A DNA stretch of 64,000 nucleotides, taken from the NCBI GenBank assembly GCA_040755995.1, contig JBFMAF010000031.1:83108-147107 (forward strand). The letters are read 5' to 3'. This document shows, piece by piece, positions 1 through 64,000 of the stretch. How positions within the stretch are numbered: the stretch's first letter is position 1; every line of letters begins with the position of its first letter. The DNA is from Acidobacteriota bacterium. Lineage in GTDB: Bacteria > Acidobacteriota > CAIWXX01. A program made the translations under genes and the position numbers. Under the pieces are notes generated by a model. The model worked only from the letters and a program-made list of their open reading frames with translations. It was not told the DNA's origin and made no database searches.

Positions 1-180
1 TGCGAGCACCTGGTCCAGTTTGACCTCAACCACGTCCATCCGCCGCGCAAGCTCCACCCATCTCTCATCTTGTTCCGCATGTCTCTTCACCGCCCATGCC
101 TGAAGCGCCAAGAGCTCCGACATCTGTTTCTCAGTCGTGCTCTGCCTCGGCCTCGGCCGGCCGTTCTTCCGTGGTGGCAT
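1..180 (-). CDS. Small hypothetical protein, runs off the left edge (MPPRKNGRPRPRQSTTEKQMSELLALQAWAVKRHAEQDERWVELARRMDVVEVKLDQVLA...)
   Basis: Manual translation: ATG at 180 preceded by GGAGG; open to position 1; coiled-coil-like composition. Not in ORF track because no stop is in the window. Confidence 0.55.
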   Translation of the reverse strand, partial: MPPRKNGRPRPRQSTTEKQMSELLALQAWAVKRHAEQDERWVELARRMDVVEVKLDQVLA

Positions 181-259
181 CGTTGCCTCCTCATATGCGG
201 ATAGCGCGGAATCGCCGCGCCTGCCAGAGCGCAAGAGCGAGCGGAGCGGGCGAGAATCC

Positions 260-288
260 TTGACCCGCCCGTTCGCCTGCGTTAGCCT
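260..288 (+). promoter_or_regulatory. Putative sigma70 promoter for 359..874 / phzF
   Basis: TTGACC-17nt-TAGCCT upstream of the ATG at 359. Confidence 0.45.
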
Positions 289-358
289 AGAGACATAACG
301 GTCGAATCAGGGTACAGGAACGTGCGGCCGGACCTAGCGCACAACGGAAGGAAGACTC

Positions 359-874
359 ATGGCACTAGTCCCTTGCAGGGAATGCAAGAAAGAGATCAGC
401 ACTGACGCGCCCAACTGTCCACACTGCGGCGCGCCGTATCCAGCGAGGGCGGGCTGGCGCGGGCCGGGTTTCGAGTGGAAGTCACAGCAGACACTCTGGG
501 GGTATCCGCTCGTGCACGTCGCGTTCGGGCGCGACGCGGGTGGGCGGCTGCGGGTGGCCAAGGGGATCATCGCCATCGGCCAGTTCGGCGTTGGCCTGAT
601 CACGTTTGCTCAGATGGGCATCGGATTGCTCTTCGGCTTCGGCCAGGTGATGTTCGGACTCACAGCCCTGGCGCAGTTCGCCTTCGCTGCGTATTTCGGA
701 ATCGGACAGATCGCTACCGGCTACATCGCCATCGGCCAGGTGGTTTTCGCATACTACGGCCTGGCGCAGTCTGGATTCGCCGAGTACCTGTGGAGTGTGA
801 AGAGACGCGATCCGGAGGCCGTCGAGTTCTTCAGGCAGCTGGCAGAGAGAGTCGGGCTGGCCCTGGGCCGATGA
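359..874 (+). CDS. Zinc-ribbon membrane protein
   Basis: N-terminal CxxC-x10-CxxC (CREC...CPHC); Gly-rich hydrophobic repeats (AKGIIAIGQFGVG...). Confidence 0.8.
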   Translation: MALVPCRECKKEISTDAPNCPHCGAPYPARAGWRGPGFEWKSQQTLWGYPLVHVAFGRDAGGRLRVAKGIIAIGQFGVGLITFAQMGIGLLFGFGQVMFGLTALAQFAFAAYFGIGQIATGYIAIGQVVFAYYGLAQSGFAEYLWSVKRRDPEAVEFFRQLAERVGLALGR

Positions 875-904
875 GGCACGGGGACGCGGCCAATTGGAGG
901 TATC

Positions 905-1696
905 ATGGCACTGAAGCTGTATCAAGTTGACGCGTTTACGGATCGCGTGTTCGGCGGCAATCCGGCGGCCGTCTGCATTCTGACCGAGCCGCGTCAGGAC
1001 ACGTGGATGCAGAGCCTGGCGCAGGAGATGAACCTGTCGGAGACCGCATTTCTCTTGAAGGAACAAGATGACTACGGCCTTCGCTGGTTCACGCCCGCGG
1101 TGGAGGTGGACCTTTGCGGCCATGCCACGCTCGCGAGTGCGCACGTACTATGGGAGACGGGCATGCTCGCACCCGACGAGCTGGCGCGGTTTCACACGCG
1201 CAGCGGCCTGCTCACGGCCGGCAGACGAGGCGACTGGATCGAGATGGACTTCCCGGAAGAGCCGCCTGAGGCTGCAGATGCTCCTCTGGAGTTGGTGAAA
1301 GCTCTGGAATTGCCTCCTCGTTGGATCGGGCGAAATCGCCGCGACTACTTCGTCGAGGTGGACTCGGAAGAGGTGGTACGGAAGATGAGGCCCGACTTCG
1401 CACTCCTGGCGACCATCCCGGTCCTGGGGACCATCGTGACGAGCCGCTCCGAATCGAGAGAGTATGATTTCGTTTCGCGGTTCTTCGCCCCGAGGGCCGG
1501 GATCAACGAGGACCCTGTGACGGGATCGGCGCATTGCGCGCTGTCACCTTACTGGAGTCGCCGCCTCGACCGCACAGAGCTCGTAGGCTACCAGGCATCC
1601 GCCCGCGGAGGTGTCGTCCGCGTGAGCCACCGGTCTCCTCGCGTGATACTCGGCGGCCAGGCGATCACGGTGCTGACAGGAGAACTGGCGGCATGA
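905..1696 (+). CDS. PhzF family isomerase/epimerase
   Basis: VDAFT..FGGNPAAV, NLSETAF, EVDLCGHATLA, EDPVTGSAH motifs; GGAGG RBS. Confidence 0.95.
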   Translation: MALKLYQVDAFTDRVFGGNPAAVCILTEPRQDTWMQSLAQEMNLSETAFLLKEQDDYGLRWFTPAVEVDLCGHATLASAHVLWETGMLAPDELARFHTRSGLLTAGRRGDWIEMDFPEEPPEAADAPLELVKALELPPRWIGRNRRDYFVEVDSEEVVRKMRPDFALLATIPVLGTIVTSRSESREYDFVSRFFAPRAGINEDPVTGSAHCALSPYWSRRLDRTELVGYQASARGGVVRVSHRSPRVILGGQAITVLTGELAA

Positions 1697-1818
1697 GCGA
1701 CCTCCTGGGGCTGATCTACCAACACTGAGCTGCTCGGCATGCCGCATGACAGATCCTCTCCGTCCGGCAGCGGCCACACTCCGTTCGGGCGGACAATGCC
1801 GATCAGCTTGACACCCCA

Positions 1819-2607
1819 ATGGCTCTCTCACCCGTGATCCCAGTTCTCGCCGTCGCAGCGGCTGCCCTGACCATTCTGCTTTTCTTCCGGGTCACGCGAT
1901 ACTCCCGGGTGTTGTTCTGGGCCGCCACATGTCTGCTGCTCGCAGTGCTCTTTCATGCCGATGCGTGGAAGAGACCGATCTCATCGGACGGTTACTACTA
2001 CTACGTCTGGCTCGTGAGTGCCTGGTTTGATCATGATCTGGATCTGACTGACAACTACGGGGCCGGTGGCAATCACTATGGATTCGGCTCCACCAACACT
2101 GGCTACGCAGACAACATGTTTCCCGTGGGATGTGCTCTAATGTGGCTCCCCTTTTTCGTCGCTGGGCAGTGCCTCCGGTTGCTCCCGGGCCTTCGAGTCG
2201 ATGCCGTTGCTGGAATGAGTCTCTTGGAGCAGCGGGCCACGATGGTCGGTACGCTGGTCTATGGGATCGCAGGCCTCATTCTGCTCTTCCGTGTTTGCAA
2301 GCGAACCTCGTCGGAACGCACGGCGTTCCTATCCTTGAGTTGCTTGCTCTGGGGCACCTTCCTCGCATATTACCTGACCTCGCGGCCGTCGATGTCGGAG
2401 GGTTGCTCGTTCTTCACACAGTGCCTGTTCCTGTTCTTGGTGGTGCGGGCGCGTTCTGATGCCTCGTTGAAGGAATGCTTCGTGCTTGGCCTGGTCCTGG
2501 GCATATCGGCCGCCGTCCGCTATCACAACCTGGCCTCTCTCTGTCTCGTCGCCCCGGTCTTCGTCGGTGGTCGAAGAACACGTGGCTGGGGGGGGCCAGT
2601 CGACTAG
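1819..2607 (+). pseudogene. GT-C-fold membrane glycosyltransferase-like protein, probably C-terminally truncated
   Basis: SDGYYYY..L.S..FDHDLD, N.FP.G.ALMWLPF motifs and several TM helices; ends abruptly after VRYHN, near a G-run. Confidence 0.55.
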
Positions 2608-2959
2608 ATTGCCAATACCGACTCAGTGAAAGCCGGGACACAGGCACCCAGAAGCTCTGGATTGTCGCCGCTGATGGAGCCTGTGGACGGGTCGCGGTTG
2701 CATGGATTTCTCATGTCCGTGCTCCGCGATCACAATCGCCATTGCCTGGCGAACCGAGATAGCAGCTGACTTGGGGCGGGAGCCGTCTTCCCCGGCGGTT
2801 GAATTTGTGATGAGCATGTCGCCAGTTTCTGCTGCAGGCGGGCAGTGCTATGATGGCCGTACATGCATAGCGATCTGGAACACGATCCGGCTAGTTCGGC
2901 ATCCACGCGGGGCGGGAACGGATCCTCTCCGGCCGAGATAGCCGGCATTGGGAAGGTCG

Positions 2960-3073
2960 AGCGGCAACAAGGGCGAAGCGCTCCGTGGCTACCGCAAGTG
3001 CATTGAGGCGAACCGGTACACGGACCTGGCGAAGCGGGCCCAATCTGCAATCAGGGTTCTGGCCGCACACTAG
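2960..3073 (+). pseudogene. Remnant of a TPR-like C-terminus
   Basis: Manual translation SGNKGEALRGYRKCIEANRYTDLAKRAQSAIRVLAAH*; no convincing start. Confidence 0.3.
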
Positions 3074-3164
3074 CCGCAGGAGCCGTAGCTCCTCGCCGCC
3101 CAATCGAGTGACACTGCAACGACCGGCTACGGCGAGCCGATAGCGCCTCGCCCTTACGCGTAGG

Positions 3165-3584
3165 TCATCCATTCCTACGGCCGGCATGCTCGAAGACTCC
3201 GAGAGCTGAATGGTATGGAATGCCCAATTTCAGGCGAATCAGCTCGGATAGTGAAACATGCTCCTGCTCAGCCTCCCTCTTCAGCGCCGCGTGAAGACTT
3301 CGAGGGACAACCACTGTCAGTCGCCCGGAGAGACATTGAACCTCCTTCGCGAAGCTCTTGGCATCCCGAGCCCGGAGCTTGCTGTGCTCCTTCTCGAGCC
3401 ACCTGTACAGCTCGGACTCAACCAAAGCCCTCCGTTCGGCCTCCGTGGTCCATAGCTGTCGCAACAGCCCTTCTGGTCCGAAGAATCGTGCCGAGAAGCC
3501 TGTTGCTGTGGTGCCCTCTCGCACCATCTCCAAGGCTTCCGAATAGATCTTCTTTTCAGTGGTCCCCAGTTGTTTGACATTCAT
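3165..3584 (-). CDS. HicB-like antitoxin with C-terminal ribbon-helix-helix domain
   Basis: C-terminal SGRLTVVVPRSLHAALKREAEQEHVSLSELIRLKL fits the HicB/RHH pattern; start MNVKQ at 3584, just after the upstream gene's stop. Confidence 0.75.
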   Translation of the reverse strand: MNVKQLGTTEKKIYSEALEMVREGTTATGFSARFFGPEGLLRQLWTTEAERRALVESELYRWLEKEHSKLRARDAKSFAKEVQCLSGRLTVVVPRSLHAALKREAEQEHVSLSELIRLKLGIPYHSALGVFEHAGRRNG

Positions 3585-3597
3585 ACGAAACCCCCAC

Positions 3598-3909
3598 TCA
3601 TATGAGGCGCATGTCGACGTTGTGCTCAATCTCCAAGTAGATTGATTCCTGGGTTGTCCTGGATTTGAACCGCCACAGAATACCCTCCAGCTCCGGTATG
3701 CATTCCTCATCCAATACGATCCAATACGCCGCACTCACGTCCATCTTGCGATCCCCAGTTTGCATCTTCCAAGCTCCCGTGAAGTATCCGGCATGTGTCC
3801 ACGCTCCAAATGCGGCGAAGCACTCGCGTTCGACTTGGACGATCTCCGATGACAAGTCACGTCCGTCGTTGTCTTTCACCGGGAGGAAGAACGTCGCCTT
3901 CACTCTCAT
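3598..3909 (-). CDS. Small hypothetical protein (LP.KDNDG motif), candidate toxin partner of the HicB-like gene
   Basis: 103 aa alpha/beta protein directly upstream of the RHH gene; promoter immediately before the ATG. Confidence 0.7.
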   Translation of the reverse strand: MRVKATFFLPVKDNDGRDLSSEIVQVERECFAAFGAWTHAGYFTGAWKMQTGDRKMDVSAAYWIVLDEECIPELEGILWRFKSRTTQESIYLEIEHNVDMRLI

Positions 3910-3945
3910 ACCACTATATGTACCACTGAATACGCCATTAGTCAA
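3909..3945 (-). promoter_or_regulatory. Leaderless sigma70 promoter overlapped by AGTGGTA direct repeats (candidate RHH operator)
   Basis: Minus strand TTGACT-17-TACATA (with extended TG), 7 nt before ATG 3909; plus strand TACCACT at 3909-3915 and 3921-3927. Confidence 0.55.
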
Positions 3946-4144
3946 GGATGCCATGCTTGTCGGCCGTGGTTCACTGAATCGCGAAGTCGCTCATGGCCTC
4001 GCGACATTCCTTTTGGACGTCAGTCAAGCTCAGATCCTGGTAGATGCTCAGGGTTTCCCGGTTCTTGTGGCCACTGATGAGCTGGATCTTCGCATCCGCG
4101 ACGCCGTATCGTCAGTGTTCGGTCGTGAGACACTGGAGTCCGCA

Positions 4145-4291
4145 ATGGAATCCGATGACGAGAGGATACAGCTGATCAAGACGCTCGAGAGAAACCGATG
4201 GAACAAGGCCCGCACGGCGCGCGAGCTCAAGATAACGGTTCAGGGACTCTGGAAGAGGATGAAGCGGCTTGGTGTCCGCAATCCGGATTGA
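4145..4291 (+). pseudogene. Isolated Fis-type HTH (C-terminus of a sigma54/NtrC-type regulator)
   Basis: ERIQLIKTLERNRWNKARTARELKITVQGLWKRMKRLG is a typical HTH_8; no AAA+ domain upstream. Confidence 0.6.
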
Positions 4292-4556
4292 GCGTTCGCT
4301 CGGCGATCATCGTGCCGAGGAGCAGCTCTACCCTGCCTTGGCGCAGATGGAGCGTGCTTTGCGCCGCCTGACCGAACATCTCCTCCGGCGCCAACGCTCC
4401 ACCTGACGAGCCCGTCAGACCAAGAATCGCCTCCCACTCGAGAAAGAGACGGAACCCGGGCCGCTGCAGCTCTTCCTCTGCGATCATCGCGCTTGACACA
4501 CGCACCGTCCGCGGTGATATGAATAGGCGCAGGTGAGACTGCTAGGAAAGGTTGAC

Positions 4557-5789
4557 ATGAAGCTATCAAGGCGCGCCATCAAGATGCCCGCTTCTCCGAT
4601 TCGCAAACTGCACCCTCTGGCTGTCGCGGCCAAGAAGAAAGGCGTCGATGTCATTCATCTGAACATCGGCCAGCCGGACCTCGCGACACCACGGCAGTTC
4701 TTCGAAACAGCCGCGCAGTATCCGTCCCCGGTTCTCGCGTACAGCCCGTCTCAAGGCATTCCCGAATTCATCGACGGCCTTATTCAATACTACAAGCAGT
4801 GCGAAATGCACGTCGAGCCGAGCCAGGTGCTGGCCACGATCGGTGGCAGCGAGGCGATCGTCATGGCGCTGCTCGCGGTGGCCAACCCCGGCGAGCGCGT
4901 GCTCTGCTTCGAGCCCTTCTACACCAACTACTACTCGCTGGCGCTCACGATCGGCGTCCGCGTCGACGTCTGCTCCACCAGCATCCACGACGGCTTCCGC
5001 CTGCCGAGCGAAGACGTGATCCGCACTGCGCTGACTCCCAAGACTCGCGCCATCCTCTTCTGCAACCCGAACAATCCGACCGGCACCGTGCTGACTTGCG
5101 GCGAGATAGACATGCTCACGCGGATCGTCAAGGACAAAGACATATTCCTGATTGCAGACGAGGTCTACCGCGAGTTCTGCTACGACCGCCCGTTCGTCTC
5201 GATCTGGCACCAGCAGGGGCTCGATGACCGGTTGATCCTGGTGGATTCGCTGTCGAAGCGATTCTCGGCCTGCGGCGCGAGGCTCGGGAGCATCCTCACG
5301 CGCAACGAGCAGCTCCAGCAGACGTTCCTCCGGATCGGGCAGGCACGGCTCTCGGCCGGCACTTTCGACCAGTACGCCGCAGTCCCGTTCTTGTCCCTCG
5401 AACGCGACTACTATGCGGGCGTCATCGAAGAGTATCGCCGCCGCCGCGACGTGCTGGTGGATGGGTTGCTGCGCATCCCCGGTGTTGCGACGCGCAAGCC
5501 CGAAGGCGCTTTCTATCTACTGGCCGAGCTCCCGATCGACGACAGCAACCGGTTCTGCGCCTGGCTCCTAACGCATTTCCAGTACCAGGGCGCGACCGTG
5601 ATGCTGGCGCCGGCCGACGGATTCTACCTCACCCGCGGCAAGGGCAAGCGCGAAGTGCGGCTCGCTTACGTCGTCAACGTCGACCGCCTGCGGGTGGCCC
5701 TGTCGATTCTGGAGAAGGCGCTCGAAGTCTACCCGGGCCGCGTCAAGCCGAGCGTCGCAGAGAAAGAGCTGGAACCCGTCGGCGCATAG
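4557..5789 (+). CDS. PLP-dependent class I/II aminotransferase (aspartate aminotransferase-like)
   Basis: LNIGQPD, CNPNNPTG, ADEVYREF, DSLSKRFSACGARLG (PLP lysine). Confidence 0.95.
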   Translation: MKLSRRAIKMPASPIRKLHPLAVAAKKKGVDVIHLNIGQPDLATPRQFFETAAQYPSPVLAYSPSQGIPEFIDGLIQYYKQCEMHVEPSQVLATIGGSEAIVMALLAVANPGERVLCFEPFYTNYYSLALTIGVRVDVCSTSIHDGFRLPSEDVIRTALTPKTRAILFCNPNNPTGTVLTCGEIDMLTRIVKDKDIFLIADEVYREFCYDRPFVSIWHQQGLDDRLILVDSLSKRFSACGARLGSILTRNEQLQQTFLRIGQARLSAGTFDQYAAVPFLSLERDYYAGVIEEYRRRRDVLVDGLLRIPGVATRKPEGAFYLLAELPIDDSNRFCAWLLTHFQYQGATVMLAPADGFYLTRGKGKREVRLAYVVNVDRLRVALSILEKALEVYPGRVKPSVAEKELEPVGA

Positions 5790-5900
5790 CTGCGGCCTCA
5801 ACGCTCCTCGGGCGGTCTTTCGACTCGAGTCCTCACCGCGTCTCCCCGTCGGCTATGACGATCGCCCGAATGCCCCCTGAGGCGCCGACAACTGAACGAT

Positions 5901-5936
5901 AAAGGGAGGGGGCGAGCGCGATGCTCGCCCTCCCTT
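5901..5936 (-). terminator. Rho-independent terminator after hppA
   Basis: AAGGGAGGGGGCGAGC / GCTCGCCCTCCCTT stem followed by T residues on the minus strand. Confidence 0.65.
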
Positions 5937-5959
5937 GCTGTGAACTCGGTAGCCCGTCG

Positions 5960-8203
<2,244 letters not shown>

Positions 8204-8309
8204 TTATTCGTGCTCCTCCTCCCTATATGGTTATGAGCGAATTAGGGTCGTTCTTCTCAGAGGTCTTCCCACGAGTTCGGCTTTCTATGAATGCCCAAAC
8301 GGAAGCGGC

Positions 8310-8345
8310 AGTATAAACAAAGGCAGCTTGCGAAATCAAGCTGCC
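8310..8345 (-). promoter_or_regulatory. Putative hppA promoter overlapped by a perfect palindrome
   Basis: Minus strand TTGATT-18-TATACT; GGCAGCTTG-N6-CAAGCTGCC at 8322-8345. Confidence 0.55.
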
Positions 8346-8526
8346 GTGAACCGCCAAACCGCCGGCGCGGGCGGTGCCTGGTGGCGGCTGAGGGGCGGCT
8401 CTGGCCCTCGGGCCCGGAGCCCCTATGAGGTGGCGGGCTCCGGGATTAGAATGGCCGGGAACATCAGTGCTGGACGCGCTCATCGGGGATAGGATGGCGG
8501 GAATCGGCAGGGAGGTACTTGGCGTA

Positions 8527-9125
8527 ATGGAGGGGCAACGATCGCGCCGGCTGCGTTGCGTGCGCTGCGCCCGGAATCCGATAGTCCGGCCGGGAATGTT
8601 TACTACAGCCGTGGCAAACGTCAACGGACCCAGTCTCATCCAGGCGCCTCCGTGGCAACCGAGGCCGCTGGCGGCCTACTACTTGTACTTCGCTCATCAG
8701 CAGGGCACATTGATCGAGCTGTCGGTGGCGGACACGATCGAGGGGCCGTGGCGCGTTCACGCGCCCGGTGTACTGAGGCTCCACGAGACGCCCTGCCGCC
8801 GCCACATCGCCTCACCGGACGTACACCTGGATCTCCGCAGACACAAGGTGTACCTCTATTTCCACGGGGACACGCCGGACGGCCAGCGCACATTTCTGGC
8901 CGTGTCCTTCGACGGGCTTCATTTCACCGTTCATCCTGCGGTCCTCGGACCGCCGTACTTCCGGGCGTTCCAGCATGATAGCAGCGTGTACGCAGTCGCC
9001 AGAGGAGATGAAGGACCGCGAGTGCTCAGGTCAAGAGACTGGACCGGTCCGTTCACACCGGGACCGCGTCTGCTGCCGCGCGCACGCCACACCTCGGTCG
9101 ACGTGGATGGCGACGTCCTCATGCT
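8527..9125 (+). pseudogene. Five-bladed beta-propeller (GH43/32-like) hypothetical protein, truncated; the frame then reads through into unrelated sequence
   Basis: NPIVRP, NVNGPSLI, YYLYFAH, HIASPDV, YLYFHG, S.DGLHF, ARHTSV motifs; protein-like character is lost after about 9125 and the ORF runs antisense-like over the MFS start. Confidence 0.55.
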
Positions 9126-9370
9126 AGAGCGGCTCGGTGTCGAGGATGGTCGCCCGTTCACTCTTGCAGGGTGTCGGCATCGGGCGCATCACACTCGGCC
9201 AGCGTGCCTGCGAGCCGTTCGGCCAGCGGCCGGCCCGCTCGGAGGCTTTCAGTCCGCCGATCTTATCGAACTCGATTTCTTCTCTACCGAGTCGGCTTCA
9301 CCTCACGCGTGCACTTGGGTTAGGATGTGGCGCAACGACGGCGTGATCGCCGCGATTCAGGAGGGAGCAC

Positions 9371-10651
9371 ATGGTCGAGACGGGAAGACAACACTCGGGT
9401 TCAACCACCATGGCCAGCGTTGTCGGCAACGCTCTGGAGTGGTACGACTTCGCGGTGTTCGGCTACCTGGCTCCGGTCATCGGCCAGCTCTTCTTCCCCT
9501 CCGACGACCCGATGGGCGCGCTCATCAGCGCATTCGGAGCCTTCGCAGCGGGGTACATCGTGCGCCCGATCGGCGGCGTTATCTTCGGCCAGATCGGGGA
9601 CCGGCTCGGCAGGAAGAAGGCCCTGCTGCTTTCGGTGGTGATGATGGGCATCCCCACGGCTCTGGTGGGGTGCCTGCCGACGCACGCCCAGGTGGGCATT
9701 CTCGCCGGCATCTTGCTCGTCATCTTGAGGATCATCCAAGGTGTGTCGGTCGGTGGTGAGCTCATAGGCTCGGTCGCCTACCTGGTAGAGATGGCGCCGC
9801 CCGGCCGTCGAGGCTACTACGGGAGCTACTCCATGGTCACGGCGGTCGGAGGTGTGCTGCTCGGGTCGGGCGCCGGCAGCATCCTCAGCGGCGTCCTCTC
9901 GCCGCAGCAGGTGCAGGCCTGGGGATGGCGGATTCCATTCCTGCTGGGATTGGTCATCTGCGCGATAGGGGCATGGATGCGGCGCGACCTGCAGGAGACG
10001 CCCGATTTTATCGAGGCGGCGCGAACGGGGCGGACTCACCGCATACCGGCGGCCGAGGCACTCCGCAAGCACCCGTGGCGGATCTTGCAGGTGACCGCAA
10101 TGAACGCGATCATGGGGAGCGCCTTCTATGTGCTGTTCCTCTGGATGCCGACATACACGTCCAAGATCCTCCCACACCCGCTCCACCACGGCCTCTTGCT
10201 GAACACCATTTCAATGGCGATCCTGGTGTCGTGCATGCCGCCGGCCGGATGGCTTTCGGACAGGATCGGGAGGAAGCGGGTACTTCTGAGCGGTGTGGTC
10301 GGAATCGCATTCAGCGTCTATCCGCTCTTTCGGCTCATCGAGGACGGCAGCGTACCGGGCACGCTGCTTGCACAGTGCGTCTTTGCAGTGGTCGTTGCCG
10401 CCCTCTACGGGGTCATGCCGGTTTCCGTTATGGAGCTTTTTCCGGCCGCCATCCGGTTTAGCGCGGTGGCCGTAGGGTACAATGTGGCATTCGCTCTGTT
10501 CTGCGGCACAGCGCCGATGGTGAGCACCTGGCTCATCCACAGAACGGGGATTCTCACGGCACCAGCCTTTTACCTGATGGCGCTGGCGATCGTCGCCCTG
10601 CCTGCGTACCTGGCCCTGCGCGAGGCGGGTGCCGATCATAGTGGCGAGTGA
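9371..10651 (+). CDS. MFS metabolite:H+ symporter (ProP/proline-betaine family)
   Basis: GNALEWYDFAVFG, RPIGGVIFGQIGDRLGRK, QGVSVGGE, WGWRIPF; about 12 TM helices. Confidence 0.93.
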   Translation: MVETGRQHSGSTTMASVVGNALEWYDFAVFGYLAPVIGQLFFPSDDPMGALISAFGAFAAGYIVRPIGGVIFGQIGDRLGRKKALLLSVVMMGIPTALVGCLPTHAQVGILAGILLVILRIIQGVSVGGELIGSVAYLVEMAPPGRRGYYGSYSMVTAVGGVLLGSGAGSILSGVLSPQQVQAWGWRIPFLLGLVICAIGAWMRRDLQETPDFIEAARTGRTHRIPAAEALRKHPWRILQVTAMNAIMGSAFYVLFLWMPTYTSKILPHPLHHGLLLNTISMAILVSCMPPAGWLSDRIGRKRVLLSGVVGIAFSVYPLFRLIEDGSVPGTLLAQCVFAVVVAALYGVMPVSVMELFPAAIRFSAVAVGYNVAFALFCGTAPMVSTWLIHRTGILTAPAFYLMALAIVALPAYLALREAGADHSGE

Positions 10652-10735
10652 GTCCCGCGGCTGCAGCGCTCCACGATCCCGTGATTCATCCCTGCGTGCA
10701 CAGACTTGCCGCGTCGCCACCGGGGTCGCGGTGGA

Positions 10736-11491
10736 TTACATGCTGAGGACGAAGACCACCCCTCCTGATCCCGGCCCGGCGTAGGGGAAGAACGAAAGCC
10801 TGGATGCCGTATTCGACTGAGTCCGCAGGGCGGTGCGAGCAGTCAAGTACCCGAGCGTAGCGCCGAAAATCACGTCGCTCAGGTAGTGCTTGCCCAGTTC
10901 TACCCGTGACCAGCTCACCAGGCCGGCGAAAACGTAAGCCGGGACGGAGAGCTTGTATCCGTAGTAGTGGTGAACCACGGTCGCGAACATGAAGGTGGTA
11001 GCAGCATGGCCCGAGGGAAACGAATAGTCCTCCCCGTTGGGCCGGGTTCGGTCCACGGCCAGCTTCAGGCTTCTGTAAATAACCTCGTCCATGATGACGG
11101 CCTGCCCCAGCGTGAAGCTGAAGGCGCGGAATCTATCGTTCTGCGTGAAGGGTGCGGCGATCACGCACGCCCCGATCAGTGAGCTCATGACAACCGGCCC
11201 ACCCGCGATTTGGCCTGCCTCACCGAACCCCTCGGAGTCCCCCGCCACAGCGTCACTGATCGACTGATCATAGTTGTATGCTAAAGCGGTGCCGACACCG
11301 CCGATGAAGAGTGGAGGCAGGTTGTCGGAGGTAAACAGCCCACAGGTGAAATTGTGTCCGAGTGTGGGAAGGAACTTGCGAAAATCGGTTTCCCCCCAGT
11401 CCGGCTTTCTCCCGGAGCCCTCATCGGCGGCGGCGGGGCATACTATGAACAGAAGCGTGACCACATGGAGCAACCCCGTGAAACGACTCAT
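10736..11491 (-). CDS. PAP2 family phosphatase
   Basis: K-x6-RP (KLAVDRTRP), SFPSGH, SR-x5-H-x2-D (SRVELGKHYLSD); signal peptide. Confidence 0.92.
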   Translation of the reverse strand: MSRFTGLLHVVTLLFIVCPAAADEGSGRKPDWGETDFRKFLPTLGHNFTCGLFTSDNLPPLFIGGVGTALAYNYDQSISDAVAGDSEGFGEAGQIAGGPVVMSSLIGACVIAAPFTQNDRFRAFSFTLGQAVIMDEVIYRSLKLAVDRTRPNGEDYSFPSGHAATTFMFATVVHHYYGYKLSVPAYVFAGLVSWSRVELGKHYLSDVIFGATLGYLTARTALRTQSNTASRLSFFPYAGPGSGGVVFVLSM

Positions 11492-11639
11492 CCGCCCTCC
11501 ACATCAGCTGGAATCCAACTACGCTGCAAGACGCGCACTCTGCTCATGATCGCGAATCGTGAGGCAAGGCGCAACCCCTCGTAGAAGGCTCGATACGACG
11601 TGCGCGCAAGCCAGCCGCGGCTGGCTGCTCCGATCGCGA

Positions 11640-11797
11640 CCCTGCGTTCATGAACTACGTCAGGGCGTGGCTCGAGCTGAAGAGAGGCGACGGAACCGTC
11701 CAATCCCTTTATGATCACGGGATTTGGGATAAGGACGTCCAAAGACGCGTCCCCTCGCTGGTGTGTGATCTGCCACGTATTCCACTGGACAGATTGA
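11640..11797 (+). pseudogene. Frameshifted C-terminal remnant resembling dicarboxylate-symporter / substrate-binding-domain fusion proteins
   Basis: FMNYVRAWLELKRGDGTVQSLYDH, then after a frame change PRWCVICHVFHWTD*; family recalled from memory. Confidence 0.45.
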
Positions 11798-11840
11798 CGG
11801 CCTGCGGCGCACTCAGGCACACAGGTGCCGTTCGAGCGAC

Positions 11841-12053
11841 CTATGCGCTCCGGGAGACCTTTGGCGAGCCGGTCTCCATCTGCAGCCGCGCTTCTGCTTC
11901 CGTGCTCGCCGAAGCAAAGGACACCTTCCGTTGCGGGTTCTTCTGCTCGGCCTGCTTGAGGGCTTCGCACATCGCAGCGATTTCGAATCGGTACTTCGCG
12001 GCAAACGCTTGGCGCGCACGCCGCGTCTCCTCAACGATCTCGTCGTCCCACAT
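11841..12053 (-). CDS. Small hypothetical protein, usual downstream partner of this PIN family
   Basis: MWDDEIVEETRRARQAFAAKYRFEI pattern; 3 nt after the PIN gene's stop. Confidence 0.75.
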   Translation of the reverse strand: MWDDEIVEETRRARQAFAAKYRFEIAAMCEALKQAEQKNPQRKVSFASASTEAEARLQMETGSPKVSRSA

Positions 12054-12056
12054 TTC

Positions 12057-12530
12057 TCACTCCTCCAGGAGCTCCTCCGGCGTGCAAATGACCGGAGGCC
12101 CGTATCCATGCCGGCGGCACGCTTCAACGATCCGCTGGCGACTGACGGCATTGGCAATATGCTTGAGATTCCAGGTGATGAGATAGTCGACGCCGTGAAC
12201 AGCAGCTATCGCTACATGGATGGCTTCCGCCGCGAATTCAGATGGGATAGTGTGATCGTCGACCAGGGCCTGCGCGAGAGTGACGACATCGGATGTAGTC
12301 TCCAGCATTGGGACCTGTTCGATGAGCTTGGCCCTCTCGCTCGCAGCCTGTTGGTCCCCATCGCGCGCCTCCTCCACCACGAGTTGAGAAATGAGCAGGT
12401 CATGGTGCTCTCGACGGCTATCCCACCATTCGTTCGTGATCCGCTGATGGGCTGCGACTAGCAGGTCACGGCTGGGCCGGGCCGCCCGGTAGCTTATCAC
12501 AGTGGTTTCAATGTAGGCTTTGGGTTTCAT
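12057..12530 (-). CDS. PIN-domain (VapC-like) protein
   Basis: YIETTVISY, SQLVVEE, EAIHVAIA, DYLITWNLKHIAN, ICTPEEL; extended -10 (TGaTATACT) 8 nt before the ATG, so probably leaderless. Confidence 0.9.
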   Translation of the reverse strand: MKPKAYIETTVISYRAARPSRDLLVAAHQRITNEWWDSRREHHDLLISQLVVEEARDGDQQAASERAKLIEQVPMLETTSDVVTLAQALVDDHTIPSEFAAEAIHVAIAAVHGVDYLITWNLKHIANAVSRQRIVEACRRHGYGPPVICTPEELLEE

Positions 12531-12663
12531 ACGCTAGCAGTATATCACTGCAGGGCCGTCGATTCAGAGCACAACGGGAGGCCGGGGCCGGAGGCCGGCG
12601 TTCCCCGCATAGCGCAAGCATGCAGCGGGAATGGGAGGCGCCCCTGTTGCGGCGACCGCAGCC

Positions 12664-15600
12664 CTACGGGCCGGCGTGTCTTTTCAGCGGCAGCGGCCGG
12701 GCGGCGTCGGTGACGGCGTCGATCTTCACCGCATAGCTCGTCTTCTGCGCGATGTCTTCATCCCTGACGATGTGAATGTCGAGGAGGCCGCCGGTGCGGT
12801 ACCCTGTTCTGATGTGGTTCATCTCGTCGAGGCAGAGACTCCACCCGTCGAACCAGATCGTGAGCTCGCGCAGCTGCTGTTCGGTTCCGCCGAAGTGGAC
12901 GAGCAGATCTATGTCGCTCTGCGGGCCCGCCGTCGCGTTCTTGGTGCTCCCGATCAGATACAGCCCCTTGACGCCGAAGCGCTCGGGATCGAGCTGGGAG
13001 GCGATGTGTTCCGCCATCTTGAGGCGCCACGCCCAGAAGTTTTCCGGCTGCCTGTCCGCGTTCTCTCTCAGGGTCGCGGGGCTTTCGAGGCGCGACGGCT
13101 CGCGGACGAGGTATCCGACTGCCTCATCGAGATCCGCGTTCATGAGCACGCGCAGCAGATGACCCTCCGAGCTCTTCGGTACATCGATCACCTTGACAAC
13201 CTGCGCGAGGTGAGCGAACTCGGGGAGGAGCTCCGGCAGCACGTTGGTTGCACGCTGGAAGAACGCGTCGTTGAAGACGACTCCAGTGTCATCCGGGTAG
13301 AGCGGCAGGTAGCGAATCCGGGCCTCGACCAGGTCCTGGAAGAAGTGCGTGCCGAAGGACAGATCCGGAATGTAGTTGCCCTTCTGGCGCGCCACCTCGA
13401 TCAGGATCGCCGTGTTCGTGATGTCGGCGTAGGAGACCTTGACGCCGAGCTTGATGTCGCCACGGCTGCCCCATCTGCCCGGACCCATCAGGATGAAACG
13501 GCGGCTCGGAAGCAGCTTGTTGAGCTTGCCGATAGCCCGCGCGACTGAAAGCAGGTCGGCCCGGTCGGCCAGTTGATCGTAGCTCTGGGGGTCGACATAG
13601 ACAATGTGACTGATATCGGGAATACGCCCATTCGAAACGTACCGGCTCGCGGTGAATACGATCTTCTCCTTCGGGATGTCGTGAGGGATCGGCGCCGGCG
13701 CGGAATCCTCGAGGTAGCTCTGGGGGCGGCATTGCAAGAGGTAAAAGGCGCTTCCGTCGGAAGCGAATTCGATGTCCACGGGCGTCCCAAGCTGCTTCTC
13801 GAGCAGCTCCAGAAGTGCCTTGATCTTGGCCACGAACGGGGTTCCGGTGACAAGTCCTTCGAATGTCACCACCAGGTCTTCATTCTCGAAATCGATACCT
13901 GTCGGAAGAGGCTTGCGCATGTGGTAGCCGTCGAAGACGGATACGATCTTGTCGACCGCCGGGTACTTCTCACCATACCTTCTCAGCAGATCCCTGACTT
14001 CGATAGTCTCGAACCGGTTGGTTCTGAGATTGATCACGTCGATTCTCTTCGGAGCGTAACGCGCGACCTCATCGGGAGTCACATTGACCCGGAAGCCTAT
14101 CTGTCCGGGGGCGAGCAACACCGGGAAGTCATCGCTCACTCTGTCGACCGCCCTGGTGCCCAACCCCGGGACGAGTCTCAGGAGCCCGTCCTGCTGGCGG
14201 ATTCGAGGGGACCACCGGAACTCGTTTCGGCTGAAGGCGACGCCGGCGTAGGCAGGCATGAAGTAATCGCCGATGCGCGAGCCGACGACTTCCTGAACCA
14301 TGATCCCCATCTCTTCGGCGAAATCGACGAGTCCGCGTTCGTGCCTGTAGCTGATCGGGTCGGGGCCGAACGTGGACGCGTAGACCTCCGCGATGGCGTC
14401 GATCAGCGCATCGAGCCGTTCCTGTTTGCTCCCCTGGTTCGCCAGGAAGAGACTCTTGTATTTCCCCGAGAAGGACGACCCCATGCGGTCCTCGAGCAGA
14501 CTGGAGCTCCGTACGATGAGAGGCAGATCCTTGAACTCGTCGAGGACCATGGAGAGCCCCTGGACCAGCTCGGTGGGCAGCGGACTGTTCTTGAATGACT
14601 GCACGATGTGCGGATACTCCAGCCGCACCTGGTGGATGTCCTTGTACTTCTGCTCGACCACCTCATTCAGGTTGTTGTAGGTGAGGAAATTGAGCAGCTC
14701 GTCGGTGGCGATGTACCATGTCCGCGGCACCTTGATGTCCGCCAGGTGCGAATGCTCGCCGGAGGCACTCTCGACGACCCGCTGCGCCAGGAACAGGCCG
14801 CTCCCCTTGCCCCCAAGCCTGCCCTGGCTCTCCGGCGAGAAGACCAGGTGATTGAGGATCTCGTAGAAATCCTCGATCTCGATGAACTCCTTCGCCGTTC
14901 GCAGATACTGGGGCTGGCTCGACAGAAACCGCCGGATCAGCGACACCTGGACCCCCCGCCTGCTCGGCGGCGGAAGCTCCACACCCTCCGATGCGATGAG
15001 ACGATAGCGCCGCAGTGCCTCGATGATGCGGACCAGAGGGAGGTTCTTGTTAATGACCTGGACGAGGAAGCTCAGCCGGTCTTCCTGTATCCAGCTCTGT
15101 ATGTTGGAAAGTATCTGCTCCTCGGAAAGATGCTTCGCCGCGATGCGGAAAACCTCGTCGCTCAGCCTCTCCGTGAACGGCTGCGGGCTTTTCTGGTACG
15201 GCCGGTTGTCTTCCAACACAAGGCTCTCGTCGCGTGGGCCGGAGCCCGACGTGGACCTCTGCAGCAGCGTCTCGGCCTCCTCGGTCCCGCTCCAGCAGAG
15301 GAAGTTCAGCATGCGCCGGGATATGTTGAGGAAGAGGTTGCGGTCCGTCTGGCGCAACAGGTTCAGCGCTACACGCCACTCTTCGATTCTATGCTCCGCG
15401 ACTCCGCTCCTCGCCGTCTGGAACACATGCTTCATGCGGTGGTACATGATGTAGTGGCCGAGCCGGTCCGCGATGGTATTCAGAAGCTTGGTTTCTTCCT
15501 TCAGGAACGGCCCGTGGTCGGCCTTCGGCATCTCTCTGGTGTAGTACACGCTTATTCGACCGACGGCCTTCTCCTGCAGCGTGACATCCGCGTATTGGAC

Positions 15601-15843
15601 CCACGGCGTTTCCTGGAAGCCCGGGGATGCGTGCGAGTACTCCTCGATTTCGACTCTGGCCACACAGACGTCAGGGTACTGCCATCCGGGTGGAATCGCA
15701 TCTACTGTGCCGGCGCAGATCTCACCGAAGTCGGCGTCGGGTTTGCTGAGGAGCTCCTCGATCCTGTACAGACAGTTGAGCTCCTTGGCCCTCTCCGAGA
15801 GGAACCAGATCAGCTCCTTTGTCGTCTTCTCCTGGCTAGTCAT
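12664..15843 (-). CDS. Multidomain protein: GAF-like N-terminus + PPDK/PEP-synthase nucleotide-binding (ATP-grasp) domain + His-containing domain + Pol-beta-type nucleotidyltransferase
   Basis: ERAKELNCLY...IPPGWQYP; GGKGSGL, VRSSSLLED, FSGKYKS, VQEVVG, PGLG, DIEFA, LLQCRP; GPGRWGS, SFGTHFF; LIGSTKNATAGPQSDIDLLV...LDIH. Start MTSQEK at 15843 overlaps the upstream stop. Confidence 0.9.
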   Translation of the reverse strand: MTSQEKTTKELIWFLSERAKELNCLYRIEELLSKPDADFGEICAGTVDAIPPGWQYPDVCVARVEIEEYSHASPGFQETPWVQYADVTLQEKAVGRISVYYTREMPKADHGPFLKEETKLLNTIADRLGHYIMYHRMKHVFQTARSGVAEHRIEEWRVALNLLRQTDRNLFLNISRRMLNFLCWSGTEEAETLLQRSTSGSGPRDESLVLEDNRPYQKSPQPFTERLSDEVFRIAAKHLSEEQILSNIQSWIQEDRLSFLVQVINKNLPLVRIIEALRRYRLIASEGVELPPPSRRGVQVSLIRRFLSSQPQYLRTAKEFIEIEDFYEILNHLVFSPESQGRLGGKGSGLFLAQRVVESASGEHSHLADIKVPRTWYIATDELLNFLTYNNLNEVVEQKYKDIHQVRLEYPHIVQSFKNSPLPTELVQGLSMVLDEFKDLPLIVRSSSLLEDRMGSSFSGKYKSLFLANQGSKQERLDALIDAIAEVYASTFGPDPISYRHERGLVDFAEEMGIMVQEVVGSRIGDYFMPAYAGVAFSRNEFRWSPRIRQQDGLLRLVPGLGTRAVDRVSDDFPVLLAPGQIGFRVNVTPDEVARYAPKRIDVINLRTNRFETIEVRDLLRRYGEKYPAVDKIVSVFDGYHMRKPLPTGIDFENEDLVVTFEGLVTGTPFVAKIKALLELLEKQLGTPVDIEFASDGSAFYLLQCRPQSYLEDSAPAPIPHDIPKEKIVFTASRYVSNGRIPDISHIVYVDPQSYDQLADRADLLSVARAIGKLNKLLPSRRFILMGPGRWGSRGDIKLGVKVSYADITNTAILIEVARQKGNYIPDLSFGTHFFQDLVEARIRYLPLYPDDTGVVFNDAFFQRATNVLPELLPEFAHLAQVVKVIDVPKSSEGHLLRVLMNADLDEAVGYLVREPSRLESPATLRENADRQPENFWAWRLKMAEHIASQLDPERFGVKGLYLIGSTKNATAGPQSDIDLLVHFGGTEQQLRELTIWFDGWSLCLDEMNHIRTGYRTGGLLDIHIVRDEDIAQKTSYAVKIDAVTDAARPLPLKRHAGP

Positions 15844-17596
15844 GGGTGATGACTCCAAATCCTCTCCGCCCGTCGACCCGCACTTCCAGCGGCGACGGCA
15901 AGCGCACATGGCATGTCCATCCAGTCTCCTCCACAACCTCTTGCCGGCGCAGCCATTCCCAATCGATCCGGTATTGGCCCTCATGCGGAACGGAGAAATA
16001 CAGGACCTGGAAGCTGGTGATATTGTGGAAGAAATGCGAGCCCTGGCTGAGCAGGAAGTTCATCTGCGGCAGCATCGACTCGACTATCACCTTGGCTCCC
16101 GAGATCTGTCCGAAATTGACCGGTATCCCGGCCGACGGGTCGGAGGTCCCCCAGCGCCCGAAACCGATGAGTACGTACGGCGCGCGTGCCGAGATGAGTC
16201 GTCGATTCATGACCTCCAGCTCTTCGGCTATCTCGTGGGTCGCTCCCGGTACGAACGACTCCGGTTTCACGTAGATGACGTCGCGGATGGTGTCGATCCT
16301 GCCGTTTCCCATCGCAGACTGTGATGCGACCAGCGCGCGGCTTCCCGAGAGCTCGTCCGCCGTCACGTCCACTGTGCCCTGCGACACCACCATCGGGCGG
16401 ACCTGGAGGAATCCGAACCTGGCCGGCGTCCCGCGGTCGTTGTCCAGCGTCACCGCGAACTCGATCTCGACCATGCTGCCGAGGGTTTCTCCGCAGGAGC
16501 GCAGGAGAGCCTTGAGCAGCTCGTTCAAGGGGATCTCATCCAGCTTCAGGATCGGCGCGAAGTTGACCAGCCTGGCGCCACGCTCGGCAATGCCGATCAC
16601 CAGCCGCTCGTCGTGCGGCCTGTAGGTCGACGCAATAAACGTCAAGCTCCCATCCTGCTCGGCATCATCGAGATGATACCTCATCATGTACTCGACTTCC
16701 TTGACGGGATCGTACACGGGGGGCGGGCCCATGTTGATCCCCCAGAAGTCCCTCTGGCTCTGCTCGAGAAGTTCGTCCAGGGTGTTGTACGGAGGGTTCG
16801 ACTGCGGGTAGGCGGGGGAGTACGTCCACGCCGTCCCGTCGTCAACGATCATCTTGCCGAGGCCCAGCGCAAGGTCGATGACCCCGTCTTCCGGCTTCGC
16901 GTGCCCGAGCGGGTAGAAGTTGTAGCTCCGCGCGACCCCGGAGATGTGCGGATAGAAGCGTTCCTCATGCCGGCACCCGACGACCTCCTGGACGATCACA
17001 GCCATCTTGTCGCCCGTATCTCCGTGCCTGGTCGCCTGTAGGTAGTTCCGGGCGCCTTTGAAGTACGTAGACGCGTACACGTACTTGACCGCCTCTATCA
17101 ACCGGCGGAAACGAATATCCGTGTCGTGCTGGTTGTTCGGGATCATCTTGGTCTTGTAGACGCTTGCGAAGGGCTCGAACATGGCGTCTTCGAGCATGCT
17201 GGATGAGCGGACCGCGAGCGGAGTGTGGACCTGCGCGATCAGAGCGCGGAGATCACCAACTAGCTGCGCGGGAAGGGCGGCTCTCTGGAATGCGAGCGCC
17301 TTCTGGTCGTCGCGCAGATCCGAGCCCGCAACATCGAAGAGATCGTTTTGCTTCATGAAGAGATCGAAGAAATCGGTGCCGATGACCGTGAGGGTAGGGA
17401 TGTTGACGATCATCCGAGGCTCGAACAGCGGCGCGATTCGCTTCTCCAACAGATCCTTCATCCTCGCCAGCCCCTGCGCCTTGCCCCCGATCGAACCGCC
17501 GCCGATGCGCGTGAACCTCTCCCGCCCAGTGAAGAACTGCCGATCAAAGGCCTGAAGCGTAGGGCTCTGACTGACGATTCTATTTCCGCCGTTCAT
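15836..17596 (-). CDS. PPDK/PEP-synthase N-terminal (ATP-grasp) domain protein lacking the PEP/pyruvate-binding barrel
   Basis: IGGKAQGL, AVRSSSMLED, VQEVVG, GVARS, LGLG, EIEFA, LQVRP; GFGRWGTSD, SQGSHFFHN. Confidence 0.9.
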   Translation of the reverse strand: MNGGNRIVSQSPTLQAFDRQFFTGRERFTRIGGGSIGGKAQGLARMKDLLEKRIAPLFEPRMIVNIPTLTVIGTDFFDLFMKQNDLFDVAGSDLRDDQKALAFQRAALPAQLVGDLRALIAQVHTPLAVRSSSMLEDAMFEPFASVYKTKMIPNNQHDTDIRFRRLIEAVKYVYASTYFKGARNYLQATRHGDTGDKMAVIVQEVVGCRHEERFYPHISGVARSYNFYPLGHAKPEDGVIDLALGLGKMIVDDGTAWTYSPAYPQSNPPYNTLDELLEQSQRDFWGINMGPPPVYDPVKEVEYMMRYHLDDAEQDGSLTFIASTYRPHDERLVIGIAERGARLVNFAPILKLDEIPLNELLKALLRSCGETLGSMVEIEFAVTLDNDRGTPARFGFLQVRPMVVSQGTVDVTADELSGSRALVASQSAMGNGRIDTIRDVIYVKPESFVPGATHEIAEELEVMNRRLISARAPYVLIGFGRWGTSDPSAGIPVNFGQISGAKVIVESMLPQMNFLLSQGSHFFHNITSFQVLYFSVPHEGQYRIDWEWLRRQEVVEETGWTCHVRLPSPLEVRVDGRRGFGVITHD

Positions 17597-17638
17597 GGTG
17601 AATCGTCCGACTCCGCTTCGGACTCTCCTGGAAAACCC

Positions 17639-17736
17639 CCGTCAGTTCGCATGTCTGATTCCGCACTCCGCACTCCGCATTCGGCAAGCCACCGTCAGGT
17701 CGCAGGTCTGATTCCGCACTCCGCATTCCGCATTCG
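17639..17736. repeat. Two 45-bp direct repeats (period 53) containing TCCGCA(C/T) heptamers
   Basis: CCGTCAG(T/G)TCGCA(T/G)GTCTGATTCCGCACTCCGCA(C/T)TCCGCATTCG at 17639-17683 and 17692-17736, 3 mismatches. Confidence 0.9.
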
Positions 17737-17738
17737 CC

Positions 17739-19025
17739 TCACACCCACCCTCGCTCGCGACATGCCTGGGCGACACGGGAAACGGCGATAACATTGGCTG
17801 CGTCCCGCATGTACAGGCCCTTCTTCTTTGCCAGCTCACGGACCGCATGAAAGGCCGACGTTATCTTCAGATCGAGCTTGCCGAACACTTCATCCTGTTC
17901 CCAGAAGTAGTTCGCGTTGCCCTGCACCTGCTCGAAGTAGCTGCAGATGACGCCGCCGGAATTGGCGAGGATGTCCGGGATCAGGAACAGACCCCGATCG
18001 TGGATGACTCGATCGGCCTCGGGAGTAGTCGGGCCGTTGGCCCCCTCGATGATCAACTTCACCCTGCTGGACATGCGTCCCACGTTGTCAGCGGTGATCT
18101 GCTGCTCGATGGCCGCAGGAATGAGAATGTCGGCGTCCTGTTCGATCCATTGCTCCCCCGCCAGCACTTCGTAGCCCAGACCAGCCGCTTTCGCCCTGTC
18201 GATGCCGCCGAAGCGGTCGGTGATACCGGCCAGCTCGTCGTAGTCGATTCCTTCGGGCTTCCGGAACGCGTATGAGGTCTGGTCGCTCTGGTCCCAGCAA
18301 GAAACGCAGACCACCTTGCCCCCGATCTGCTGGTAGAGACGAACGGCGTGCTGGGCGACGTGACCGAATCCCTGAACGCTAGCCGCCGTCGACTCGGGGG
18401 CAAGGCCGAGCTCCTTGAGGGCCTCGCGCGCGGCGAAGACGACGCCGAAGCCAGCGGCTTCGCGCCGCCCCTGCGACCCGCCGAGGCTCACGGGCTTACC
18501 CGTGATGAATCCGGGGCGCTTCTCGCCCTGAATCGTCTCGAACTCGTCGAGCATCCACAGCATGTACTGGGGACTGGTCATGAGATCTGGTGCCGCGACG
18601 TCGATGGAAGGGCCCAGATCCCTTGAAAGGCGACGCACCCATCCCCGGCAGACCCGCTCCTGCTCCCACAGCGACAGGTTATGCGGGTCGCAAACGACAC
18701 CGCCATTGCTGCCGCCCAAAGGAATGTCCACCAGCGCACATTCCCAGGTCATCCACATGGCCATGGCCCGGACGGTGTCGAGGGTCTCCTGCGGGTGGAA
18801 TCGGATACCGCCCTTGGCGGGGCCCCTTGAGTCGTTGTGGACAACGCGAAATCCCCTGAAGATTCGTGGGCGGCCGTCGTCCATGCGCACCGGGATCGTG
18901 AACTGGTGCTCTCGCACGGGAGTGCGGAGCATCTCGCGGGTCACCTCATCTAGTCCAAGCAAGTCCAGCGTCTTGTCGAGCTGCGATTGGGCCATGTCAA
19001 ATGGCGTGGATGTCCTGGCGGCCAT
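17739..19025 (-). CDS. Glu/Leu/Phe/Val dehydrogenase homologue with substituted active-site lysines (probable pseudoenzyme)
   Basis: GPAKGGIRFHP, ITGKP..LGGS.GR, VQGFG, EGANGPTT, IPDILANSGGV..SYFE present; MTWKC is MTWEC and GGGKGG is GGSNGG. Confidence 0.9.
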   Translation of the reverse strand: MAARTSTPFDMAQSQLDKTLDLLGLDEVTREMLRTPVREHQFTIPVRMDDGRPRIFRGFRVVHNDSRGPAKGGIRFHPQETLDTVRAMAMWMTWECALVDIPLGGSNGGVVCDPHNLSLWEQERVCRGWVRRLSRDLGPSIDVAAPDLMTSPQYMLWMLDEFETIQGEKRPGFITGKPVSLGGSQGRREAAGFGVVFAAREALKELGLAPESTAASVQGFGHVAQHAVRLYQQIGGKVVCVSCWDQSDQTSYAFRKPEGIDYDELAGITDRFGGIDRAKAAGLGYEVLAGEQWIEQDADILIPAAIEQQITADNVGRMSSRVKLIIEGANGPTTPEADRVIHDRGLFLIPDILANSGGVICSYFEQVQGNANYFWEQDEVFGKLDLKITSAFHAVRELAKKKGLYMRDAANVIAVSRVAQACRERGWV

Positions 19026-19095
19026 TCGTATTTTCCTTTCAAAGAATCTCGCGGGCGATCGACCGCTTTCGCGAACACGACCTGTCGTGTTCCAG

Positions 19096-19124
19096 ACGAT
19101 AGCGCCAGCCCCTGCAATTGTCAA
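19096..19124 (-). promoter_or_regulatory. Sigma70 promoter for the pseudo-GDH/PPDK-like operon
   Basis: Minus strand TTGACA-17-TATCGT, about 70 nt upstream of ATG 19025. Confidence 0.7.
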
Positions 19125-19290
19125 AGAAAAGATGGCCTCGGGAGTCTTGGTTTTTTATCAGAAGCCAAACGAAAACCAAATAATTTCCAAACAAAACTCG
19201 CGTATGTATGCGGATTGTCCTTATGAAGGGGCTTGCGCGCGTAGTGATTCGATCCACATTCCTCATTTACAAATCCTAAGGAGTGATTGC

Positions 19291-20652
19291 ATGAACAGTT
19301 TCGTCTCCGATTTCATGGCCGCGGTGAAAGCCAAGAACCCGGCCGAACCCGAGTTCCACCAGGCTGTATTCGAAGTCGTCAGCTCAGTGGCACTCGTGAT
19401 CGAGAAGAACCCCGAGTACCGCAAGGCGAAGATCATGGAACGCATCGCCGAGCCGGAGCGCGTGATCATGTTCCGCGTTCCCTGGATGGACGACGCCGGC
19501 GAGATCCATGTCAACCGTGGCTACCGCATCGAAATGAGCAGCGCCATCGGGCCGTACAAGGGCGGGCTGCGCTTCCACCCGACAGTGACGTTGGGCATCC
19601 TGAAGTTCCTGGCATACGAGCAGGTCTTCAAGAACAGCCTGACGGGACTCCCGATGGGTGGCGGAAAAGGAGGCTGCGATTTTGACCCTAAGGGCAAGAG
19701 CGACTACGAAGTGATGCGCCTCTGCCAGAGCTTCATGAATGAGCTCTTCAGACACATCGGGCCCGATACGGACGTGCCCGCGGGAGACATCGGCGTGGGA
19801 GGGCGAGAGATAGGGTACCTGTTCGGCCAGTACAAGAAGCTCCGCAACGAGTTCACCGGCGTCCTCACCGGCAAGGGCCTGGATTGGGGCGGCTCGCTAA
19901 TCCGCCCGGAAGCCACAGGCTACGGCGCCACCTACTTCGCAGCAGAGATGCTCGGCACGCGAAACCAGACTCTGCAGGGCAAGACCTGCCTCGTGTCCGG
20001 AAGCGGCAACGTCGCCCAATACACGGTCGAGAAGATCAACCAGCTCGGCGGAAGAGCTGTGACACTCTCTGATTCGAACGGCTATATCTACGATCCGGAG
20101 GGAATCGACGCCAAGAAGCTCGAGTTCGTCATGGATCTCAAGAACATCCGGCGCGGCAGAATCAAGGAGTATACCGACAAGTACAAGAGCGCCACGTTCA
20201 TCCCGCTGAAGCCGGGCCTGGACTACAACCCGCTCTGGGACCACAAGGCGGACTGTGCCTTCCCCAGCGCGACGCAGAACGAGATCAACGGGAAGGACGC
20301 CGAACACCTGGTCAAGAACGGCGTCTACGTCGTCGCCGAAGGCGCCAACATGCCGACGACACCTGAGGGCATCGAGGTTTTCCTGAATGCCAAGATCCTC
20401 TACGGGCCGGGCAAGGCCGCCAACGCCGGCGGTGTAGCCACCTCCGGTCTCGAAATGTCCCAGAACAGCCTGCGCCTGAGCTGGACTCGCGAAGAGGTTG
20501 ACAGCCGGTTGCACCAGATAATGAAGAACATCCACAAGACCTGTGTGGAGGCCGCCGCCGCCTATGGCACGCCAGGCAACTACGTCAACGGGGCCAACAT
20601 CGGTGGGTTCCTCAAGGTCGCCAGGGCCATGATGGACCAGGGCCTCGTCTAG
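19291..20652 (+). CDS. gdhA: NADP-specific-type glutamate dehydrogenase
   Basis: EPEFHQAV, GPYKGGLRFHP, EQVFKNSLT, MGGGKGG, DVPAGDIGVG, RPEATGYG, GSGNVA, EGANMP, KAANAGGV; AAGGAG RBS. True start is 19291, not 18562. Confidence 0.97.
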   Translation: MNSFVSDFMAAVKAKNPAEPEFHQAVFEVVSSVALVIEKNPEYRKAKIMERIAEPERVIMFRVPWMDDAGEIHVNRGYRIEMSSAIGPYKGGLRFHPTVTLGILKFLAYEQVFKNSLTGLPMGGGKGGCDFDPKGKSDYEVMRLCQSFMNELFRHIGPDTDVPAGDIGVGGREIGYLFGQYKKLRNEFTGVLTGKGLDWGGSLIRPEATGYGATYFAAEMLGTRNQTLQGKTCLVSGSGNVAQYTVEKINQLGGRAVTLSDSNGYIYDPEGIDAKKLEFVMDLKNIRRGRIKEYTDKYKSATFIPLKPGLDYNPLWDHKADCAFPSATQNEINGKDAEHLVKNGVYVVAEGANMPTTPEGIEVFLNAKILYGPGKAANAGGVATSGLEMSQNSLRLSWTREEVDSRLHQIMKNIHKTCVEAAAAYGTPGNYVNGANIGGFLKVARAMMDQGLV

Positions 20653-20895
20653 GACCGAGACGCGATCGTAGTCACCTGGGCCTCTCGCGGCGCCCCGGAA
20701 CCGGCGCGCTGCGAGAGGCCCTTTCTCTTGACGCGGGGACTAACTCCTGGATACTCCCGCCCTGGCCCCGGCACGTTCGATTGCGCCGGCGCTGACCCGA
20801 GCTCGGGGATGATGCGTCCCACGCTTGAGAACACACCTGCATTCGGCGTACAATCGACGCCTGAACTCGATGAGGATTGAGAAAGGAGAAAAGGA

Positions 20896-21486
20896 ATGAG
20901 ACTCGTGTCCACGGTGTTCTTGATGTTGTTTGCCGTTCAGCTCGTCGCTGCGCAGGAGCCCAAGCCGGCGCAAAGTCCGGAAGAGGCTGCCATGATGCAG
21001 GCCTGGATGCAGTTCGCAACCCCGGGCGAGCCCCACAAGAAGATGCAGCAAATGGTCGGCGTGTGGGACAGCACCATAAAGATGTACATGGACCCCGGCG
21101 CGCCGACCGAAAGCAAAGGGACATCCACGTACACCTCGCTCATGGATGGGCGGTATGTCCAGGAGGTGGCTGAGGGCGTGTTCAACGGGATGCCATTCCA
21201 CGGCCTCGGGATCTACGGGTACGACAACTTGAAGAAGAAGTACGTTTCGTTATGGATCGACAACATGGGGACCGGGTTGATGGTCGGAACCGGCGAGAGC
21301 CCGGACCAGGGAAAGACCGTGAACTGGACTGCCACTTCCTCCGACCCGATGCTCGGGAAAGAGTCCACTTACCACAGCGTGGTGAAGGAGATCACCGCGG
21401 ACCAGTTCACATTCGAGATGTCCGGGCCCGGTCCGGATGGAAAAGAGATGAAGATGATGGAGATGACCTACACGCGCAGGAAGTAG
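20896..21486 (+). CDS. Secreted DUF1579-family protein
   Basis: Signal peptide; TPGEPHK, F.G.G..GYDN.KKKY.S.WIDNMGTG, ME..Y.R; upstream TTGAGA-18-TACAAT. Confidence 0.85.
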   Translation: MRLVSTVFLMLFAVQLVAAQEPKPAQSPEEAAMMQAWMQFATPGEPHKKMQQMVGVWDSTIKMYMDPGAPTESKGTSTYTSLMDGRYVQEVAEGVFNGMPFHGLGIYGYDNLKKKYVSLWIDNMGTGLMVGTGESPDQGKTVNWTATSSDPMLGKESTYHSVVKEITADQFTFEMSGPGPDGKEMKMMEMTYTRRK

Positions 21487-21503
21487 GCCTCTCCATCAGG
21501 AAC

Positions 21504-21529
21504 GGGAGGGCGTCCGCGCGCGCCCTCCC
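21504..21529. terminator. GC-rich hairpin between convergent genes
   Basis: GGGAGGGCG-N8-CGCCCTCCC; no clear U-tract. Confidence 0.4.
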
Positions 21530-21679
21530 AGCTCCGGCTCTTCGCCGCATCGAGACGCGCGATCGCGGCGGATCAATAAGACCGTCGGCTCGATATTCGC
21601 CGGCCTCCGCCTTCTCCCGGCTATCGGAAACCGGGGAGCAACAGGGCTTCAGTCCACCAAGTGCGTGGGGCCGTCAGGC

Positions 21680-23113
21680 TCAGTCGGTGACCAGCAGGTC
21701 AGCCAGCAGCACGATCTTGTGGCCGCCCTGCGTGCGGAAATAGCGCGGGAGGCTCCCGGCCTCGCGCCGGGCATCCTTGGATGTCCGATACAGCCCCCAG
21801 CACACGTTGTAACACTTGCGGCCCTTGAACAGTGTCGAGAGCACGAACAGCGAGGGACTGGAATCGCCGTTTTCGAAGGCCGTCTGCACCGACCTGGTCT
21901 CGCAGTCCGTCTCGAGTACCACCGTGTAATAGTTCAGGCCGGCCTTCAAGAGCCGCTCGCGGCTGATGTCCACCGCCCTGTCTATCTCGCCCGACCCGAC
22001 CGCTGCGAGCAACGGATCCAACTCCTCTCCAGCCGCCTCCTGCGTCTGGGGCACAGGCTGGGTCTGCGGCAGCTGCGGTTCCTGGAAGAAGGACGGGGCC
22101 TCGGTGCGGACAGGCTCCCTGCGCAGCGTGGGTCCCCGCACCCAGTAGAGCACCCCGGCAACCACCGCCAGGGCTCCGACGAGAATCACGAGCAGCACGG
22201 GCAGTGAGAGATGCCGCCGGCGGTGCGCCGTGCGCGCCGCCTCTTCCTCGTTGGCGAGGAAGCTGATCGACCTCTGCACCGTGGCCTCCCGGCTCTCGGC
22301 GGCGGGGCCCGCGCCGGTCGATGGGCCGGACGTCCCGGCCGCGACCGCTGCCGCCGCCTTAAACGGGAGCTTCACCGTGCGCGATAACTCATCCGGCATC
22401 ATTCGTCGCAGCGCGCCCGCCAGTTCCATCGCGTACAGGAACTTGCACACGTTGAAGTTGTCCTGCGACGAATTGCGGCAGATCTCCTCGACGGTACGCT
22501 CTCCATCCACGAGCTGCACCAGCGGCTGCAGCTCCTCGGGCGCATACGAAATGCTCGTGCTGAGCGCATCCCCCCCGATCGTCTCCAGCGCCAACACGGC
22601 GTCCATCGGGAGCATCTTGGCGATCCAGTGCCGATCCTCGCACTGCATGACCGAATCGATGAGGACCGCGGGCGCGGCGAAAGCCGGGCCCTCCCATTCG
22701 ATCCGCGAGGGCTGAAGGCGATACTGCCCCACTGCCGAAAGCGGTAGCATCGAAGCGATCACGCTGACCATCTGCGCGTTGGCGATGCCCTCCCATTCCC
22801 TCGGCGTGAGCAGCCCGGAGCGCACGAACGCCGTGCCCGCGTCTTCCTCCACGGGCTTGCGATCGAGCACCGCCGAGATCTGATCCTCGCTCAGCTTTCC
22901 GCTGGCCCGCAGAAACTCCTCGATAGTGTCCTCGACACGATCCGATGTGAGCCCTACGAGGTTGCCGTCCTTGAAGGTGATGATTCGCATCGAATTGGGC
23001 TGGTCGAACTTGAGCGCGCCGGTGAATCGGGAGTTCCAGATGCGGAGCAGGAGGGCGGGAAGCCCGGCGCCTTCGAAGCTCCCCTGTTCCATTCCCGAGA
23101 GGATCGTAGACAT
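21680..23113 (-). CDS. DUF4388 (PatA-N-like) domain protein with TM helix and C-terminal SPOR-like domain
   Basis: GSFE...LPALL..IW.SRFTGAL; LVDGERTVEEI; one TM; YTVVL...CY.VCWGLY.T..DA.. Confidence 0.75.
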   Translation of the reverse strand: MSTILSGMEQGSFEGAGLPALLLRIWNSRFTGALKFDQPNSMRIITFKDGNLVGLTSDRVEDTIEEFLRASGKLSEDQISAVLDRKPVEEDAGTAFVRSGLLTPREWEGIANAQMVSVIASMLPLSAVGQYRLQPSRIEWEGPAFAAPAVLIDSVMQCEDRHWIAKMLPMDAVLALETIGGDALSTSISYAPEELQPLVQLVDGERTVEEICRNSSQDNFNVCKFLYAMELAGALRRMMPDELSRTVKLPFKAAAAVAAGTSGPSTGAGPAAESREATVQRSISFLANEEEAARTAHRRRHLSLPVLLVILVGALAVVAGVLYWVRGPTLRREPVRTEAPSFFQEPQLPQTQPVPQTQEAAGEELDPLLAAVGSGEIDRAVDISRERLLKAGLNYYTVVLETDCETRSVQTAFENGDSSPSLFVLSTLFKGRKCYNVCWGLYRTSKDARREAGSLPRYFRTQGGHKIVLLADLLVTD

Positions 23114-23303
23114 GACTAGCGCGGCACTACCGCGGAGCGATGAAGCATGACCCGCTCCACCGTACCCAGGCCGGAGGCCTGTACCCGTACGCGTACCCGA
23201 TCGGGACCGTGAACGGGAAGGGGTATGGGTCCGGATTCAGGCCAATGACTCGCCGCTCCACCACACCTACTCAATCGCAACATGTTCCTCGTCTCAAGCA
23301 ATT

Positions 23304-25667
23304 CTACGGCTCCCGGCGCGCTCCAACAGCCTCGGCCGTGCCGGCCTGCGCTCGGGCCTTCGGCGCAAGCCCGGGGTAGATGGCCCGGTACCGGTAGTAG
23401 TCCGTCAAGATCCGGACGATGTAGTTGCGCGTCTCGGGATAGTTGACCTCGGTCAAGTATTGGTGGATCTCGCTGGTGCCCGCCATTCGCAGCCACAGCT
23501 TGCCCTGTTCCTCCCCGGCGTTGTAGGAGGCCAGCACGGGAGCGATCGCGTTGGAGAACTGCCGGGAGAGCTTGGAGACGTAGTAGGCACCGAGCCGGAT
23601 CGAGAGATCCGGGTCATAGAGATCATCTTCGTGCAGGCTCCCACCCCCCAGCTCGCTCTGCACCTGCGAGGCTGTGCTCGGGATGAACTGGAGCAGCCCG
23701 CGGGCCCCCGCGCTGCTCCGGGCAAACGTGTTGAACCGGCTCTCCTGCCGGATCAGCGAGTAGAAGAGATAAAGGTCCAGGTCGGCGGCCGCCGCCTTAT
23801 CTACGATTGTAGTAAAGTTCAGCGGGTAGAGAAGCTCCTTCAACCTTGCCGGCAACAGGTCGAATTCGAAGTCTCGGGGAAGCAGGTCGATGAGCGATTC
23901 CGTACGCAGCATCGCCATGTAGGCGGTCCCGCCGCGCTGGTAGTAGTCGGCGATAGAGAAGAGGGCCGGAAGCGATACCAGCCTCCCGTGACGGGCCGCG
24001 TCCATTTCGCGGGCCGCGTCCGCATAGCATCCCAGGTAGGTGAGCTCCCCGGCCGTGCTTCGATCTCCGGTCTTCCGCGCGTCGATGATTGTGCCTCGCG
24101 GTGGAAGGGTCGAGAGGTCGAGGAAGTCGCGGTACTTCGGGAGGCGCGCATAGACGTCCCGCAGCCTCTGAATCGTTGTTTCGCGCCGCGAGGGGTATCT
24201 GTGGAGGAGGTACGACAGGAGCTTCCTGCTCTCTTCGAGCCGTCCCGAGGCCAGGTGGGCCTCGGCGCGGCCCAGCTCCTGGTCGTATCCGTTCGAGAAC
24301 GATGCCAGCGACGCTTCTGCCAGTCTCTCCCCCGCCAGCGTGGCATAGAAGCTGGACGGGTAGAGCCGGATGATCGCGTCGCAGGCGGAGACGGCTTCGC
24401 CGAGGTTTCCCATTCGCTGGCAGGTCCAGGCCTTCCAGTAGAGGATCTCAGCGCGACGCGACGCGGGCTCGGCTTCCAGCAGCGCGTCCAGCTGCACCAC
24501 CACGTCGGCCAGCTTGCCTTCGGCGGCCAGCGTTCTCACGGCCCTGAACTTCATGTAGTAGAACATGGACCTGTGACGACCGAGGATCTCTCTCGCGGTC
24601 GCGAGAGCGCGTTCCCTCTGCCCGGACAGTTCCTGGCAGCTGAGTATCCGCAGCCTCACGGACAGATCGTTCTGCGGGGACGGCGCGAGCGGGAGCGCGC
24701 GCTGGTAGCGCTCTTCGGCGCGCAAGAAGTCCTGGCGCTTGTAGAGGATCTCGCCCTGGAACCACACCGCCCAGAACCTGTAGGTCCCGCGCAGAGTCCC
24801 CTCGGCATCCTCGAACCAGGCCAGTGCATCGGCCTTCTTGCCGGAGCTGTCGAGCGACCGGCCGATGGCGTAGATCAGGTCGTCGGAGGACTGGCCGCGG
24901 TCGTCGTAAAGGATGCGGTAGTAGAAAAGGGCGCGTTCGAAGTTGCGGTTAGCGTAATACAGATCGGCGCGTCGTTCGAGGTCGTCGTTGGACAGCCGCG
25001 CAAGATCCTCCTCGGTCTCGTCGAGCTCGATGAGGCCCAGGGCCTTGAGCACCCCGTCCGACTTGCTCCTGCGCCGCATTGCGTCATTCACCAGGCGATG
25101 GGCCTCGACGACCCTGTCCAGCCGCGCCAGGCATCGCACGCGCTCGTACAGCAGGTCGCGGCCCGCGAGCGTCCTCGACGTGAGCCCGGCGAGCGCCTTC
25201 TCGTAAGCTCCGTCTTCGAGCAGGCTGAGGGCGTGTTCATAGGCCGCCTGCGGTGCGAGAAGGCTCGTGGGGCGGCTGAGGACGAGCTCCAGGTACACGC
25301 GCTGTTCGGCCCGCTTTCCGGCTTCCTTCTCCATCTGCGCGAGCTGCCAGGCCGCGTACTCGGAGAGCTCGCGCGATTCCAGCGCCGCCGTGAAGTACCG
25401 CCGGGCGGTTTCGCGCTGCCCGAGGCGGTCCGTGACGATCCCGGCCAGGTAGGGATAGTTGTTGGCGCGAAAGAGCTGAGCGTCCGTGCGCTCCAGTTCC
25501 TGCAGCGCATACGCGGCCTTGGCGTCGTCGCCCGAGCGGACGAAGACCTCGATCTGCCCTGCCAGCGTCTCGAACTTGATCTGGTCCGCGCGCATGGTGG
25601 CGGCGAAGATCAGGAGCAACATGGCCGGCTGTGCAGCTGCCCGGACAAACCTCTGCAGCGGCCTCAT
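23304..25667 (-). CDS. Soluble lytic transglycosylase (Slt70-like) with TPR repeats
   Basis: IRQESRF (catalytic Glu), SSAGARGLLQF, ASYNAG, ETRNY; GGAGGA RBS before 25667. Confidence 0.92.
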   Translation of the reverse strand: MRPLQRFVRAAAQPAMLLLIFAATMRADQIKFETLAGQIEVFVRSGDDAKAAYALQELERTDAQLFRANNYPYLAGIVTDRLGQRETARRYFTAALESRELSEYAAWQLAQMEKEAGKRAEQRVYLELVLSRPTSLLAPQAAYEHALSLLEDGAYEKALAGLTSRTLAGRDLLYERVRCLARLDRVVEAHRLVNDAMRRRSKSDGVLKALGLIELDETEEDLARLSNDDLERRADLYYANRNFERALFYYRILYDDRGQSSDDLIYAIGRSLDSSGKKADALAWFEDAEGTLRGTYRFWAVWFQGEILYKRQDFLRAEERYQRALPLAPSPQNDLSVRLRILSCQELSGQRERALATAREILGRHRSMFYYMKFRAVRTLAAEGKLADVVVQLDALLEAEPASRRAEILYWKAWTCQRMGNLGEAVSACDAIIRLYPSSFYATLAGERLAEASLASFSNGYDQELGRAEAHLASGRLEESRKLLSYLLHRYPSRRETTIQRLRDVYARLPKYRDFLDLSTLPPRGTIIDARKTGDRSTAGELTYLGCYADAAREMDAARHGRLVSLPALFSIADYYQRGGTAYMAMLRTESLIDLLPRDFEFDLLPARLKELLYPLNFTTIVDKAAAADLDLYLFYSLIRQESRFNTFARSSAGARGLLQFIPSTASQVQSELGGGSLHEDDLYDPDLSIRLGAYYVSKLSRQFSNAIAPVLASYNAGEEQGKLWLRMAGTSEIHQYLTEVNYPETRNYIVRILTDYYRYRAIYPGLAPKARAQAGTAEAVGARREP

Positions 25668-25988
25668 CCCCGATCCTCCGCTATATCCTCTCACAGTACT
25701 TCGGCCCAGATCATCCCAATCATCTTGATGCACTCTGGTCTGCGGACATGGTCCGTCAACCAGAACCAGCGACGAACACTAATTATACCGTCCGCGAAAC
25801 ACCCCACACAATCGGATCGCCAGAAACATCATCCGGGCGCGCCAGCGCCGATTTCGAGACAACATGCTGTCGCCGGACGATCGGCGGCGTCCGCAGGCCA
25901 GGCTGGCGCGTTTTTCTCCTTTCGGATGTCGCATGCCGGACCGAACGCCGGCAGCTCGGAGCGAATCCGAATTCCGGAAGCCGAAATT

Positions 25989-26909
25989 CTAGGTCTCTCT
26001 CACCGCCCCGAGTATCTCCCGAACGGTGCGATCGGCCTCCGTCGAAGCGACCTGGCAGGTGCCTGCGCCTCGGTGCCCGCCTCCGCCGTATCGCGCCATC
26101 AATGCGCCAACGTCGGTCTTGGAGGTTCGGTTGAAGATGTTGTGGCCGACCTGAATGGATACCTTCTCGCCGCCTTTGACGGCTGCAAGGCGGACCGAGA
26201 TGTTGGTGGCGCCTGCGCCCGGCAGCGTGTACACCAGGAATCGGTTGGCGGGGGGAATGTTCGCAACGCTTCTCAGGTCCGTGATCAGCATGTTCCCTTC
26301 AATCCTGCTCTGGCCGCCGTACACTCGTCGCGCCTCCGCATCCAGCGCCTTGTAGCGTTCCACCCGCTCTTTCACGTCCGGCATTTCGAGGATCTCCTTG
26401 GCCGAGTGCCGGAGCAGCAGACCGGGCATCATGTCCGTCAGCTGCTTGTTGCTGATCCTATAGTTGTGCTCGAAGCCAAGCCCCGTTCTGGGGTCGACCA
26501 GAAAGACCAACAGCATTTCGGGCGACGGGCGGAGGACGTCGTCGAGCGTGAGATTGGCGCTGTCGAAGCGATCCACGACCTCAAGGAGAGGCTGGAATCG
26601 CTGGAGCTCCGGATGATCGCCCAGAAAGTAATCATAGACAAGCCGCGCGGCGCTGGGCGCCAGGCCATAACGCCCCTTGAACTGCGCCGGCTGCCTCCCC
26701 GGGGCCTCCTCGCTGCTGTGGTGGTCGAACCACATCGCACAGCCCTCCACATACGGTAGGTTGCACACAACGTCATCCGGCGTGATCGCAAACACGCCGT
26801 CCTGTACGTCCTTCGGATGAGCCTGGACGACGTTGTCTATGAGCCCCGCCGCTTTGAGAAGCACAGCGCACATGATCCCGTCCACATCGCCACGAGTGAC
26901 AAGCCGCAT
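25989..26909 (-). CDS. DHH/DHHA1 family phosphoesterase (exopolyphosphatase/nanoRNase-like)
   Basis: RLVTRGDVDG, HPKDVQDG, WFDHH, YGGGGHRGAGTCQ. Confidence 0.9.
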   Translation of the reverse strand: MRLVTRGDVDGIMCAVLLKAAGLIDNVVQAHPKDVQDGVFAITPDDVVCNLPYVEGCAMWFDHHSSEEAPGRQPAQFKGRYGLAPSAARLVYDYFLGDHPELQRFQPLLEVVDRFDSANLTLDDVLRPSPEMLLVFLVDPRTGLGFEHNYRISNKQLTDMMPGLLLRHSAKEILEMPDVKERVERYKALDAEARRVYGGQSRIEGNMLITDLRSVANIPPANRFLVYTLPGAGATNISVRLAAVKGGEKVSIQVGHNIFNRTSKTDVGALMARYGGGGHRGAGTCQVASTEADRTVREILGAVRET

Positions 26910-27254
26910 GGGTACCTCCTTCTTGATTTCACGAACAGGCTGTCGCGCGCCGCAGGGCGCGCGAGATATCCCGGATCATGAGGACAGGGTAGCAACGGCG
27001 GGGGAGCAAGTCAATGCAAAATGCAAAATGGCCGGACCCCAGTGCAGGCGCTGGGCCGTGCTATCTGCGTGATGCGGCGGAATCTGCGCGATCTGCGGAT
27101 TCGCGCGCTGTCACTCCCGGTTGTGCCGTCGCATTCGGCGGATGCACCAGACGAGCCGGCGAGTCCAGGTTTCTTGTGCGGCCGCCGCTTTCTGCATAGA
27201 ATGTCCCGCGGTGATGAGAAGTCCGGAAGGGGTGCTTTCCAGGGGGTCTGCTGC

Positions 27255-28064
27255 ATGGCGAGAATCATCACGGTAGCGAGCCAGAAGGGCGGCGTGGGCA
27301 AGACCACCACCGCTTTGAACCTGGGGTTCAGCTTGAGTCGACTGGGCCAGCGCGTGCTGGTCGTAGACGCGGACCCGCAGGGCGGTATGGCAATCGCCAG
27401 CAATCTGAGCAGAAGAACGTCGCTCGGCCTCGTCCAGATCATCAGGCGAACGGCATCGCCGAAGGACGTCCTGGCCTACACGCGCGACAGGCAGATGGCG
27501 GCGATCGGCACGGGACTTTCCGACCCCGATGAAGTCGTGTTCTTCGAGGACGCCGCGAGGAGCGGCGCACTTGGAGCCAAGATTCTCGTGCTCTCCGCGG
27601 GATTCGACTACGCCGTGCTGGATGCGCCGGCGGGGGTGGGGAGCATCGTCCAGGCGCTGTTGCACGTGAGCGACGGTGTCGTTCTGGTAGTCCGGTGCCA
27701 GAACATCCTGCTCAAGAGTCTTCCGGTCTTCTTGCGGCTTGTGCAGCGCGTCAGAAAGACGAGGAATCCAAAGCTCCGGATGGACGGCGCTGTCGTGACG
27801 ATGTTCGACGACCGCGATCCGGCCGAGGCCCAGTTCTGCGAAGAATTCACCGGCAGTCTCCCCGAAACAGTGTTTCTGAAGACGCGAATCCGATTCGATC
27901 CGGTCTTCGAAAGGGCGAGTGTCAAAGCGGTTCCGGTGGCAATGATGCCGGGGGCCGACGCTGCCGCTCGCTCGTACCTGGACCTCGCTTTCGAGCTTCG
28001 GGAGAGAGACATGCGACGCATGGCAGAAGGAGGAACCCATGAGCCCACTGAAGGACTCTTCTGA
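27255..28064 (+). CDS. ParA/Soj family ATPase (orphan)
   Basis: Deviant Walker A SQKGGVGKTTT, VDADPQG, DYAVLDAP; no parB adjacent. Confidence 0.92.
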   Translation: MARIITVASQKGGVGKTTTALNLGFSLSRLGQRVLVVDADPQGGMAIASNLSRRTSLGLVQIIRRTASPKDVLAYTRDRQMAAIGTGLSDPDEVVFFEDAARSGALGAKILVLSAGFDYAVLDAPAGVGSIVQALLHVSDGVVLVVRCQNILLKSLPVFLRLVQRVRKTRNPKLRMDGAVVTMFDDRDPAEAQFCEEFTGSLPETVFLKTRIRFDPVFERASVKAVPVAMMPGADAAARSYLDLAFELRERDMRRMAEGGTHEPTEGLF

Positions 28065-28590
28065 AATCCAGGAGGCGATCCGGCTGCTGAGGGAGATCTC
28101 GGAGGAGAGCGAGCGGTCGAGGACCGGCGCTCCGTGGGAGGCCCAGCGGCCTCCCTTTCCCGCGGCACGAGATGCTGAAGATGTCGAAATAGAAAGACGC
28201 GGGGTCGATGAGAGACACCTGGGCGAAATGGACGAAGTGCGAACCGCTGTGATGCAGCTCGCGCACGAGGGGGCGGTATTGGCGCCGGCACCGCAGGCCC
28301 CGACCTCAGATACTGTGACCAGCGAGCCCGCGCCGGAGACGCGCCAGGAAGCGCCGGCGGGTACTCCGCTGGAGGCTCCTTTCCCGGCCATTGCCGCGAC
28401 CGGGTCGGCCGTCGAGCCGGTAGCTGATCGACCTGCTGCCGATGAGAAGGCAGTCGATGAGTCGCACGAGGGCGAGCCGCAGCCGCCCTGGGTCGGAATG
28501 GTTGAGGCCCGTGCTGAATCGGCAGTCCAGTCGCCTACGTGGCCAGCCTTTGAAGAGGGGCCTCCCGGCGGTACAGCCGAGGTGTATTAG
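28039..28590 (+). CDS. Hypothetical acidic, Pro/Ala/Glu-rich protein, coupled to parA
   Basis: Start overlaps the parA end with AGGAGG RBS; short N-terminal helix then low-complexity sequence. Confidence 0.55.
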   Translation: MSPLKDSSEIQEAIRLLREISEESERSRTGAPWEAQRPPFPAARDAEDVEIERRGVDERHLGEMDEVRTAVMQLAHEGAVLAPAPQAPTSDTVTSEPAPETRQEAPAGTPLEAPFPAIAATGSAVEPVADRPAADEKAVDESHEGEPQPPWVGMVEARAESAVQSPTWPAFEEGPPGGTAEVY

Positions 28591-28711
28591 CAGGTATCTC
28601 AGGACCGATGGTTCGACCGCGGAGCCTCGAAGTGTGGCGCGCCGATGGTGTCAGGCGGCCGCCCGGACGGCGTACTTATGGGGGCGAGAGAAGGTGCTTG
28701 CGGAGCGTAGG

Positions 28712-29557
28712 ATGTACAAGCGTGTAATCGAAGGGGTGCGCGCGACGTTTCGGAGGCGGCATCCGATCGCCGATGGTAGAGGTACGCTGGTGTTGATCGG
28801 TGGGGCCGAAGACCGGAGTCGAAGCGGCCAGGTGATGAGCCGGCTCGTCGAGATCGCCAGGCCGAAGAGCGTCGCGGTCATTCCCACCGCCACCTCGCAG
28901 CCGTCCGAGCTCGGGCGTGAGTATCGGAACGCGTTCGTCGACCTGGGAGTCGGCGAGGTCACGGTCCTGCAGGTCCAACACCCTGATCAGGCCGACCGCC
29001 AGGAGAATCTGCAGGCGGTCGAGGAGGCAGAGCTGATCTTCTTCACTGGCGGGAACCAGTTCAAGCTGGTCGAGGCGCTGAAGGGTACGGCGTTGCTCGA
29101 CAGGGTTTTCAAGAAATACCACGAGGGTGCCACCATTGCGGGCACCAGCGCCGGCGCTGCCTCGGCCGGAGAGTTCATGATCGCCAACGGTGACAATCAC
29201 GGATTGGACAAGGGATCTGTCCGCTGCGAGAAGGGATTCGGTTTCCTGGAAAAAACCGTAGTGGACACGCACTTTGTCGAGCGCGGCCGGATTCACCGGC
29301 TGGCGCAGGTGCTGTCGAGCGGCATCGTCCGGCGAGGAATCGGACTCGCGGAGGACACAGCGGTCGTGGTTCACGCTGGAGCGTCGTTCGACGTCATCGG
29401 TGCGGGCTTCGTGACTGTGTTGAACAGCGAGGCGCTCTCGTTCTCCAACTATGATCAGGTCGGCGACCGCGAGCGACTCGCCGTCGATGGGATCCGCGTC
29501 GGCTTCCTGCCACCAGGCGTGTCCTTCGACTTGACGGCCTGGTCGATCACATCGTGA
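28712..29557 (+). CDS. cphB: Cyanophycinase (peptidase S51)
   Basis: LIGGAED, IPTAT, IFFTGGNQ, AGTSAGA (Ser nucleophile), VDTHF.ERGR..RL, GIGLAEDTA. Confidence 0.95.
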   Translation: MYKRVIEGVRATFRRRHPIADGRGTLVLIGGAEDRSRSGQVMSRLVEIARPKSVAVIPTATSQPSELGREYRNAFVDLGVGEVTVLQVQHPDQADRQENLQAVEEAELIFFTGGNQFKLVEALKGTALLDRVFKKYHEGATIAGTSAGAASAGEFMIANGDNHGLDKGSVRCEKGFGFLEKTVVDTHFVERGRIHRLAQVLSSGIVRRGIGLAEDTAVVVHAGASFDVIGAGFVTVLNSEALSFSNYDQVGDRERLAVDGIRVGFLPPGVSFDLTAWSITS

Positions 29558-29730
29558 GACGCGGAGACGCGAGGAAATTGGGCCACGTTGGGGTCTCCGC
29601 GTCCGCTGCGAGGCCCGCCCCTTCGGCCTCGCCGCCGCTAAGACTCGGCGAGCCGCGTCAACACCCGGCCACCTCGACCCGTGGCTATCAGCCATTCCAG
29701 CCCCTATAGTATATTTTCGATGGAGGTTGC

Positions 29731-31617
29731 ATGAGATACTACGAAATACGGAATCTTCGCTCGTTCTCCGGCCCGAACTACTACCTCGATTCACCGGCGA
29801 TAGTCTTCGACTTGGATATCGATCATGGCGGCCCCTTCGAGGCTTTGAGGGAAAGCGCCGTGGATCGCTTCCCTGTGCTCCGTTCCAGAACCATCGAAAC
29901 CCCGGCGGATCTTTTCGCGTTGACGCTGCTACAGGTCATCAGGCTCGACCTCGACCTCTTCGTCAGCAAATCCGCGGTCCACGTGATCGACGGAGCGGCC
30001 CGGATCGCAGCTGAGTACATCGATGAGGGTGTGGCCAAGGAGGCCGCGTATCTGGTCAGAGACTGGCTGTCCGCAGTCGCCGAGAAGAAGCCGTTCGACT
30101 TCGAGGGCAACATGCAAGGACTCCAGACCGATTTCGACAAGACGTTGTATGGCGGCCCGACTCTTTACTCCCTCCTCGAGGCCGCGATGAAGCGCTCGAT
30201 ACCGGTGCACTACCTGTTCGAAGAGAATCAGTTCCAGTGGGGATACGGCAAGAAACAGCTCCGGGGCCGATCCACCACCTTCCACACCGACGGCATCAAA
30301 GACACCGAATTCACCACCTACAAGGACATGGTCAAGGATTTCCTGCAGATGTGCGGATTCCCGACGCCCATCGGCAGGAACTGCTACTCGCTGAAGGAGG
30401 CTCTGGCGCAGGCGGAGCAGCTCGGCTTTCCGGTTGTCGTGAAGCCGGTGGCCGGGCACAAGGGGCAGGGCGTCACGACGAACGTCCGTTCGATGGACGA
30501 GCTCCGCAGCGCCTACCAGGCCGCCGAGCAATCGGCGCGGCAGGAGAAGGGGCACAATGACGGCGTAATCGTCGAGCAACAGATCGAGGGGACCGACCAC
30601 CGCCTCCTGGCTGTGAACGGCAAGTTCCTCGCCGCCCTCCAGCGCATCCCAGCATATGTTGACGGCAACGGCCACGACACGATCGAAACGTTGATCGAGC
30701 GCGAGAACGCGACGTCGGCCCGCGTCGACAATGCGCGATCGCCGCTTTGCAAGATCAAGACAGACGAGAATCTGATCGAGTTCCTGAAGCTACAGCGGCT
30801 CTCGCTCCGCTCCGTGCCCAAGCCGGGCGAGCGCATCTTCCTGCGCCGCGTCGCGAATATCTCAGCCGGCGGTGTCTCGATCAACGTCACCAGCAAGGTC
30901 CACCCGAAGAACGTGAAACTCGTCGAAGACATCGCTAGCTTCTTCAACCTGACGGCTCTCGGCATCGACGTGCTCGCGGGCGACATCAGCAAGCCGTGGA
31001 CCGACGGGGATTTCGGAATCATCGAGATCAACGCCGCGCCCGGCGTCTTCATGCACCTCACGCCCGCAATCGGAGACCCGCTCGACATCCCCGCGGCGAT
31101 CTTGCGATCGCACTTCCCCAAAGACGGGTCCGAGCGAATACCCATCGTTACCGGCAACAGGCTCTCGCTCAATTTCAGCCAGATGCTCTTCCGTGAGCTC
31201 CGCGCGATCCGGCCGGGCATTCAATTCGCGAGCCTCACGGAAGAGGGAATCCTTTTCAACGGCGAGTTCTTCTTCAAGAACCCGGTGCACGCGCAGAACG
31301 TCAAGATCATGCTTCGCCACCCGAAGCTCGATCTGGCCCTGTTCACACATCGCCGCGACGACATACTGGATTCGGGGATGCTCCATCGGGGGGCCGATCT
31401 CGTCATCCTGGAGGCTCCTGATAAAGAAGAGGAGGTCCTGAGACGAGACCTGCTGCCGGGAGGCATCCTCGTGGAGCTTGGAGGGCCGGAGATCGTGATC
31501 ACACGTGACGGACAGGCGCTGGGCTCTCGACCAATCGCCGGCGGCGAAGACAAGGACGGCGCGCTGCTCGACGCCTTGAAGCCGGCGTTGCCCGGGCTCG
31601 TCTCCAAGTACGACTGA
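29731..31617 (+). CDS. cphA2: Cyanophycin synthetase 2-like protein (beta-Asp-Arg dipeptide polymerase type)
   Basis: 628 aa; GPNYYLD.PAIVFD, YGGPTLY, QWGYGKKQ.RG..TTF..D; intact ATP-grasp (KPVAGHKGQGVT, DHRLL, ANISAGG, IEINAAPG); Mur-ligase P-loop absent (RIPIVTGN) and no lid domain. Confidence 0.85.
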   Translation: MRYYEIRNLRSFSGPNYYLDSPAIVFDLDIDHGGPFEALRESAVDRFPVLRSRTIETPADLFALTLLQVIRLDLDLFVSKSAVHVIDGAARIAAEYIDEGVAKEAAYLVRDWLSAVAEKKPFDFEGNMQGLQTDFDKTLYGGPTLYSLLEAAMKRSIPVHYLFEENQFQWGYGKKQLRGRSTTFHTDGIKDTEFTTYKDMVKDFLQMCGFPTPIGRNCYSLKEALAQAEQLGFPVVVKPVAGHKGQGVTTNVRSMDELRSAYQAAEQSARQEKGHNDGVIVEQQIEGTDHRLLAVNGKFLAALQRIPAYVDGNGHDTIETLIERENATSARVDNARSPLCKIKTDENLIEFLKLQRLSLRSVPKPGERIFLRRVANISAGGVSINVTSKVHPKNVKLVEDIASFFNLTALGIDVLAGDISKPWTDGDFGIIEINAAPGVFMHLTPAIGDPLDIPAAILRSHFPKDGSERIPIVTGNRLSLNFSQMLFRELRAIRPGIQFASLTEEGILFNGEFFFKNPVHAQNVKIMLRHPKLDLALFTHRRDDILDSGMLHRGADLVILEAPDKEEEVLRRDLLPGGILVELGGPEIVITRDGQALGSRPIAGGEDKDGALLDALKPALPGLVSKYD

Positions 31618-31647
31618 CCCGGCCTGAAGGTGAAAGGAAACGTAACT

Positions 31648-32811
31648 ATGCTGACTCTTTTCAGAGCGTGTGAGCTCTACGCGCCCGAAAGGCTGGGCAT
31701 CAGAGATGTTCTGATCGGCGCCGGCCGGGTTCTCGCCGTGGATCAACACATTGCCGAGCCCAAGGACGTGGCTTGCGAGGTCATCCCTGCTGATGGGCTG
31801 CGGATGATTCCGGGCCTCATCGATGTGCACGTGCACATCGCGGGAGCCGGAGGCGAGGGCGGGCCGTCGACACGGACTCCGGAGATGCAGCTGGGCCAGA
31901 TGCTGAAGGGCGGCATCACCAGCGTGATCGGTTCGCTCGGTACCGACGGCATGACGCGCTCGGTGGAGAGCGTCCTGATGAAGGCGAAGGCGCTCCGCCA
32001 GGAGGGCGTGTCCGCGTGGATCCTCACTGGCGCCTACCAGGCGCCTACACCCACTATTCTGGGCGATGCCGGCAGGGATGTGGCCATGATCGAGGAAATA
32101 ATCGGCGTGGGCGAGGTCGCCGTCTCCGACCACCGATCGTCATGTCCGACCGTGCCCGAGCTGGCGCGGATCGCGGCACACGCGCGTGTCGGCGGCATGC
32201 TCGGCGGCAAGGCCGGCCTGGTGCTCCTGCACATGGGCGACGCCCAGAAGCCATTCGACATCCTCTACCAGGTGGTGAGCTTCAGCCAGCTTTCGCTCGC
32301 GCAATTCCTGCCTACGCACTGCACCCGCAATGCGCACATCTTCCAGGAGGCCAAGGAATACGGAAAGCAGGGCTATGTAGATATCACGGCGAGCGCCTAC
32401 CCCTTCTTCCCCGACGACGAGGTGAAGCCGTCGAAGGCGATCGTGGAGCTGCTCAAGGCCGGCGTGCCGCTCGACCACATCACCATGTCATCGGATGGGT
32501 GCGGGAGCCTGCCTCGATTCGACGAGAAGGGAAACGTGGTGATGCTCGTGAGCGGCGAGCCCGATTCGATCTTTCGCGAGCTTGTCGAGGCCGTTCGCCA
32601 GGACGGGCTCCCACTCGAGCTGGCCCTCAAGGTGGTCACCTCGAACCCGGCCCGCATATTCAAGCTCCCGCGCAAGGGAAGCATCGCCGCCGGCTATGAT
32701 GCCGACCTCGTGCTCCTGGATAAGGAGGACCGGCCCTATCACGTCGTCGCCAACGGAGCGTTTTTCGTGAAGTACGCGGAGGTGCTCCGGAGAGGCACCT
32801 TCGAAAAGTAG
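31648..32811 (+). CDS. iadA: Isoaspartyl dipeptidase (beta-aspartyl peptidase)
   Basis: PGLIDVHVHIAGAGGEGG..TRTPE, LGTDG, TGAY, GEVAVSDHRSS, HMGD, PTH, SSDG.GSLP. Confidence 0.96.
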   Translation: MLTLFRACELYAPERLGIRDVLIGAGRVLAVDQHIAEPKDVACEVIPADGLRMIPGLIDVHVHIAGAGGEGGPSTRTPEMQLGQMLKGGITSVIGSLGTDGMTRSVESVLMKAKALRQEGVSAWILTGAYQAPTPTILGDAGRDVAMIEEIIGVGEVAVSDHRSSCPTVPELARIAAHARVGGMLGGKAGLVLLHMGDAQKPFDILYQVVSFSQLSLAQFLPTHCTRNAHIFQEAKEYGKQGYVDITASAYPFFPDDEVKPSKAIVELLKAGVPLDHITMSSDGCGSLPRFDEKGNVVMLVSGEPDSIFRELVEAVRQDGLPLELALKVVTSNPARIFKLPRKGSIAAGYDADLVLLDKEDRPYHVVANGAFFVKYAEVLRRGTFEK

Positions 32812-33241
32812 CCTTGAGGGTGTCTCAGCAAGTCGGGTCCTTCCTGTCCCCACGTCTCCCACGTCCGGTTGGCTGCCCATCGTGACTTGGACGTGAACGA
32901 TGCGTTTGACCTCCCTCCGCTCACGTTCAGGTCGACGTGTGCATCTACGAATGCGATGTCGCCGAACTGAGGCGCCGGGCCCGGGATTGCACAATGCCGA
33001 AGAATAGTCGAGAATTGGGTTCAGCCCATCCAGGAGGCGTATCGACGTGAACGGCGCCCGATGCCCCAGGCGACTTGAGACGACGAAGATGTTGCGCCTG
33101 AGTCAAGTTCTTGGACCGGAGCGCCGCTGCCACTCTCTACTCTCCACTCCCTGCACTCTACGCGAGGCCCGGCCGGCTCGGCCTCGCATGATACATCGGT
33201 CCGAGGCCGCGCCTCGTCAGGGGTAAGTCATAGACCCGATC

Positions 33242-35884
33242 ATGAAAGCGTATCTCGACGATCCGATCCACCCCGGCCCGCTCCGCGTCCTCGACATCCG
33301 CGTCATGCACGGGGCGAACTACTTCAGCGGGGGACCCGTCGTCATCATGAGGCTCGACCTCGGCGAATACGACGAGGTCTTCACGAACCAGATCCCGGGC
33401 TTCCTCGAAAGACTCCAGGCGCTGCTCCCAACGCTTGCGGAGCACCACTGCTCGGAGGGGAAGACTCTGGGGTTCTTCTCGCGCGTGAGTGAGGGCACGC
33501 TGCTCGGACACGTCACCGAGCATGTCACGATCGAGCTCCAGACCCTGGCGGGCATGGACGTCGCCTACGGCAAGACGCGCAGCACCTCGGCGAAGGGTGT
33601 CTACAACGTCGTCTATCGTTTCTTCGACGAGGTGGCGGGTGTGGTCGCCGGCAAGGCCGCCGTGAACATGATGAACTCCATCCTGCTTGGGCGCCCGTTC
33701 GACACGGCCTCGGCGATTACTACGCTTGTAGAAATACGTGAGAAGAGGCTGCTGGGTCCCAGCACCCAGGCTATCGTCAAGGAGGCCAGGCAGCGCGGCA
33801 TCCCATTCCTGCGGCTCGACGAGTACAACCTGGTGCAGCTCGGCACAGGCAGGTACCAGAAGCGCATCCGGGCCACGATCACGTCCGACACCGACTACCT
33901 CGCCGTGGAGACGGCGGACAACAAGCGGTTGACCACCCTGATGCTGACGGAGGCCGGCATCCCCGTGCCGGAGACCGTCGTGGCCGAGCGGCTGGAGGAG
34001 GTGATCGAGTTCCAGGCAAGGCTGAAGCAGCCTCTGGTGATCAAGCCGCGCGAGCGCCACATGCGCAAGGGTGTCACCGTTCGGCTTGATTCCGACGAAG
34101 AGATATCAGAAGCCTTCGGCTGGGCCAGGCAGTTCGATGAGGCCGTTCTCGTACAGCCCTTCGTCAGCGGCAACACCTACCGCGTCCTCGTTATCGACTA
34201 CCAGATGGTCGCCGCCGCCCAGGTGACCCCCCCTGTGGTTGTAGGAGACGGGCGGCACAGAATCACGGAGCTGATCGAGATTCTCAACCGGGAGCCGGAC
34301 CGGGGAGTCGGCGACAAGTCGAAGCTGACGCGAGTGGAGGTGGATGAGATCACGCAGCGGATCCTGCGCGGGCGCGGGTACAGCCTCGACACGGTCCTCC
34401 CGGCAGGCGAGACGCTGCCGTTGAAGCTTTCAGGGAGTCTGAGGAGCGGCGGAAGCGCCCGCGACGTCACCGACGAGGTCCATCCGTTTAACCGGTTCCT
34501 GGCCGAACGCGCCGCCAAGGTCATCGGCCTGAATGTCGCCGGCCTAGATATCGTCGCGCCATCTCTGAGCACGCCGATTCTCGAGAACGGCGGCGTCTGC
34601 ATCGGCGCGACCGCGGCGCCCGACCTGCGGCTCCATCTCAGCCCGACTCACGGCGCGGTGCGCGCCGTGGCAGGGCCGATCGTGGATATGCTGTTTCCCG
34701 CCGGAAGCAAGACGCGCATCCCGGTCTTCTCCGTCACCGGCACCCTGGGCAAGACCACCACCGTCAACCTGCTCGCCCATTGCCTCAAGCTCGCCCGATA
34801 CCACGTCGGGTTGACGTCGACCGAGGGCCTGTCTATTTCGGACAAGATGCTCATGAAGGGCGACATGACGTACCCCGAACACGTCGCCCTGGTGTTGAAG
34901 GACCCCACGATCGACTGCGCCGTCCTCGAGACGGCACGCGAAGGGATCCTGCGCCGCGGCATCGGATACGAGCTCGCCGACTTCGGCATCGTGCTGAACA
35001 TGTACGAAGACCACGTCGGGAGCGATGACATCAGGTACGTCGAGGACCTTGCCTACGCGAAGTCGGTCGTGGCCGAGCAGGTGTACGACGACGGCTACGC
35101 CGTCCTCAACGCTGACAACGACCTGGTGCTGGACATGCGGGATAGGGTCAGAAGCCACCTGGCGCTCTTCTCCCGATCCTACTCCAACCGCGACGTGCGC
35201 GAGCATGCGGACGCCGGCGGCCTCGGTGTAGTCCTCGATCGCGGCGACATCCTGGTGCTCAAGGACCGCAACACGTTGCGCGTCACCAACATTGACGAGA
35301 TCCCTCTCACGCACCAGGGCAAGGCTCACCAGAACTACGACAACATCCTTGCCGCAGTCGCCGCGCTGTTCGCCTTCCAGATTCCTCTGGAGACGATCCG
35401 CTACGGCCTGCGGACGTTCTACCCCGACCCGGCAAAGCTGCCCGGCCGGATGAACGTCATTCAGATGGGCGACTTCACGGTTCTTGTCGACTACGCGCAC
35501 AATAGGGAGAGCTACCTGGAGCTCAAGGAGTTTCTCCGGCACTTCACGCAGAAGAAGCTGGGTGTGATCGATGCTCCGGGCGACCGCAGCGATCACGAGA
35601 TCATCGGCCTGGGCGAGATCGCCGCGCGCACCTACGACGAGGTCTATGTCTACGAGGGGTTCGACAGGCGCGGCAGGCCGATCGGCGAGATCGCGGAACT
35701 GCTCAAGCATGGTCTCGTCACGGCGGGGTTCGCCGAGGACCGCATCACGACCTTCATGGAGCCGGAGGCGGCGTGGAGGAGAGCGCTGGGGCGCGGAGGC
35801 CCGGAGCGGATGGTGGTGATCCTGACGGGGCGCGCCGAGAAGACGCTCCGGGTGATCGAGGCGCACGGAGGCAATGCAAAGTGA
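33242..35884 (+). CDS. cphA: Full-length cyanophycin synthetase paralogue with degenerate ATP-grasp (G) domain
   Basis: 880 aa N-G-M architecture; Cx19HxxEH intact; G motifs altered (KPRERHMRKG, GSLRSGG, IGATAAPD); M domain TGTLGKTTT, ETAR, EDH, PGRMN, DYAHN. Confidence 0.9.
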   Translation: MKAYLDDPIHPGPLRVLDIRVMHGANYFSGGPVVIMRLDLGEYDEVFTNQIPGFLERLQALLPTLAEHHCSEGKTLGFFSRVSEGTLLGHVTEHVTIELQTLAGMDVAYGKTRSTSAKGVYNVVYRFFDEVAGVVAGKAAVNMMNSILLGRPFDTASAITTLVEIREKRLLGPSTQAIVKEARQRGIPFLRLDEYNLVQLGTGRYQKRIRATITSDTDYLAVETADNKRLTTLMLTEAGIPVPETVVAERLEEVIEFQARLKQPLVIKPRERHMRKGVTVRLDSDEEISEAFGWARQFDEAVLVQPFVSGNTYRVLVIDYQMVAAAQVTPPVVVGDGRHRITELIEILNREPDRGVGDKSKLTRVEVDEITQRILRGRGYSLDTVLPAGETLPLKLSGSLRSGGSARDVTDEVHPFNRFLAERAAKVIGLNVAGLDIVAPSLSTPILENGGVCIGATAAPDLRLHLSPTHGAVRAVAGPIVDMLFPAGSKTRIPVFSVTGTLGKTTTVNLLAHCLKLARYHVGLTSTEGLSISDKMLMKGDMTYPEHVALVLKDPTIDCAVLETAREGILRRGIGYELADFGIVLNMYEDHVGSDDIRYVEDLAYAKSVVAEQVYDDGYAVLNADNDLVLDMRDRVRSHLALFSRSYSNRDVREHADAGGLGVVLDRGDILVLKDRNTLRVTNIDEIPLTHQGKAHQNYDNILAAVAALFAFQIPLETIRYGLRTFYPDPAKLPGRMNVIQMGDFTVLVDYAHNRESYLELKEFLRHFTQKKLGVIDAPGDRSDHEIIGLGEIAARTYDEVYVYEGFDRRGRPIGEIAELLKHGLVTAGFAEDRITTFMEPEAAWRRALGRGGPERMVVILTGRAEKTLRVIEAHGGNAK

Positions 35885-35885
35885 G

Positions 35886-35936
35886 AAATGCAAAAGGCGG
35901 AATGCAAGAGGAGCATTGCCCCCGGGGGCGATGTAT
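35886..35936 (+). repeat. Imperfect ~50-bp direct repeat, copy 1 (AATGCAA-type heptamers + GCCCCCGG..GCGATGT)
   Basis: Similar to 41581-41630; related heptamers also at 27012-27030. Confidence 0.6.
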
Positions 35937-36072
35937 GCACATGTCCGTGAAATAGTGGGTCACCAAACGCCAGCTTGCCAACAGAATTGTTGGTCAACTA
36001 TGTTGTTGTCGGCGGCGTTGAATGCCGGCTGAGCGCGATTCTGGTCCCCGCGCAAGACCGCCGATAGTCGCG

Positions 36073-38013
36073 CTACCTTGCGTCCTCCACTCTGAAAACG
36101 CCGGTGTCGGTGGCGGCATAGACGACGTTCGGTTCGGCGCTGCTGCTGGCCAGTGCACGCACGTACCTCGAGGCGGGCCGGCCGAGTCCGCGGCTCATCG
36201 GCAGCCAGGTCTTTCCACCGTTGGTGCTCCTGTAGACGCCCTGGCCTTGCGTTCCCGCATAGAGAACGTTGCTCGCGGTGGGCGATACCAACAGACACGA
36301 CACCGCACGGCCCTTCATGATGGTGTTCCAGCTTTCACCCCTATCGGTGCTCTTCCACAGTTTCTTCGAGGTCCTTCCTTCGCACGCATAGACAGTCGAG
36401 GGCGATCCAGGGTCGAGAGCGAGGCCCCATGAGAGGTCCCACGATTCCGTCCCGACTACAAGCATACAGGTCCAGGTAGATCCTCCGTCGGTGCTTTTCG
36501 CCGCGCAGACTCCGTCTTCACGGGCGGCATAGACGGTGGTGGGCATCGCGGGATCAATCTCGATGTGCGACACGGTGCCGCCCGAGAAGGTGACGCTGCT
36601 CTTCCAGCTATGCCCTCCGTCAATGCTCTTGAACACCTGCTCGTAGATCGACGCATACAGCGTGGTTGGCGTCTGGGGGTCAACTGCTATCAAGTCGACC
36701 GCTCTGGGCATCTGTTTCCAGGTGGCCCCGCTATCGGTGCTCTTGAAGGTCCCGCTTCCTCCGCACGCGTAGACGACGTCCGGGTCGCTGGGGTCGATCG
36801 TGATGCTTCGGAGCCGCGTGAGCTTGGAACACTTGCCGATTGAACTGTTCCAGCTTCCTCCGCCGTCTGTCGTCTTGAAGACCCCTGCCGCTGTTCCAAT
36901 GTACACGACGCCGGGTCGTGAAGGGTCGACGGCTAGAGCGTCGACTTGCCATTCTTTGATGCCGGCGTTGGCGGTCGACCATGTGGTTCCACGGTCGGTA
37001 CTCTGGAGGACCCCTGATATCGTCGCCGCGTAGAGTAGATCCGAGTTTGTGGGATCAGCGACGATCCGTCGCACGGAGTCAGCTGGCAAGCCGGAGATGC
37101 GAGTCCACTTTTTGCCGCTCGTTGTCGTGACGTAGGCGCCATCCTCCGTGGCCGCATACAGGATGTCGGGACTGGCCGGGTCCACTGTCAGCCGCGGGAC
37201 CTGATAACTCCTTTCGTCCGGGAACTCCCCGGCGAATTCCCAACGGGCACCCGCGTTCGTGCTCTTGAACAGGCCATGTGAACACACGCCCACGTAAACG
37301 ACATCAGGATTCGAAGGCGAGATACATATCCCCCCAACGCCGTAGATACGGGCAGGGAGGCCCCGATCGGATGCGACCCAGGTCGCGCCGCCGTCCGAGG
37401 TCTTGAAAATGTTGGGGTCTCCCGTGCCCGCATAGGCCACGTCTGGATTCCGAGGGTCAATTGCAATGGTCCCGACCCAGCCATCGTTCTCGAACGAGCG
37501 AGTCCGCGACCAGGTGGTGCCGCCATCCGTGCTCCTGACGACGCAATCCCAGCTTGTGGCGGCGTACATCGTGGAGCTGCTCGAAGGACTGACCGCGAAG
37601 CAACTGACACGGGACTTGCCGAAATGACCTTCGGAGAGCAGCCTGTTCCAACCCCTGCCCCCGTTGGTACTCTTGTACAACGCCGCATCGTGCAGCGCGT
37701 AAACCGTCGTCGCGACCGCGGGATCGACGACCAACTGGTCGTATACGGTGCCTGCGGTCGCCGGCAGGATCCTCCACGTCGCGGCACTGTCCACGCTCTC
37801 ATAGAAGGTCCCTGCCGATGCGTACAGGATGTTCGGGCGGGAGGGAGCTATGGCGAGGTCTGTGATGTTGCCGCCGTCCGGACCTACGTCTCGCCAGGCG
37901 GGCACTTGCTGCGAGCCTGCTTGAACCTTGTTCCCAAGTACCACCAGGCTCGCGGAAAGAACGAACCGTATCGCTACGTTCCATGAGGCGCGGTTGGGAA
38001 GTCGTCTAATCAC
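36073..38013 (-). CDS. Secreted BNR/Asp-box repeat beta-propeller protein (YCF48/sortilin-like)
   Basis: Many (K/R)S.DGG.(T/S)W Asp-boxes with DP..P..LYA repeats; signal-like N-terminus; start GTG 38013 (coupled to upstream stop) or ATG 38028. Confidence 0.9.
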   Translation of the reverse strand: MIRRLPNRASWNVAIRFVLSASLVVLGNKVQAGSQQVPAWRDVGPDGGNITDLAIAPSRPNILYASAGTFYESVDSAATWRILPATAGTVYDQLVVDPAVATTVYALHDAALYKSTNGGRGWNRLLSEGHFGKSRVSCFAVSPSSSSTMYAATSWDCVVRSTDGGTTWSRTRSFENDGWVGTIAIDPRNPDVAYAGTGDPNIFKTSDGGATWVASDRGLPARIYGVGGICISPSNPDVVYVGVCSHGLFKSTNAGARWEFAGEFPDERSYQVPRLTVDPASPDILYAATEDGAYVTTTSGKKWTRISGLPADSVRRIVADPTNSDLLYAATISGVLQSTDRGTTWSTANAGIKEWQVDALAVDPSRPGVVYIGTAAGVFKTTDGGGSWNSSIGKCSKLTRLRSITIDPSDPDVVYACGGSGTFKSTDSGATWKQMPRAVDLIAVDPQTPTTLYASIYEQVFKSIDGGHSWKSSVTFSGGTVSHIEIDPAMPTTVYAAREDGVCAAKSTDGGSTWTCMLVVGTESWDLSWGLALDPGSPSTVYACEGRTSKKLWKSTDRGESWNTIMKGRAVSCLLVSPTASNVLYAGTQGQGVYRSTNGGKTWLPMSRGLGRPASRYVRALASSSAEPNVVYAATDTGVFRVEDAR

Positions 38014-40078
38014 GAATTGTGCGAACATAGATGCCGTCCTCCGTGCCGGCGTAGAGGACCGGTTGCTCAGCGTCAACGGTAATCGAATTGACCCATGTGT
38101 ACGAGCCACTTGTGGGCAGGCCACGGTTGATGGGATGCCAATTCGTTCCACCGTCCAGGCTGCGCCAGACTCCGGATTCGTCTGAGGCCACGTACATCGT
38201 GCCAGGAGCGTCAGGGTCGAACGCCACTTGGGTAAACCATCGATAAGAGTCAGTCTCCGGGAACACCATTGACCAATGGCCGTCTCCCTGCTTCCACCGC
38301 AACAACGTCCCCCCGGCTATCACAAAGAAGACGCCGGGGTTGTGGGGATCGGGTGCTATCTGTTTGAAGCCCCAAGAAGGGGCCAGAACAGGACTGAATG
38401 GGCTCCAGCACTTCCCATCATCCTCGCTCCTCCACAGGCGGGCCTTCTCCTCATGGCCCGCATCCGTCGACACGCCGGCGTAGAAGACACCCGGGCGCCT
38501 GGGATCGAAGACGAGGGGGCGCACATCTCCTGCGCCTGGCAGGTCAGAGCTCAGAAGGTGCCAATGGTCCCCGCGGTCGAGCGACTCCAGGAGGGCTCCA
38601 TCCACCATGACCAGAAGGCGCCTGGGATTGGCCGGGTCGATCGTGAACGCCTCGAACGTAACCTCGTGCCAGGGCTGAGTCGTGGCCGTCCAGCTTTTCC
38701 CTCCATCTGTGCTTCTATAGATGAGCTCTGTCGCACTTCGCGAGTACAGCGTAAGGGTGTTTTTCGGGTGCACGAGAAGCCCGCCCAGACCGTAGTAGTC
38801 AGGGTATTCTCGAAGGCCCCCGCTGGCCAGTCCCCAGGTGGACCCGCCGTCACGGCTCTTCAAGATGAGCCCGCCGACTGCGTACACTGTTCCACCGTGC
38901 TTGGGACTGGCGACGACCTCATTCACGCCGAATGAAAGACCCTTGCCTGTAAGCTCCCAGGATCTGCCGCCGTCGGTGCTCCGAAGAATTCCGCTGCCGT
39001 CTGAAATCGCGAGTACGGTGTCGGCCGAGGCCGCGTCCACCTGCAGGTGTATCCGTCCGGTACTGGGGGCGCCCGGAATCGGGACGGCAAGCCACGTCGC
39101 TCCGCCCCGTGTGCCGCGATAGACCTCACCGGTCACGGTTACTACATAGAGCACGTCGGGGTCTGACGGACTGACAACAACGTCGTACATTTCCACCGCG
39201 GGCAGCCCCCTGCTGAGGCGTACCCATTCTGTGCCCCCATTCGTGGTCCTGTAGAGGCCTCGATTCGTGGCAGCCCATACAGTGTCACTTCGTCGCGAAT
39301 GCGCACTTAGCGCGCTGACGAGGAGACCCTGACCGCCGGCAGGCAATCCGTTGTTCACGGACACCCATTTCACACCGGCATCCGTGCTCTTGAAGACGCC
39401 GCCAGTGGTACCGACGTAGACGTTGCTCGGGCTGGCCGGATCCACCTTTATCGAGCGGGGTTCATGGTCGGCGTCGAACTCGAAGATCCGCCGCCAGTTG
39501 TCACCGCCATCGGCCGATTTCCATACCTCCGGATAGTAGTAGTCTATAGCGTACATCACGTCGTGGTTGATGGTATTGACCGAGAGTGTGCTGGCCAGGA
39601 TATCCAGGTCCACCCAGGTGCGGCCGCCGTTCCGAGTCCTGCATAGCCCGGCCTCCTTCCCGTCGTTCCATGCCATGAACAGCGTCTTGCGATCGACCGG
39701 ATCCACGACGAGTTCGTATACGGAGCTCCAGTAGGTGTCCGCATCCGGCATCGCCCCATTCCAGGTCTCGCCCACCTCGGTGCTCTTGGAACCCCAATAG
39801 GAACCCTCACCCGGCACAGCGCTGTCCCAAGTCTGGCCTCCATCGGTGCTCTTGATGAGCCGATCGTAGCCTTCGACGGCCCATACCAGGCCCGGCTGGC
39901 TGGGAGACGCGGCGACGACCGCGAGACGCCCTCCCGCGTCGACCTTGGTCCATACGTTCACTCCTGCAGCGGAGCTCGAGCTGGTCGCTGCGAGCACGAT
40001 CAGAACCCGCAGCACCCCAATCAGGGCTGCAGCGTGCTTCCGGCAGGATTTCCGCACTCGTGAAAACGCATCAAACAT
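38006..40078 (-). CDS. Secreted BNR/Asp-box repeat beta-propeller protein (paralogue of 36073..38013)
   Basis: Repeated S.DGG..W motifs; GAGGAGGA RBS before ATG 40078; signal peptide. Confidence 0.9.
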   Translation of the reverse strand: MFDAFSRVRKSCRKHAAALIGVLRVLIVLAATSSSSAAGVNVWTKVDAGGRLAVVAASPSQPGLVWAVEGYDRLIKSTDGGQTWDSAVPGEGSYWGSKSTEVGETWNGAMPDADTYWSSVYELVVDPVDRKTLFMAWNDGKEAGLCRTRNGGRTWVDLDILASTLSVNTINHDVMYAIDYYYPEVWKSADGGDNWRRIFEFDADHEPRSIKVDPASPSNVYVGTTGGVFKSTDAGVKWVSVNNGLPAGGQGLLVSALSAHSRRSDTVWAATNRGLYRTTNGGTEWVRLSRGLPAVEMYDVVVSPSDPDVLYVVTVTGEVYRGTRGGATWLAVPIPGAPSTGRIHLQVDAASADTVLAISDGSGILRSTDGGRSWELTGKGLSFGVNEVVASPKHGGTVYAVGGLILKSRDGGSTWGLASGGLREYPDYYGLGGLLVHPKNTLTLYSRSATELIYRSTDGGKSWTATTQPWHEVTFEAFTIDPANPRRLLVMVDGALLESLDRGDHWHLLSSDLPGAGDVRPLVFDPRRPGVFYAGVSTDAGHEEKARLWRSEDDGKCWSPFSPVLAPSWGFKQIAPDPHNPGVFFVIAGGTLLRWKQGDGHWSMVFPETDSYRWFTQVAFDPDAPGTMYVASDESGVWRSLDGGTNWHPINRGLPTSGSYTWVNSITVDAEQPVLYAGTEDGIYVRTIRD

Positions 40079-40166
40079 CTCGTCCTCCTCTCGTTGACTC
40101 CACCAAACCGCTGCGTTGGGCTCCCGATGCGGGAGGCGGGCGCGGGGATTCGTCCGCCCATGAGCG

Positions 40167-40263
40167 CAGGACCAGTCCACCCACGCGCGCCTCCCTCCGC
40201 AGAATCCTCAGCATGCTCAATTCCCTCCAACCTTCATACGCGCAACCTGGAGGCGAAACCGCT
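40167..40263 (-). repeat. 97-bp duplicated upstream element, copy 1
   Basis: Ungapped match to 41478-41574; 40-bp core with 3 mismatches. Confidence 0.85.
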
Positions 40264-40305
40264 GCTCCGCAGCCGGTGAGGTCTGCGCGTGGTGACGTTC
40301 GGTGA

Positions 40306-41445
40306 TCATCTCAGGCGGTCTATCACTTCATCCAGTCTGTGCAGATAAAGAGTCCTGTGATTCCTGTACAGGCACGGATCCCAGAGAACTCCGTAGTATC
40401 CTTCACGCCGCACGATCCCCCGGAGCTCGTCAAGATTTCTCGCCCACACTTCCTCCTTCACGGGCATGCACCAAGGTTCTTCGTCGAGACTGGTTGCCCA
40501 GAAGTCCTTCGCGCCGTCGGTGTTGGGAATCAACGGGGTGTTCCATCTCCTGCGCTTGCCCTTCGCGGCGAGAATGGTCTGCCTCTGCTCGATCCAGTCG
40601 CCGACCGAGCCGATGTTGTGGACTGAAACCACGCCCACCCTGCTGTTCAGGCCCAACTCCAGGAATCGGGAGGCCTGGTTGTAAGAGAAGACCGTCATCC
40701 AGACTCTGGTCTTGGGAAGCGCGGTGAGCTGCAGCTCCTGCCTGTTGTCCTCGTCTTGATAGTAAGCGTACAACGAGTCCAGGATGCGGCTCTCCGCATC
40801 GAGAGCCCAGACGGGGGGCTGATTGCCTATCTCCCAGATCACCCTGTTCCTTGCCTTGGGATCCAGAGCTCTTACGAGCATGTCAATGAGCCGCCGTCCG
40901 AAATGCTCTGTGTCCGCGATGGAGGCCTCAGGTTTGAGGCCGCCCCATCCTTGCCAGTTATTTAGCTTGTTGTACGGGTGGTCCCCGAAATTCGGGCAAG
41001 TCGTTTTCAGCAGGGCACCGTATTCGCGGAGGCAGATTATCGGCGTGATCCCGCAGTCGAGTAGTCTGGTAATCCGGCCGCGAAACCTCTCGCTGAACTC
41101 ATCCGACAGCTTTGAGACGTCGAAGCCGCTGCTGTCGTGGGTGTAAGGAAAATAGTCTGCGCACGGGAACATGCCCTCGCCCTCGCCACATCGCGGTATG
41201 TAGTAGGTCCACATGTCCACAATGAACACGCGCACCGCCGGCACACGCCGCGCCGGAGCTGCGAAGTGTTTCTCCAGGATCTCATCGAATTCCTCATCGC
41301 TCCAGCACCAGATGTCACCGAGTACGTCTATCGAAGACTTCCTGCTGTCAATTGGCGCGGCAAGGCGCCCTGTGTCCTCCGCCCACGACGAATGCCAAAT
41401 GAGCACTGCTCCCAGGCCCAACAGCCACCAAGCTAACCTGCACAT
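40306..41445 (-). CDS. Secreted hypothetical protein, possibly glycoside hydrolase clan GH-A TIM barrel
   Basis: Signal peptide MCRLAWWLLGLGAVLIWHSSWA after GGAGG RBS; VRVF, GITPII.L, VIWEIGNQP, VSVH, PLIPNTDG. Confidence 0.65.
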   Translation of the reverse strand: MCRLAWWLLGLGAVLIWHSSWAEDTGRLAAPIDSRKSSIDVLGDIWCWSDEEFDEILEKHFAAPARRVPAVRVFIVDMWTYYIPRCGEGEGMFPCADYFPYTHDSSGFDVSKLSDEFSERFRGRITRLLDCGITPIICLREYGALLKTTCPNFGDHPYNKLNNWQGWGGLKPEASIADTEHFGRRLIDMLVRALDPKARNRVIWEIGNQPPVWALDAESRILDSLYAYYQDEDNRQELQLTALPKTRVWMTVFSYNQASRFLELGLNSRVGVVSVHNIGSVGDWIEQRQTILAAKGKRRRWNTPLIPNTDGAKDFWATSLDEEPWCMPVKEEVWARNLDELRGIVRREGYYGVLWDPCLYRNHRTLYLHRLDEVIDRLR

Positions 41446-41477
41446 GCCTCGCCTCCATCGCATGCCCGGCGACCTGC

Positions 41478-41574
41478 CAGGTCCGGTTGATCCACGTGCT
41501 CCCCCTTCCAGAGACTCCTCAGCATTCTCAACGACCTCCAACCCTCATACGCGCAACCTGGAAGGGAAACCGCT
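41478..41574 (-). repeat. 97-bp duplicated upstream element, copy 2
   Basis: Ungapped match to 40167-40263. Confidence 0.85.
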
Positions 41575-41580
41575 AATGCA

Positions 41581-41630
41581 AAATGAAAAAGGCAAAATGC
41601 CAAGGGGGGATCGCCCCCGGCGCGATGTCT
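41581..41630 (+). repeat. Imperfect ~50-bp direct repeat, copy 2
   Basis: Similar to 35886-35936. Confidence 0.6.
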
Positions 41631-41664
41631 GTTTCCTGGCTCCTGAATTCCTCTTCACACACTC

Positions 41665-41700
41665 TTGCCGCACTTCCGGGGTGATGGTAGTATTTCGATG
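41665..41700 (+). promoter_or_regulatory. Leaderless sigma70 promoter of the TIR pair
   Basis: TTGCCG-17-TAGTAT with extended TG; ATG 41701 lies 7 nt downstream; no RBS. Confidence 0.6.
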
Positions 41701-42099
41701 ATGAAAAGGATCTTTCTGAGCCACGCCGCTCGCGACCACCAGATGGCCTCGAAGCTTGCCGGACGATTGCGAGAAGAGGGGTTTGATGTGTTCCTGCAAG
41801 AGGAGCTGCCCGCCGGAGCCAACTTCGCCCTCGAGGTTGGCCGTAAGCTGGAGAAGGCCGACATCATGGTGGTCTTGCTCTCGCCCGATGCGGTGGCATC
41901 GAGCTGGGTACAGCGCGAGATTGAATACGCGCTCACATCCCGGCGGCTCAAGGGGCGCTTGGTGCCGGTGCAGGTCAGGCCGACCAAGGATATCCCGTGG
42001 ATACTTCGGCACCTTAATTTCCTCGATCTACGCGGGGAGGAGGCCGGGAAGGTCGACAAGGTAGTCGCGGCCCTCAAAGAGATTGATGACGCCGCGTAG
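41701..42099 (+). CDS. Stand-alone TIR domain protein
   Basis: IFLSHA.RD, G.DVF, VVLLSP..V.S.WV.REIEYA (catalytic Glu), LVPV. Confidence 0.92.
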   Translation: MKRIFLSHAARDHQMASKLAGRLREEGFDVFLQEELPAGANFALEVGRKLEKADIMVVLLSPDAVASSWVQREIEYALTSRRLKGRLVPVQVRPTKDIPWILRHLNFLDLRGEEAGKVDKVVAALKEIDDAA

Positions 42100-42616
42100 G
42101 CTGGGATCCAGGACTTCGATTCCACGGGAGGTCTTTCTCTCACACTCGGATCGCAACAGGGCGTTCGCGGCCCGGCTGGCCGGGGTTCTCGCACGACACG
42201 GAGTGCCCGTATGGTACAGCCGCCGTAGCCTGCTCGGCGCGCAGCAGTGGCACGATGAAATAGGCAGGGCCTTGCGACGTTGCGACTGGTTCATCGTCGT
42301 CTTGTCACCGCATTCGGTCCGGTCTGATTGGGTCAAGCGGGAGCTGGTATTCGCCTTGAGCCACGCGCAATACCGTGACCGCATTGTCCCAGTGATCCAC
42401 AAAGCCTGTGACCACGAGGCCTTGTCATGGACACTCGGGGGCTTTCAGATGATCGATTTTAGCGACGACTTCGATGCAGGCAGCCGACAGCTGTTGCGCG
42501 CATGGGGCCTGGGCTACTCCCCGGCCGACCATGTTGCGTCGAAGGGAGGCTCTGCAGGAGGCAGGGCTGCGCCGGTTCGTGAAGGGGTGACGAAGTCCGA
42601 ACGGAAACCGGGCTGA
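42086..42616 (+). CDS. Stand-alone TIR domain protein
   Basis: VFLSHS, GVPVWY, W.DEI..AL..CD.FIVVLSP.SV.S.WVKRELVFA (catalytic Glu), IVPV, Q.IDF; overlaps the first TIR's stop. Confidence 0.92.
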   Translation: MTPRRLGSRTSIPREVFLSHSDRNRAFAARLAGVLARHGVPVWYSRRSLLGAQQWHDEIGRALRRCDWFIVVLSPHSVRSDWVKRELVFALSHAQYRDRIVPVIHKACDHEALSWTLGGFQMIDFSDDFDAGSRQLLRAWGLGYSPADHVASKGGSAGGRAAPVREGVTKSERKPG

Positions 42617-42666
42617 GGTCGGCTCCGAGAAGGCTATCGCTTTGGCCTGAGCCGTTCGCAGCCGCC

Positions 42667-45285
42667 TCAGGCTTCGAACTTCTCCTTGTACTCGTACACC
42701 ACGCTGATCGCCTTGCGGACGCGGCCTGTCATGTACATCATGAGGTCTCCGGCCTCGGCCTTCTTGAGGGCCGCATCGAGCGCCTCCCATTCGTCCGGGA
42801 CCTCGCTGATTCGATCAGCCGGGTACTTGACGCTCGCGAATCCGTCTCGCAGCACCTTCAGGATCTCGCCGGGCTTGCGCCCGCGAAGATCCTTGTCCTC
42901 GTAGAGGATGACCTCGTCGGCGTACTTCGCCGAGGTCAAGGCGATCTGCGTGATGTCCTCGTCGCGGCGGTCGCCGACGGCGTCGAGGATGACAAGGCGG
43001 CGCTTGTAGTTCAGCCGCGAGATCAGGTCGAAGATGCTGGCGACGGCGAATGGGTTGTGCGCATAGTCGATCAGCACATCGAAGTCGCGGACGCGCAGGA
43101 TGTTCATGCGGCCCGGCGCCTGGGATGGTGAGGGGAAAAACGAACTCAACCCGAGGCGGATCTCGTCGACCTTCACGTGGAGCGCATAGGCGGCAGCGGT
43201 GGCCGCCATGGCATTCTGGATGTTGAAACCGGCCTTCCCTTCCATGGTGATCGGGATCTCGTACGCCTTCGCCACGGGCACAACGAGATCGCCTTCGAGG
43301 ATGGTGATGTAGCCGTTTTGGTAGACGACGGCAAGCCCGCCGGCTTCGACATGTTCCTTGACGGTCGGATTCTCGGGGTTCACGCTGAACCAGACGACGT
43401 GGTCTTTGCAGCGGCTCTGCATCCACCGGCACCACTTGTCGTCGGCGTTGAGCACGGAGTAGGCGCCGGGCCGCACGACCGACGGGACGATCGACTTGAG
43501 CTTCGCCAGGTCCTCGATTGTCTCGATATATCCGAGCCCGATGTGGTCTTCGGTGACGTTGAGGCAGATGCCGACATCCGCGGTGCCGTAGCCGAGGCCG
43601 TTGCGCAGCAGCCCGCCGCGGGCCGTCTCGAATACGGCACAATCCACGGTCGGATCCTGCAAGATCATGCGGGCCGATCGCGGGCCGCTCATGTCGCCGG
43701 CTATGATCAGCCGGTCTCGCACGTAGATGCCGTCGGTACAGGTCATGCCTACGCTCTTGCCCGTGTTTTTCATGATATGGGCGATCAGTCGCACGGCGGT
43801 GGTCTTGCCGTTGGTACCCGTGACGCTGACGATGGGGATGTCTGAAGGAGAGCCCGGCGGGAACAGCATGTCGACGATGGGGGCGGCCACGTTGCGCGGC
43901 TTGCCTTCGGATGGGCTCAGATGCATCCGGATGCCGGGCGCGGCGTTCACCTCGATCACTGCCCCGCCGTTCTCGGTGATGGGGGTCTCCAGCGTGGGCG
44001 CGATGATGTCGATGCCGGCGATGTCGAGCCCGATGTACCTCGCCACGCGCTCCACCATGAACTTGTTCATCGAATGTACCTTGTGCGTCACGTCGATGGC
44101 GGTGCCGCCGGTGGAAAGATTCGCAGTGCGCTCCAGATAGAAAACCTCGCCCTCGCGCAGGATGGTGTCGAGCGTGCAGCCGGTCTCAAGCAACAGGCTC
44201 TCAGTGTTCGGGGTGACCTTCAGCAACGTCATCACGTTCGAGTGCCCGTGGCCGCGCCGCGGGTTCTTGTTCTCGGCGTCGATGAGCTCCTTGATCGTGT
44301 GCTTCCCGTCCCCGACGACGTTGGCCGGGATCCGCTGAGCGGCCGCGATGAACTTGCCGGCGATCACGAGGACGCGGTAGTCGTTGCCCACGCGCCTCTC
44401 CTCGACGACGATCTTCTTCGAAAGCTCCTTCGCACGATCAAAAGCCGCTTTGAGCTGATCCTCGTTCTTGACGCCCACGGTCACTCCCTTGCCGTGGTGA
44501 CCGTCGAACGGCTTGACCACCACGGGATAGCCGATGTCGCGGGCGTCTTCCAGCGCCGACGAGAACTTGGTGGCGATCGTTCCCTTGGGCACAGGTATGC
44601 CGTTGTCCTCGAGTATCATCTTCGTCAGCCGCTTGTTCCCCGCCGTCTCGACCGCGATGAGACTCGTCTGCGAGCTCAATGTAGCCTGGATCTTCTTCTG
44701 GTACTTGCCCTCTCCAAGCTGCACCAGGTTGTAGTCGTCGAGACGAATTACGGTGATCTTGCGCCGCCGGGCCTCGTCGACAATCGCCATCGTCGACGGC
44801 CCGAGGTAGTGCTCGTCGCGAATGTTCTTGATCTCCGTGATCACGGCGTCCACGTCGATTTTTTCCTCAGGCACGCCGCGAATGATGTCCTGTACGATCC
44901 GGACCGTTTCCTCTCCCGCGTAGATGCCCGCTTCTTCCACCCAGTACTCGAACACAATCTGGTGGACCCCCTTCTGCTTCGTTGGGTAGGACTTGCAGTA
45001 GTACGCGTCCATGTAAGAGAGCCACTGGAGCTCGATCGCAACGTGCTCGATTACGTGCGTGAGCGGGCTCCCCTCCCTCAAGCGCATCAAGAGTCCCCCC
45101 TCGCTGTCGGTGGCGCATCGATGCTCGGAGAGGCTCGGAATCAATGTCACCAGGCGATCGATGAACCCGGGGATCTGCGTCGTCAGCGTATCGGCGTGGT
45201 CCTCCAAATCGAGGACCATCCGGATGACCGGGTTCTCGCTCCAGAAATTCGCCCCCTGCAGCGCCCTGATCTCTAGTATCTTCAT
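42667..45285 (-). CDS. cphA: Cyanophycin synthetase (canonical CphA1)
   Basis: 872 aa; Cx19HxxEH; KPFDGHHGKGVT, DYRVLV, ANLSTGG, IEVNAAPGIRMH; VTGTNGKTT, ETARGG, EDHIG, PGRMN, DYAHNP. Confidence 0.96.
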   Translation of the reverse strand: MKILEIRALQGANFWSENPVIRMVLDLEDHADTLTTQIPGFIDRLVTLIPSLSEHRCATDSEGGLLMRLREGSPLTHVIEHVAIELQWLSYMDAYYCKSYPTKQKGVHQIVFEYWVEEAGIYAGEETVRIVQDIIRGVPEEKIDVDAVITEIKNIRDEHYLGPSTMAIVDEARRRKITVIRLDDYNLVQLGEGKYQKKIQATLSSQTSLIAVETAGNKRLTKMILEDNGIPVPKGTIATKFSSALEDARDIGYPVVVKPFDGHHGKGVTVGVKNEDQLKAAFDRAKELSKKIVVEERRVGNDYRVLVIAGKFIAAAQRIPANVVGDGKHTIKELIDAENKNPRRGHGHSNVMTLLKVTPNTESLLLETGCTLDTILREGEVFYLERTANLSTGGTAIDVTHKVHSMNKFMVERVARYIGLDIAGIDIIAPTLETPITENGGAVIEVNAAPGIRMHLSPSEGKPRNVAAPIVDMLFPPGSPSDIPIVSVTGTNGKTTAVRLIAHIMKNTGKSVGMTCTDGIYVRDRLIIAGDMSGPRSARMILQDPTVDCAVFETARGGLLRNGLGYGTADVGICLNVTEDHIGLGYIETIEDLAKLKSIVPSVVRPGAYSVLNADDKWCRWMQSRCKDHVVWFSVNPENPTVKEHVEAGGLAVVYQNGYITILEGDLVVPVAKAYEIPITMEGKAGFNIQNAMAATAAAYALHVKVDEIRLGLSSFFPSPSQAPGRMNILRVRDFDVLIDYAHNPFAVASIFDLISRLNYKRRLVILDAVGDRRDEDITQIALTSAKYADEVILYEDKDLRGRKPGEILKVLRDGFASVKYPADRISEVPDEWEALDAALKKAEAGDLMMYMTGRVRKAISVVYEYKEKFEA

Positions 45286-45398
45286 GAAACCCTCCCTGCG
45301 GATTCTCTCACAAGTGGAATTGACAGCTCACCTAGTCTAAGCCAACCGAACGTCGCAGTTCAACACAGCGGCGCGGCGAACCCGCAGGGCGGCTTGGC

Positions 45399-47999
45399 TC
45401 AATGACCGCCGGATTCGGGCTGATCCAGCAGCGAGCGGTAACGAGCTGCCTGATCCTGCCTCTGGCTGGCCTCGTACATGCGGACGAGGCGCCTTATGGC
45501 ATCCTGCGTACGCTCGTGCTTGTCGCCCAACTCGGCGTGCAGATTCTCGTAGCCGCTCACCAGAAGCGGCTCCGCGTCGCTCAACCTCCCCAGCCTCCAC
45601 AGGCACTCGCCGAGCACGCTCTCGGAATTGGCGATGAGCCAGTGGCCCGGCGGCATCGCCTTCCGGCGCAAGTCCAAGCTCTCCAGCAGAAGCGGCTCAG
45701 CTGCCGCCGCATCCCCTTGTTCGAGCAGGCTTCTGCCCAGAACCTGGAGCGCGCTGGCGATCATTGGATGGCCGTCGGGCAGAGACCTGCCGCGCATTTC
45801 GAGCACCTGGCGCGACAGATCGGCGGCCTTCACGTAGTCGCCCTTCTCGAACATGGTGAAGCCGTAGTTGTAGAGAAGCCATGCTACATCCGGATGATCC
45901 TTGCCAAGGACCTTTCGGCGCAGATCGAGAGCCTGCTGGTAGAGCTGCTCGGCCTCGGCATAGTTCTTCTGCGCTCCGACGACCGTGGCCAGCGTGCTCA
46001 AGGCGCTGGAGACGTCCGGGTGCTCCGGGCCTCGCACCTTACGGAGGATATCGAGGGCCTCCCGGTTGAGCGGTTCGGCGGCCACGTAATCGCCCTTGGT
46101 GCCGAGCACTACCGCAAGATCGTTCAGGCTTTGAGCGATGTCGGCGTGATCATGGGGCAACAGAGATCTTCGAATATCGATCTCCTCTCGGTGAAGCCGC
46201 TCGGCGGCCCCCAGGTCGCCTTTCAGCACCATCAGGCCAGCCAGGTTGTTCAGAACCGATGCAACTTCGAGGTCCCGGTCGCCGCGTACTTTCCGCAAGA
46301 CGGCCAGCGCCCCCCGGTACAGCGGCTCTGCACCTGCCACGTCCCCCTTCGACTCGAGCAGCATCCCGAGGTTGTTCATGCTCATCGCGGTGTCGCCGTT
46401 CTCGCGCCCGAACAGCGTCATGCGCGCGTCCAACGCGTCGCGCAGCTGGCGCTCGGCCTGCTCATACAGGCCCAGGCTCATGTAAGTCAGACCGATCGTG
46501 GTCCGCACGGCTGCCTGGATCTCGGGCTGTCCGCGAAGCTCCGTCTTGGCGCGCTGGGCGGCCTCGTCGAGCACCTCGGCGACGGTCACGTCCTTTCCGC
46601 GGTAACGAGGATCCGCCGAGCTCAACATATCCTGCACGAACGCGTTTATCTGCTCCGCCTTCTGAGCCTCGACCCTTGTGCGATCGCGTTCGCTGGCTGC
46701 GATTCTGGCCTGCCACGCCGTCGCCACGATGCCTCCGACGAGCGAGAGCAGCACGAGCCCCGCGGCAGCGACCCCCACCTTGTGCCGCAAGACGAATTTG
46801 CCGGCCCGGTAACGGAAGGTGTCCTCCCGGGCGATGACGGGCAATCCGACCTGGTGCCTGCGGAGATCGTCCGAGAACTGCTCTACCGTGGCGTACCTTC
46901 GGCGCGGCTCCTTGCGCATCGCCATCAGGACGATGTTGTCGAGGTCTCCTTCCAACAGTCTGCGCAGCTTTTCCGGGGGCTCGGCGTATTCAGCCTCAAC
47001 CTGAGGTCCGGCGCCGACGGTAGCGCTCGGATCCGCGGCGCTCCCGGGCTCGATCACCGCCGCGCTCGGCCGTGCCGGATCCTCGATGCAGATGGATCGA
47101 AGGACCTCGTCGAAGCGGCGGCCCTTCAGGATGTACGGCGGGCGACCGGTCAGCAGGCGATACAGCAATACACCCAGCGAGTACACGTCGCTTACGGTAG
47201 TGATGTTCTCTCCGCGCAGCTGCTCGGGGCTCGCGTAGTCGAGCGTCATGAGCTGCTGGCCCGGGGCCGTCGCGCCGGCAGTCTTGGATGGATCCGGATT
47301 GAGCAGTTTGGCGATGCCGAAATCGAGCAGCTTCGGAACGCCCTCCCGCGTGACCAGGATGTTCCCATGCTTTATGTCGCGGTGCACGACCAGATGCTGA
47401 TGAGCGTAGTGCACGGCGGAGCAGACGACGCGAAAGAGACTGAGGCGGTCCGGGATGGAGAGATGATGTTCCCGGCAGTACGCGTCGATCGGTCGTCCTT
47501 CCACGTACTCCATGACGAGGTAGGGCCGCCCGTCGGCGGTCCTGCCGCCATCGAGCAGCCTGGCGATGTTCGGGTGGTCGAGACTCGCCAGAATCTGGCG
47601 TTCGGTGTGGAAGCGGTGCAGGAGAAACTCGGAGTCCATCCCGGGTCTAACAACCTTGATGGCCACCTGCATCTGGTACTGGTCGTCGGCGCGGGCGGCC
47701 AGGTAGACCGAGCCCATCCCGCCGTGTCCGATCTCGCGGATGATCTTGTACGGGCCGATGGCGTGGCCTTCGCCCAGGGTCTTGGCGGAACTGCTCATGA
47801 GCATCACGGCATCCTCGGCCACGGGCTTCGCCAGAAACCGCGTCGAGTCCTCGTGCGATGCGATCAGCGAATCGAGCTCCGAGCGCAGGCCCGCATCGCC
47901 GCGGCAGGCCTCATCCAGAAAGCGGCCGCGCTCGGCCGCCTCGCGCTCCAGCGCCGCGTGGAAGAGCGCCTCGATCAGCTCCCAACGCTGCGGATCCAT
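45399..47999 (-). CDS. Membrane Hanks-type Ser/Thr protein kinase with extracytoplasmic TPR repeats
   Basis: GHGGMGSVY, VAIK, HRDIK..N, DFG, YASPEQ, SDVYSLG; TM helix; kinesin-light-chain-like TPRs. Confidence 0.96.
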   Translation of the reverse strand: MDPQRWELIEALFHAALEREAAERGRFLDEACRGDAGLRSELDSLIASHEDSTRFLAKPVAEDAVMLMSSSAKTLGEGHAIGPYKIIREIGHGGMGSVYLAARADDQYQMQVAIKVVRPGMDSEFLLHRFHTERQILASLDHPNIARLLDGGRTADGRPYLVMEYVEGRPIDAYCREHHLSIPDRLSLFRVVCSAVHYAHQHLVVHRDIKHGNILVTREGVPKLLDFGIAKLLNPDPSKTAGATAPGQQLMTLDYASPEQLRGENITTVSDVYSLGVLLYRLLTGRPPYILKGRRFDEVLRSICIEDPARPSAAVIEPGSAADPSATVGAGPQVEAEYAEPPEKLRRLLEGDLDNIVLMAMRKEPRRRYATVEQFSDDLRRHQVGLPVIAREDTFRYRAGKFVLRHKVGVAAAGLVLLSLVGGIVATAWQARIAASERDRTRVEAQKAEQINAFVQDMLSSADPRYRGKDVTVAEVLDEAAQRAKTELRGQPEIQAAVRTTIGLTYMSLGLYEQAERQLRDALDARMTLFGRENGDTAMSMNNLGMLLESKGDVAGAEPLYRGALAVLRKVRGDRDLEVASVLNNLAGLMVLKGDLGAAERLHREEIDIRRSLLPHDHADIAQSLNDLAVVLGTKGDYVAAEPLNREALDILRKVRGPEHPDVSSALSTLATVVGAQKNYAEAEQLYQQALDLRRKVLGKDHPDVAWLLYNYGFTMFEKGDYVKAADLSRQVLEMRGRSLPDGHPMIASALQVLGRSLLEQGDAAAAEPLLLESLDLRRKAMPPGHWLIANSESVLGECLWRLGRLSDAEPLLVSGYENLHAELGDKHERTQDAIRRLVRMYEASQRQDQAARYRSLLDQPESGGH

Positions 48000-48022
48000 G
48001 CTCTCCGCGCCCACGGTGCGGC

Positions 48023-48685
48023 CTATTTCGGCGCACCGCCTCCTTCGTCGCCGCCGGAGGCATCGCGATCGCGATCACCCTCGGCCACACCGCCCTCGCC
48101 GCCCTTCTTCATCTCCCTGTGCAACCACGCCTTCGCCATGCTCCAGTCTCTCAGCACCGTCACAGGAGATACATTCAAGAGCGCGGCGATCTCATCGGTC
48201 GACAGCCCGCCGAAAAACCGCAGCTCGACGACCTGGCTCTTGCGCTGGTCGATCTCCGCGAGCCCGCGGAGAGCGTCGTCAAGAGCGACGAGGTCGCGAG
48301 ATTTTTCCACCGAAAGATTCGGAGTCTCGTCCAGGGAGATCCGCGGAGCGCCGCCGCCACGCTTGGCGTAGTGGTGACTGCGGGCGTGGTCTATGAGAAT
48401 ACGCCGCATCTGCTGGGCCGCGATGGCGTAGAACTGGGCGCGGTTCTGCCAGTTCACGCGAGTTTGATCGATGAGCCGCAGATACGCTTCGTTCACCAGC
48501 GCGGTCGCCTGTAGTGTGTGGCCGGCGCGCTCCCTCGACATGTAGCGCCTTGCCAGGCGGTGCAGCTCCTCGTAGACCAGCGGCATCAACTCCGCCATGG
48601 CGTTCTCGTCACCCTTGCCCCAGTCGACCAGCATCTGCGTGAGCTGTTCGCGCGACGAGGGTGTTCGCGAATCTTCCATATTCAT
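48023..48685 (-). CDS. ECF sigma factor, Ser/Thr-kinase-associated type (TIGR02999-like)
   Basis: LMPLVYEELHRLA, HTLQATALVNEAYLRL, MRRILIDHAR, KRGGG, VELRFFGGL, RDW..AKAWL. Confidence 0.95.
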   Translation of the reverse strand: MNMEDSRTPSSREQLTQMLVDWGKGDENAMAELMPLVYEELHRLARRYMSRERAGHTLQATALVNEAYLRLIDQTRVNWQNRAQFYAIAAQQMRRILIDHARSHHYAKRGGGAPRISLDETPNLSVEKSRDLVALDDALRGLAEIDQRKSQVVELRFFGGLSTDEIAALLNVSPVTVLRDWSMAKAWLHREMKKGGEGGVAEGDRDRDASGGDEGGGAPK

Positions 48686-48884
48686 GGATCGATACGCTGT
48701 TGTGTCTTGCGACCGACGCGGAGAACCGAAATGTTCATCATCACTTTACCTGCTCCACGAGACAGGCTGTGTCTCAGTGGGTCACAGCCTGCACGATCAG
48801 CATTATTATTCTCCAAATCGAGGCTGGGCAAAAGACCCACAGGGTCGACCTCCAGCCACCCGGACCGCACCCTTTGGATGGCGT

Positions 48885-49802
48885 CTAGTCGTATGTCCAG
48901 CGGGCAACGCGGAATCCCAGGTATGCGGTGGTGTTGCCGTCGGTCGTGGAGCCTCGCGCGGCCGATCTGCAGCCGACAGCCGTCGCGTTCCAGCCGCCGC
49001 CGCGGATGACTCGTCCCGATCCGGTACCCGGCCCGAGCGGGCCTGCTCGGTCCGCGGATGCATAGGCGTTGGGATCGTACCAATCCCCGCACCACTCCCA
49101 AACGTTGCCGTGCATGTCATAGAGTCCCCATGCATTAGGCCGCTTCGCGGCGACCATGTGGGCGCTCCCACCTGAATCGCCTCCGGAATTCGTTTGGAAC
49201 CACGCGTAGTCACCCAGGCCGCCCGGGTCATCGCCGAAGCAGTAGTCGCCCTCGGTCCCGGCTCGACATGCGTACTCCCATTCGGCCTCTGTCGGCAGGT
49301 GGTAGCCCCTCTGTTTGACCGTGGAGTTCAACTTGGCGATGAATCCTCCGGCATCCCGGCACGAGATGTATACTGCGGGGCAGTCGTCGATCTCCGTTAC
49401 GTTGCTCTGTCCCGCCCATGGTCGAGTTCCCATCAACTTCTCCCATTGGCCTTGGGTGACCTCGGTCGCTCCGATGTAGAACCCGCGCTCGAAGGAGACT
49501 TCGTGCACCGGCCTCTCATTATCGGCGCCGCTCTCGCTCCCCATCATGAAGCTGCCTGCGCCGATGAAGACCAGCTCCATCCCGGTATTCGGCTCGACCA
49601 GCTTCTCCCCGGTCACGCGGCCGAGTGGATCGGGCTTCGCTGGAGCCGCCTTCCGACCGCTGCCCCTGTCACATCCCACCAAGCAGGGCAGTCCCAGTAG
49701 AATCGCGATGATGCCGGCTACGCGAATCTGATGCCACCGGCATCCTGAACGAGCTACCCACATCCCGTGCCCGCCATCCTCACCGAACATGATGCCCTCC
49801 AT
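48885..49802 (-). CDS. Formylglycine-generating-enzyme (SUMF1) domain lipoprotein
   Basis: F.MGS, ERPVHEV, TEVTQ.QW, LPTEAEWEYACRAG, PNAWGLYDMHGNVWEW, RGGGW, GFRV; LVGC lipobox; start uncertain. Confidence 0.92.
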   Translation of the reverse strand: MEGIMFGEDGGHGMWVARSGCRWHQIRVAGIIAILLGLPCLVGCDRGSGRKAAPAKPDPLGRVTGEKLVEPNTGMELVFIGAGSFMMGSESGADNERPVHEVSFERGFYIGATEVTQGQWEKLMGTRPWAGQSNVTEIDDCPAVYISCRDAGGFIAKLNSTVKQRGYHLPTEAEWEYACRAGTEGDYCFGDDPGGLGDYAWFQTNSGGDSGGSAHMVAAKRPNAWGLYDMHGNVWEWCGDWYDPNAYASADRAGPLGPGTGSGRVIRGGGWNATAVGCRSAARGSTTDGNTTAYLGFRVARWTYD

Positions 49803-49849
49803 AGCTAGCCGGCGCGAGCCGAAGCCAATGCCACGCAGCCGCTGGCCGG

Positions 49850-50971
49850 CTACGGACCTGTCCGTTCGACGTCGTAGGTGAAGTCGAGCCCCTCGGGCTG
49901 CACGATCTTGCGACCATCCTTGTAGAACTTGACCTCAGCCACCCACTCTGTCGGTGATTCCATACTGATGGTGTACCTGGTCTCGGCTCGCTCCTCCACC
50001 AGACCATCGGGAGGAACGACCCGAACGTTGCATACCTTCACCCGCAGTGAGCTCGGGAGCGGAGCGGGGTCGACGCTGTAAGCACCGACGTCGAAACCCG
50101 CAAACTGTGCGCCGGGGATGTTGGCCAAGGGATCCTTGATCAGGGCCCCCTCCTGTTGCTTCTGGTACGCTGACCACAGTGCGGGGAGCGAGAATTGCAG
50201 ATCCAAGTCCGCCGCGGGTACGGCGGTCTCTGGGATGGGTGGGATGGCCGCCTTCATGCGAGCCAAGATGCAGTCTTCGCCTTTGGCCTTCCTGAGCAGT
50301 GCCTCATACTCTCCGGCATCAGGCGCGGTCGTCGCCGGATATGCGAATTGGCACCTGAGCCGCGTGACCTGCTTCACGCTGACCCCGTTCTGCATGTCCA
50401 ACCAGAGCTGTGTGCCGCGCCGCTTCAATTCCACCCTGCGATCGAAGGTCTCCCGACGGCTTCCGTCCCAGTATTCCCTCGGGTCGACGTGGAAATCCAC
50501 GTCGGTGGTTCCAGAGAAGGAAACCCACCGTTCCTCCCGGTATTCGCACGCGATAGTCCATTTCGCCTTGTCTACGACGAGCCGGTCGTTCACATGGAAT
50601 TCCACGCTGTATGAGTTCTGAACCCCGTTGGGATCGGTGCGCGTGAAGCCGCCCGCGAAGGTCCCGCGGACGTCATATGGAAGATCATCCGGGTCGAAGC
50701 CCGGCTGCGCTGCCTTGCGGCCTTTTCCGCGCGGTGCCATAATGATGAGCAGCGCCAGGCCGACGACTGCCGCTCCGACGATCACCGGAATCCACGGAAC
50801 ATGGCGCGCTGTGGGGACAGGCTGCTGCGCGCGAGCAGGTGCTTGAGCGGGTCGAGGCGGCCCGCCGGCTGAGTATTTCGAGAAGATGATGCCACACCTC
50901 GGGCACGAATCAACCTTCGACGGATCAGTATCCTGAATCGCGTACCCGCATTTCGGGCACTCTGAGTACAT
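49850..50971 (-). CDS. Zinc-ribbon + TM + uncharacterised extracytoplasmic domain protein
   Basis: CPKC...CPRCGIIFSK, Pro/Ala linker, single TM helix; AGGAGG RBS. Confidence 0.8.
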   Translation of the reverse strand: MYSECPKCGYAIQDTDPSKVDSCPRCGIIFSKYSAGGPPRPAQAPARAQQPVPTARHVPWIPVIVGAAVVGLALLIIMAPRGKGRKAAQPGFDPDDLPYDVRGTFAGGFTRTDPNGVQNSYSVEFHVNDRLVVDKAKWTIACEYREERWVSFSGTTDVDFHVDPREYWDGSRRETFDRRVELKRRGTQLWLDMQNGVSVKQVTRLRCQFAYPATTAPDAGEYEALLRKAKGEDCILARMKAAIPPIPETAVPAADLDLQFSLPALWSAYQKQQEGALIKDPLANIPGAQFAGFDVGAYSVDPAPLPSSLRVKVCNVRVVPPDGLVEERAETRYTISMESPTEWVAEVKFYKDGRKIVQPEGLDFTYDVERTGP

Positions 50972-53207
50972 GAACGCCTCCTCTGAGAGCGCAGATCACT
51001 CTTCGACGCATCATCCTAGCGGAGATCAGATCCGGAGGGCAAGGGACTGCAGCACGCCGACACCCCGGCGTGCCCACGCCGTTGTTTGTGCTGCCGGGCA
51101 TGCTCTCACATGCCCGACGGGACTGTCGCGAGCCGCCCTGCGCCGAGGCTGACTCCAGGAGCCACTCAACAAGCTGGACGTAGTCGACGTCGGGGTTGTA
51201 GCCGGTCATGTGGAATCGGATCCGTCCCGAGGCATCGGCGACGAGAGTCGCCGGAATGCCATCGACGCCGAAGCGGTCGAAGGCATCAGGATCCAGGAGA
51301 ACAGGGAATGTGAACGGCTTGCCCTGAAGGAACTTCTGCACCCTGCTGGGCGGCTCCCCTGCGTTGATCGACCAGATGGAGAGTCGCGCGTCCTTGCTGT
51401 GCTTATCGTAGAACTTCTGGAACTCCGGCAGCTCCTGCACACACGGCTTGCACCACGTGGCCCAGAGGCTCAAGACCACGACCTTGTCCGCCGTTTCCTT
51501 GTTCGAAGCCTTGCGCTCGCCTCCCAACACGCTCAGCTCGAATGTCGGAACCGGCTTGGGCTCGATCGAATACATCTTCACAACCTCGGAACGAAGGTCG
51601 CCGCTCGCCGACTTCCTGAGCGCGGTGATGTAATCGTCCCAGCCGTTTTCGGATCCCGTCCTGGCGACGTACAGTGCCTTCAGGTCGGTCTCCACGTCCT
51701 TGCCGAGGAACGTCTGTCTGAAAGCGGTCTCGAGATGACTCTCGGCGGCAGCCCAATCCTTCTCCTGAGTGGCGATCTGCCCCAGTCGCTCGTGTGCTTC
51801 GGCAGCCCAGTCCTTGTCTTCGAGCAGCCTGTTGAGCACAGTCTTGGCCTCTCTGGCGCGACCGGCCTTGACATAGGCATCGGCCAGGATGCTGTCCGCT
51901 TCGCGCTCCAACATCGTGCGCACATCGGCGGGCAGCCCCGGTTGGGCTTTGGGGCCGCCAAAGGACTCCCTGCCGCGCTGCACCCACAAGATGGCCTTGT
52001 CGTACTCTCCCACACTCGTGTAGAAACGGGCGAGCTTGAGAGGGGCCTGGAGGTGGCCGGAGGACGGGGAATTCTGCAGGGCAGCGGCGTACTCGTCCAG
52101 CACCGGCACGAGCTTTGCGCGATCGTCCTGGACGGCTCGCGCGAGGATATCGTACATCCACACCTTCTCGCGCTGCTCCTTCGCCTCGGCAATCGCCTGG
52201 CGGAGCAGCGGCTCGGCTTCCGCCTGCTTGCCCTCGCTCAGCAGCTTCGTGGCCGCCTCCACCTTCCCCATCCTTCGCATGCTCGCTGCGTCAGGCGAAT
52301 CAGGGAACCGCTTGATGATTTCATCCCGAAGCGCTTCCGCGCGTTGCTGATCGCGTATTTCGCGGCTGTTCGCAATGTGCAACGCGCGTCTAAGGTCCAC
52401 CAACTCCCGGCCCTTCTTGTCGAGGATTGAGTCGATCTCGCGCCATACGTCCTCCGGTGTCGTCGGAGGCTTCTCCACCATCGACACCGCCTGGAGCTTG
52501 CAGCGCTTCACATCCAGCCGCTCAGGGTCGATCTTCTCGGCTCGAGCGACGGTGCCCAGTGCCGCCTCGTAGTCCCCGTTCCGGACTTGCAGCTGCGCCA
52601 TCGCGTTGAGAGGGTCAGTCCAGCCTGGATTCAGCTCGGTCGCCCGCTGGTACGCGGCCAATGCCTTGGCGGAGTTCTCTTCGGACGCCTCAGTGTAGTC
52701 GTAGGCCCACCCAAGCTCGTTCTGGACAACCTCGCTCGTAGGGTACTTCTTTGCAGCTTCGAGAAGCCAGGCGATCGCCTCCTCCGGGCTCTTGTCCACC
52801 AGATAGTACCCCTTGAGAGCGGCCAGAGATTCGTTGTCCGGGAATGCCTCGAGCCCGCGTTCGATTTCGGCGAGAGCCTCGACATCGCTGGCTTCCGACG
52901 CGAGCTCGGCACGCTCGACGTGGATCGCGGCAACGACGCCGAATCGCTTCTCCAGCTCATCAATCTTCGCCCTGAGCTCGTCGCCACGTAGCCGCCCACA
53001 GACACTCATGACGTACTCATCCACAACCACACCCGATGAGGAGCCCTTGGAGATCAGCGGCTCGAGGATCGCCAGCGCCTGGTCGGGATGCCCGTTGAGC
53101 CGCACCGCGCGGGCTCGTTGGATCAGCGCAGCAGTGTCCTCGTCAGCGGCGGCGGCGACGAGCGCCGCCAGGAGCATGGTGACAACGACGCGCAGCGTAT
53201 TTCGCAT
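50925..53207 (-). CDS. Secreted TPR protein with C-terminal TlpA/ResA-like thioredoxin domain
   Basis: Signal peptide, TPRs, WATWCKPC..ELP, GIP.T; long C-terminal tail overlaps the next gene. Confidence 0.9.
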   Translation of the reverse strand: MRNTLRVVVTMLLAALVAAAADEDTAALIQRARAVRLNGHPDQALAILEPLISKGSSSGVVVDEYVMSVCGRLRGDELRAKIDELEKRFGVVAAIHVERAELASEASDVEALAEIERGLEAFPDNESLAALKGYYLVDKSPEEAIAWLLEAAKKYPTSEVVQNELGWAYDYTEASEENSAKALAAYQRATELNPGWTDPLNAMAQLQVRNGDYEAALGTVARAEKIDPERLDVKRCKLQAVSMVEKPPTTPEDVWREIDSILDKKGRELVDLRRALHIANSREIRDQQRAEALRDEIIKRFPDSPDAASMRRMGKVEAATKLLSEGKQAEAEPLLRQAIAEAKEQREKVWMYDILARAVQDDRAKLVPVLDEYAAALQNSPSSGHLQAPLKLARFYTSVGEYDKAILWVQRGRESFGGPKAQPGLPADVRTMLEREADSILADAYVKAGRAREAKTVLNRLLEDKDWAAEAHERLGQIATQEKDWAAAESHLETAFRQTFLGKDVETDLKALYVARTGSENGWDDYITALRKSASGDLRSEVVKMYSIEPKPVPTFELSVLGGERKASNKETADKVVVLSLWATWCKPCVQELPEFQKFYDKHSKDARLSIWSINAGEPPSRVQKFLQGKPFTFPVLLDPDAFDRFGVDGIPATLVADASGRIRFHMTGYNPDVDYVQLVEWLLESASAQGGSRQSRRACESMPGSTNNGVGTPGCRRAAVPCPPDLISARMMRRRVICALRGGVHVLRVPEMRVRDSGY

Positions 53208-53271
53208 GAATCCTCCTCCCTTTCACCCACGTGGGTCGAGCCTGAAAAAGAAGCATTGCGTTCCGGAATCG

Positions 53272-56200
53272 TCAGAACCTGTGCAGGGCGAGCACCGTGC
53301 CATCAGTACCTGACCGCAAGGCGGCGATCGTATTTCCCACGCCGCAGACTTCCATCAGATGCTCGCCGATTGCGACCTTGATACCGCAACTGGTCGCAGT
53401 GCGCATCTCGAGATCCAGGATGATCACCGGAGGTTTGGATCTGTAGAGCAGCAGACGCTCTTGATCAATGCGTGCTCCGCGCCACCCGCTTCCCGGCATG
53501 GTCGCGATGCACCGCGACGGCCCTGTGGCCGAATCGATCTCCCAGACGTACGTCCGGCTCCGGGCGTCGGCGAGACAGTAGACCGCGTGGTCGTCGAAGG
53601 CGGGCTCGAGCACGACAAGCGGCAGGTCCGTCGTGCAGACGACTCGCGGCGTCTGGCCATCCATGGACACTACTTGAGTAGAGTACCCCGGGATCAAGAA
53701 ACCCATCACTGGATGCATGTTGAACTCATCTGACCCGAAGCGCGGCAGCACAGATACCGGCCCTTTCGGCATATAGTACAGGCTGCCGGCGGGCCACGTC
53801 CCGTCCTCGGGCCAGGCGAACCTCCGCTCTGATGTCTCCCGCCTACCCACCACACCCTCGACAACCACCATCTCGATCCGATCCGGAGATTCTGCCCTGA
53901 TGCCATTCCCGCAAAGCCGCCAGTGCGACGCGGGCGCGTCTACGGCGAGTCGCGCGGCTTGGAAGGTCGGCACGTTCGTCTGCCACTCGATTGCGTTCTC
54001 CCAGGTCAGCACCTGCAAGCCCGTGCCGGATGACCGGCGTCGCAGCACGAGCATCCGGCGATCGTCCAGGAAACGCAGCTCCTCGGCCTCAAACTCCCGC
54101 CTCTCGCCCGAGATGCGACCTACAAGGAAAACGCTTTCGGGTGCCTCGTGCACCGCCCTGCGCTCCGCACTGAATAGCGCATACATCTCACCACCTGGTG
54201 ATAGGCGCAGACCGTTCCCCGGTCGGCTCAGGGGTATCTCGCGGACCAGCGCAGCCGGCGCCCTCGTCCAGTGCAGCACTGGAGCCTCGCTCACGAGGGC
54301 GTCATGAGCGTACCGCTCGACAAACCACCCGGTGCTTACAACAAGCGGCAGCAGCCCCAGCAGCACTGACAACACGGCGGCCAGTCTCGCCGCGCGCCGC
54401 GGCATGAACAGCAGCGCGGCAGCGAGGCCGAAGAGCGAGAGCCAGGAAGTCGGCGCGCTGCTCGCAGCTTCGTGGAGCCTCAGAGCGCTCCGGCCCATCC
54501 CCAGCGCCAGCCCGGCCCACGAGAAGATCGCGATGATCGCGAGCACGGCCGCTATCACCCAGACGCCCGCGGCGCGGCGCTCGGGCTGCTTCCGCGCCAG
54601 ACGGATGGATTGCACGATCAAGACGGCGCCGCCCGCCGCCCACAGCGCGGCCACAAGCAGCGGCCATCCGGTGGGGACTGGAAGCGCGTTGTTCATGTAG
54701 CAGAAGACCGCGCCGCCCATTGCGCACACTCCGAGGGCCGCGGAGATCGCGGCGCGCGGGTAGAAGACGACGATGAGAGCCGGCAGTGCGACCGCGGCGA
54801 GGAGATTGCCGGTGAGCGCGCCCACGCAGAACATCGCGCTGGCGAGCACGACCTCGATCACGCGCCTGCCGGCAGTCCATGTTGCGGGCTTCGCCAGGCG
54901 GACATCGATCTTGTCGAGAAACGCCTGCACCGGTGCGACTTCGACGGGGTCGAGGCGAGCCCGGAGTTTGGCGCCGCGGCGGTCCGTCGTGACAAGCGAC
55001 GCATCGCCGCCGATTCCGACCTTCACTCGAAGCTCGCAGAGGTCTGCATACTGCTGGGCGGTGGTCTTCGTGTTACCGGCACGCAGCGAGGTCGCGTCGA
55101 GAGGAACGCCTGCGGGCACACCATCGAGCCATTCGATGTGATCCGTCTCCAAGATGAGCGCCCTGCCTGGGGACGTGCGGCGGCCTACCGCGAGAGGCGT
55201 CGTGCCGGGCGGCTCGGGCGGCGCCTCGGCGCTCTCGATATTCTGTATCCGGTGCGCCAGGCTTGGATGGGACAGGCGGCGTTCCATCTCGGGGTCGAGG
55301 CGGCGCGGGAAGCGGAGGAGCTGATGGAGCCTCGTAAGCGCGCGCGCCAGGGCATCGGGATCGCCACAGAGCTCCGCGGCGCGGCGATCGCTTTCGGCCT
55401 CCTTGGCCTTCTGCCCCGAAATTCTCACGATCAGGCCGGCGGCCACGATGAGAGGCCACAACCACGCGACCCACTGCGCCGGCCACGCCGTAAAGGTGCT
55501 GAGCACAGGGAGTGCGAAAGCCGAAAGAACGATGCCGGCGGTGTTCAAGAGGGTCAGGCGGAGCAGCCTGGCTCGATTGTAATGTTCCATGTGTGCAAGC
55601 TCATGCGCGTAAATCGCCGCGGTCTCGCGCGGTTCGAGCGCTTGCAGCAGATCGCGGGTGAAGAGGACCGCCGGCCTCAGCAGCGAAGGCAGCGCGAAAG
55701 CATTCACCCACCGGCCACCTGCAGGCCCCGCGGCGAACAACCCAGGCTGTTTCGCTGTTGAACGCGCCTGGATCTCGGCGAATCTAGCGAGCAGGTCTGC
55801 ATCGAGGAGCGGCGTTGCACCGATGAAGCGCAGGCAGAGTGGCCCATAGAACAGGTTCCAGATACACAGAACGCCGCCAAGCAATCCTGCTGCCCACCAT
55901 TGTCCAGCTCCGGCATCGATCACGAAGAGGGGTGCGGCGGCCAACAGAATCCAGAAGCCCGCGAATCCCAGAGTCACGCGAAGGACATGGTAGAGGTACG
56001 AGTGGATTCCCCACTGCTCCTCGAAGAGCCTCCTGCGCGCCGAGAACCAGCCAAGCAGATGGCAGAAGAGCAGGAGCAGCAGGAGCCAGGTGGCATGGGC
56101 CCAATTGGTGAACGTGATGAGGACGGCTGCGACAGCGGTCGCCTGCGTCGTGCGTCGCCTGAGCTCAACAAGCCTTTCGGCGAATGCCGGATCCTCCGGA

Positions 56201-56304
56201 CGCGCCACCAGCCGTCTGCCCCAGCGCCAGGTGATGAAGCCTGGAACGAGCGCGAGGAGCATCCCGAGCAGAATCCGCGGCAACTCGTTCAAGATGTCGA
56301 TCAT
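53272..56304 (-). CDS. M48 (HtpX/Ste24) family membrane zinc metalloprotease with long membrane and beta-rich extension
   Basis: NAFA, AHELAH, E..SD..A, L..AL..L, SHP...RI. Confidence 0.9.
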   Translation of the reverse strand: MIDILNELPRILLGMLLALVPGFITWRWGRRLVARPEDPAFAERLVELRRRTTQATAVAAVLITFTNWAHATWLLLLLLFCHLLGWFSARRRLFEEQWGIHSYLYHVLRVTLGFAGFWILLAAAPLFVIDAGAGQWWAAGLLGGVLCIWNLFYGPLCLRFIGATPLLDADLLARFAEIQARSTAKQPGLFAAGPAGGRWVNAFALPSLLRPAVLFTRDLLQALEPRETAAIYAHELAHMEHYNRARLLRLTLLNTAGIVLSAFALPVLSTFTAWPAQWVAWLWPLIVAAGLIVRISGQKAKEAESDRRAAELCGDPDALARALTRLHQLLRFPRRLDPEMERRLSHPSLAHRIQNIESAEAPPEPPGTTPLAVGRRTSPGRALILETDHIEWLDGVPAGVPLDATSLRAGNTKTTAQQYADLCELRVKVGIGGDASLVTTDRRGAKLRARLDPVEVAPVQAFLDKIDVRLAKPATWTAGRRVIEVVLASAMFCVGALTGNLLAAVALPALIVVFYPRAAISAALGVCAMGGAVFCYMNNALPVPTGWPLLVAALWAAGGAVLIVQSIRLARKQPERRAAGVWVIAAVLAIIAIFSWAGLALGMGRSALRLHEAASSAPTSWLSLFGLAAALLFMPRRAARLAAVLSVLLGLLPLVVSTGWFVERYAHDALVSEAPVLHWTRAPAALVREIPLSRPGNGLRLSPGGEMYALFSAERRAVHEAPESVFLVGRISGERREFEAEELRFLDDRRMLVLRRRSSGTGLQVLTWENAIEWQTNVPTFQAARLAVDAPASHWRLCGNGIRAESPDRIEMVVVEGVVGRRETSERRFAWPEDGTWPAGSLYYMPKGPVSVLPRFGSDEFNMHPVMGFLIPGYSTQVVSMDGQTPRVVCTTDLPLVVLEPAFDDHAVYCLADARSRTYVWEIDSATGPSRCIATMPGSGWRGARIDQERLLLYRSKPPVIILDLEMRTATSCGIKVAIGEHLMEVCGVGNTIAALRSGTDGTVLALHRF

Positions 56305-56462
56305 CTGTGCCTATACACTATCATAGAGGCGCAGGACGGTGTGCCGTTCAGGACGAAGCCTGTTGAGGACCGGTGAGGCGCTATGTAGACTTAGACTGGG
56401 CGCCAGTGAAGGCGGGAGAGTGGCACGCAAGATCGAAAGCAGCGACAGCAAGAGGTGATCGC

Positions 56463-57500
56463 TTGGAGCAGGCATCGACGGCCGAGATTCGCTTGCTCCG
56501 GGAGTCGCTGCTTCAGGAGCCTGTGGGGAGCAGAGTGCGGTGCAACGTCTGCGAGCGTCGATGCGCGATCGTCCGCGGTGGCTGGGGCTGGTGCCGAACC
56601 CGGCTGAACCGTGAAGGCAGGCTGATGACGCGTATCTACGGGGCCGTCTCATCGATTTCGGCCAATCCGATCGAGAAGAAGCCGCTGTATCACTTCTACC
56701 CCGGGACGTTCGCACTCACGGCGGGCAGCTGGTCGTGCAACTTCGGATGCCCGTGGTGCCAGAACTGGGACGTCAGCAAGACACCTCCGAGCGACAGCGG
56801 GCAGTACGTCCCTCCCGAGGGCTTCGTAAGCATGGCCGAGCGGGCCGGATGCGGTGGCACGTCGATCTCGTTCAACGAGCCGACGCTGTCGCTGGAGTGG
56901 TCGCTCGACGTGTTCCGGTTGGCGCGGTATCGCAGCCTCTACAACACGTTCGTGACCAACGGCTATATGACGGCGGAGTCCCTGACACTGCTGATCGAGG
57001 CAGGCCTGGGCGCAATGAATGTGGACATCAAGGGCGATGCTGCGTCGGTGCGAACGCTGTGCAAGGGGATCGACGTGGAGAAGGTGTGGAGGAATTGCGA
57101 GATGGCCTGGCGCAACGGAGTGCACCTCGAAATCACGACGCTCGTGATCCCCGGCGTGAACGACGACGAGCAGACGCTTCGATCGATCGCAGACCGCCTC
57201 GTCGCCTCCCTCGGGCCCTCCTGTCCGTGGCACGTCACGCGCTATCATCCGGACTATCGGTTCGCAGCGGCGGCTACACCGGTCGCCACACTGGAGCGCG
57301 CGCGGGAAATCGGGATGGAAGCGGGTCTGCAGTTCGTGTACGTGGGGAACGTCCCAGGTCACCGCTACGAGAGCACATACTGCCCCCGCTGCGGAACGCT
57401 GCTGATCGATCGAGCAGGGTTGAAGATTCGAGCGAAGCCACTCAAAGGCTGCACCTGCCCGCAGTGCGGCGAACCGATCGCCGGCGCGTGGGGAGCTTGA
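56463..57500 (+). CDS. AmmeMemoRadiSam system radical SAM enzyme (PFL-activating-enzyme-like)
   Basis: C..C...C N-terminal cluster, NPIEKKPLYHF.PG, CNFGCPWCQN, FNEPT, VTNGY, YVGNVPG, CP.CG; TTG 56463 after GAGGTG. Confidence 0.92.
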   Translation: MEQASTAEIRLLRESLLQEPVGSRVRCNVCERRCAIVRGGWGWCRTRLNREGRLMTRIYGAVSSISANPIEKKPLYHFYPGTFALTAGSWSCNFGCPWCQNWDVSKTPPSDSGQYVPPEGFVSMAERAGCGGTSISFNEPTLSLEWSLDVFRLARYRSLYNTFVTNGYMTAESLTLLIEAGLGAMNVDIKGDAASVRTLCKGIDVEKVWRNCEMAWRNGVHLEITTLVIPGVNDDEQTLRSIADRLVASLGPSCPWHVTRYHPDYRFAAAATPVATLERAREIGMEAGLQFVYVGNVPGHRYESTYCPRCGTLLIDRAGLKIRAKPLKGCTCPQCGEPIAGAWGA

Positions 57501-57566
57501 TAGTGCTCGGTGCGCTGTGCCGTCTTCGAAGCAGGTGCACTCCAGATCCTGTGCGTCCGTCATGGA

Positions 57567-57598
57567 GCAGACGCGGAGACACGGTGACGTGGAGACGC
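57567..57598 (+). repeat. Short tandem octamer repeat (G(G/C)(A/T)GAC(G/A)(C/T) x4)
   Basis: gcagacgc ggagacac ggtgacgt ggagacgc; similar unit at 29556-29571. Confidence 0.55.
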
Positions 57599-57693
57599 CG
57601 TGAAGACATCACGGCTGTTCACACTTCCTGTTCAAAACACCCCGGGCGGCGAGCCACACGAGCGCGACCCCGGGGCGAAAGGGGATTCAGGAA

Positions 57694-58044
57694 ATGAACC
57701 CACCTACGATTGAGGACTATGGGTTTGGCCACATCGTGATCGACGGACGGCGATTCACAAAGGATGTGATCATCTTCCCGGACCGAGTGTCCGATAATTG
57801 GTGGCGTATCCAGGGACATTCACTCGCAATGGCCGACCTGGACGAGGTGGTTCGGAACCCACCCGAAGTGCTGGTCGTGGGGCAGGGCCGCTTCGGCAAA
57901 ATGGACGTGCCCGAAACCACACGGGCTGCTGTTGAGGCGCTCGGGATCGAGCTCGTCGCCGAGTCGACGGCGCAGGCCTGCCAGACCTACAACCACCTGC
58001 GGGGCACGCGGCGAGCGGTCGCGGCCCTGCACCTGACCTGCTGA
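57694..58044 (+). CDS. Mth938-like (DUF498) domain protein
   Basis: Y.FG.I.IDG..F..DVII.PD.V..WW...GH.L, PEVLVVG.G, T..AC..YN, AALHLTC. Confidence 0.92.
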   Translation: MNPPTIEDYGFGHIVIDGRRFTKDVIIFPDRVSDNWWRIQGHSLAMADLDEVVRNPPEVLVVGQGRFGKMDVPETTRAAVEALGIELVAESTAQACQTYNHLRGTRRAVAALHLTC

Positions 58045-58277
58045 GCAAGGCACTGGTATGTGACCACGCACTCGAAACTCTGAAGCGCCGGCAAGTGTCT
58101 ACGCCGCGCGACCCCGAATCACCTCACCATGTTCCACCCGCCCGTCGCAAGGGTGCAGCGCTTGGCGTCCGCTATTCTCCCGGCAGATCGCGGGCTGATC
58201 GACAGAAAGGACAGATCACGATCTTCGCCGTATCGTGAAATACCCATCGCTGATCCCGACGCAGCCGTACTGAGTTG

Positions 58278-58565
58278 TCACCATGATCTGGTAGTCGCTT
58301 CCAGGAACCGTTGATTTCGGTATTCTCCATCGCAACGCACCCTTCCGACATCGGCAGGAATTCCCCCTGCCAGCAGTCGCTCCAGCTCATCCAGGTCTTC
58401 GTGGTAGATGGCTGCAGCCAGCCTGGCCGACTGCTCGCTCTCCGGCATCCGGGCCTCATAGGTGCTCGAAAGGAAGCAGGCAGCGCCCATGAAGCCGTGC
58501 ATCAGCAGAAAGAAGACGATACCGAAAACCGCGGGTGCGCGACTCGCGGACTTGAATCTCCGCAT
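58278..58565 (-). pseudogene. Truncated signal-peptide/TM protein with the start of an ankyrin-like repeat
   Basis: Hydrophobic stretch then LAAAIYHEDLDELERLLAGGIPADV; breaks off afterwards. Confidence 0.4.
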
Positions 58566-59081
58566 GGCCCCTTCGGCATTCCCGGGTATCAACCGGATCG
58601 GCACTCCGGAATTCTTCCCGTAGACGACGGCGTGCTTTGCTGCGGCATAGGTGCCCATGGCACACGCTTCCGCTCCGGGTCTCACGACCGTCTCTGTGAC
58701 GTCGTGATGGTCTTGAAGCTGTACCGGTTCCCGATGTCCTTGCGCACGGCGCCGTCTTCATCGCCGAGGAGATATTCGTATTGTGCGAAGAGGTCACTCA
58801 GCTTCCCGAGACTCACACTGCGGTACCCCGCCGACGCAACGTACTCCGCCGCTCTCCTGCGCTGCTCCGGCGCGCTGGTGCGTCGATGGCTGGCCGGCGT
58901 CGTTCGCCGTGGAGCGCCACGGCTCCCTTTTTTCGCGTATACCAAGAAAAGGGATCTGCCAACGCACTTACTGAATAGGAGGAGAGGTTTATAAACCGGT
59001 TGATATCTACTCAACTGTTCGACTGGAGTGACAGTGTTGATCGGCTTCAAGCCAAATTCCACAAAAAGATGTTTCAACCAC

Positions 59082-59110
59082 TTGACAACTGCGATTGACT
59101 GTTTTATATC
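59082..59110 (+). promoter_or_regulatory. Sigma70 promoter in an AT-rich intergenic tract upstream of the TPR-cohesin/RHS genes
   Basis: TTGACA-17-TATATC. Confidence 0.65.
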
Positions 59111-59119
59111 TAGGTAGAT

Positions 59120-60130
59120 ATGAGGAAAGTAATGATAACATCCAAACCACGGCGAAGTAGTCAGACCCGCGTAAGGGCATTCCTCCCATCTAGCACGCGC
59201 TGGAAAATCAATCACATACGACTGCTAATCCTCTCACTCGTCGGGCTGCTGGCCGGGGCTGGATGCGCGGCATCGCGTGCCTACAGCCGGGGCATGCAGG
59301 CACAACGTGCTGGGCGCCCTGCCGACGCCGTCGAGTATCTGGAGCGAGCGGTGGAGCATGATCCGGGCAATCCGAGCTACGCGGCAGCGCTCAGACGGGC
59401 TCGTACGAAGCTCGCGGAGGCTGCGATCGCGGAGGGTGAGGACTTGGAGCGGCGCGGCGAGTATGTGCTGGCCTATCGCAAGTATCGAACGTCGTTTCAG
59501 CTGGATCCTCTCAACGGCCACGCGTTGTTGAAGCGCGAGCTTGCCAGCATCCGACTCCGGTTGATGGATGAATCTCACCGCTCAGTCGCGCGTGCCGCCG
59601 TGCGTCCCGCGTCCCCAGCGGCCCCGGACACGCATACGATCTCCGTCGCTGGCGCCGAGCGGTCCGGAGCCGTCGAACGAGCCTCAAGTATACCTTCGGC
59701 AGCTTCGCGGGCGGCCACGATTCGCTTCGAGCCCGCAAGAATCGAGGCCGCCGCTGGGAAGGAGTTCTCGGCCAGTGTGATCGTCAGTGCTCGCACCTGG
59801 CCGGACTATGGCTCGTTCGATGTGGTCTACGACGACCGTGCACTCAGCCTCAGGAACGTAGAGCCGGGCGCCACGGTCGCAACGTATTCGCTGCGGCAGC
59901 CGGAAGCGGGCCGGATCTCACTCAGGTTCCATCCGGAGAAAGACTTCGACGGTCTCGTCTGTGCTCTGGTCATGGTTGCGAAAGCTCCGGAGCCGGGGGC
60001 CCTCACCGTCGACAACGCGCGGCTCAAGGATGGTCTGGGAGCAGAGCTCGACGTGACCACCTCCTCCGCGAGCATTCGAGCTCATCCTGTGGGAGCGGAC
60101 GCGGCGTCCTCGACACCCGCGCGGAGGTGA
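59120..60130 (+). CDS. Lipoprotein with N-terminal TPRs and C-terminal cohesin-like domain
   Basis: LLAGAGC lipobox-like, A..Y.ERAVEHDP.N TPRs, Pro/Ala linker, F.V.YD...L....V.PG beta-sandwich; start uncertain. Confidence 0.75.
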   Translation: MRKVMITSKPRRSSQTRVRAFLPSSTRWKINHIRLLILSLVGLLAGAGCAASRAYSRGMQAQRAGRPADAVEYLERAVEHDPGNPSYAAALRRARTKLAEAAIAEGEDLERRGEYVLAYRKYRTSFQLDPLNGHALLKRELASIRLRLMDESHRSVARAAVRPASPAAPDTHTISVAGAERSGAVERASSIPSAASRAATIRFEPARIEAAAGKEFSASVIVSARTWPDYGSFDVVYDDRALSLRNVEPGATVATYSLRQPEAGRISLRFHPEKDFDGLVCALVMVAKAPEPGALTVDNARLKDGLGAELDVTTSSASIRAHPVGADAASSTPARR

Positions 60131-60251
60131 CGATGACAGCACGCCGAATGTCCCCGACGCAGGCTCGATGCCGGCCTGATATCTCAGAGTCGTTCGGGAA
60201 CGCCCTGGGGGCGAATTCCATAACAAGTCGCAAAGGTTTCATGGAGTCGTG

Positions 60252-63200
60252 ATGGCAATGAAAAGCATGGTCAAGGTCGGTCTGGCAGTTCTATCGGTCA
60301 CACTTGTCTTGAGCGCGCCCGCGTTCGCGCAGAGCGGGATATTCGATCGGATTGGCGTCGACGCGAACCACGGGCTGCACGGAACGGTTCCTGGAGAGAA
60401 CGTAGACCTCTTCACCGGGAACCTGACATTGCAATTCACAGATCTCTCGCTCCCAGGCCCCAACGGTCTCGGTCTCGCCATTCAGAGGGTGTACAACTCG
60501 AAGATCGCGTATGACATCCTGAAAGCCGGTGGCGTCCAGGAGTGGCATGTGCGGGGAGAGCCGAGATCATGGGTGGGACTGGGCTGGTCGCTCCACATGG
60601 GGCGCCTTCTCGATTGGGAGCAAGAGGGGATGCACGACGTGTTCGACGTGGTCATTGAGTTTCCGGATGGGCGCAGAGAGACCGCCTTTCAGACCGAGAA
60701 CGCGAATGGCGTGCGGACCTTCATGACCAAGAGCTTCTTGAAGCTGGTTCACGGCTCGGAGGGCTGGGTTCTATACTTCCAGGACGGCACGAAGTGGTAC
60801 TTCGGAGCCGAGCGGCCCGTGGAATACGCGCAGGGCGGCTGGCGCAATGCGCGTGTCGTCACGAGCATCGTGAACACTTACGGGAATGCGATCTCGGTTG
60901 ACTACTACGACGGCAATGCGGCGATGCAGAGGATCACGGACGCCCTCGGTCGCAAGGTCGAGTTCACGGTGAACGACCCTGCCGCCGTCTACCCGAAGCT
61001 GACCGCAATGACCCTGCTCTATCAGGGGAACGTCGTGCGGAATTACCAGTACGTGGTCAAGACAGATTCGACGCTGGGGGATGTCGGCGGCGTCTACTAC
61101 CTGGATTCGTTCGATCCGCCCGAGCTGGCGGCGGAGACGTACGAGTACATTCTCGGCGGTGTGGCCGATGCACGGCGCTACGGCCTGAAGGCAGTGAACA
61201 CCCCGTTCGCCGGCCGCGTGGAATACGAGTACGACTCGCACGATTTCGTCGGCCTGTGCGAAGAGGTGGAAGGTCCGGAAGTTTCTCGCAGCAGGTGCGA
61301 TTCCCTCGTGCTCAAGAGCAAGACTGTACACTTCGGCTTCGGAGGTGGAACGAAGACGTGGAGCTACCAGTATCCTTCATACGACACGCCGACCGTGGGT
61401 TCTGAAAATGACACGGTGACTGTCACGGGCCCCGAGTACGTCATGAAGGTGAGATACAACAACGGGCCTACCGACCCCGCCTGGAAGCACGGACTTCTTG
61501 CATCGAAATCGTACGCTGACAACAGCTTCCGGGAGGAGTACGAATGGGAGGCGGAGGTACTCACGACTCGCAGCGGGTATCCAAGCGCCAATTACATCAT
61601 GGCGCCTCTCACAACAAGCACCTGGCAGACGGTGCTTCCCGGTGTGACCACTCGTGAAGTAAACGTGTACGACAACGCGATTCTGAAGAAGCACGGGCTT
61701 CCGACGAGGGTGGAGCACTGGGGCAAGTGCGGTACGCCCACGCGCCTTTCCTACGACACGTTCGAGTACGCCTGCCAGTCAGTTCCGGGCTTCTGGGATC
61801 GGTACATGCTCGCGCTCGTCTCTGATCAGTCCACATACGATGCCGGCGGCTCTCTCCTGAAACGGACCCAGACAACCTACGACGCCCTAAACGGTGCGAT
61901 CGATGCGGTGACCCGCCGTGTGGATGCCGGAACGAACCTGACCTGGGACCACACATATTCCCAAGCAGATGGAGGGAGGACCGTTACAGTGAAGGTGGAT
62001 CCTCCCGGCGACGCTGCCCGGGCGGAGACGCGCACCTACAGTTACGGTGTCCTGGCTTCGGTCGTGAGGCCGGACTACACCGAGCTGACAAGGACGATCG
62101 ACCCGAAGGACAGCTCGATCATCAGCGAGACGAACCAGCATGGTGGCACCATGTCATTCTCCTATGACGGGCTCGGCCGCGTGCGGAAGATCACGATACC
62201 CAGGTTCGACACGGTCACGGCCGACTGGGGGCCGAACACGGTGACGATCAAGCGAGGCAAGAGGACCGTCGAGAAATACTGGGACGGATTCGGCCGAAGC
62301 CTGGGCTCCGAAGAGAAAGGTGATGGCAAGACGCTGTACTACCGGCGGAATCTGGACGGTGAAGGGAGAGTCAGCAGCGAGACGAAGGGTAGCGAAGTCA
62401 ACTCGCCGGAGTACAGCTACACCTACACGTATTACGCTTCCGGCGAGCTGGCAACTACTATCGATCCGGAGGGCAAGAGGACCGGCGTCACGTTCGATGG
62501 GTGCGACAAGGTCGTCAATGACGGCAACGGCCGCAACTGGAGATACACATACCAGCGTCTTCCGGGACAGATCACAGGCGTGAAGGAGCCGGGCACCGAG
62601 GGAGGCTCAGCGACGAATACCTACGACGCGCTGGGCCGCCTGATGAAAGTCGTCTACAACGACACCCAGACGCGCACCTTCGACTACAACGACATGGACC
62701 AGGTCACGCAAGAAACGCATCCGGAGACCGGTACGATCAGCTACAACTACAGCGCGTCGACCGGAAATTTGGATAGCAAGGTCTGGGAAGGGACGACGAC
62801 AAGCTACGCGTACAATCATAGCAGCCAGTTGAAGAAGGTGGATTCGGGCGACGAGACCGTCGAGTATTTCTACGACGACGGAAAGGGTCGAGTGAATCGG
62901 GTCATCAGCACCAAGGGATGGAGTCGCAAAGGAATCGACTACAATGACTTCGGATCCGTCAAGACAGAGACCGTGAACATCCCCGGGCTTTCGCCCAAGA
63001 GGATCGTGTACGACTATGACACCTCCAATAACCTGAATTGGATCAAGTATCCCGATCAGAAGATCGCCGAGACGGTCTACAATGGCATGGATGCTCCGGA
63101 AAAGGTGACTCACAACCTGAACGCACTCATAGACCAGGCCGAATACGGCGCCTACATGCTGCCGGTGAAGATCCCCTTTGTCGGCAATAGCACGAGTTTC

Positions 63201-64000
63201 GAGACCACCTACTACAAGACCGGGCATTTGAAGCGGGCGAAACTCGTGACCGCAGAGCCTCGAGTGCTCTACAACGCCGAGTATCTCTATGACGGGAACT
63301 ACAATATCACCTCCATTCAGAACACGACCCCGTCGATGAATGCCGGCTTCACCTACGATGCCTTGAACCGCCTGGTGAAGGCCACGTACTCGCAGGGGAA
63401 CGTCGCGGAGTACAAGTTCGGCTACGACGGCTTCGGAAACATGCTCACCGCCCAGGAGGACGCGAAGCAGCTCCCGAAGACTTACACGGCCAGGAACCAG
63501 ATCGAGGGATTCCTCTATGACCCGCGGGGAAACCTTACGTCAGACGGTGTGCTCCGCTACGCCTGGGACAACTTGAACAGGCTGAGCGAGGTCCGGACCG
63601 CTCCATCGCCCGCGAGCCCCAGCGGCGACCTCATGACGTGGTATTTCTACGATGATCGCGGTCTCCGTTTCAAAACCGTGCGACTTCCGCAGACACAACA
63701 GGGAACGCTCCACCTCACTTACCCCAACGGTGGAGAGGTGCTGCAGGGCGGAGAGGTGTGCAATATCACGTGGGACCCGGTGCCCGCGGGTGTCGAGTAC
63801 CTCAAGATCGAGTGGCGCCAGGGTGGTGGAGACTGGCAACAGATTCCTGGTGGTGAGCAGTGGGTCGCGAGCCTGGGCGCGTTCCCCTGGGATCTGCCGA
63901 TTCCGGCGCAAGACCTTACCCAGTGCTTTGTGAGGATTGTCAATGTAGACGCACCAACGCAGTGGGACCGAAGTGACACATCGTTCACGATCAAAGCGCA
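60252..64000 (+). CDS. RHS/YD-repeat protein with Sec signal peptide and DUF6531-like N-terminus; continues past the window end
   Basis: Manual translation: MAMKSMVKVGLAVLSVTLVLSAPAFAQ...ENVDLFTGNL....TDLSLPGPNGL.L.I.RVYNS; YD repeats (YDGLGR, YDALGRL, YDALNRL, YDGFGN, YDPRGNL); same frame at both ends. Absent from the ORF track because there is no stop. Confidence 0.93.
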   Translation, partial: MAMKSMVKVGLAVLSVTLVLSAPAFAQSGIFDRIGVDANHGLHGTVPGENVDLFTGNLTLQFTDLSLPGPNGLGLAIQRVYNSKIAYDILKAGGVQEWHVRGEPRSWVGLGWSLHMGRLLDWEQEGMHDVFDVVIEFPDGRRETAFQTENANGVRTFMTKSFLKLVHGSEGWVLYFQDGTKWYFGAERPVEYAQGGWRNARVVTSIVNTYGNAISVDYYDGNAAMQRITDALGRKVEFTVNDPAAVYPKLTAMTLLYQGNVVRNYQYVVKTDSTLGDVGGVYYLDSFDPPELAAETYEYILGGVADARRYGLKAVNTPFAGRVEYEYDSHDFVGLCEEVEGPEVSRSRCDSLVLKSKTVHFGFGGGTKTWSYQYPSYDTPTVGSENDTVTVTGPEYVMKVRYNNGPTDPAWKHGLLASKSYADNSFREEYEWEAEVLTTRSGYPSANYIMAPLTTSTWQTVLPGVTTREVNVYDNAILKKHGLPTRVEHWGKCGTPTRLSYDTFEYACQSVPGFWDRYMLALVSDQSTYDAGGSLLKRTQTTYDALNGAIDAVTRRVDAGTNLTWDHTYSQADGGRTVTVKVDPPGDAARAETRTYSYGVLASVVRPDYTELTRTIDPKDSSIISETNQHGGTMSFSYDGLGRVRKITIPRFDTVTADWGPNTVTIKRGKRTVEKYWDGFGRSLGSEEKGDGKTLYYRRNLDGEGRVSSETKGSEVNSPEYSYTYTYYASGELATTIDPEGKRTGVTFDGCDKVVNDGNGRNWRYTYQRLPGQITGVKEPGTEGGSATNTYDALGRLMKVVYNDTQTRTFDYNDMDQVTQETHPETGTISYNYSASTGNLDSKVWEGTTTSYAYNHSSQLKKVDSGDETVEYFYDDGKGRVNRVISTKGWSRKGIDYNDFGSVKTETVNIPGLSPKRIVYDYDTSNNLNWIKYPDQKIAETVYNGMDAPEKVTHNLNALIDQAEYGAYMLPVKIPFVGNSTSFETTYYKTGHLKRAKLVTAEPRVLYNAEYLYDGNYNITSIQNTTPSMNAGFTYDALNRLVKATYSQGNVAEYKFGYDGFGNMLTAQEDAKQLPKTYTARNQIEGFLYDPRGNLTSDGVLRYAWDNLNRLSEVRTAPSPASPSGDLMTWYFYDDRGLRFKTVRLPQTQQGTLHLTYPNGGEVLQGGEVCNITWDPVPAGVEYLKIEWRQGGGDWQQIPGGEQWVASLGAFPWDLPIPAQDLTQCFVRIVNVDAPTQWDRSDTSFTIKA

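Follow-up and report, generated by a model that had tools for sequence, protein, structure and literature searches.

Paired truncated dikinases encoded with a lysine-less glutamate dehydrogenase in an Acidobacteriota genome: a candidate control system for glutamate dehydrogenase

Closest described systems

VadK (Rv1127c) of Mycobacterium tuberculosis is a truncated, PPDK-derived regulatory His kinase. It phosphorylates itself on His422, and enzymes of the methylcitrate cycle encoded near the vadK gene co-purify with it; the paper makes no mention of glutamate dehydrogenase (GDH) (PMC13400623). As far as VadK is described there, the proteins A and B considered here are similar to it in having an ATP-grasp and a His domain without a pyruvate/PEP barrel and in being tied to an enzyme of central metabolism. 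Unlike A and B, VadK descends directly from PPDK, whereas A and B come nearer to models of PEP synthase and RPH (B scores just 15.5 bits against a PPDK model). Also unlike VadK, A and B are paired, carry sensor and nucleotidyltransferase (NTase) domains, are linked to GDH and have a His module of about 200 aa with the motif SxG(T/S)HFF, which is missed by PF00391.

Like PEP synthase, PPDK and RPH (PF01326 and PF00391, with or without PF02896), A and B have PF01326 with its ATP-binding residues and a His domain predicted, from a weak match, to be of the swivel type, but they have no acceptor domain, i.e., neither a barrel nor a rifampin-binding insert. AcvAB, phenylphosphate synthase and CreHI are likewise multi-subunit PPDK_N/His systems with a phosphatase gene in the cluster; their ATP domain and His domain are carried by different chains, and they have a phenol as acceptor (10.1101/2022.04.28.489975). 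In contrast to these split dikinases, A and B each hold both domains, and their neighbor is a GDH.

In Thermus thermophilus, GdhA is a catalytically inactive GDH homolog encoded with an active GDH, as summarized in PMC9570180. The locus described here similarly has a non-catalytic GDH under selection near an active one; unlike Thermus GdhA as described there, this copy belongs to a dikinase-linked GDH clade and is co-oriented with kinase-like genes. GlnD and GlnE are Pol-beta NTases of nitrogen assimilation. Like them, the present system, which adjoins a gene of nitrogen assimilation, includes a Pol-beta NTase and a candidate for the removing enzyme, but the NTase is a small single domain, the candidate eraser is a separate calcineurin-like phosphoesterase, and both are optional.

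Organization of the locus

The window analyzed is a 64,000-nucleotide stretch of contig JBFMAF010000031.1 (assembly GCA_040755995.1). The genes and intergenic features of the locus are as follows.

12664-15843, minus strand: protein B, 1059 aa
15836-17596, minus strand: protein A, 586 aa
17639..17736, minus strand: two 45-nt direct repeats of GCGGA(A/G)T heptamers, copies 93% identical
17739-19025, minus strand: Lys-less GDH (pseudo-GDH), 428 aa
19096..19124, minus strand: sigma70-like site TTGACA-17-TATCGT, a consensus match only, 71 nt upstream of the pseudo-GDH start
19152..19188, no strand assigned: AT-rich element of the intergenic region, with similar sequence in the divergent loci L001, L002 and L008
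19291-20652, plus strand: gdhA, 453 aa, encoding an intact glutamate dehydrogenase of the NADP type and oriented away from the operon

The gene sizes and the back-to-back arrangement with an intact gdhA were as claimed in a previous sequence-only reading of this DNA: all four reading frames are full length, those of A and B overlap by 8 nt (ATGACTAG), and the gdhA product scores 741.7 bits against NF006929 (cut-off 536) with Lys90, Lys114, Lys126 and Asp166 all in place. The same reading placed a sigma70 promoter upstream of pseudo-GDH. A consensus site is present, with a TTGAC(A/T)-17-TATTTT counterpart in two of four aligned related intergenic regions (L001 and L002) and TTGACA alone in a third; however, the site is weak by itself, because five sigma70-type sites were found against 2.3 ± 1.3 in shuffles. 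The AT-rich element is a possible promoter or operator of gdhA. The 45-nt repeats are dispersed genome-wide (49 heptamer runs) and are not specific to this system.

Proteins A and B

The domains and key residues of the two proteins are as follows.

Protein A, aa 35-407: ATP-grasp (PF01326)
Protein A, minus strand, His521 codon at 16034-16036: His module, SQGSHFF
Protein B, aa 8-140, 15424..15822, minus strand: sensor-type domain
Protein B, aa 140-335: conserved region, with no function assigned
Protein B, aa 342-722, 13678..14820, minus strand: ATP-grasp
Protein B, aa 713-918, 13090..13707, minus strand: His module, SFGTHFF, His833 codon at 13345-13347
Protein B, aa 930-1059, 12667..13056, minus strand: Pol-beta-type nucleotidyltransferase

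Both proteins match PF01326 (A, E 3e-31; B, E 2.7e-59), in agreement with the PPDK_N assignment made earlier, and both have the N-terminal ATP-grasp with ATP-binding residues that is a feature of PEP synthase and PPDK. Lys346, Arg445, Glu692, Gln704 and Arg706 of B are present in all 76 aligned B proteins, and the corresponding Lys, Arg, Glu, Gln and Arg of A are each found in 102-105 of 105 aligned A proteins; we presume that their roles are those of the PPDK residues. The His is similarly conserved (His833 of B, 76/76; His521 of A, 103/105), with invariant Arg and Glu residues alongside it in the module. The barrel family of PEP-utilizing enzymes has no Pfam match in A or B, in which there is no room for it, and both proteins score at most 63 bits against PEP synthase, PPDK and RPH models with NCBIfam cut-offs of 456-1700, in support of the earlier view that neither has the architecture of a PEP synthase. 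In architecture, A and B are truncated dikinases that keep the ATP-binding residues and have a conserved His.

As regards the His module, PF00391 did not match A or B, hhalign against 22 swivel domains gave probabilities below 1% with a shallow template, a profile search of PDB sequences gave one chance-level match only, and Foldseek with the predicted model gave nothing at E ≤ 0.001. In that model (pLDDT 91), His833 of B is located at the start of a helix. VIA-align placed a DRTGG domain in the top row (Z 5.3) and has swivel domains among its rows at Z 4.3-5.0, including PTS enzyme I and the RPH His domain (5.0 each) as well as the swivel domain of pyruvate kinase and the carrier domain of PPDK (4.8 each), all at Z < 8, which by the tool's own warning may reflect a common arrangement. 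These are matches of fold, and not of the position of His833 relative to the catalytic His. The module is predicted, from a weak swivel match, to be an enlarged swivelling beta/beta/alpha domain. In the ESM Atlas, aa 713-918 matched unnamed or automatically named clusters only, and aa 140-335 scored at most 0.80.

The region of aa 8-140 of B has no Pfam match and no match among PDB sequences, and its earlier GAF label was not confirmed. This domain recurs in a hybrid histidine kinase of the same genome and in four copies in protein P0118, and is a mobile domain of sensor type. A has relatives in 801 clusters at E ≤ 1e-30, and at least four A-B fusion proteins are present among the 150 representatives listed. 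A receiver-fused paralog type accounts for 5309 relatives at E ≤ 1e-100 among 7996 scored.

Linkage with glutamate dehydrogenase

Of 70 evaluable loci, 69 have a GDH gene upstream of B, and 57 an A gene. In phylum-wide genome samples, gdh linkage was found in 16/19 and 12/14 evaluable loci, leaving 5 of 33 without gdh within 4 kb. These counts support the conserved linkage proposed earlier between PPDK_N genes and gdh, although they are not independent because of related genomes and co-transferred cassettes.

The operon GDH is intact in 57 of 67 readable loci. The GDH clade defined by an SCWDQ insertion occurs in 9 of 41 genomes of the same phylum, all nine of which have a B-type gene (a 50% identity cut instead gives 11/11, two of those without the insertion); of the 32 genomes that have no GDH of this clade, 30 are without a B-type gene and the other 2 carry a divergent one. 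As the operon GDH is usually intact and its clade tracks B over the 41 genomes, the default partner of B appears to be this GDH and not GdhA, the target first proposed. A gdhA gene is absent near most B loci, and a receiver-fused paralog of about 1000 aa adjoins GdhA orthologs in 7 of 9 regions fetched. Receiver-fused paralogs are also found beside gdh in Parabacteroides distasonis and Phocaeicola massiliensis. No C- or D-type paralog for GdhA was found in the source genome.

The lysine-less glutamate dehydrogenase

The hallmark of active ELFV/glutamate dehydrogenases, the GGxKGG Lys with the substrate Lys, is absent in the product of 17739-19025: Asn107 replaces the catalytic Lys (GGSNGG) and Glu95 the second substrate Lys (TWEC). 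Compared with intact clade members, the changes are K107N, K95E, T191A and N222H, whereas Lys71, Asp147, Arg187, Ser362 and the clade-specific SCWDQ insertion are retained. The protein keeps 171 of 191 near-invariant sites (177-178 in others of the near clade), and comparison with five relatives gives dN of 0.21-0.24 and dS from 1.1 to saturated. This is consistent with the prediction of a non-catalytic yet conserved GDH, and Lys-less copies, which persist across genomes of several phyla, are under purifying selection. A and B are equally conserved in Lys-less loci, and hence have not decayed with the loss of GDH catalysis.

Pseudo-GDH shares 31% identity with GdhA next to it and 63% with an intact paralog on contig C41 of the same genome, where a B-like gene is also present. 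Lys-less copies are near an intact GDH in 9 of 10 loci, with GdhA as the neighbor in 8; the 10 Lys-less GDHs form one branch in the tree (L072, with a very long branch, was left out), so this adjacency may be one event.

Repeated independent Lys loss within the operon clade was considered and set aside, as the tree (again without L072) does not require it. The idea that Lys loss follows from ownership of GdhA was also rejected: GdhA is encoded elsewhere in all nine genomes tested whose operon GDH keeps the Lys.

Within its near clade, the source-genome cassette shows the most erosion, and it is without the phosphoesterase and the 555-aa paralog of its closest relatives.

A proposed mechanism and its alternatives

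Our preferred reading, to which we would give an even chance, is that A and B autophosphorylate on His and control GDH, with the Lys-less GDH serving as a predicted docking or ligand-sensing subunit and not as an enzyme. A and B would act as a pair, ATP would drive phosphorylation of the His in the way that it does in PPDK and VadK, and the output would be GDH activity, altered via phosphotransfer or via binding that depends on the phospho-state. In the source genome, the Lys-less subunit would relay control to an active GDH, either the C41 paralog (63% identical), in a mixed hexamer, or GdhA next to it (31% identical). An intact clade-mate was not found in 3 of the 10 Lys-less genomes, which counts against the mixed-hexamer version. 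The NTase would be an added layer, normally a writer/eraser pair with a metallophosphoesterase.

GDH might instead be the input, sensing glutamate, 2-oxoglutarate or NAD(H) and gating a non-canonical His kinase whose phosphate passes to receiver domains or another target. The conservation of A and B where GDH has lost catalysis, the receiver-fused paralogs and the domain that B has in common with a hybrid histidine kinase would fit this idea, as would L110, where a C-type gene directly follows the gene of another Lys-less GDH, a separate one that belongs to the GdhA clade. However, no conserved downstream regulator was found among the neighbors of 119 loci, where the phosphoesterase is the sole specific conserved neighbor, and each GDH clade has its own paralog, as dedicated regulators would; we consider this alternative unlikely, if a serious contender.

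A metabolic complex is rather improbable. In such a complex, A and B would phosphorylate a small molecule bound by the GDH-like subunit (glutamate, 2-oxoglutarate or a nucleotide) and the phosphoesterase would remove the phosphate, in the manner of AcvAB and phenylphosphate synthase. Split PPDK_N/His enzymes with a partner phosphatase have small molecules as substrates (10.1101/2022.04.28.489975), and both the lack of an acceptor domain in A and B and the invariant Arg and Glu of the His module would be in line with this. Yet no other metabolic or transport gene was found conserved among the neighbors of the 119 loci, the sensor and receiver fusions point to signaling, and pseudo-GDH is without two of its substrate lysines.

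The nucleotidyltransferase and the phosphoesterase

The sequence-only reading proposed a module with an NTase that controls GdhA covalently or allosterically, by analogy with GlnE; in the version considered here, the NTase would be the core of the system and would covalently modify the adjacent GdhA. The domain itself is as described, with 27.5 bits against PF01909 (cut-off 21) and intact Gly965-Ser966, Asp977, Asp979 and Asp1022. A calcineurin-like phosphoesterase, encoded by a separate and usually convergent gene, is present in 49 of the 70 loci that bear the NTase and have room for it, as opposed to 0 of 12 loci without an intact NTase, and adjoins two stand-alone copies of the NTase domain. 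Together with the GdhA neighbor in 8 of 10 Lys-less loci and the lack of a C- or D-type paralog for GdhA in the source genome, this favors a GlnE-style core. Against it, of 76 aligned B proteins 8 are without the NTase and one has it in degenerate form, gdhA is absent from the vicinity of most B loci, and no phosphoesterase of the family was found in the source genome (99.84% complete). The domain is also a small Pol-beta type: B lacks the GlnD or GlnE domain architecture, and the NTase matched no GlnE/GlnD family, only PF01909/PF18765 and, weakly, MntA. Neither the NTase nor the phosphoesterase had a significant match among PDB sequences. We therefore regard modification by the NTase as a very unlikely core of the system; the NTase is probably accessory and travels with the phosphoesterase.

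An anti-phage role was dropped because PADLOC and PHROGs gave generic NTase and phosphoesterase matches alone.

That the source-genome cassette is slowly decaying as a redundant duplicate, C41 with its intact GDH and B-like gene being the working copy, is scarcely credible, as the most active-site losses in the near clade (171 of 191 sites kept, compared with 177-178), the lost phosphoesterase and a relaxed constraint (GDH identity 0.68-0.75 against 0.80 for intact pairs at the same B distance) are offset by four full-length frames, a dN far below dS and the persistence of Lys-less copies in several phyla.

Implications

GDH joins carbon and nitrogen metabolism and, to our knowledge, no dedicated covalent control like that of glutamine synthetase is established for the bacterial enzyme. 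No description of the A/B family was found in the literature searched, the coverage of which leaves most subscription journals outside. The gene set recurs over many bacterial phyla and is likely to be an undescribed control switch for this central enzyme of nitrogen metabolism. More tentatively, and as a possibility we would not put high, these proteins may be pan-bacterial ATP-grasp His kinases, one per GDH clade, for which GDH is the sensor and the Lys-less GDH an adaptor re-targeting the kinase/NTase pair; the system would then be the GDH counterpart of GlnD/GlnE and might include the trans-acting factor of Bacteroides thetaiotaomicron. By its title, a 1996 study reportedly found that GDH activity in this species requires one or more trans-acting genes that lie downstream of gdhA. 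The A/B-related family is an obvious candidate for these, which opens a long-standing question to direct test. The family has very many members, and its genes adjoin gdh in gut Bacteroidales, organisms for which gene deletion and enzyme assays are routine. The Lys-less loci would provide a natural experiment separating a sensing or docking role of GDH from catalysis.

Gene organization and linkage to gdh

The cassette of the window consists of four genes, and their coordinates bear out the positions given in the sequence-only reading:

12664–15843, minus strand: PPDK_N-type protein B, 1059 aa
15836–17596, minus strand: PPDK_N-type protein A, 586 aa, sharing 8 nt with the B gene
17739–19025, minus strand: GDH homologue (Lys-less GDH), 428 aa
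19291–20652, plus strand: gdhA, 453 aa

Both A and B match PF01326, and B also matches PF01909. As had been claimed, a PEP barrel is absent from both proteins, which score far under the cut-offs for PEP synthase, PPDK and rifampin phosphotransferase (RPH), and gdhA is intact, its product scoring 741.7 bits (NADP-GDH cut-off, 536) and having the full set of catalytic residues, whose roles we assume to be those in Clostridium symbiosum GDH. The proposed non-catalytic nature of the 428-aa copy is likewise upheld: its catalytic Lys is replaced by Asn107 and the second substrate Lys by Glu95, with Lys71, Asp147, Arg187 and Ser362 retained. The suggested sigma70 promoter is present as a sigma70-like site that is no more than a match to the consensus; related divergent loci have counterparts of it. 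Runs of a GCGGA(A/G)T heptamer occupy 17639–17736; such runs occur 49 times genome-wide, densely clustered on contig C32 (360–393 kb).

Linkage was surveyed in the best 80 of 593 relatives of B confirmed in GTDB genomes; they come from Acidobacteriota, Bacillota, Planctomycetota, Ignavibacteriota, Calditrichota and candidate phyla, and 10 of the loci were too short or had a B that could not be scored. The expected linkage to gdh was found in counts that, coming from related genomes and co-transferred cassettes, are no independent trials: of the 70 loci that could be evaluated, 69 have a GDH gene in the 3.5 kb upstream of B and 57 have A; in genomes sampled independently of B similarity, family members have gdh within 4 kb in 16/19 loci of the window's own phylum (four more at contig ends) and 12/14 loci of the phylum of genome G053 (one more at a contig end); the same holds for 2/3 named Bacteroidales records.

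The GDH partner of B

GdhA had been regarded as the default partner of B, a view not supported by gene distribution. The operon GDHs form one clade, marked by an SCWDQ insertion and 31% identical to GdhA. The window's phylum was represented by 41 genomes: a B-type gene occurs in 9/9 with an operon-clade GDH, two have a divergent B-type gene without such a GDH, and 30 (including the unpublished G035) have neither, the insertion being checked on the best matches of 14 genomes and the GDHs of the remaining genomes being <46% identical. GdhA mostly has its own paralogue of the A/B family, a receiver-fused form of ~1000 aa (C-type), which adjoins it in 7/9 regions taken from genomes whose operon GDH is intact, and also in Parabacteroides and Phocaeicola. 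Because of this co-occurrence and this paralogue beside GdhA, every GDH type tends to own a dedicated partner, and the default partner of B is the operon GDH.

The clade-specific insertion, SCWDQxDxxSY in the second GDH domain (18270–18302, minus strand), is not seen in other GDHs and is a candidate docking or modification site; of 11 Lys-less copies, that of the window and just three others retain its Tyr252. In Parabacteroides distasonis (L159:4423–13715), gdhA is divergent from the receiver-fused paralogue, followed by genes annotated endonuclease/exonuclease/phosphatase, nucleotidyltransferase and RapZ, and then by a second gdh facing them. Yet another paralogue, the fourth and a very divergent one (~555 aa, 22–24% to A, TQGTHF motif), lies beside GdhA in L001 (14406–16073), L002, L003, L008 and L089, its partner being a 481-aa gene outside any Pfam family. 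The genomes concerned are those nearest to the window's cassette; in the window's genome this paralogue was not found.

Role of the Lys-less GDH

A pseudogene was ruled out for the Lys-less GDH by dN of 0.21–0.24 and dS of 1.1 to saturated against five relatives and by the retention of 171/191 near-invariant sites, although constraint is relaxed compared with intact pairs. Where the motif of an operon GDH could be read (67 cases), catalytic Lys is kept in 57 and lost in 10. A second, intact GDH is present in the same locus in 9/10 Lys-less cases (GdhA in eight) versus 3/57 Lys-intact cases, and 7/10 Lys-less genomes contain a further GDH at 55–64% identity, Lys being retained in all seven; none was found in the other three. 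Because the 10 Lys-less rows form a single branch (SH-aLRT 95.8, Lys column masked) in a quick tree of 40 rows, with 30 sampled intact rows and L072 omitted, Lys loss may have been one event, spread by transfer.

A and B are as well conserved in Lys-less loci as elsewhere, whereas decay would be expected if tuning the catalysis of the Lys-less GDH itself were their sole role. The Lys-less protein is therefore most likely a sensor or adaptor. We give about an even chance to a model in which A and B would autophosphorylate on the conserved His and regulate GDH in a VadK-like manner, the Lys-less GDH docking or sensing and relaying control to an active GDH. A sensing GDH might instead gate a phosphorelay to another target, which we consider rather unlikely.

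At L110 (4583–5923), a GdhA-clade GDH with GGAQGG (Lys lost) lies directly upstream of a receiver-fused paralogue; here a Lys-less GDH arose separately next to the A/B family. At L097 (17993–20000), a full cassette has two more tandem GDH-like genes with GGSMGG at a distance of a few kb; in the first of them both substrate lysines are lost as well.

Conserved core of A and B

All 76 B proteins share the same ATP-grasp residues and the His, which 102–105 of 105 A/C proteins also keep. Because A–B fusions exist (four among the 150 representatives listed), A and B may well work jointly. In the predicted structure of the B His module (pLDDT 91, pTM 0.90), a helix begins at His833; the phospho-His of PPDK and of enzyme I is likewise at a helix start. 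Foldseek, PF00391 and hhalign gave no link to known swivel domains. VIA-align gave Z of only 3.5–5.3, with rows including enzyme I, the RPH His domain (756–867), the pyruvate kinase swivel domain and the PPDK carrier domain; many rows are, we presume, swivelling beta/beta/alpha folds. The module is tentatively predicted to be an enlarged, divergent swivel domain. A small-molecule phosphotransferase function for A and B seems less probable still than a relay to another target.

The GAF label of the B N-terminal domain found no Pfam or PDB sequence match. One hybrid histidine kinase encoded in the window's genome also contains this sensor-type domain, and P0118 has it in tandem; P0118 and P0121, family members of ~1550 aa, have three or four such domains before a receiver-like region and the core.

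NTase and phosphoesterase

The GS/DxD/D residues of the nucleotidyltransferase (NTase) domain of B are intact; the domain is absent in 8/76 and degenerate in 1/76 aligned B proteins. The only specific conserved neighbour of the cassette is a PF00149 phosphoesterase:

L001:11176–12111 and 48 other loci, mostly convergent with B: calcineurin-like metallophosphoesterase

Of the NTase-bearing loci in which 1.5 kb or more of sequence was available for it, 49/70 have it (L051 and L095 apparently being one locus); of the loci lacking an intact NTase, 11 of B type and one with an unrelated NTase, 0/12 have it. It also flanks two stand-alone NTase-domain copies (L113:6793–8530; L114:6226–7797) in genomes whose B has no NTase. 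The NTase and phosphoesterase look like a putative, optional writer/eraser layer. That the system centres on a GlnE-like modification of GdhA, which the intact NTase would allow, is quite unlikely; the domain is dispensed with in some B proteins.

No phosphoesterase of this kind was found in the window's genome (completeness 99.84%) by tblastn, genome search or a 53-sequence profile. Where relatives carry it, the window has an ORF of 157 aa followed downstream by a short one (11813–12530, minus strand), presumably resembling a PIN-type toxin–antitoxin pair; there is no Pfam match and a weak phrog_11007 match.

The window's genome has just three His-module proteins, namely A, B and a B-like one of 917 aa. 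The gene for the latter follows an intact operon-clade GDH, 63% identical to the Lys-less GDH, in a second copy without NTase or A (G000:C41:88844–93090; L081:6836–11091). That the window's cassette is a decaying duplicate is very improbable.

Relation to known systems

Work by Baggio and Morrison in 1996 reportedly involved a 3-kb segment; 3 kb is the size of a C-type gene. Its title, as cited in PMC4539542, states that B. thetaiotaomicron GDH activity is influenced by trans-acting gene(s) downstream of gdhA. VadK of M. tuberculosis has no PEP domain; it phosphorylates itself at His422, and enzymes of the methylcitrate cycle co-purify with it (PMC13400623, which does not mention glutamate dehydrogenase). 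The GdhA of Thermus is a regulatory subunit devoid of activity (PMC9570180), and AcvAB is a split dikinase with a phosphatase, AcvF (10.1101/2022.04.28.489975). By the tests made, the window's system belongs neither to the VadK type nor to Thermus-type GDH subunits, but by analogy it might work like the two combined. No description of the A/B family was found in the literature searched, which leaves out most subscription papers. The system is real and widely conserved, and is apparently undescribed.

Follow-up and report, generated by a model that had tools for sequence, protein, structure and literature searches.

The locus studied here raises the question of why a single bacterium should keep three proteins related to cyanophycin synthetase whose active sites are unequally preserved. 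In the window, a 64,000-nucleotide stretch of an Acidobacteriota genome, the plus strand carries in succession cphB (28712..29557), encoding an exo-cyanophycinase of peptidase family S51 (TIGR02069, 207 bits versus a cut-off of 126.6; PF03575), cphA2 (29731..31617), encoding a predicted CphA2-type dipeptide polymerase of 628 aa, iadA (31648..32811), encoding an isoaspartyl dipeptidase (TIGR01975, 444 bits versus a cut-off of 331), and a long-form gene designated cphA* (33242..35884), whose 880-aa product has the full CphA1 fold (TIGR02068, 999 bits versus a cut-off of 850). A cphA1 gene, which we treat as an optional partner, lies on the minus strand (42667..45285; TIGR02068, 1149 bits versus 850). 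CphB, IadA, CphA* and CphA1 all score above their NCBIfam cut-offs, and cphA2, cphA* and cphA1 are the only cphA-like genes in the host genome, which is 99.8% complete. The initial annotation had described these five genes and their active-site patterns, and family scores and residue mapping bear it out, as they do the order of the four plus-strand genes; its picture of a direct convergence on cphA1 has to be dropped, since 6.8 kb with five unrelated genes intervene (35885..42666). Family searches identified these genes, which lie outside the system, as two BNR/Vps10-repeat genes and one gene without a family match on the minus strand and two TIR genes on the plus strand. In the relative L027, cphA* and cphA1 do converge, 183 bp apart, and the relatives L027, L029 and L034 all have cphA*-cphA1 without a comparable gap. 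A promoter and terminator scan of the window gave signals at chance level, and a repeat search of the window returned only coding repeats and the cphA paralogues.

The structure search placed CphA2 with the solved CphA2s 7ta5 and 8fxh (E about 1e-144, versus 1e-68 for CphA1). As annotated, alignment and domain search showed an intact G site, a truncated M domain without a P-loop and an N domain without the zinc motif; there was no Pfam N-domain or Mur-ligase match and no Cys within the N domain. N domains without the zinc motif have been reported for CphA2s (PMC9262961), and the assays of StCphA2 used a primer. In the alignment to 8fxh, the equivalents of T163, R308, D362, R389, N393 and S395 are retained and D212 is Glu, and the G-site and dipeptide-site residues are present in 118-120 of 120 relatives. 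There is no Arg at CphA1 position 458, where R458 of CphA1 binds free Asp. Because the dipeptide-site residues are present and R458 is absent, the protein looks like a dipeptide polymerase, and a role as one half of a divided CphA1, responsible for adding Asp, is disfavored on the same grounds. It resembles GcCphA2 (7ta5) and StCphA2 (8fxh/8fxi) in its size, truncated M domain and missing N motif but differs from the described CphA2s in being non-cyanobacterial, in lying beside iadA and cphA*, and in the Glu at position 212. CphA2 is described in papers on it as cyanobacterial, and CphA2-like residue patterns elsewhere have been mentioned for Bacillus horikoshii (PMC5532821), known here by description. 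We found CphA2 in Acidobacteriota, Bacteroidota and others, alongside iadA and cphA*, and if our reading is right its range extends well beyond cyanobacteria.

Residues of CphA* are given in Synechocystis/Trichodesmium CphA1 numbering, mapped by alignment. Like the CphA1s of known structure (SuCphA1 7lg5/7txv, TeCphA1 7wac/7wae; TIGR02068), CphA* reaches the family score and has the three-domain N-G-M fold, its predicted model (pLDDT 92.7) matching 7wae with a TM of 0.88 at 42% identity. Its N site is complete, comprising the Cx19HxxEH motif together with the groove residues H57, F67, R70, E87, Y110, S603 and E607, with Thr in place of Glu at position 90. Unlike CphA1, however, it carries the G-site substitutions H267M, G268R, R323V, N394S, S396R, E450G, N452T and G456D; seven of the ten listed CphA1 residues are altered (H267, R323, N394, S396, E450, N452 and G456), R309, D431 and R458 are retained, and the protein is predicted to be non-polymerising. 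The M site retains K499, T500, T522, E558, R561, R566, D585, H586, R731 and H748, and has the changes N497L, G540Y and G562E. Residue mapping thus agrees with the earlier description of an intact N motif, a largely intact M domain and a degenerate G domain.

The same residue pattern recurs in relatives at 41-66% identity, which argues against chance. Carriers belong to the Acidobacteriota, Bacteroidota, Phycisphaerales, Cloacimonadota, Sumerlaeota, Muiribacteriota and others; a scan for cphA* loci with a single protein returned nothing, and a scan with an alignment recovered them. H79, E82, H83, E87, G99, T101, R102 and E607 are present in all 110 CphA* proteins, H57, C59, S60 and F67 in 109 of 109, and R70 in 108 of 109; this invariance is partly circular in the scanned loci, because one seed pattern contained the zinc motif, while the separately collected protein set was free of such seeding. 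Mean identity within the family is highest in the N domain (0.61-0.63, against 0.50 for G), the reverse of that in 37 canonical CphA1s (N 0.52, G 0.61). Several members, including P0079, P0083, P0087 and P0108, have lost E450, the M-domain lid and the M residues and retain the N site. Neutral decay of the orthologues, which the initial annotation had raised against its own reading, would explain why G and M residues are variable or lost in many members, and one genome (G042:C10) does hold a second, frameshifted cphA* copy. Yet the reading frames are intact, the N site stays near-invariant across several phyla at that range of identity and gene order around cphA* is conserved among relatives; we reject a decaying duplicate without selected function as contradicted by these data and extremely unlikely.

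In the G site, G456D is found in 110 of 110 CphA* proteins, R323 is lost in 77 of 77, and position 396 is Arg or Lys in 101 of 110. The Mg ligands E450 and N452 are kept in 63 and 62 of 77, respectively, versus 45 of 45 CphA1s. The ATP site persists to varying degrees (of 110 proteins: R309 110, D431 109, R458 108, K261 107, K220 100, E450 95 and N452 95). This universal G456D and the near-universal R309, D431, R458 and K261 would fit a re-purposed site, one that, having lost R323 and acquired D456, accepts a basic amino acid in place of Asp and yields beta-Asp-Arg or a variant polymer, and in the active ligase GshF position 267 is likewise not His (PMC9427784). Such a switch nevertheless seems very unlikely, given that E450 and N452 are each lost in 15 of the 110 proteins, both of them in the window copy, and that a bulky substitution at the altered position 396, S396W, abolishes SuCphA1 activity.

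Among the 79 other genomes with cphA*, a CphA2-like protein was found in 72, CphB in 74 and IadA in 73, but a canonical CphA1 in just 6 (not found in 73). Across 401 genomes of the phylum, CphA* occurred in 7 and CphA2 in 8, with both in 7. So few carriers have CphA1 that the conserved function cannot lie in a synthetase of three parts; this was rejected as the conserved unit, which is CphA2 with CphA*, accompanied by CphB and IadA. The division of labour suggested in the initial annotation thus survives as a CphA2/CphA* pair acting through the N site and is lost as a three-way system. Against the reading proposed below, cphA2 lay inside the DNA retrieved around cphA* in only 22 of the 79 loci, and one genome (G323) has a CphA2 without CphA*, but with a CphA1.

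When seven genes running off their contigs were set aside from the 79 loci, 72 complete cphA* genes remained, and the M lid was absent in 44 of them. All 44 terminate at a stop codon, which rules out assembly artefacts, and no separate lid gene was detected in the lidless loci; lidless and long forms are interleaved on the tree, pointing to repeated lid loss. Lid deletion strongly reduces the activity of TeCphA1 (PMC9427784). Among 82 long forms, the window copy included, K499 and E558 are present in 82, R731 in 80, H586 and H748 in 78, and T500 in 78-82. This conservation would suit a long-form CphA* with an additional Arg ligase activity, in which the M site joins Arg to either free Asp or a chain ending in Asp and feeds CphA2 as part of a two-gene de novo synthetase, the lidless forms having lost this ability and scavenging instead. 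It would account for polymer synthesis in the 73 genomes without CphA1, and engineered SuCphA1 heterodimers of the G-M+N+/G+M-N- type are functional (PMC9262961). However, the partners are unchanged where the lid is absent, and in a set of 30 long forms N497 is replaced in all, G562E is found in all, R561 is kept in only 21 and D585 in only 17, versus 45 of 45 CphA1s; moreover, R458, the free-Asp binder of CphA1, is missing from CphA2. We consider this explanation doubtful, and the M-site complementation envisaged at the outset fails for most of the family. As judged from the alignments, the N site is the sole site kept throughout the CphA* family.

We propose that CphA* is probably a stand-alone endo-cyanophycinase that supplies primers and chain ends to a CphA2 recycling cycle outside cyanobacteria. 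The proposal starts from what was observed, namely which residues are kept or changed, how well this pattern is conserved and how often the partners occur together, and from these we infer the cycle. In it, CphB would free beta-Asp-X dipeptides from the polymer, IadA would cleave them upon nitrogen demand, and CphA2, with no primer-making site of its own, would re-polymerise them; the N site of CphA* would cut the polymer into short primers and, by creating additional chain ends, would make CphB faster as well. Precedent comes from SuCphA1, of which both the G-M- form and the isolated N domain support primer-independent synthesis in trans (PMC9262961). Since the N domain by itself is enough in vitro, the retention of 730-880 aa in CphA* needs a further reason, and the G and M cores may serve as a scaffold and polymer-binding surface, as E607 of the M core belongs to the N-site groove. 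In the window lineage, a CphA1 would provide de novo synthesis of polymer as well and may have left the making of primers to CphA*; most other carriers yielded no CphA1 and would have to scavenge the dipeptide or obtain it from another source. The supply of dipeptide is unexplained in these 73 of 79 genomes, which counts against a primer-maker and raises the question of where their beta-Asp-Arg originates. The slowness of the SuCphA1 N site (PMC9262961) also counts against an endo-cyanophycinase, as does the persistence of much of the G ATP site and, in the long form, of most M residues.

The entire fold is retained in the CphA* model, which could also mean that the protein joins CphA2 or CphA1 in a hetero-oligomer, chiefly as a non-catalytic subunit, a granule binder or a regulator that senses ATP, its zinc site serving to bind polymer. 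Residues of the G domain that bind polymer and ATP are largely kept and those of the acceptor site carry fixed changes, cyanophycin synthetases dimerise via G, and the N groove has drifted in all eight CphA1s that co-occur with CphA*. Against this, the general base E82 is present in 110 of 110 CphA* proteins, more than binding alone would need because an E82Q mutant binds polymer (PMC9262961), and 73 of 79 genomes lack CphA1; a non-catalytic role is therefore unlikely.

The drift first noticed in the window CphA1 recurs in all eight CphA1s that co-occur with CphA*. All of its listed G and M residues are canonical and its zinc ligands C59/H79/H83 and E82 are intact, whereas its N site carries S60A, F67L, G78T, E90W, G99C, R102Y, Y110H and E607S. 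The residue table covered eight co-occurring CphA1s, which form one clade, and 37 controls: the eight keep the zinc ligands but all have changes at G78, G99 and R102, and seven of them at R70 (the window copy retains it), and the controls keep G99 and R70. This remodelled groove fits a hand-over of primer-making, with which it is compatible. A broader scheme, possible but not probable, is a CphA1-free cycle widespread among uncultured members of the Bacteroidota, Acidobacteriota and Planctomycetota. Polymerisation would fall to CphA2 and primer cutting to CphA*, whose long form would in addition produce beta-Asp-Arg, enabling the pair to synthesise polymer de novo; where CphA1 survives, primer-making would have been handed to CphA* and its own zinc site silenced by G99C. 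CphA* and the clade holding the window CphA1 are sister groups among the sequences used; of the 120 relatives of that CphA1, the 13 closest have at least 66% identity to it. The window CphA* is the sole one of the eight co-occurring with CphA1 to have lost both E450 and N452, and a link between this loss and the presence of CphA1 was rejected. A metagenome scan with the window CphA1 gave one locus, with recC, recB and recD downstream, which is uninformative on linkage because it has only 228 bp upstream.

The betaproteobacterial tandem cphA pairs are presumably those named CphA3/CphA3'. The locus resembles the tandem pairs of Betaproteobacteria and Tetrasphaera in having two neighbouring cphA paralogues (PMC5178258, PMC10687191), but those of Betaproteobacteria reportedly lack a cyanophycinase, whereas here the partners are CphB, IadA and a true CphA2, a distinction drawn from their description. 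A literature search found no paper on the CphA* family or operon; Fuser and Steinbuchel 2007, Klemke 2016 and Sharon 2022 (ACS Chem Biol), covered as reference entries, may mention such paralogues. If our reading is right, many MAG genes labelled cyanophycin synthetase, the database annotation that CphA* proteins carry, are predicted non-synthetases, and surveys of producers would therefore be inflated. The closest likeness to a stand-alone endo-cyanophycinase is the engineered SuCphA1 G-M-N+ form or isolated N domain (PMC9262961), since in CphA* too only the N site is predicted to be active, making primers in trans for a primer-dependent synthetase; unlike that construct, CphA* is a natural family with its own gene. 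Nature would then have made a form so far known only as an engineered control, with the level of endo-cyanophycinase separable from synthesis. In CphA1 the balance between synthesis and cutting cannot be set through expression (PMC9262961), and a separate cphA* gene would allow this. Because primer supply limited the yield of cyanophycin in E. coli about two-fold (PMC9262961), a natural primer-maker would be a candidate tool.

The plus strand of the window carries, in order, cphB (28712-29557), cphA2 (29731-31617), iadA (31648-32811) and cphA* (33242-35884); its minus strand carries cphA1 (42667-45285). NCBIfam scores confirmed CphB and IadA, and placed both CphA* and CphA1 in the CphA family, while the 628-aa product of cphA2 found its best solved matches among CphA2s (E about 1e-144 vs about 1e-68 for CphA1s in a search of solved structures). 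The initial annotation had described a single locus with three complementary synthetase paralogues; its genes and active-site patterns were largely right, but it overstated the linkage of cphA* to cphA1, having omitted five unrelated genes in the 6.8 kb between them. The window's genome, which is 99.8% complete, contained no cphA-like genes beyond these three. A second cyanophycinase gene, above cut-off, lies elsewhere in it (G000:C8:187150-187908). The gap between iadA and cphA* is 430 bp in the window (32812-33241) and mostly <200 bp in relatives; a promoter scan found no promoter-like site in it, and the window's cphA* may be transcribed separately from iadA.

Active-site residues were numbered as in SuCphA1/TeCphA1 by transfer through alignment, with roles taken from passages of PMC9262961 and PMC9427784. 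The N site of the window's CphA* was complete, as had been read at first, and its M site mostly kept (K499, T500, T522, E558, R561, R566, D585, H586, R731 and H748 retained; N497L, G540Y and G562E changed). The G site retained K220, K261, R309, D431 and R458 and was degenerate elsewhere (H267M, G268R, R323V, N394S, S396R, E450G, N452T and G456D). According to those passages, E450 of CphA1 is a Mg ligand and activity requires H267, R323 and N394; because all four are replaced, the window's CphA* is predicted not to add Asp. This copy belongs to the long form, and both residues of its Mg site, E450 and N452, are replaced. Its predicted structure is a complete CphA1 fold (pLDDT 92.7, TM 0.88 to 7wae). 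The window's CphA2 bore out the earlier reading of an intact G site and no N motif, with R458 absent. It has the four residues proposed as beta-Asp-Arg binders in StCphA2 (passages of bioRxiv 2023.04.15.537035), and the CphA2-like G site was nearly invariant among 120 relatives.

Among the 120 best matches (window's copy counted), 110 were of the CphA* type and 10 canonical. In this set the CphA* N site was kept almost without exception (H79, E82, H83, E87, G99, T101, R102 and E607 in 110/110; H57, C59, S60 and F67 in 109/109; R70 in 108/109), and in the G site G456D was fixed (110/110) and E450 and N452 were each kept in 95/110; that CphA* is a decaying copy seems to us extremely improbable. 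The invariance of the N site rests on this set, since the zinc motif was part of one of the locus scan's two seed patterns. A residue table was compiled from 30 long CphA*, 47 short CphA* (3 contig-cut), 37 canonical CphA1s (about half from two genera) and 8 partner CphA1s, leaving out four fragments <660 aa. R323 was lost in all 77 CphA*, and E450 and N452, both present in 45/45 CphA1s, were kept in 63/77 and 62/77. Mean identity among CphA* peaked in N (0.61-0.63, vs 0.50 in G); in canonical CphA1s N was the lowest of the three core domains (N 0.52, G 0.61, M core 0.58).

The M lid was present in 82/110 CphA* of the best-120 set and missing from 28/110, whose gene ends lay outside view. The locus scan (best 80 of 210 confirmed stretches) comprised 79 cphA* and one canonical gene; 7/79 cphA* genes run off the contig, and the 72 complete ones were either long (28) or ended near 710-765 aa (44), with no separate lid gene detected at the loci of the latter. 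A FastTree phylogeny was built from the leading 740 residues of the 118 rows that remained after removal of 13 near-duplicate canonical ones, and rooted on nine CphA2. In it CphA* formed one group on a long branch with local support of only 0.59, and its sister (1.0) was the clade that includes the window's CphA1. Lidless and long CphA* were interleaved on this tree, which points to several losses of the lid. Most M residues are kept in the long forms, as might be expected if a residual M ligase of CphA* fed CphA2, but R561 and D585, invariant in CphA1s, were found in 21/30 and 17/30 long CphA*, and we regard this explanation as unlikely.

The division of labour first proposed was right in spirit but was assigned to the wrong unit: genome-wide, canonical CphA1 was found in only 6/79 cphA* genomes and a CphA2-like match in 72/79, with a partial copy at a contig end in 2 more. 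CphB scored above cut-off in 74/79, and IadA was found in 73/79 (72 above cut-off). These genomes are MAGs of unstated completeness; incompleteness cannot explain the lack of CphA1 from 73 of them, because the other three genes were found in >90% of the same genomes. Within the best 80 of 210 stretches, the order cphB-cphA2-iadA-cphA* occurred at 13/79 loci (one with only a partial cphB), and the fetched DNA around cphA* included cphA2 at 22/79 and cphA1 at 3/79, convergent in locus L027 and on the same strand directly behind cphA* in L029 and L034. Direct comparison confirmed 20 unlinked CphA2-like genes (43-56% identity), ten with iadA nearby. Among 401 genomes of the phylum, with scoring limited to 2-3 candidates in each and with kin not independent, CphA* was found in 7, CphA2 in 8 and both in 7, and about 48 others had CphA1 without CphA*.

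The N site of CphA1 cleaves cyanophycin to tetramer primers and acts in trans from a G-M- mutant (passages of PMC9262961), CphA2 polymerises beta-Asp-Arg and is without a primer-making N site (passages of PMC9262961 and bioRxiv 2023.04.15.537035), and breakdown proceeds through CphB and IadA (passages of PMC10206079). We infer that CphA* is probably a primer-maker and chain-end generator for a CphA2-based dipeptide cycle. It would cut the polymer, supplying primers and chain ends to CphA2, which would re-polymerise dipeptides within the cycle; carriers without CphA1 would need dipeptide from another source. CphA* is predicted to function like the engineered G-M-N+ SuCphA1, in which only the N site is active. 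Two features count against a primer-making role: the M residues kept in the long forms, and the ATP site of G, which largely persists in CphA*. The latter would suit a re-purposed G site, an alternative that we consider improbable; that CphA* is a non-catalytic subunit is unlikely, slightly more so than the M-ligase route.

In the window's CphA1 the G and M sites are canonical and the zinc ligands intact; the drift around its N site, noted at the outset, was present in 8/8 partner CphA1s, this copy included. These co-occur with CphA* (in the window's genome and in G050, G061, G063, G064, G067, G068 and G077) and form one clade on the tree. C59, H79, E82 and H83 were kept in 8/8, the altered groove having G99C, an aromatic residue replacing R102 and a non-Gly residue at 78, each in 8/8; R70 was lost in 7/8 (kept in the window's copy) and E607 in 6/8. 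Control CphA1s kept G99 and R70 in 37/37, and R70A in SuCphA1 reduced primer-independent activity (passages of PMC9262961). This pattern fits a partner N site weakened beside a dedicated one, but it represents a single evolutionary event, and the zinc ligands are still in place. One may speculate that C99 serves as a fourth zinc ligand.

By its G site, CphA* falls outside CphA1, and the window's CphA2 passes every sequence test for CphA2. Passages of PMC10206079, bioRxiv 2023.04.15.537035 and PMC9262961 describe CphA2 as cyanobacterial, whereas here it is present in an Acidobacteriota genome; CphA2-like patterns in a Bacillus are mentioned in a passage of PMC5532821. Tandem cphA pairs are mentioned in PMC5178258 and PMC10687191, in passages that contain no active-site analysis. 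Searches of the open-access literature yielded no account of a natural N-only CphA or of a cphB-cphA2-iadA-cphA* operon.

At 15/80 loci (best 80 of 210 stretches), cphA* is immediately preceded by a gene for a PepE dipeptidase, a member, as is CphB, of the S51 family (L031, L039, L044, L045, L056, L071, L074, L075, L092, L094, L097, L098, L100, L101 and one more); all five tested passed the PepE cut-off. These loci are mostly from Bacteroidales with cphA2 located elsewhere, and PepE may be a fifth pathway member. Nine genomes have two CphA2-like genes (G073, G076, G080, G081, G098, G106, G123, G133 and G136); in both G073 and G133, the one that adjoins iadA encodes about 630 aa and the other, of about 670 aa, is solitary. 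The 922-aa protein P0186 joins CphA2-like sequence to a peptidase S51 domain and is a possible CphB-CphA2 fusion. Beside an intact set, genome G042 has a second cphB-cphA2-iadA-cphA* set fragmented by frameshifts (G042:C10:14453-20393), through either decay or long-read error. In 17 genomes of the phylum (G004, G022, G039, G148, G160, G172, G193, G208, G229, G259, G302, G365, G376, G391, G424, G438 and G470), canonical cphA1 has as its neighbour a gene for a protein of 570-700 aa whose match is confined to the M part; none was found in cphA* genomes at E 1e-45.

Between cphA* and cphA1, a 97-nt direct repeat, 80% identical (40167-40263 and 41478-41574), spans the 5′ ends of the minus-strand genes at 38006-40180 and 40306-41541, and is perhaps the common leader of an inserted gene set. 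Residues 39-411 of the 411-aa ORF at 40306-41541 had no Pfam or NCBIfam match. Two small tandem stand-alone TIR_2 genes on the plus strand (41665-42616) abut the 3′ end of cphA1 and bear a weak likeness, far under cut-off, to Thoeris ThcB4.
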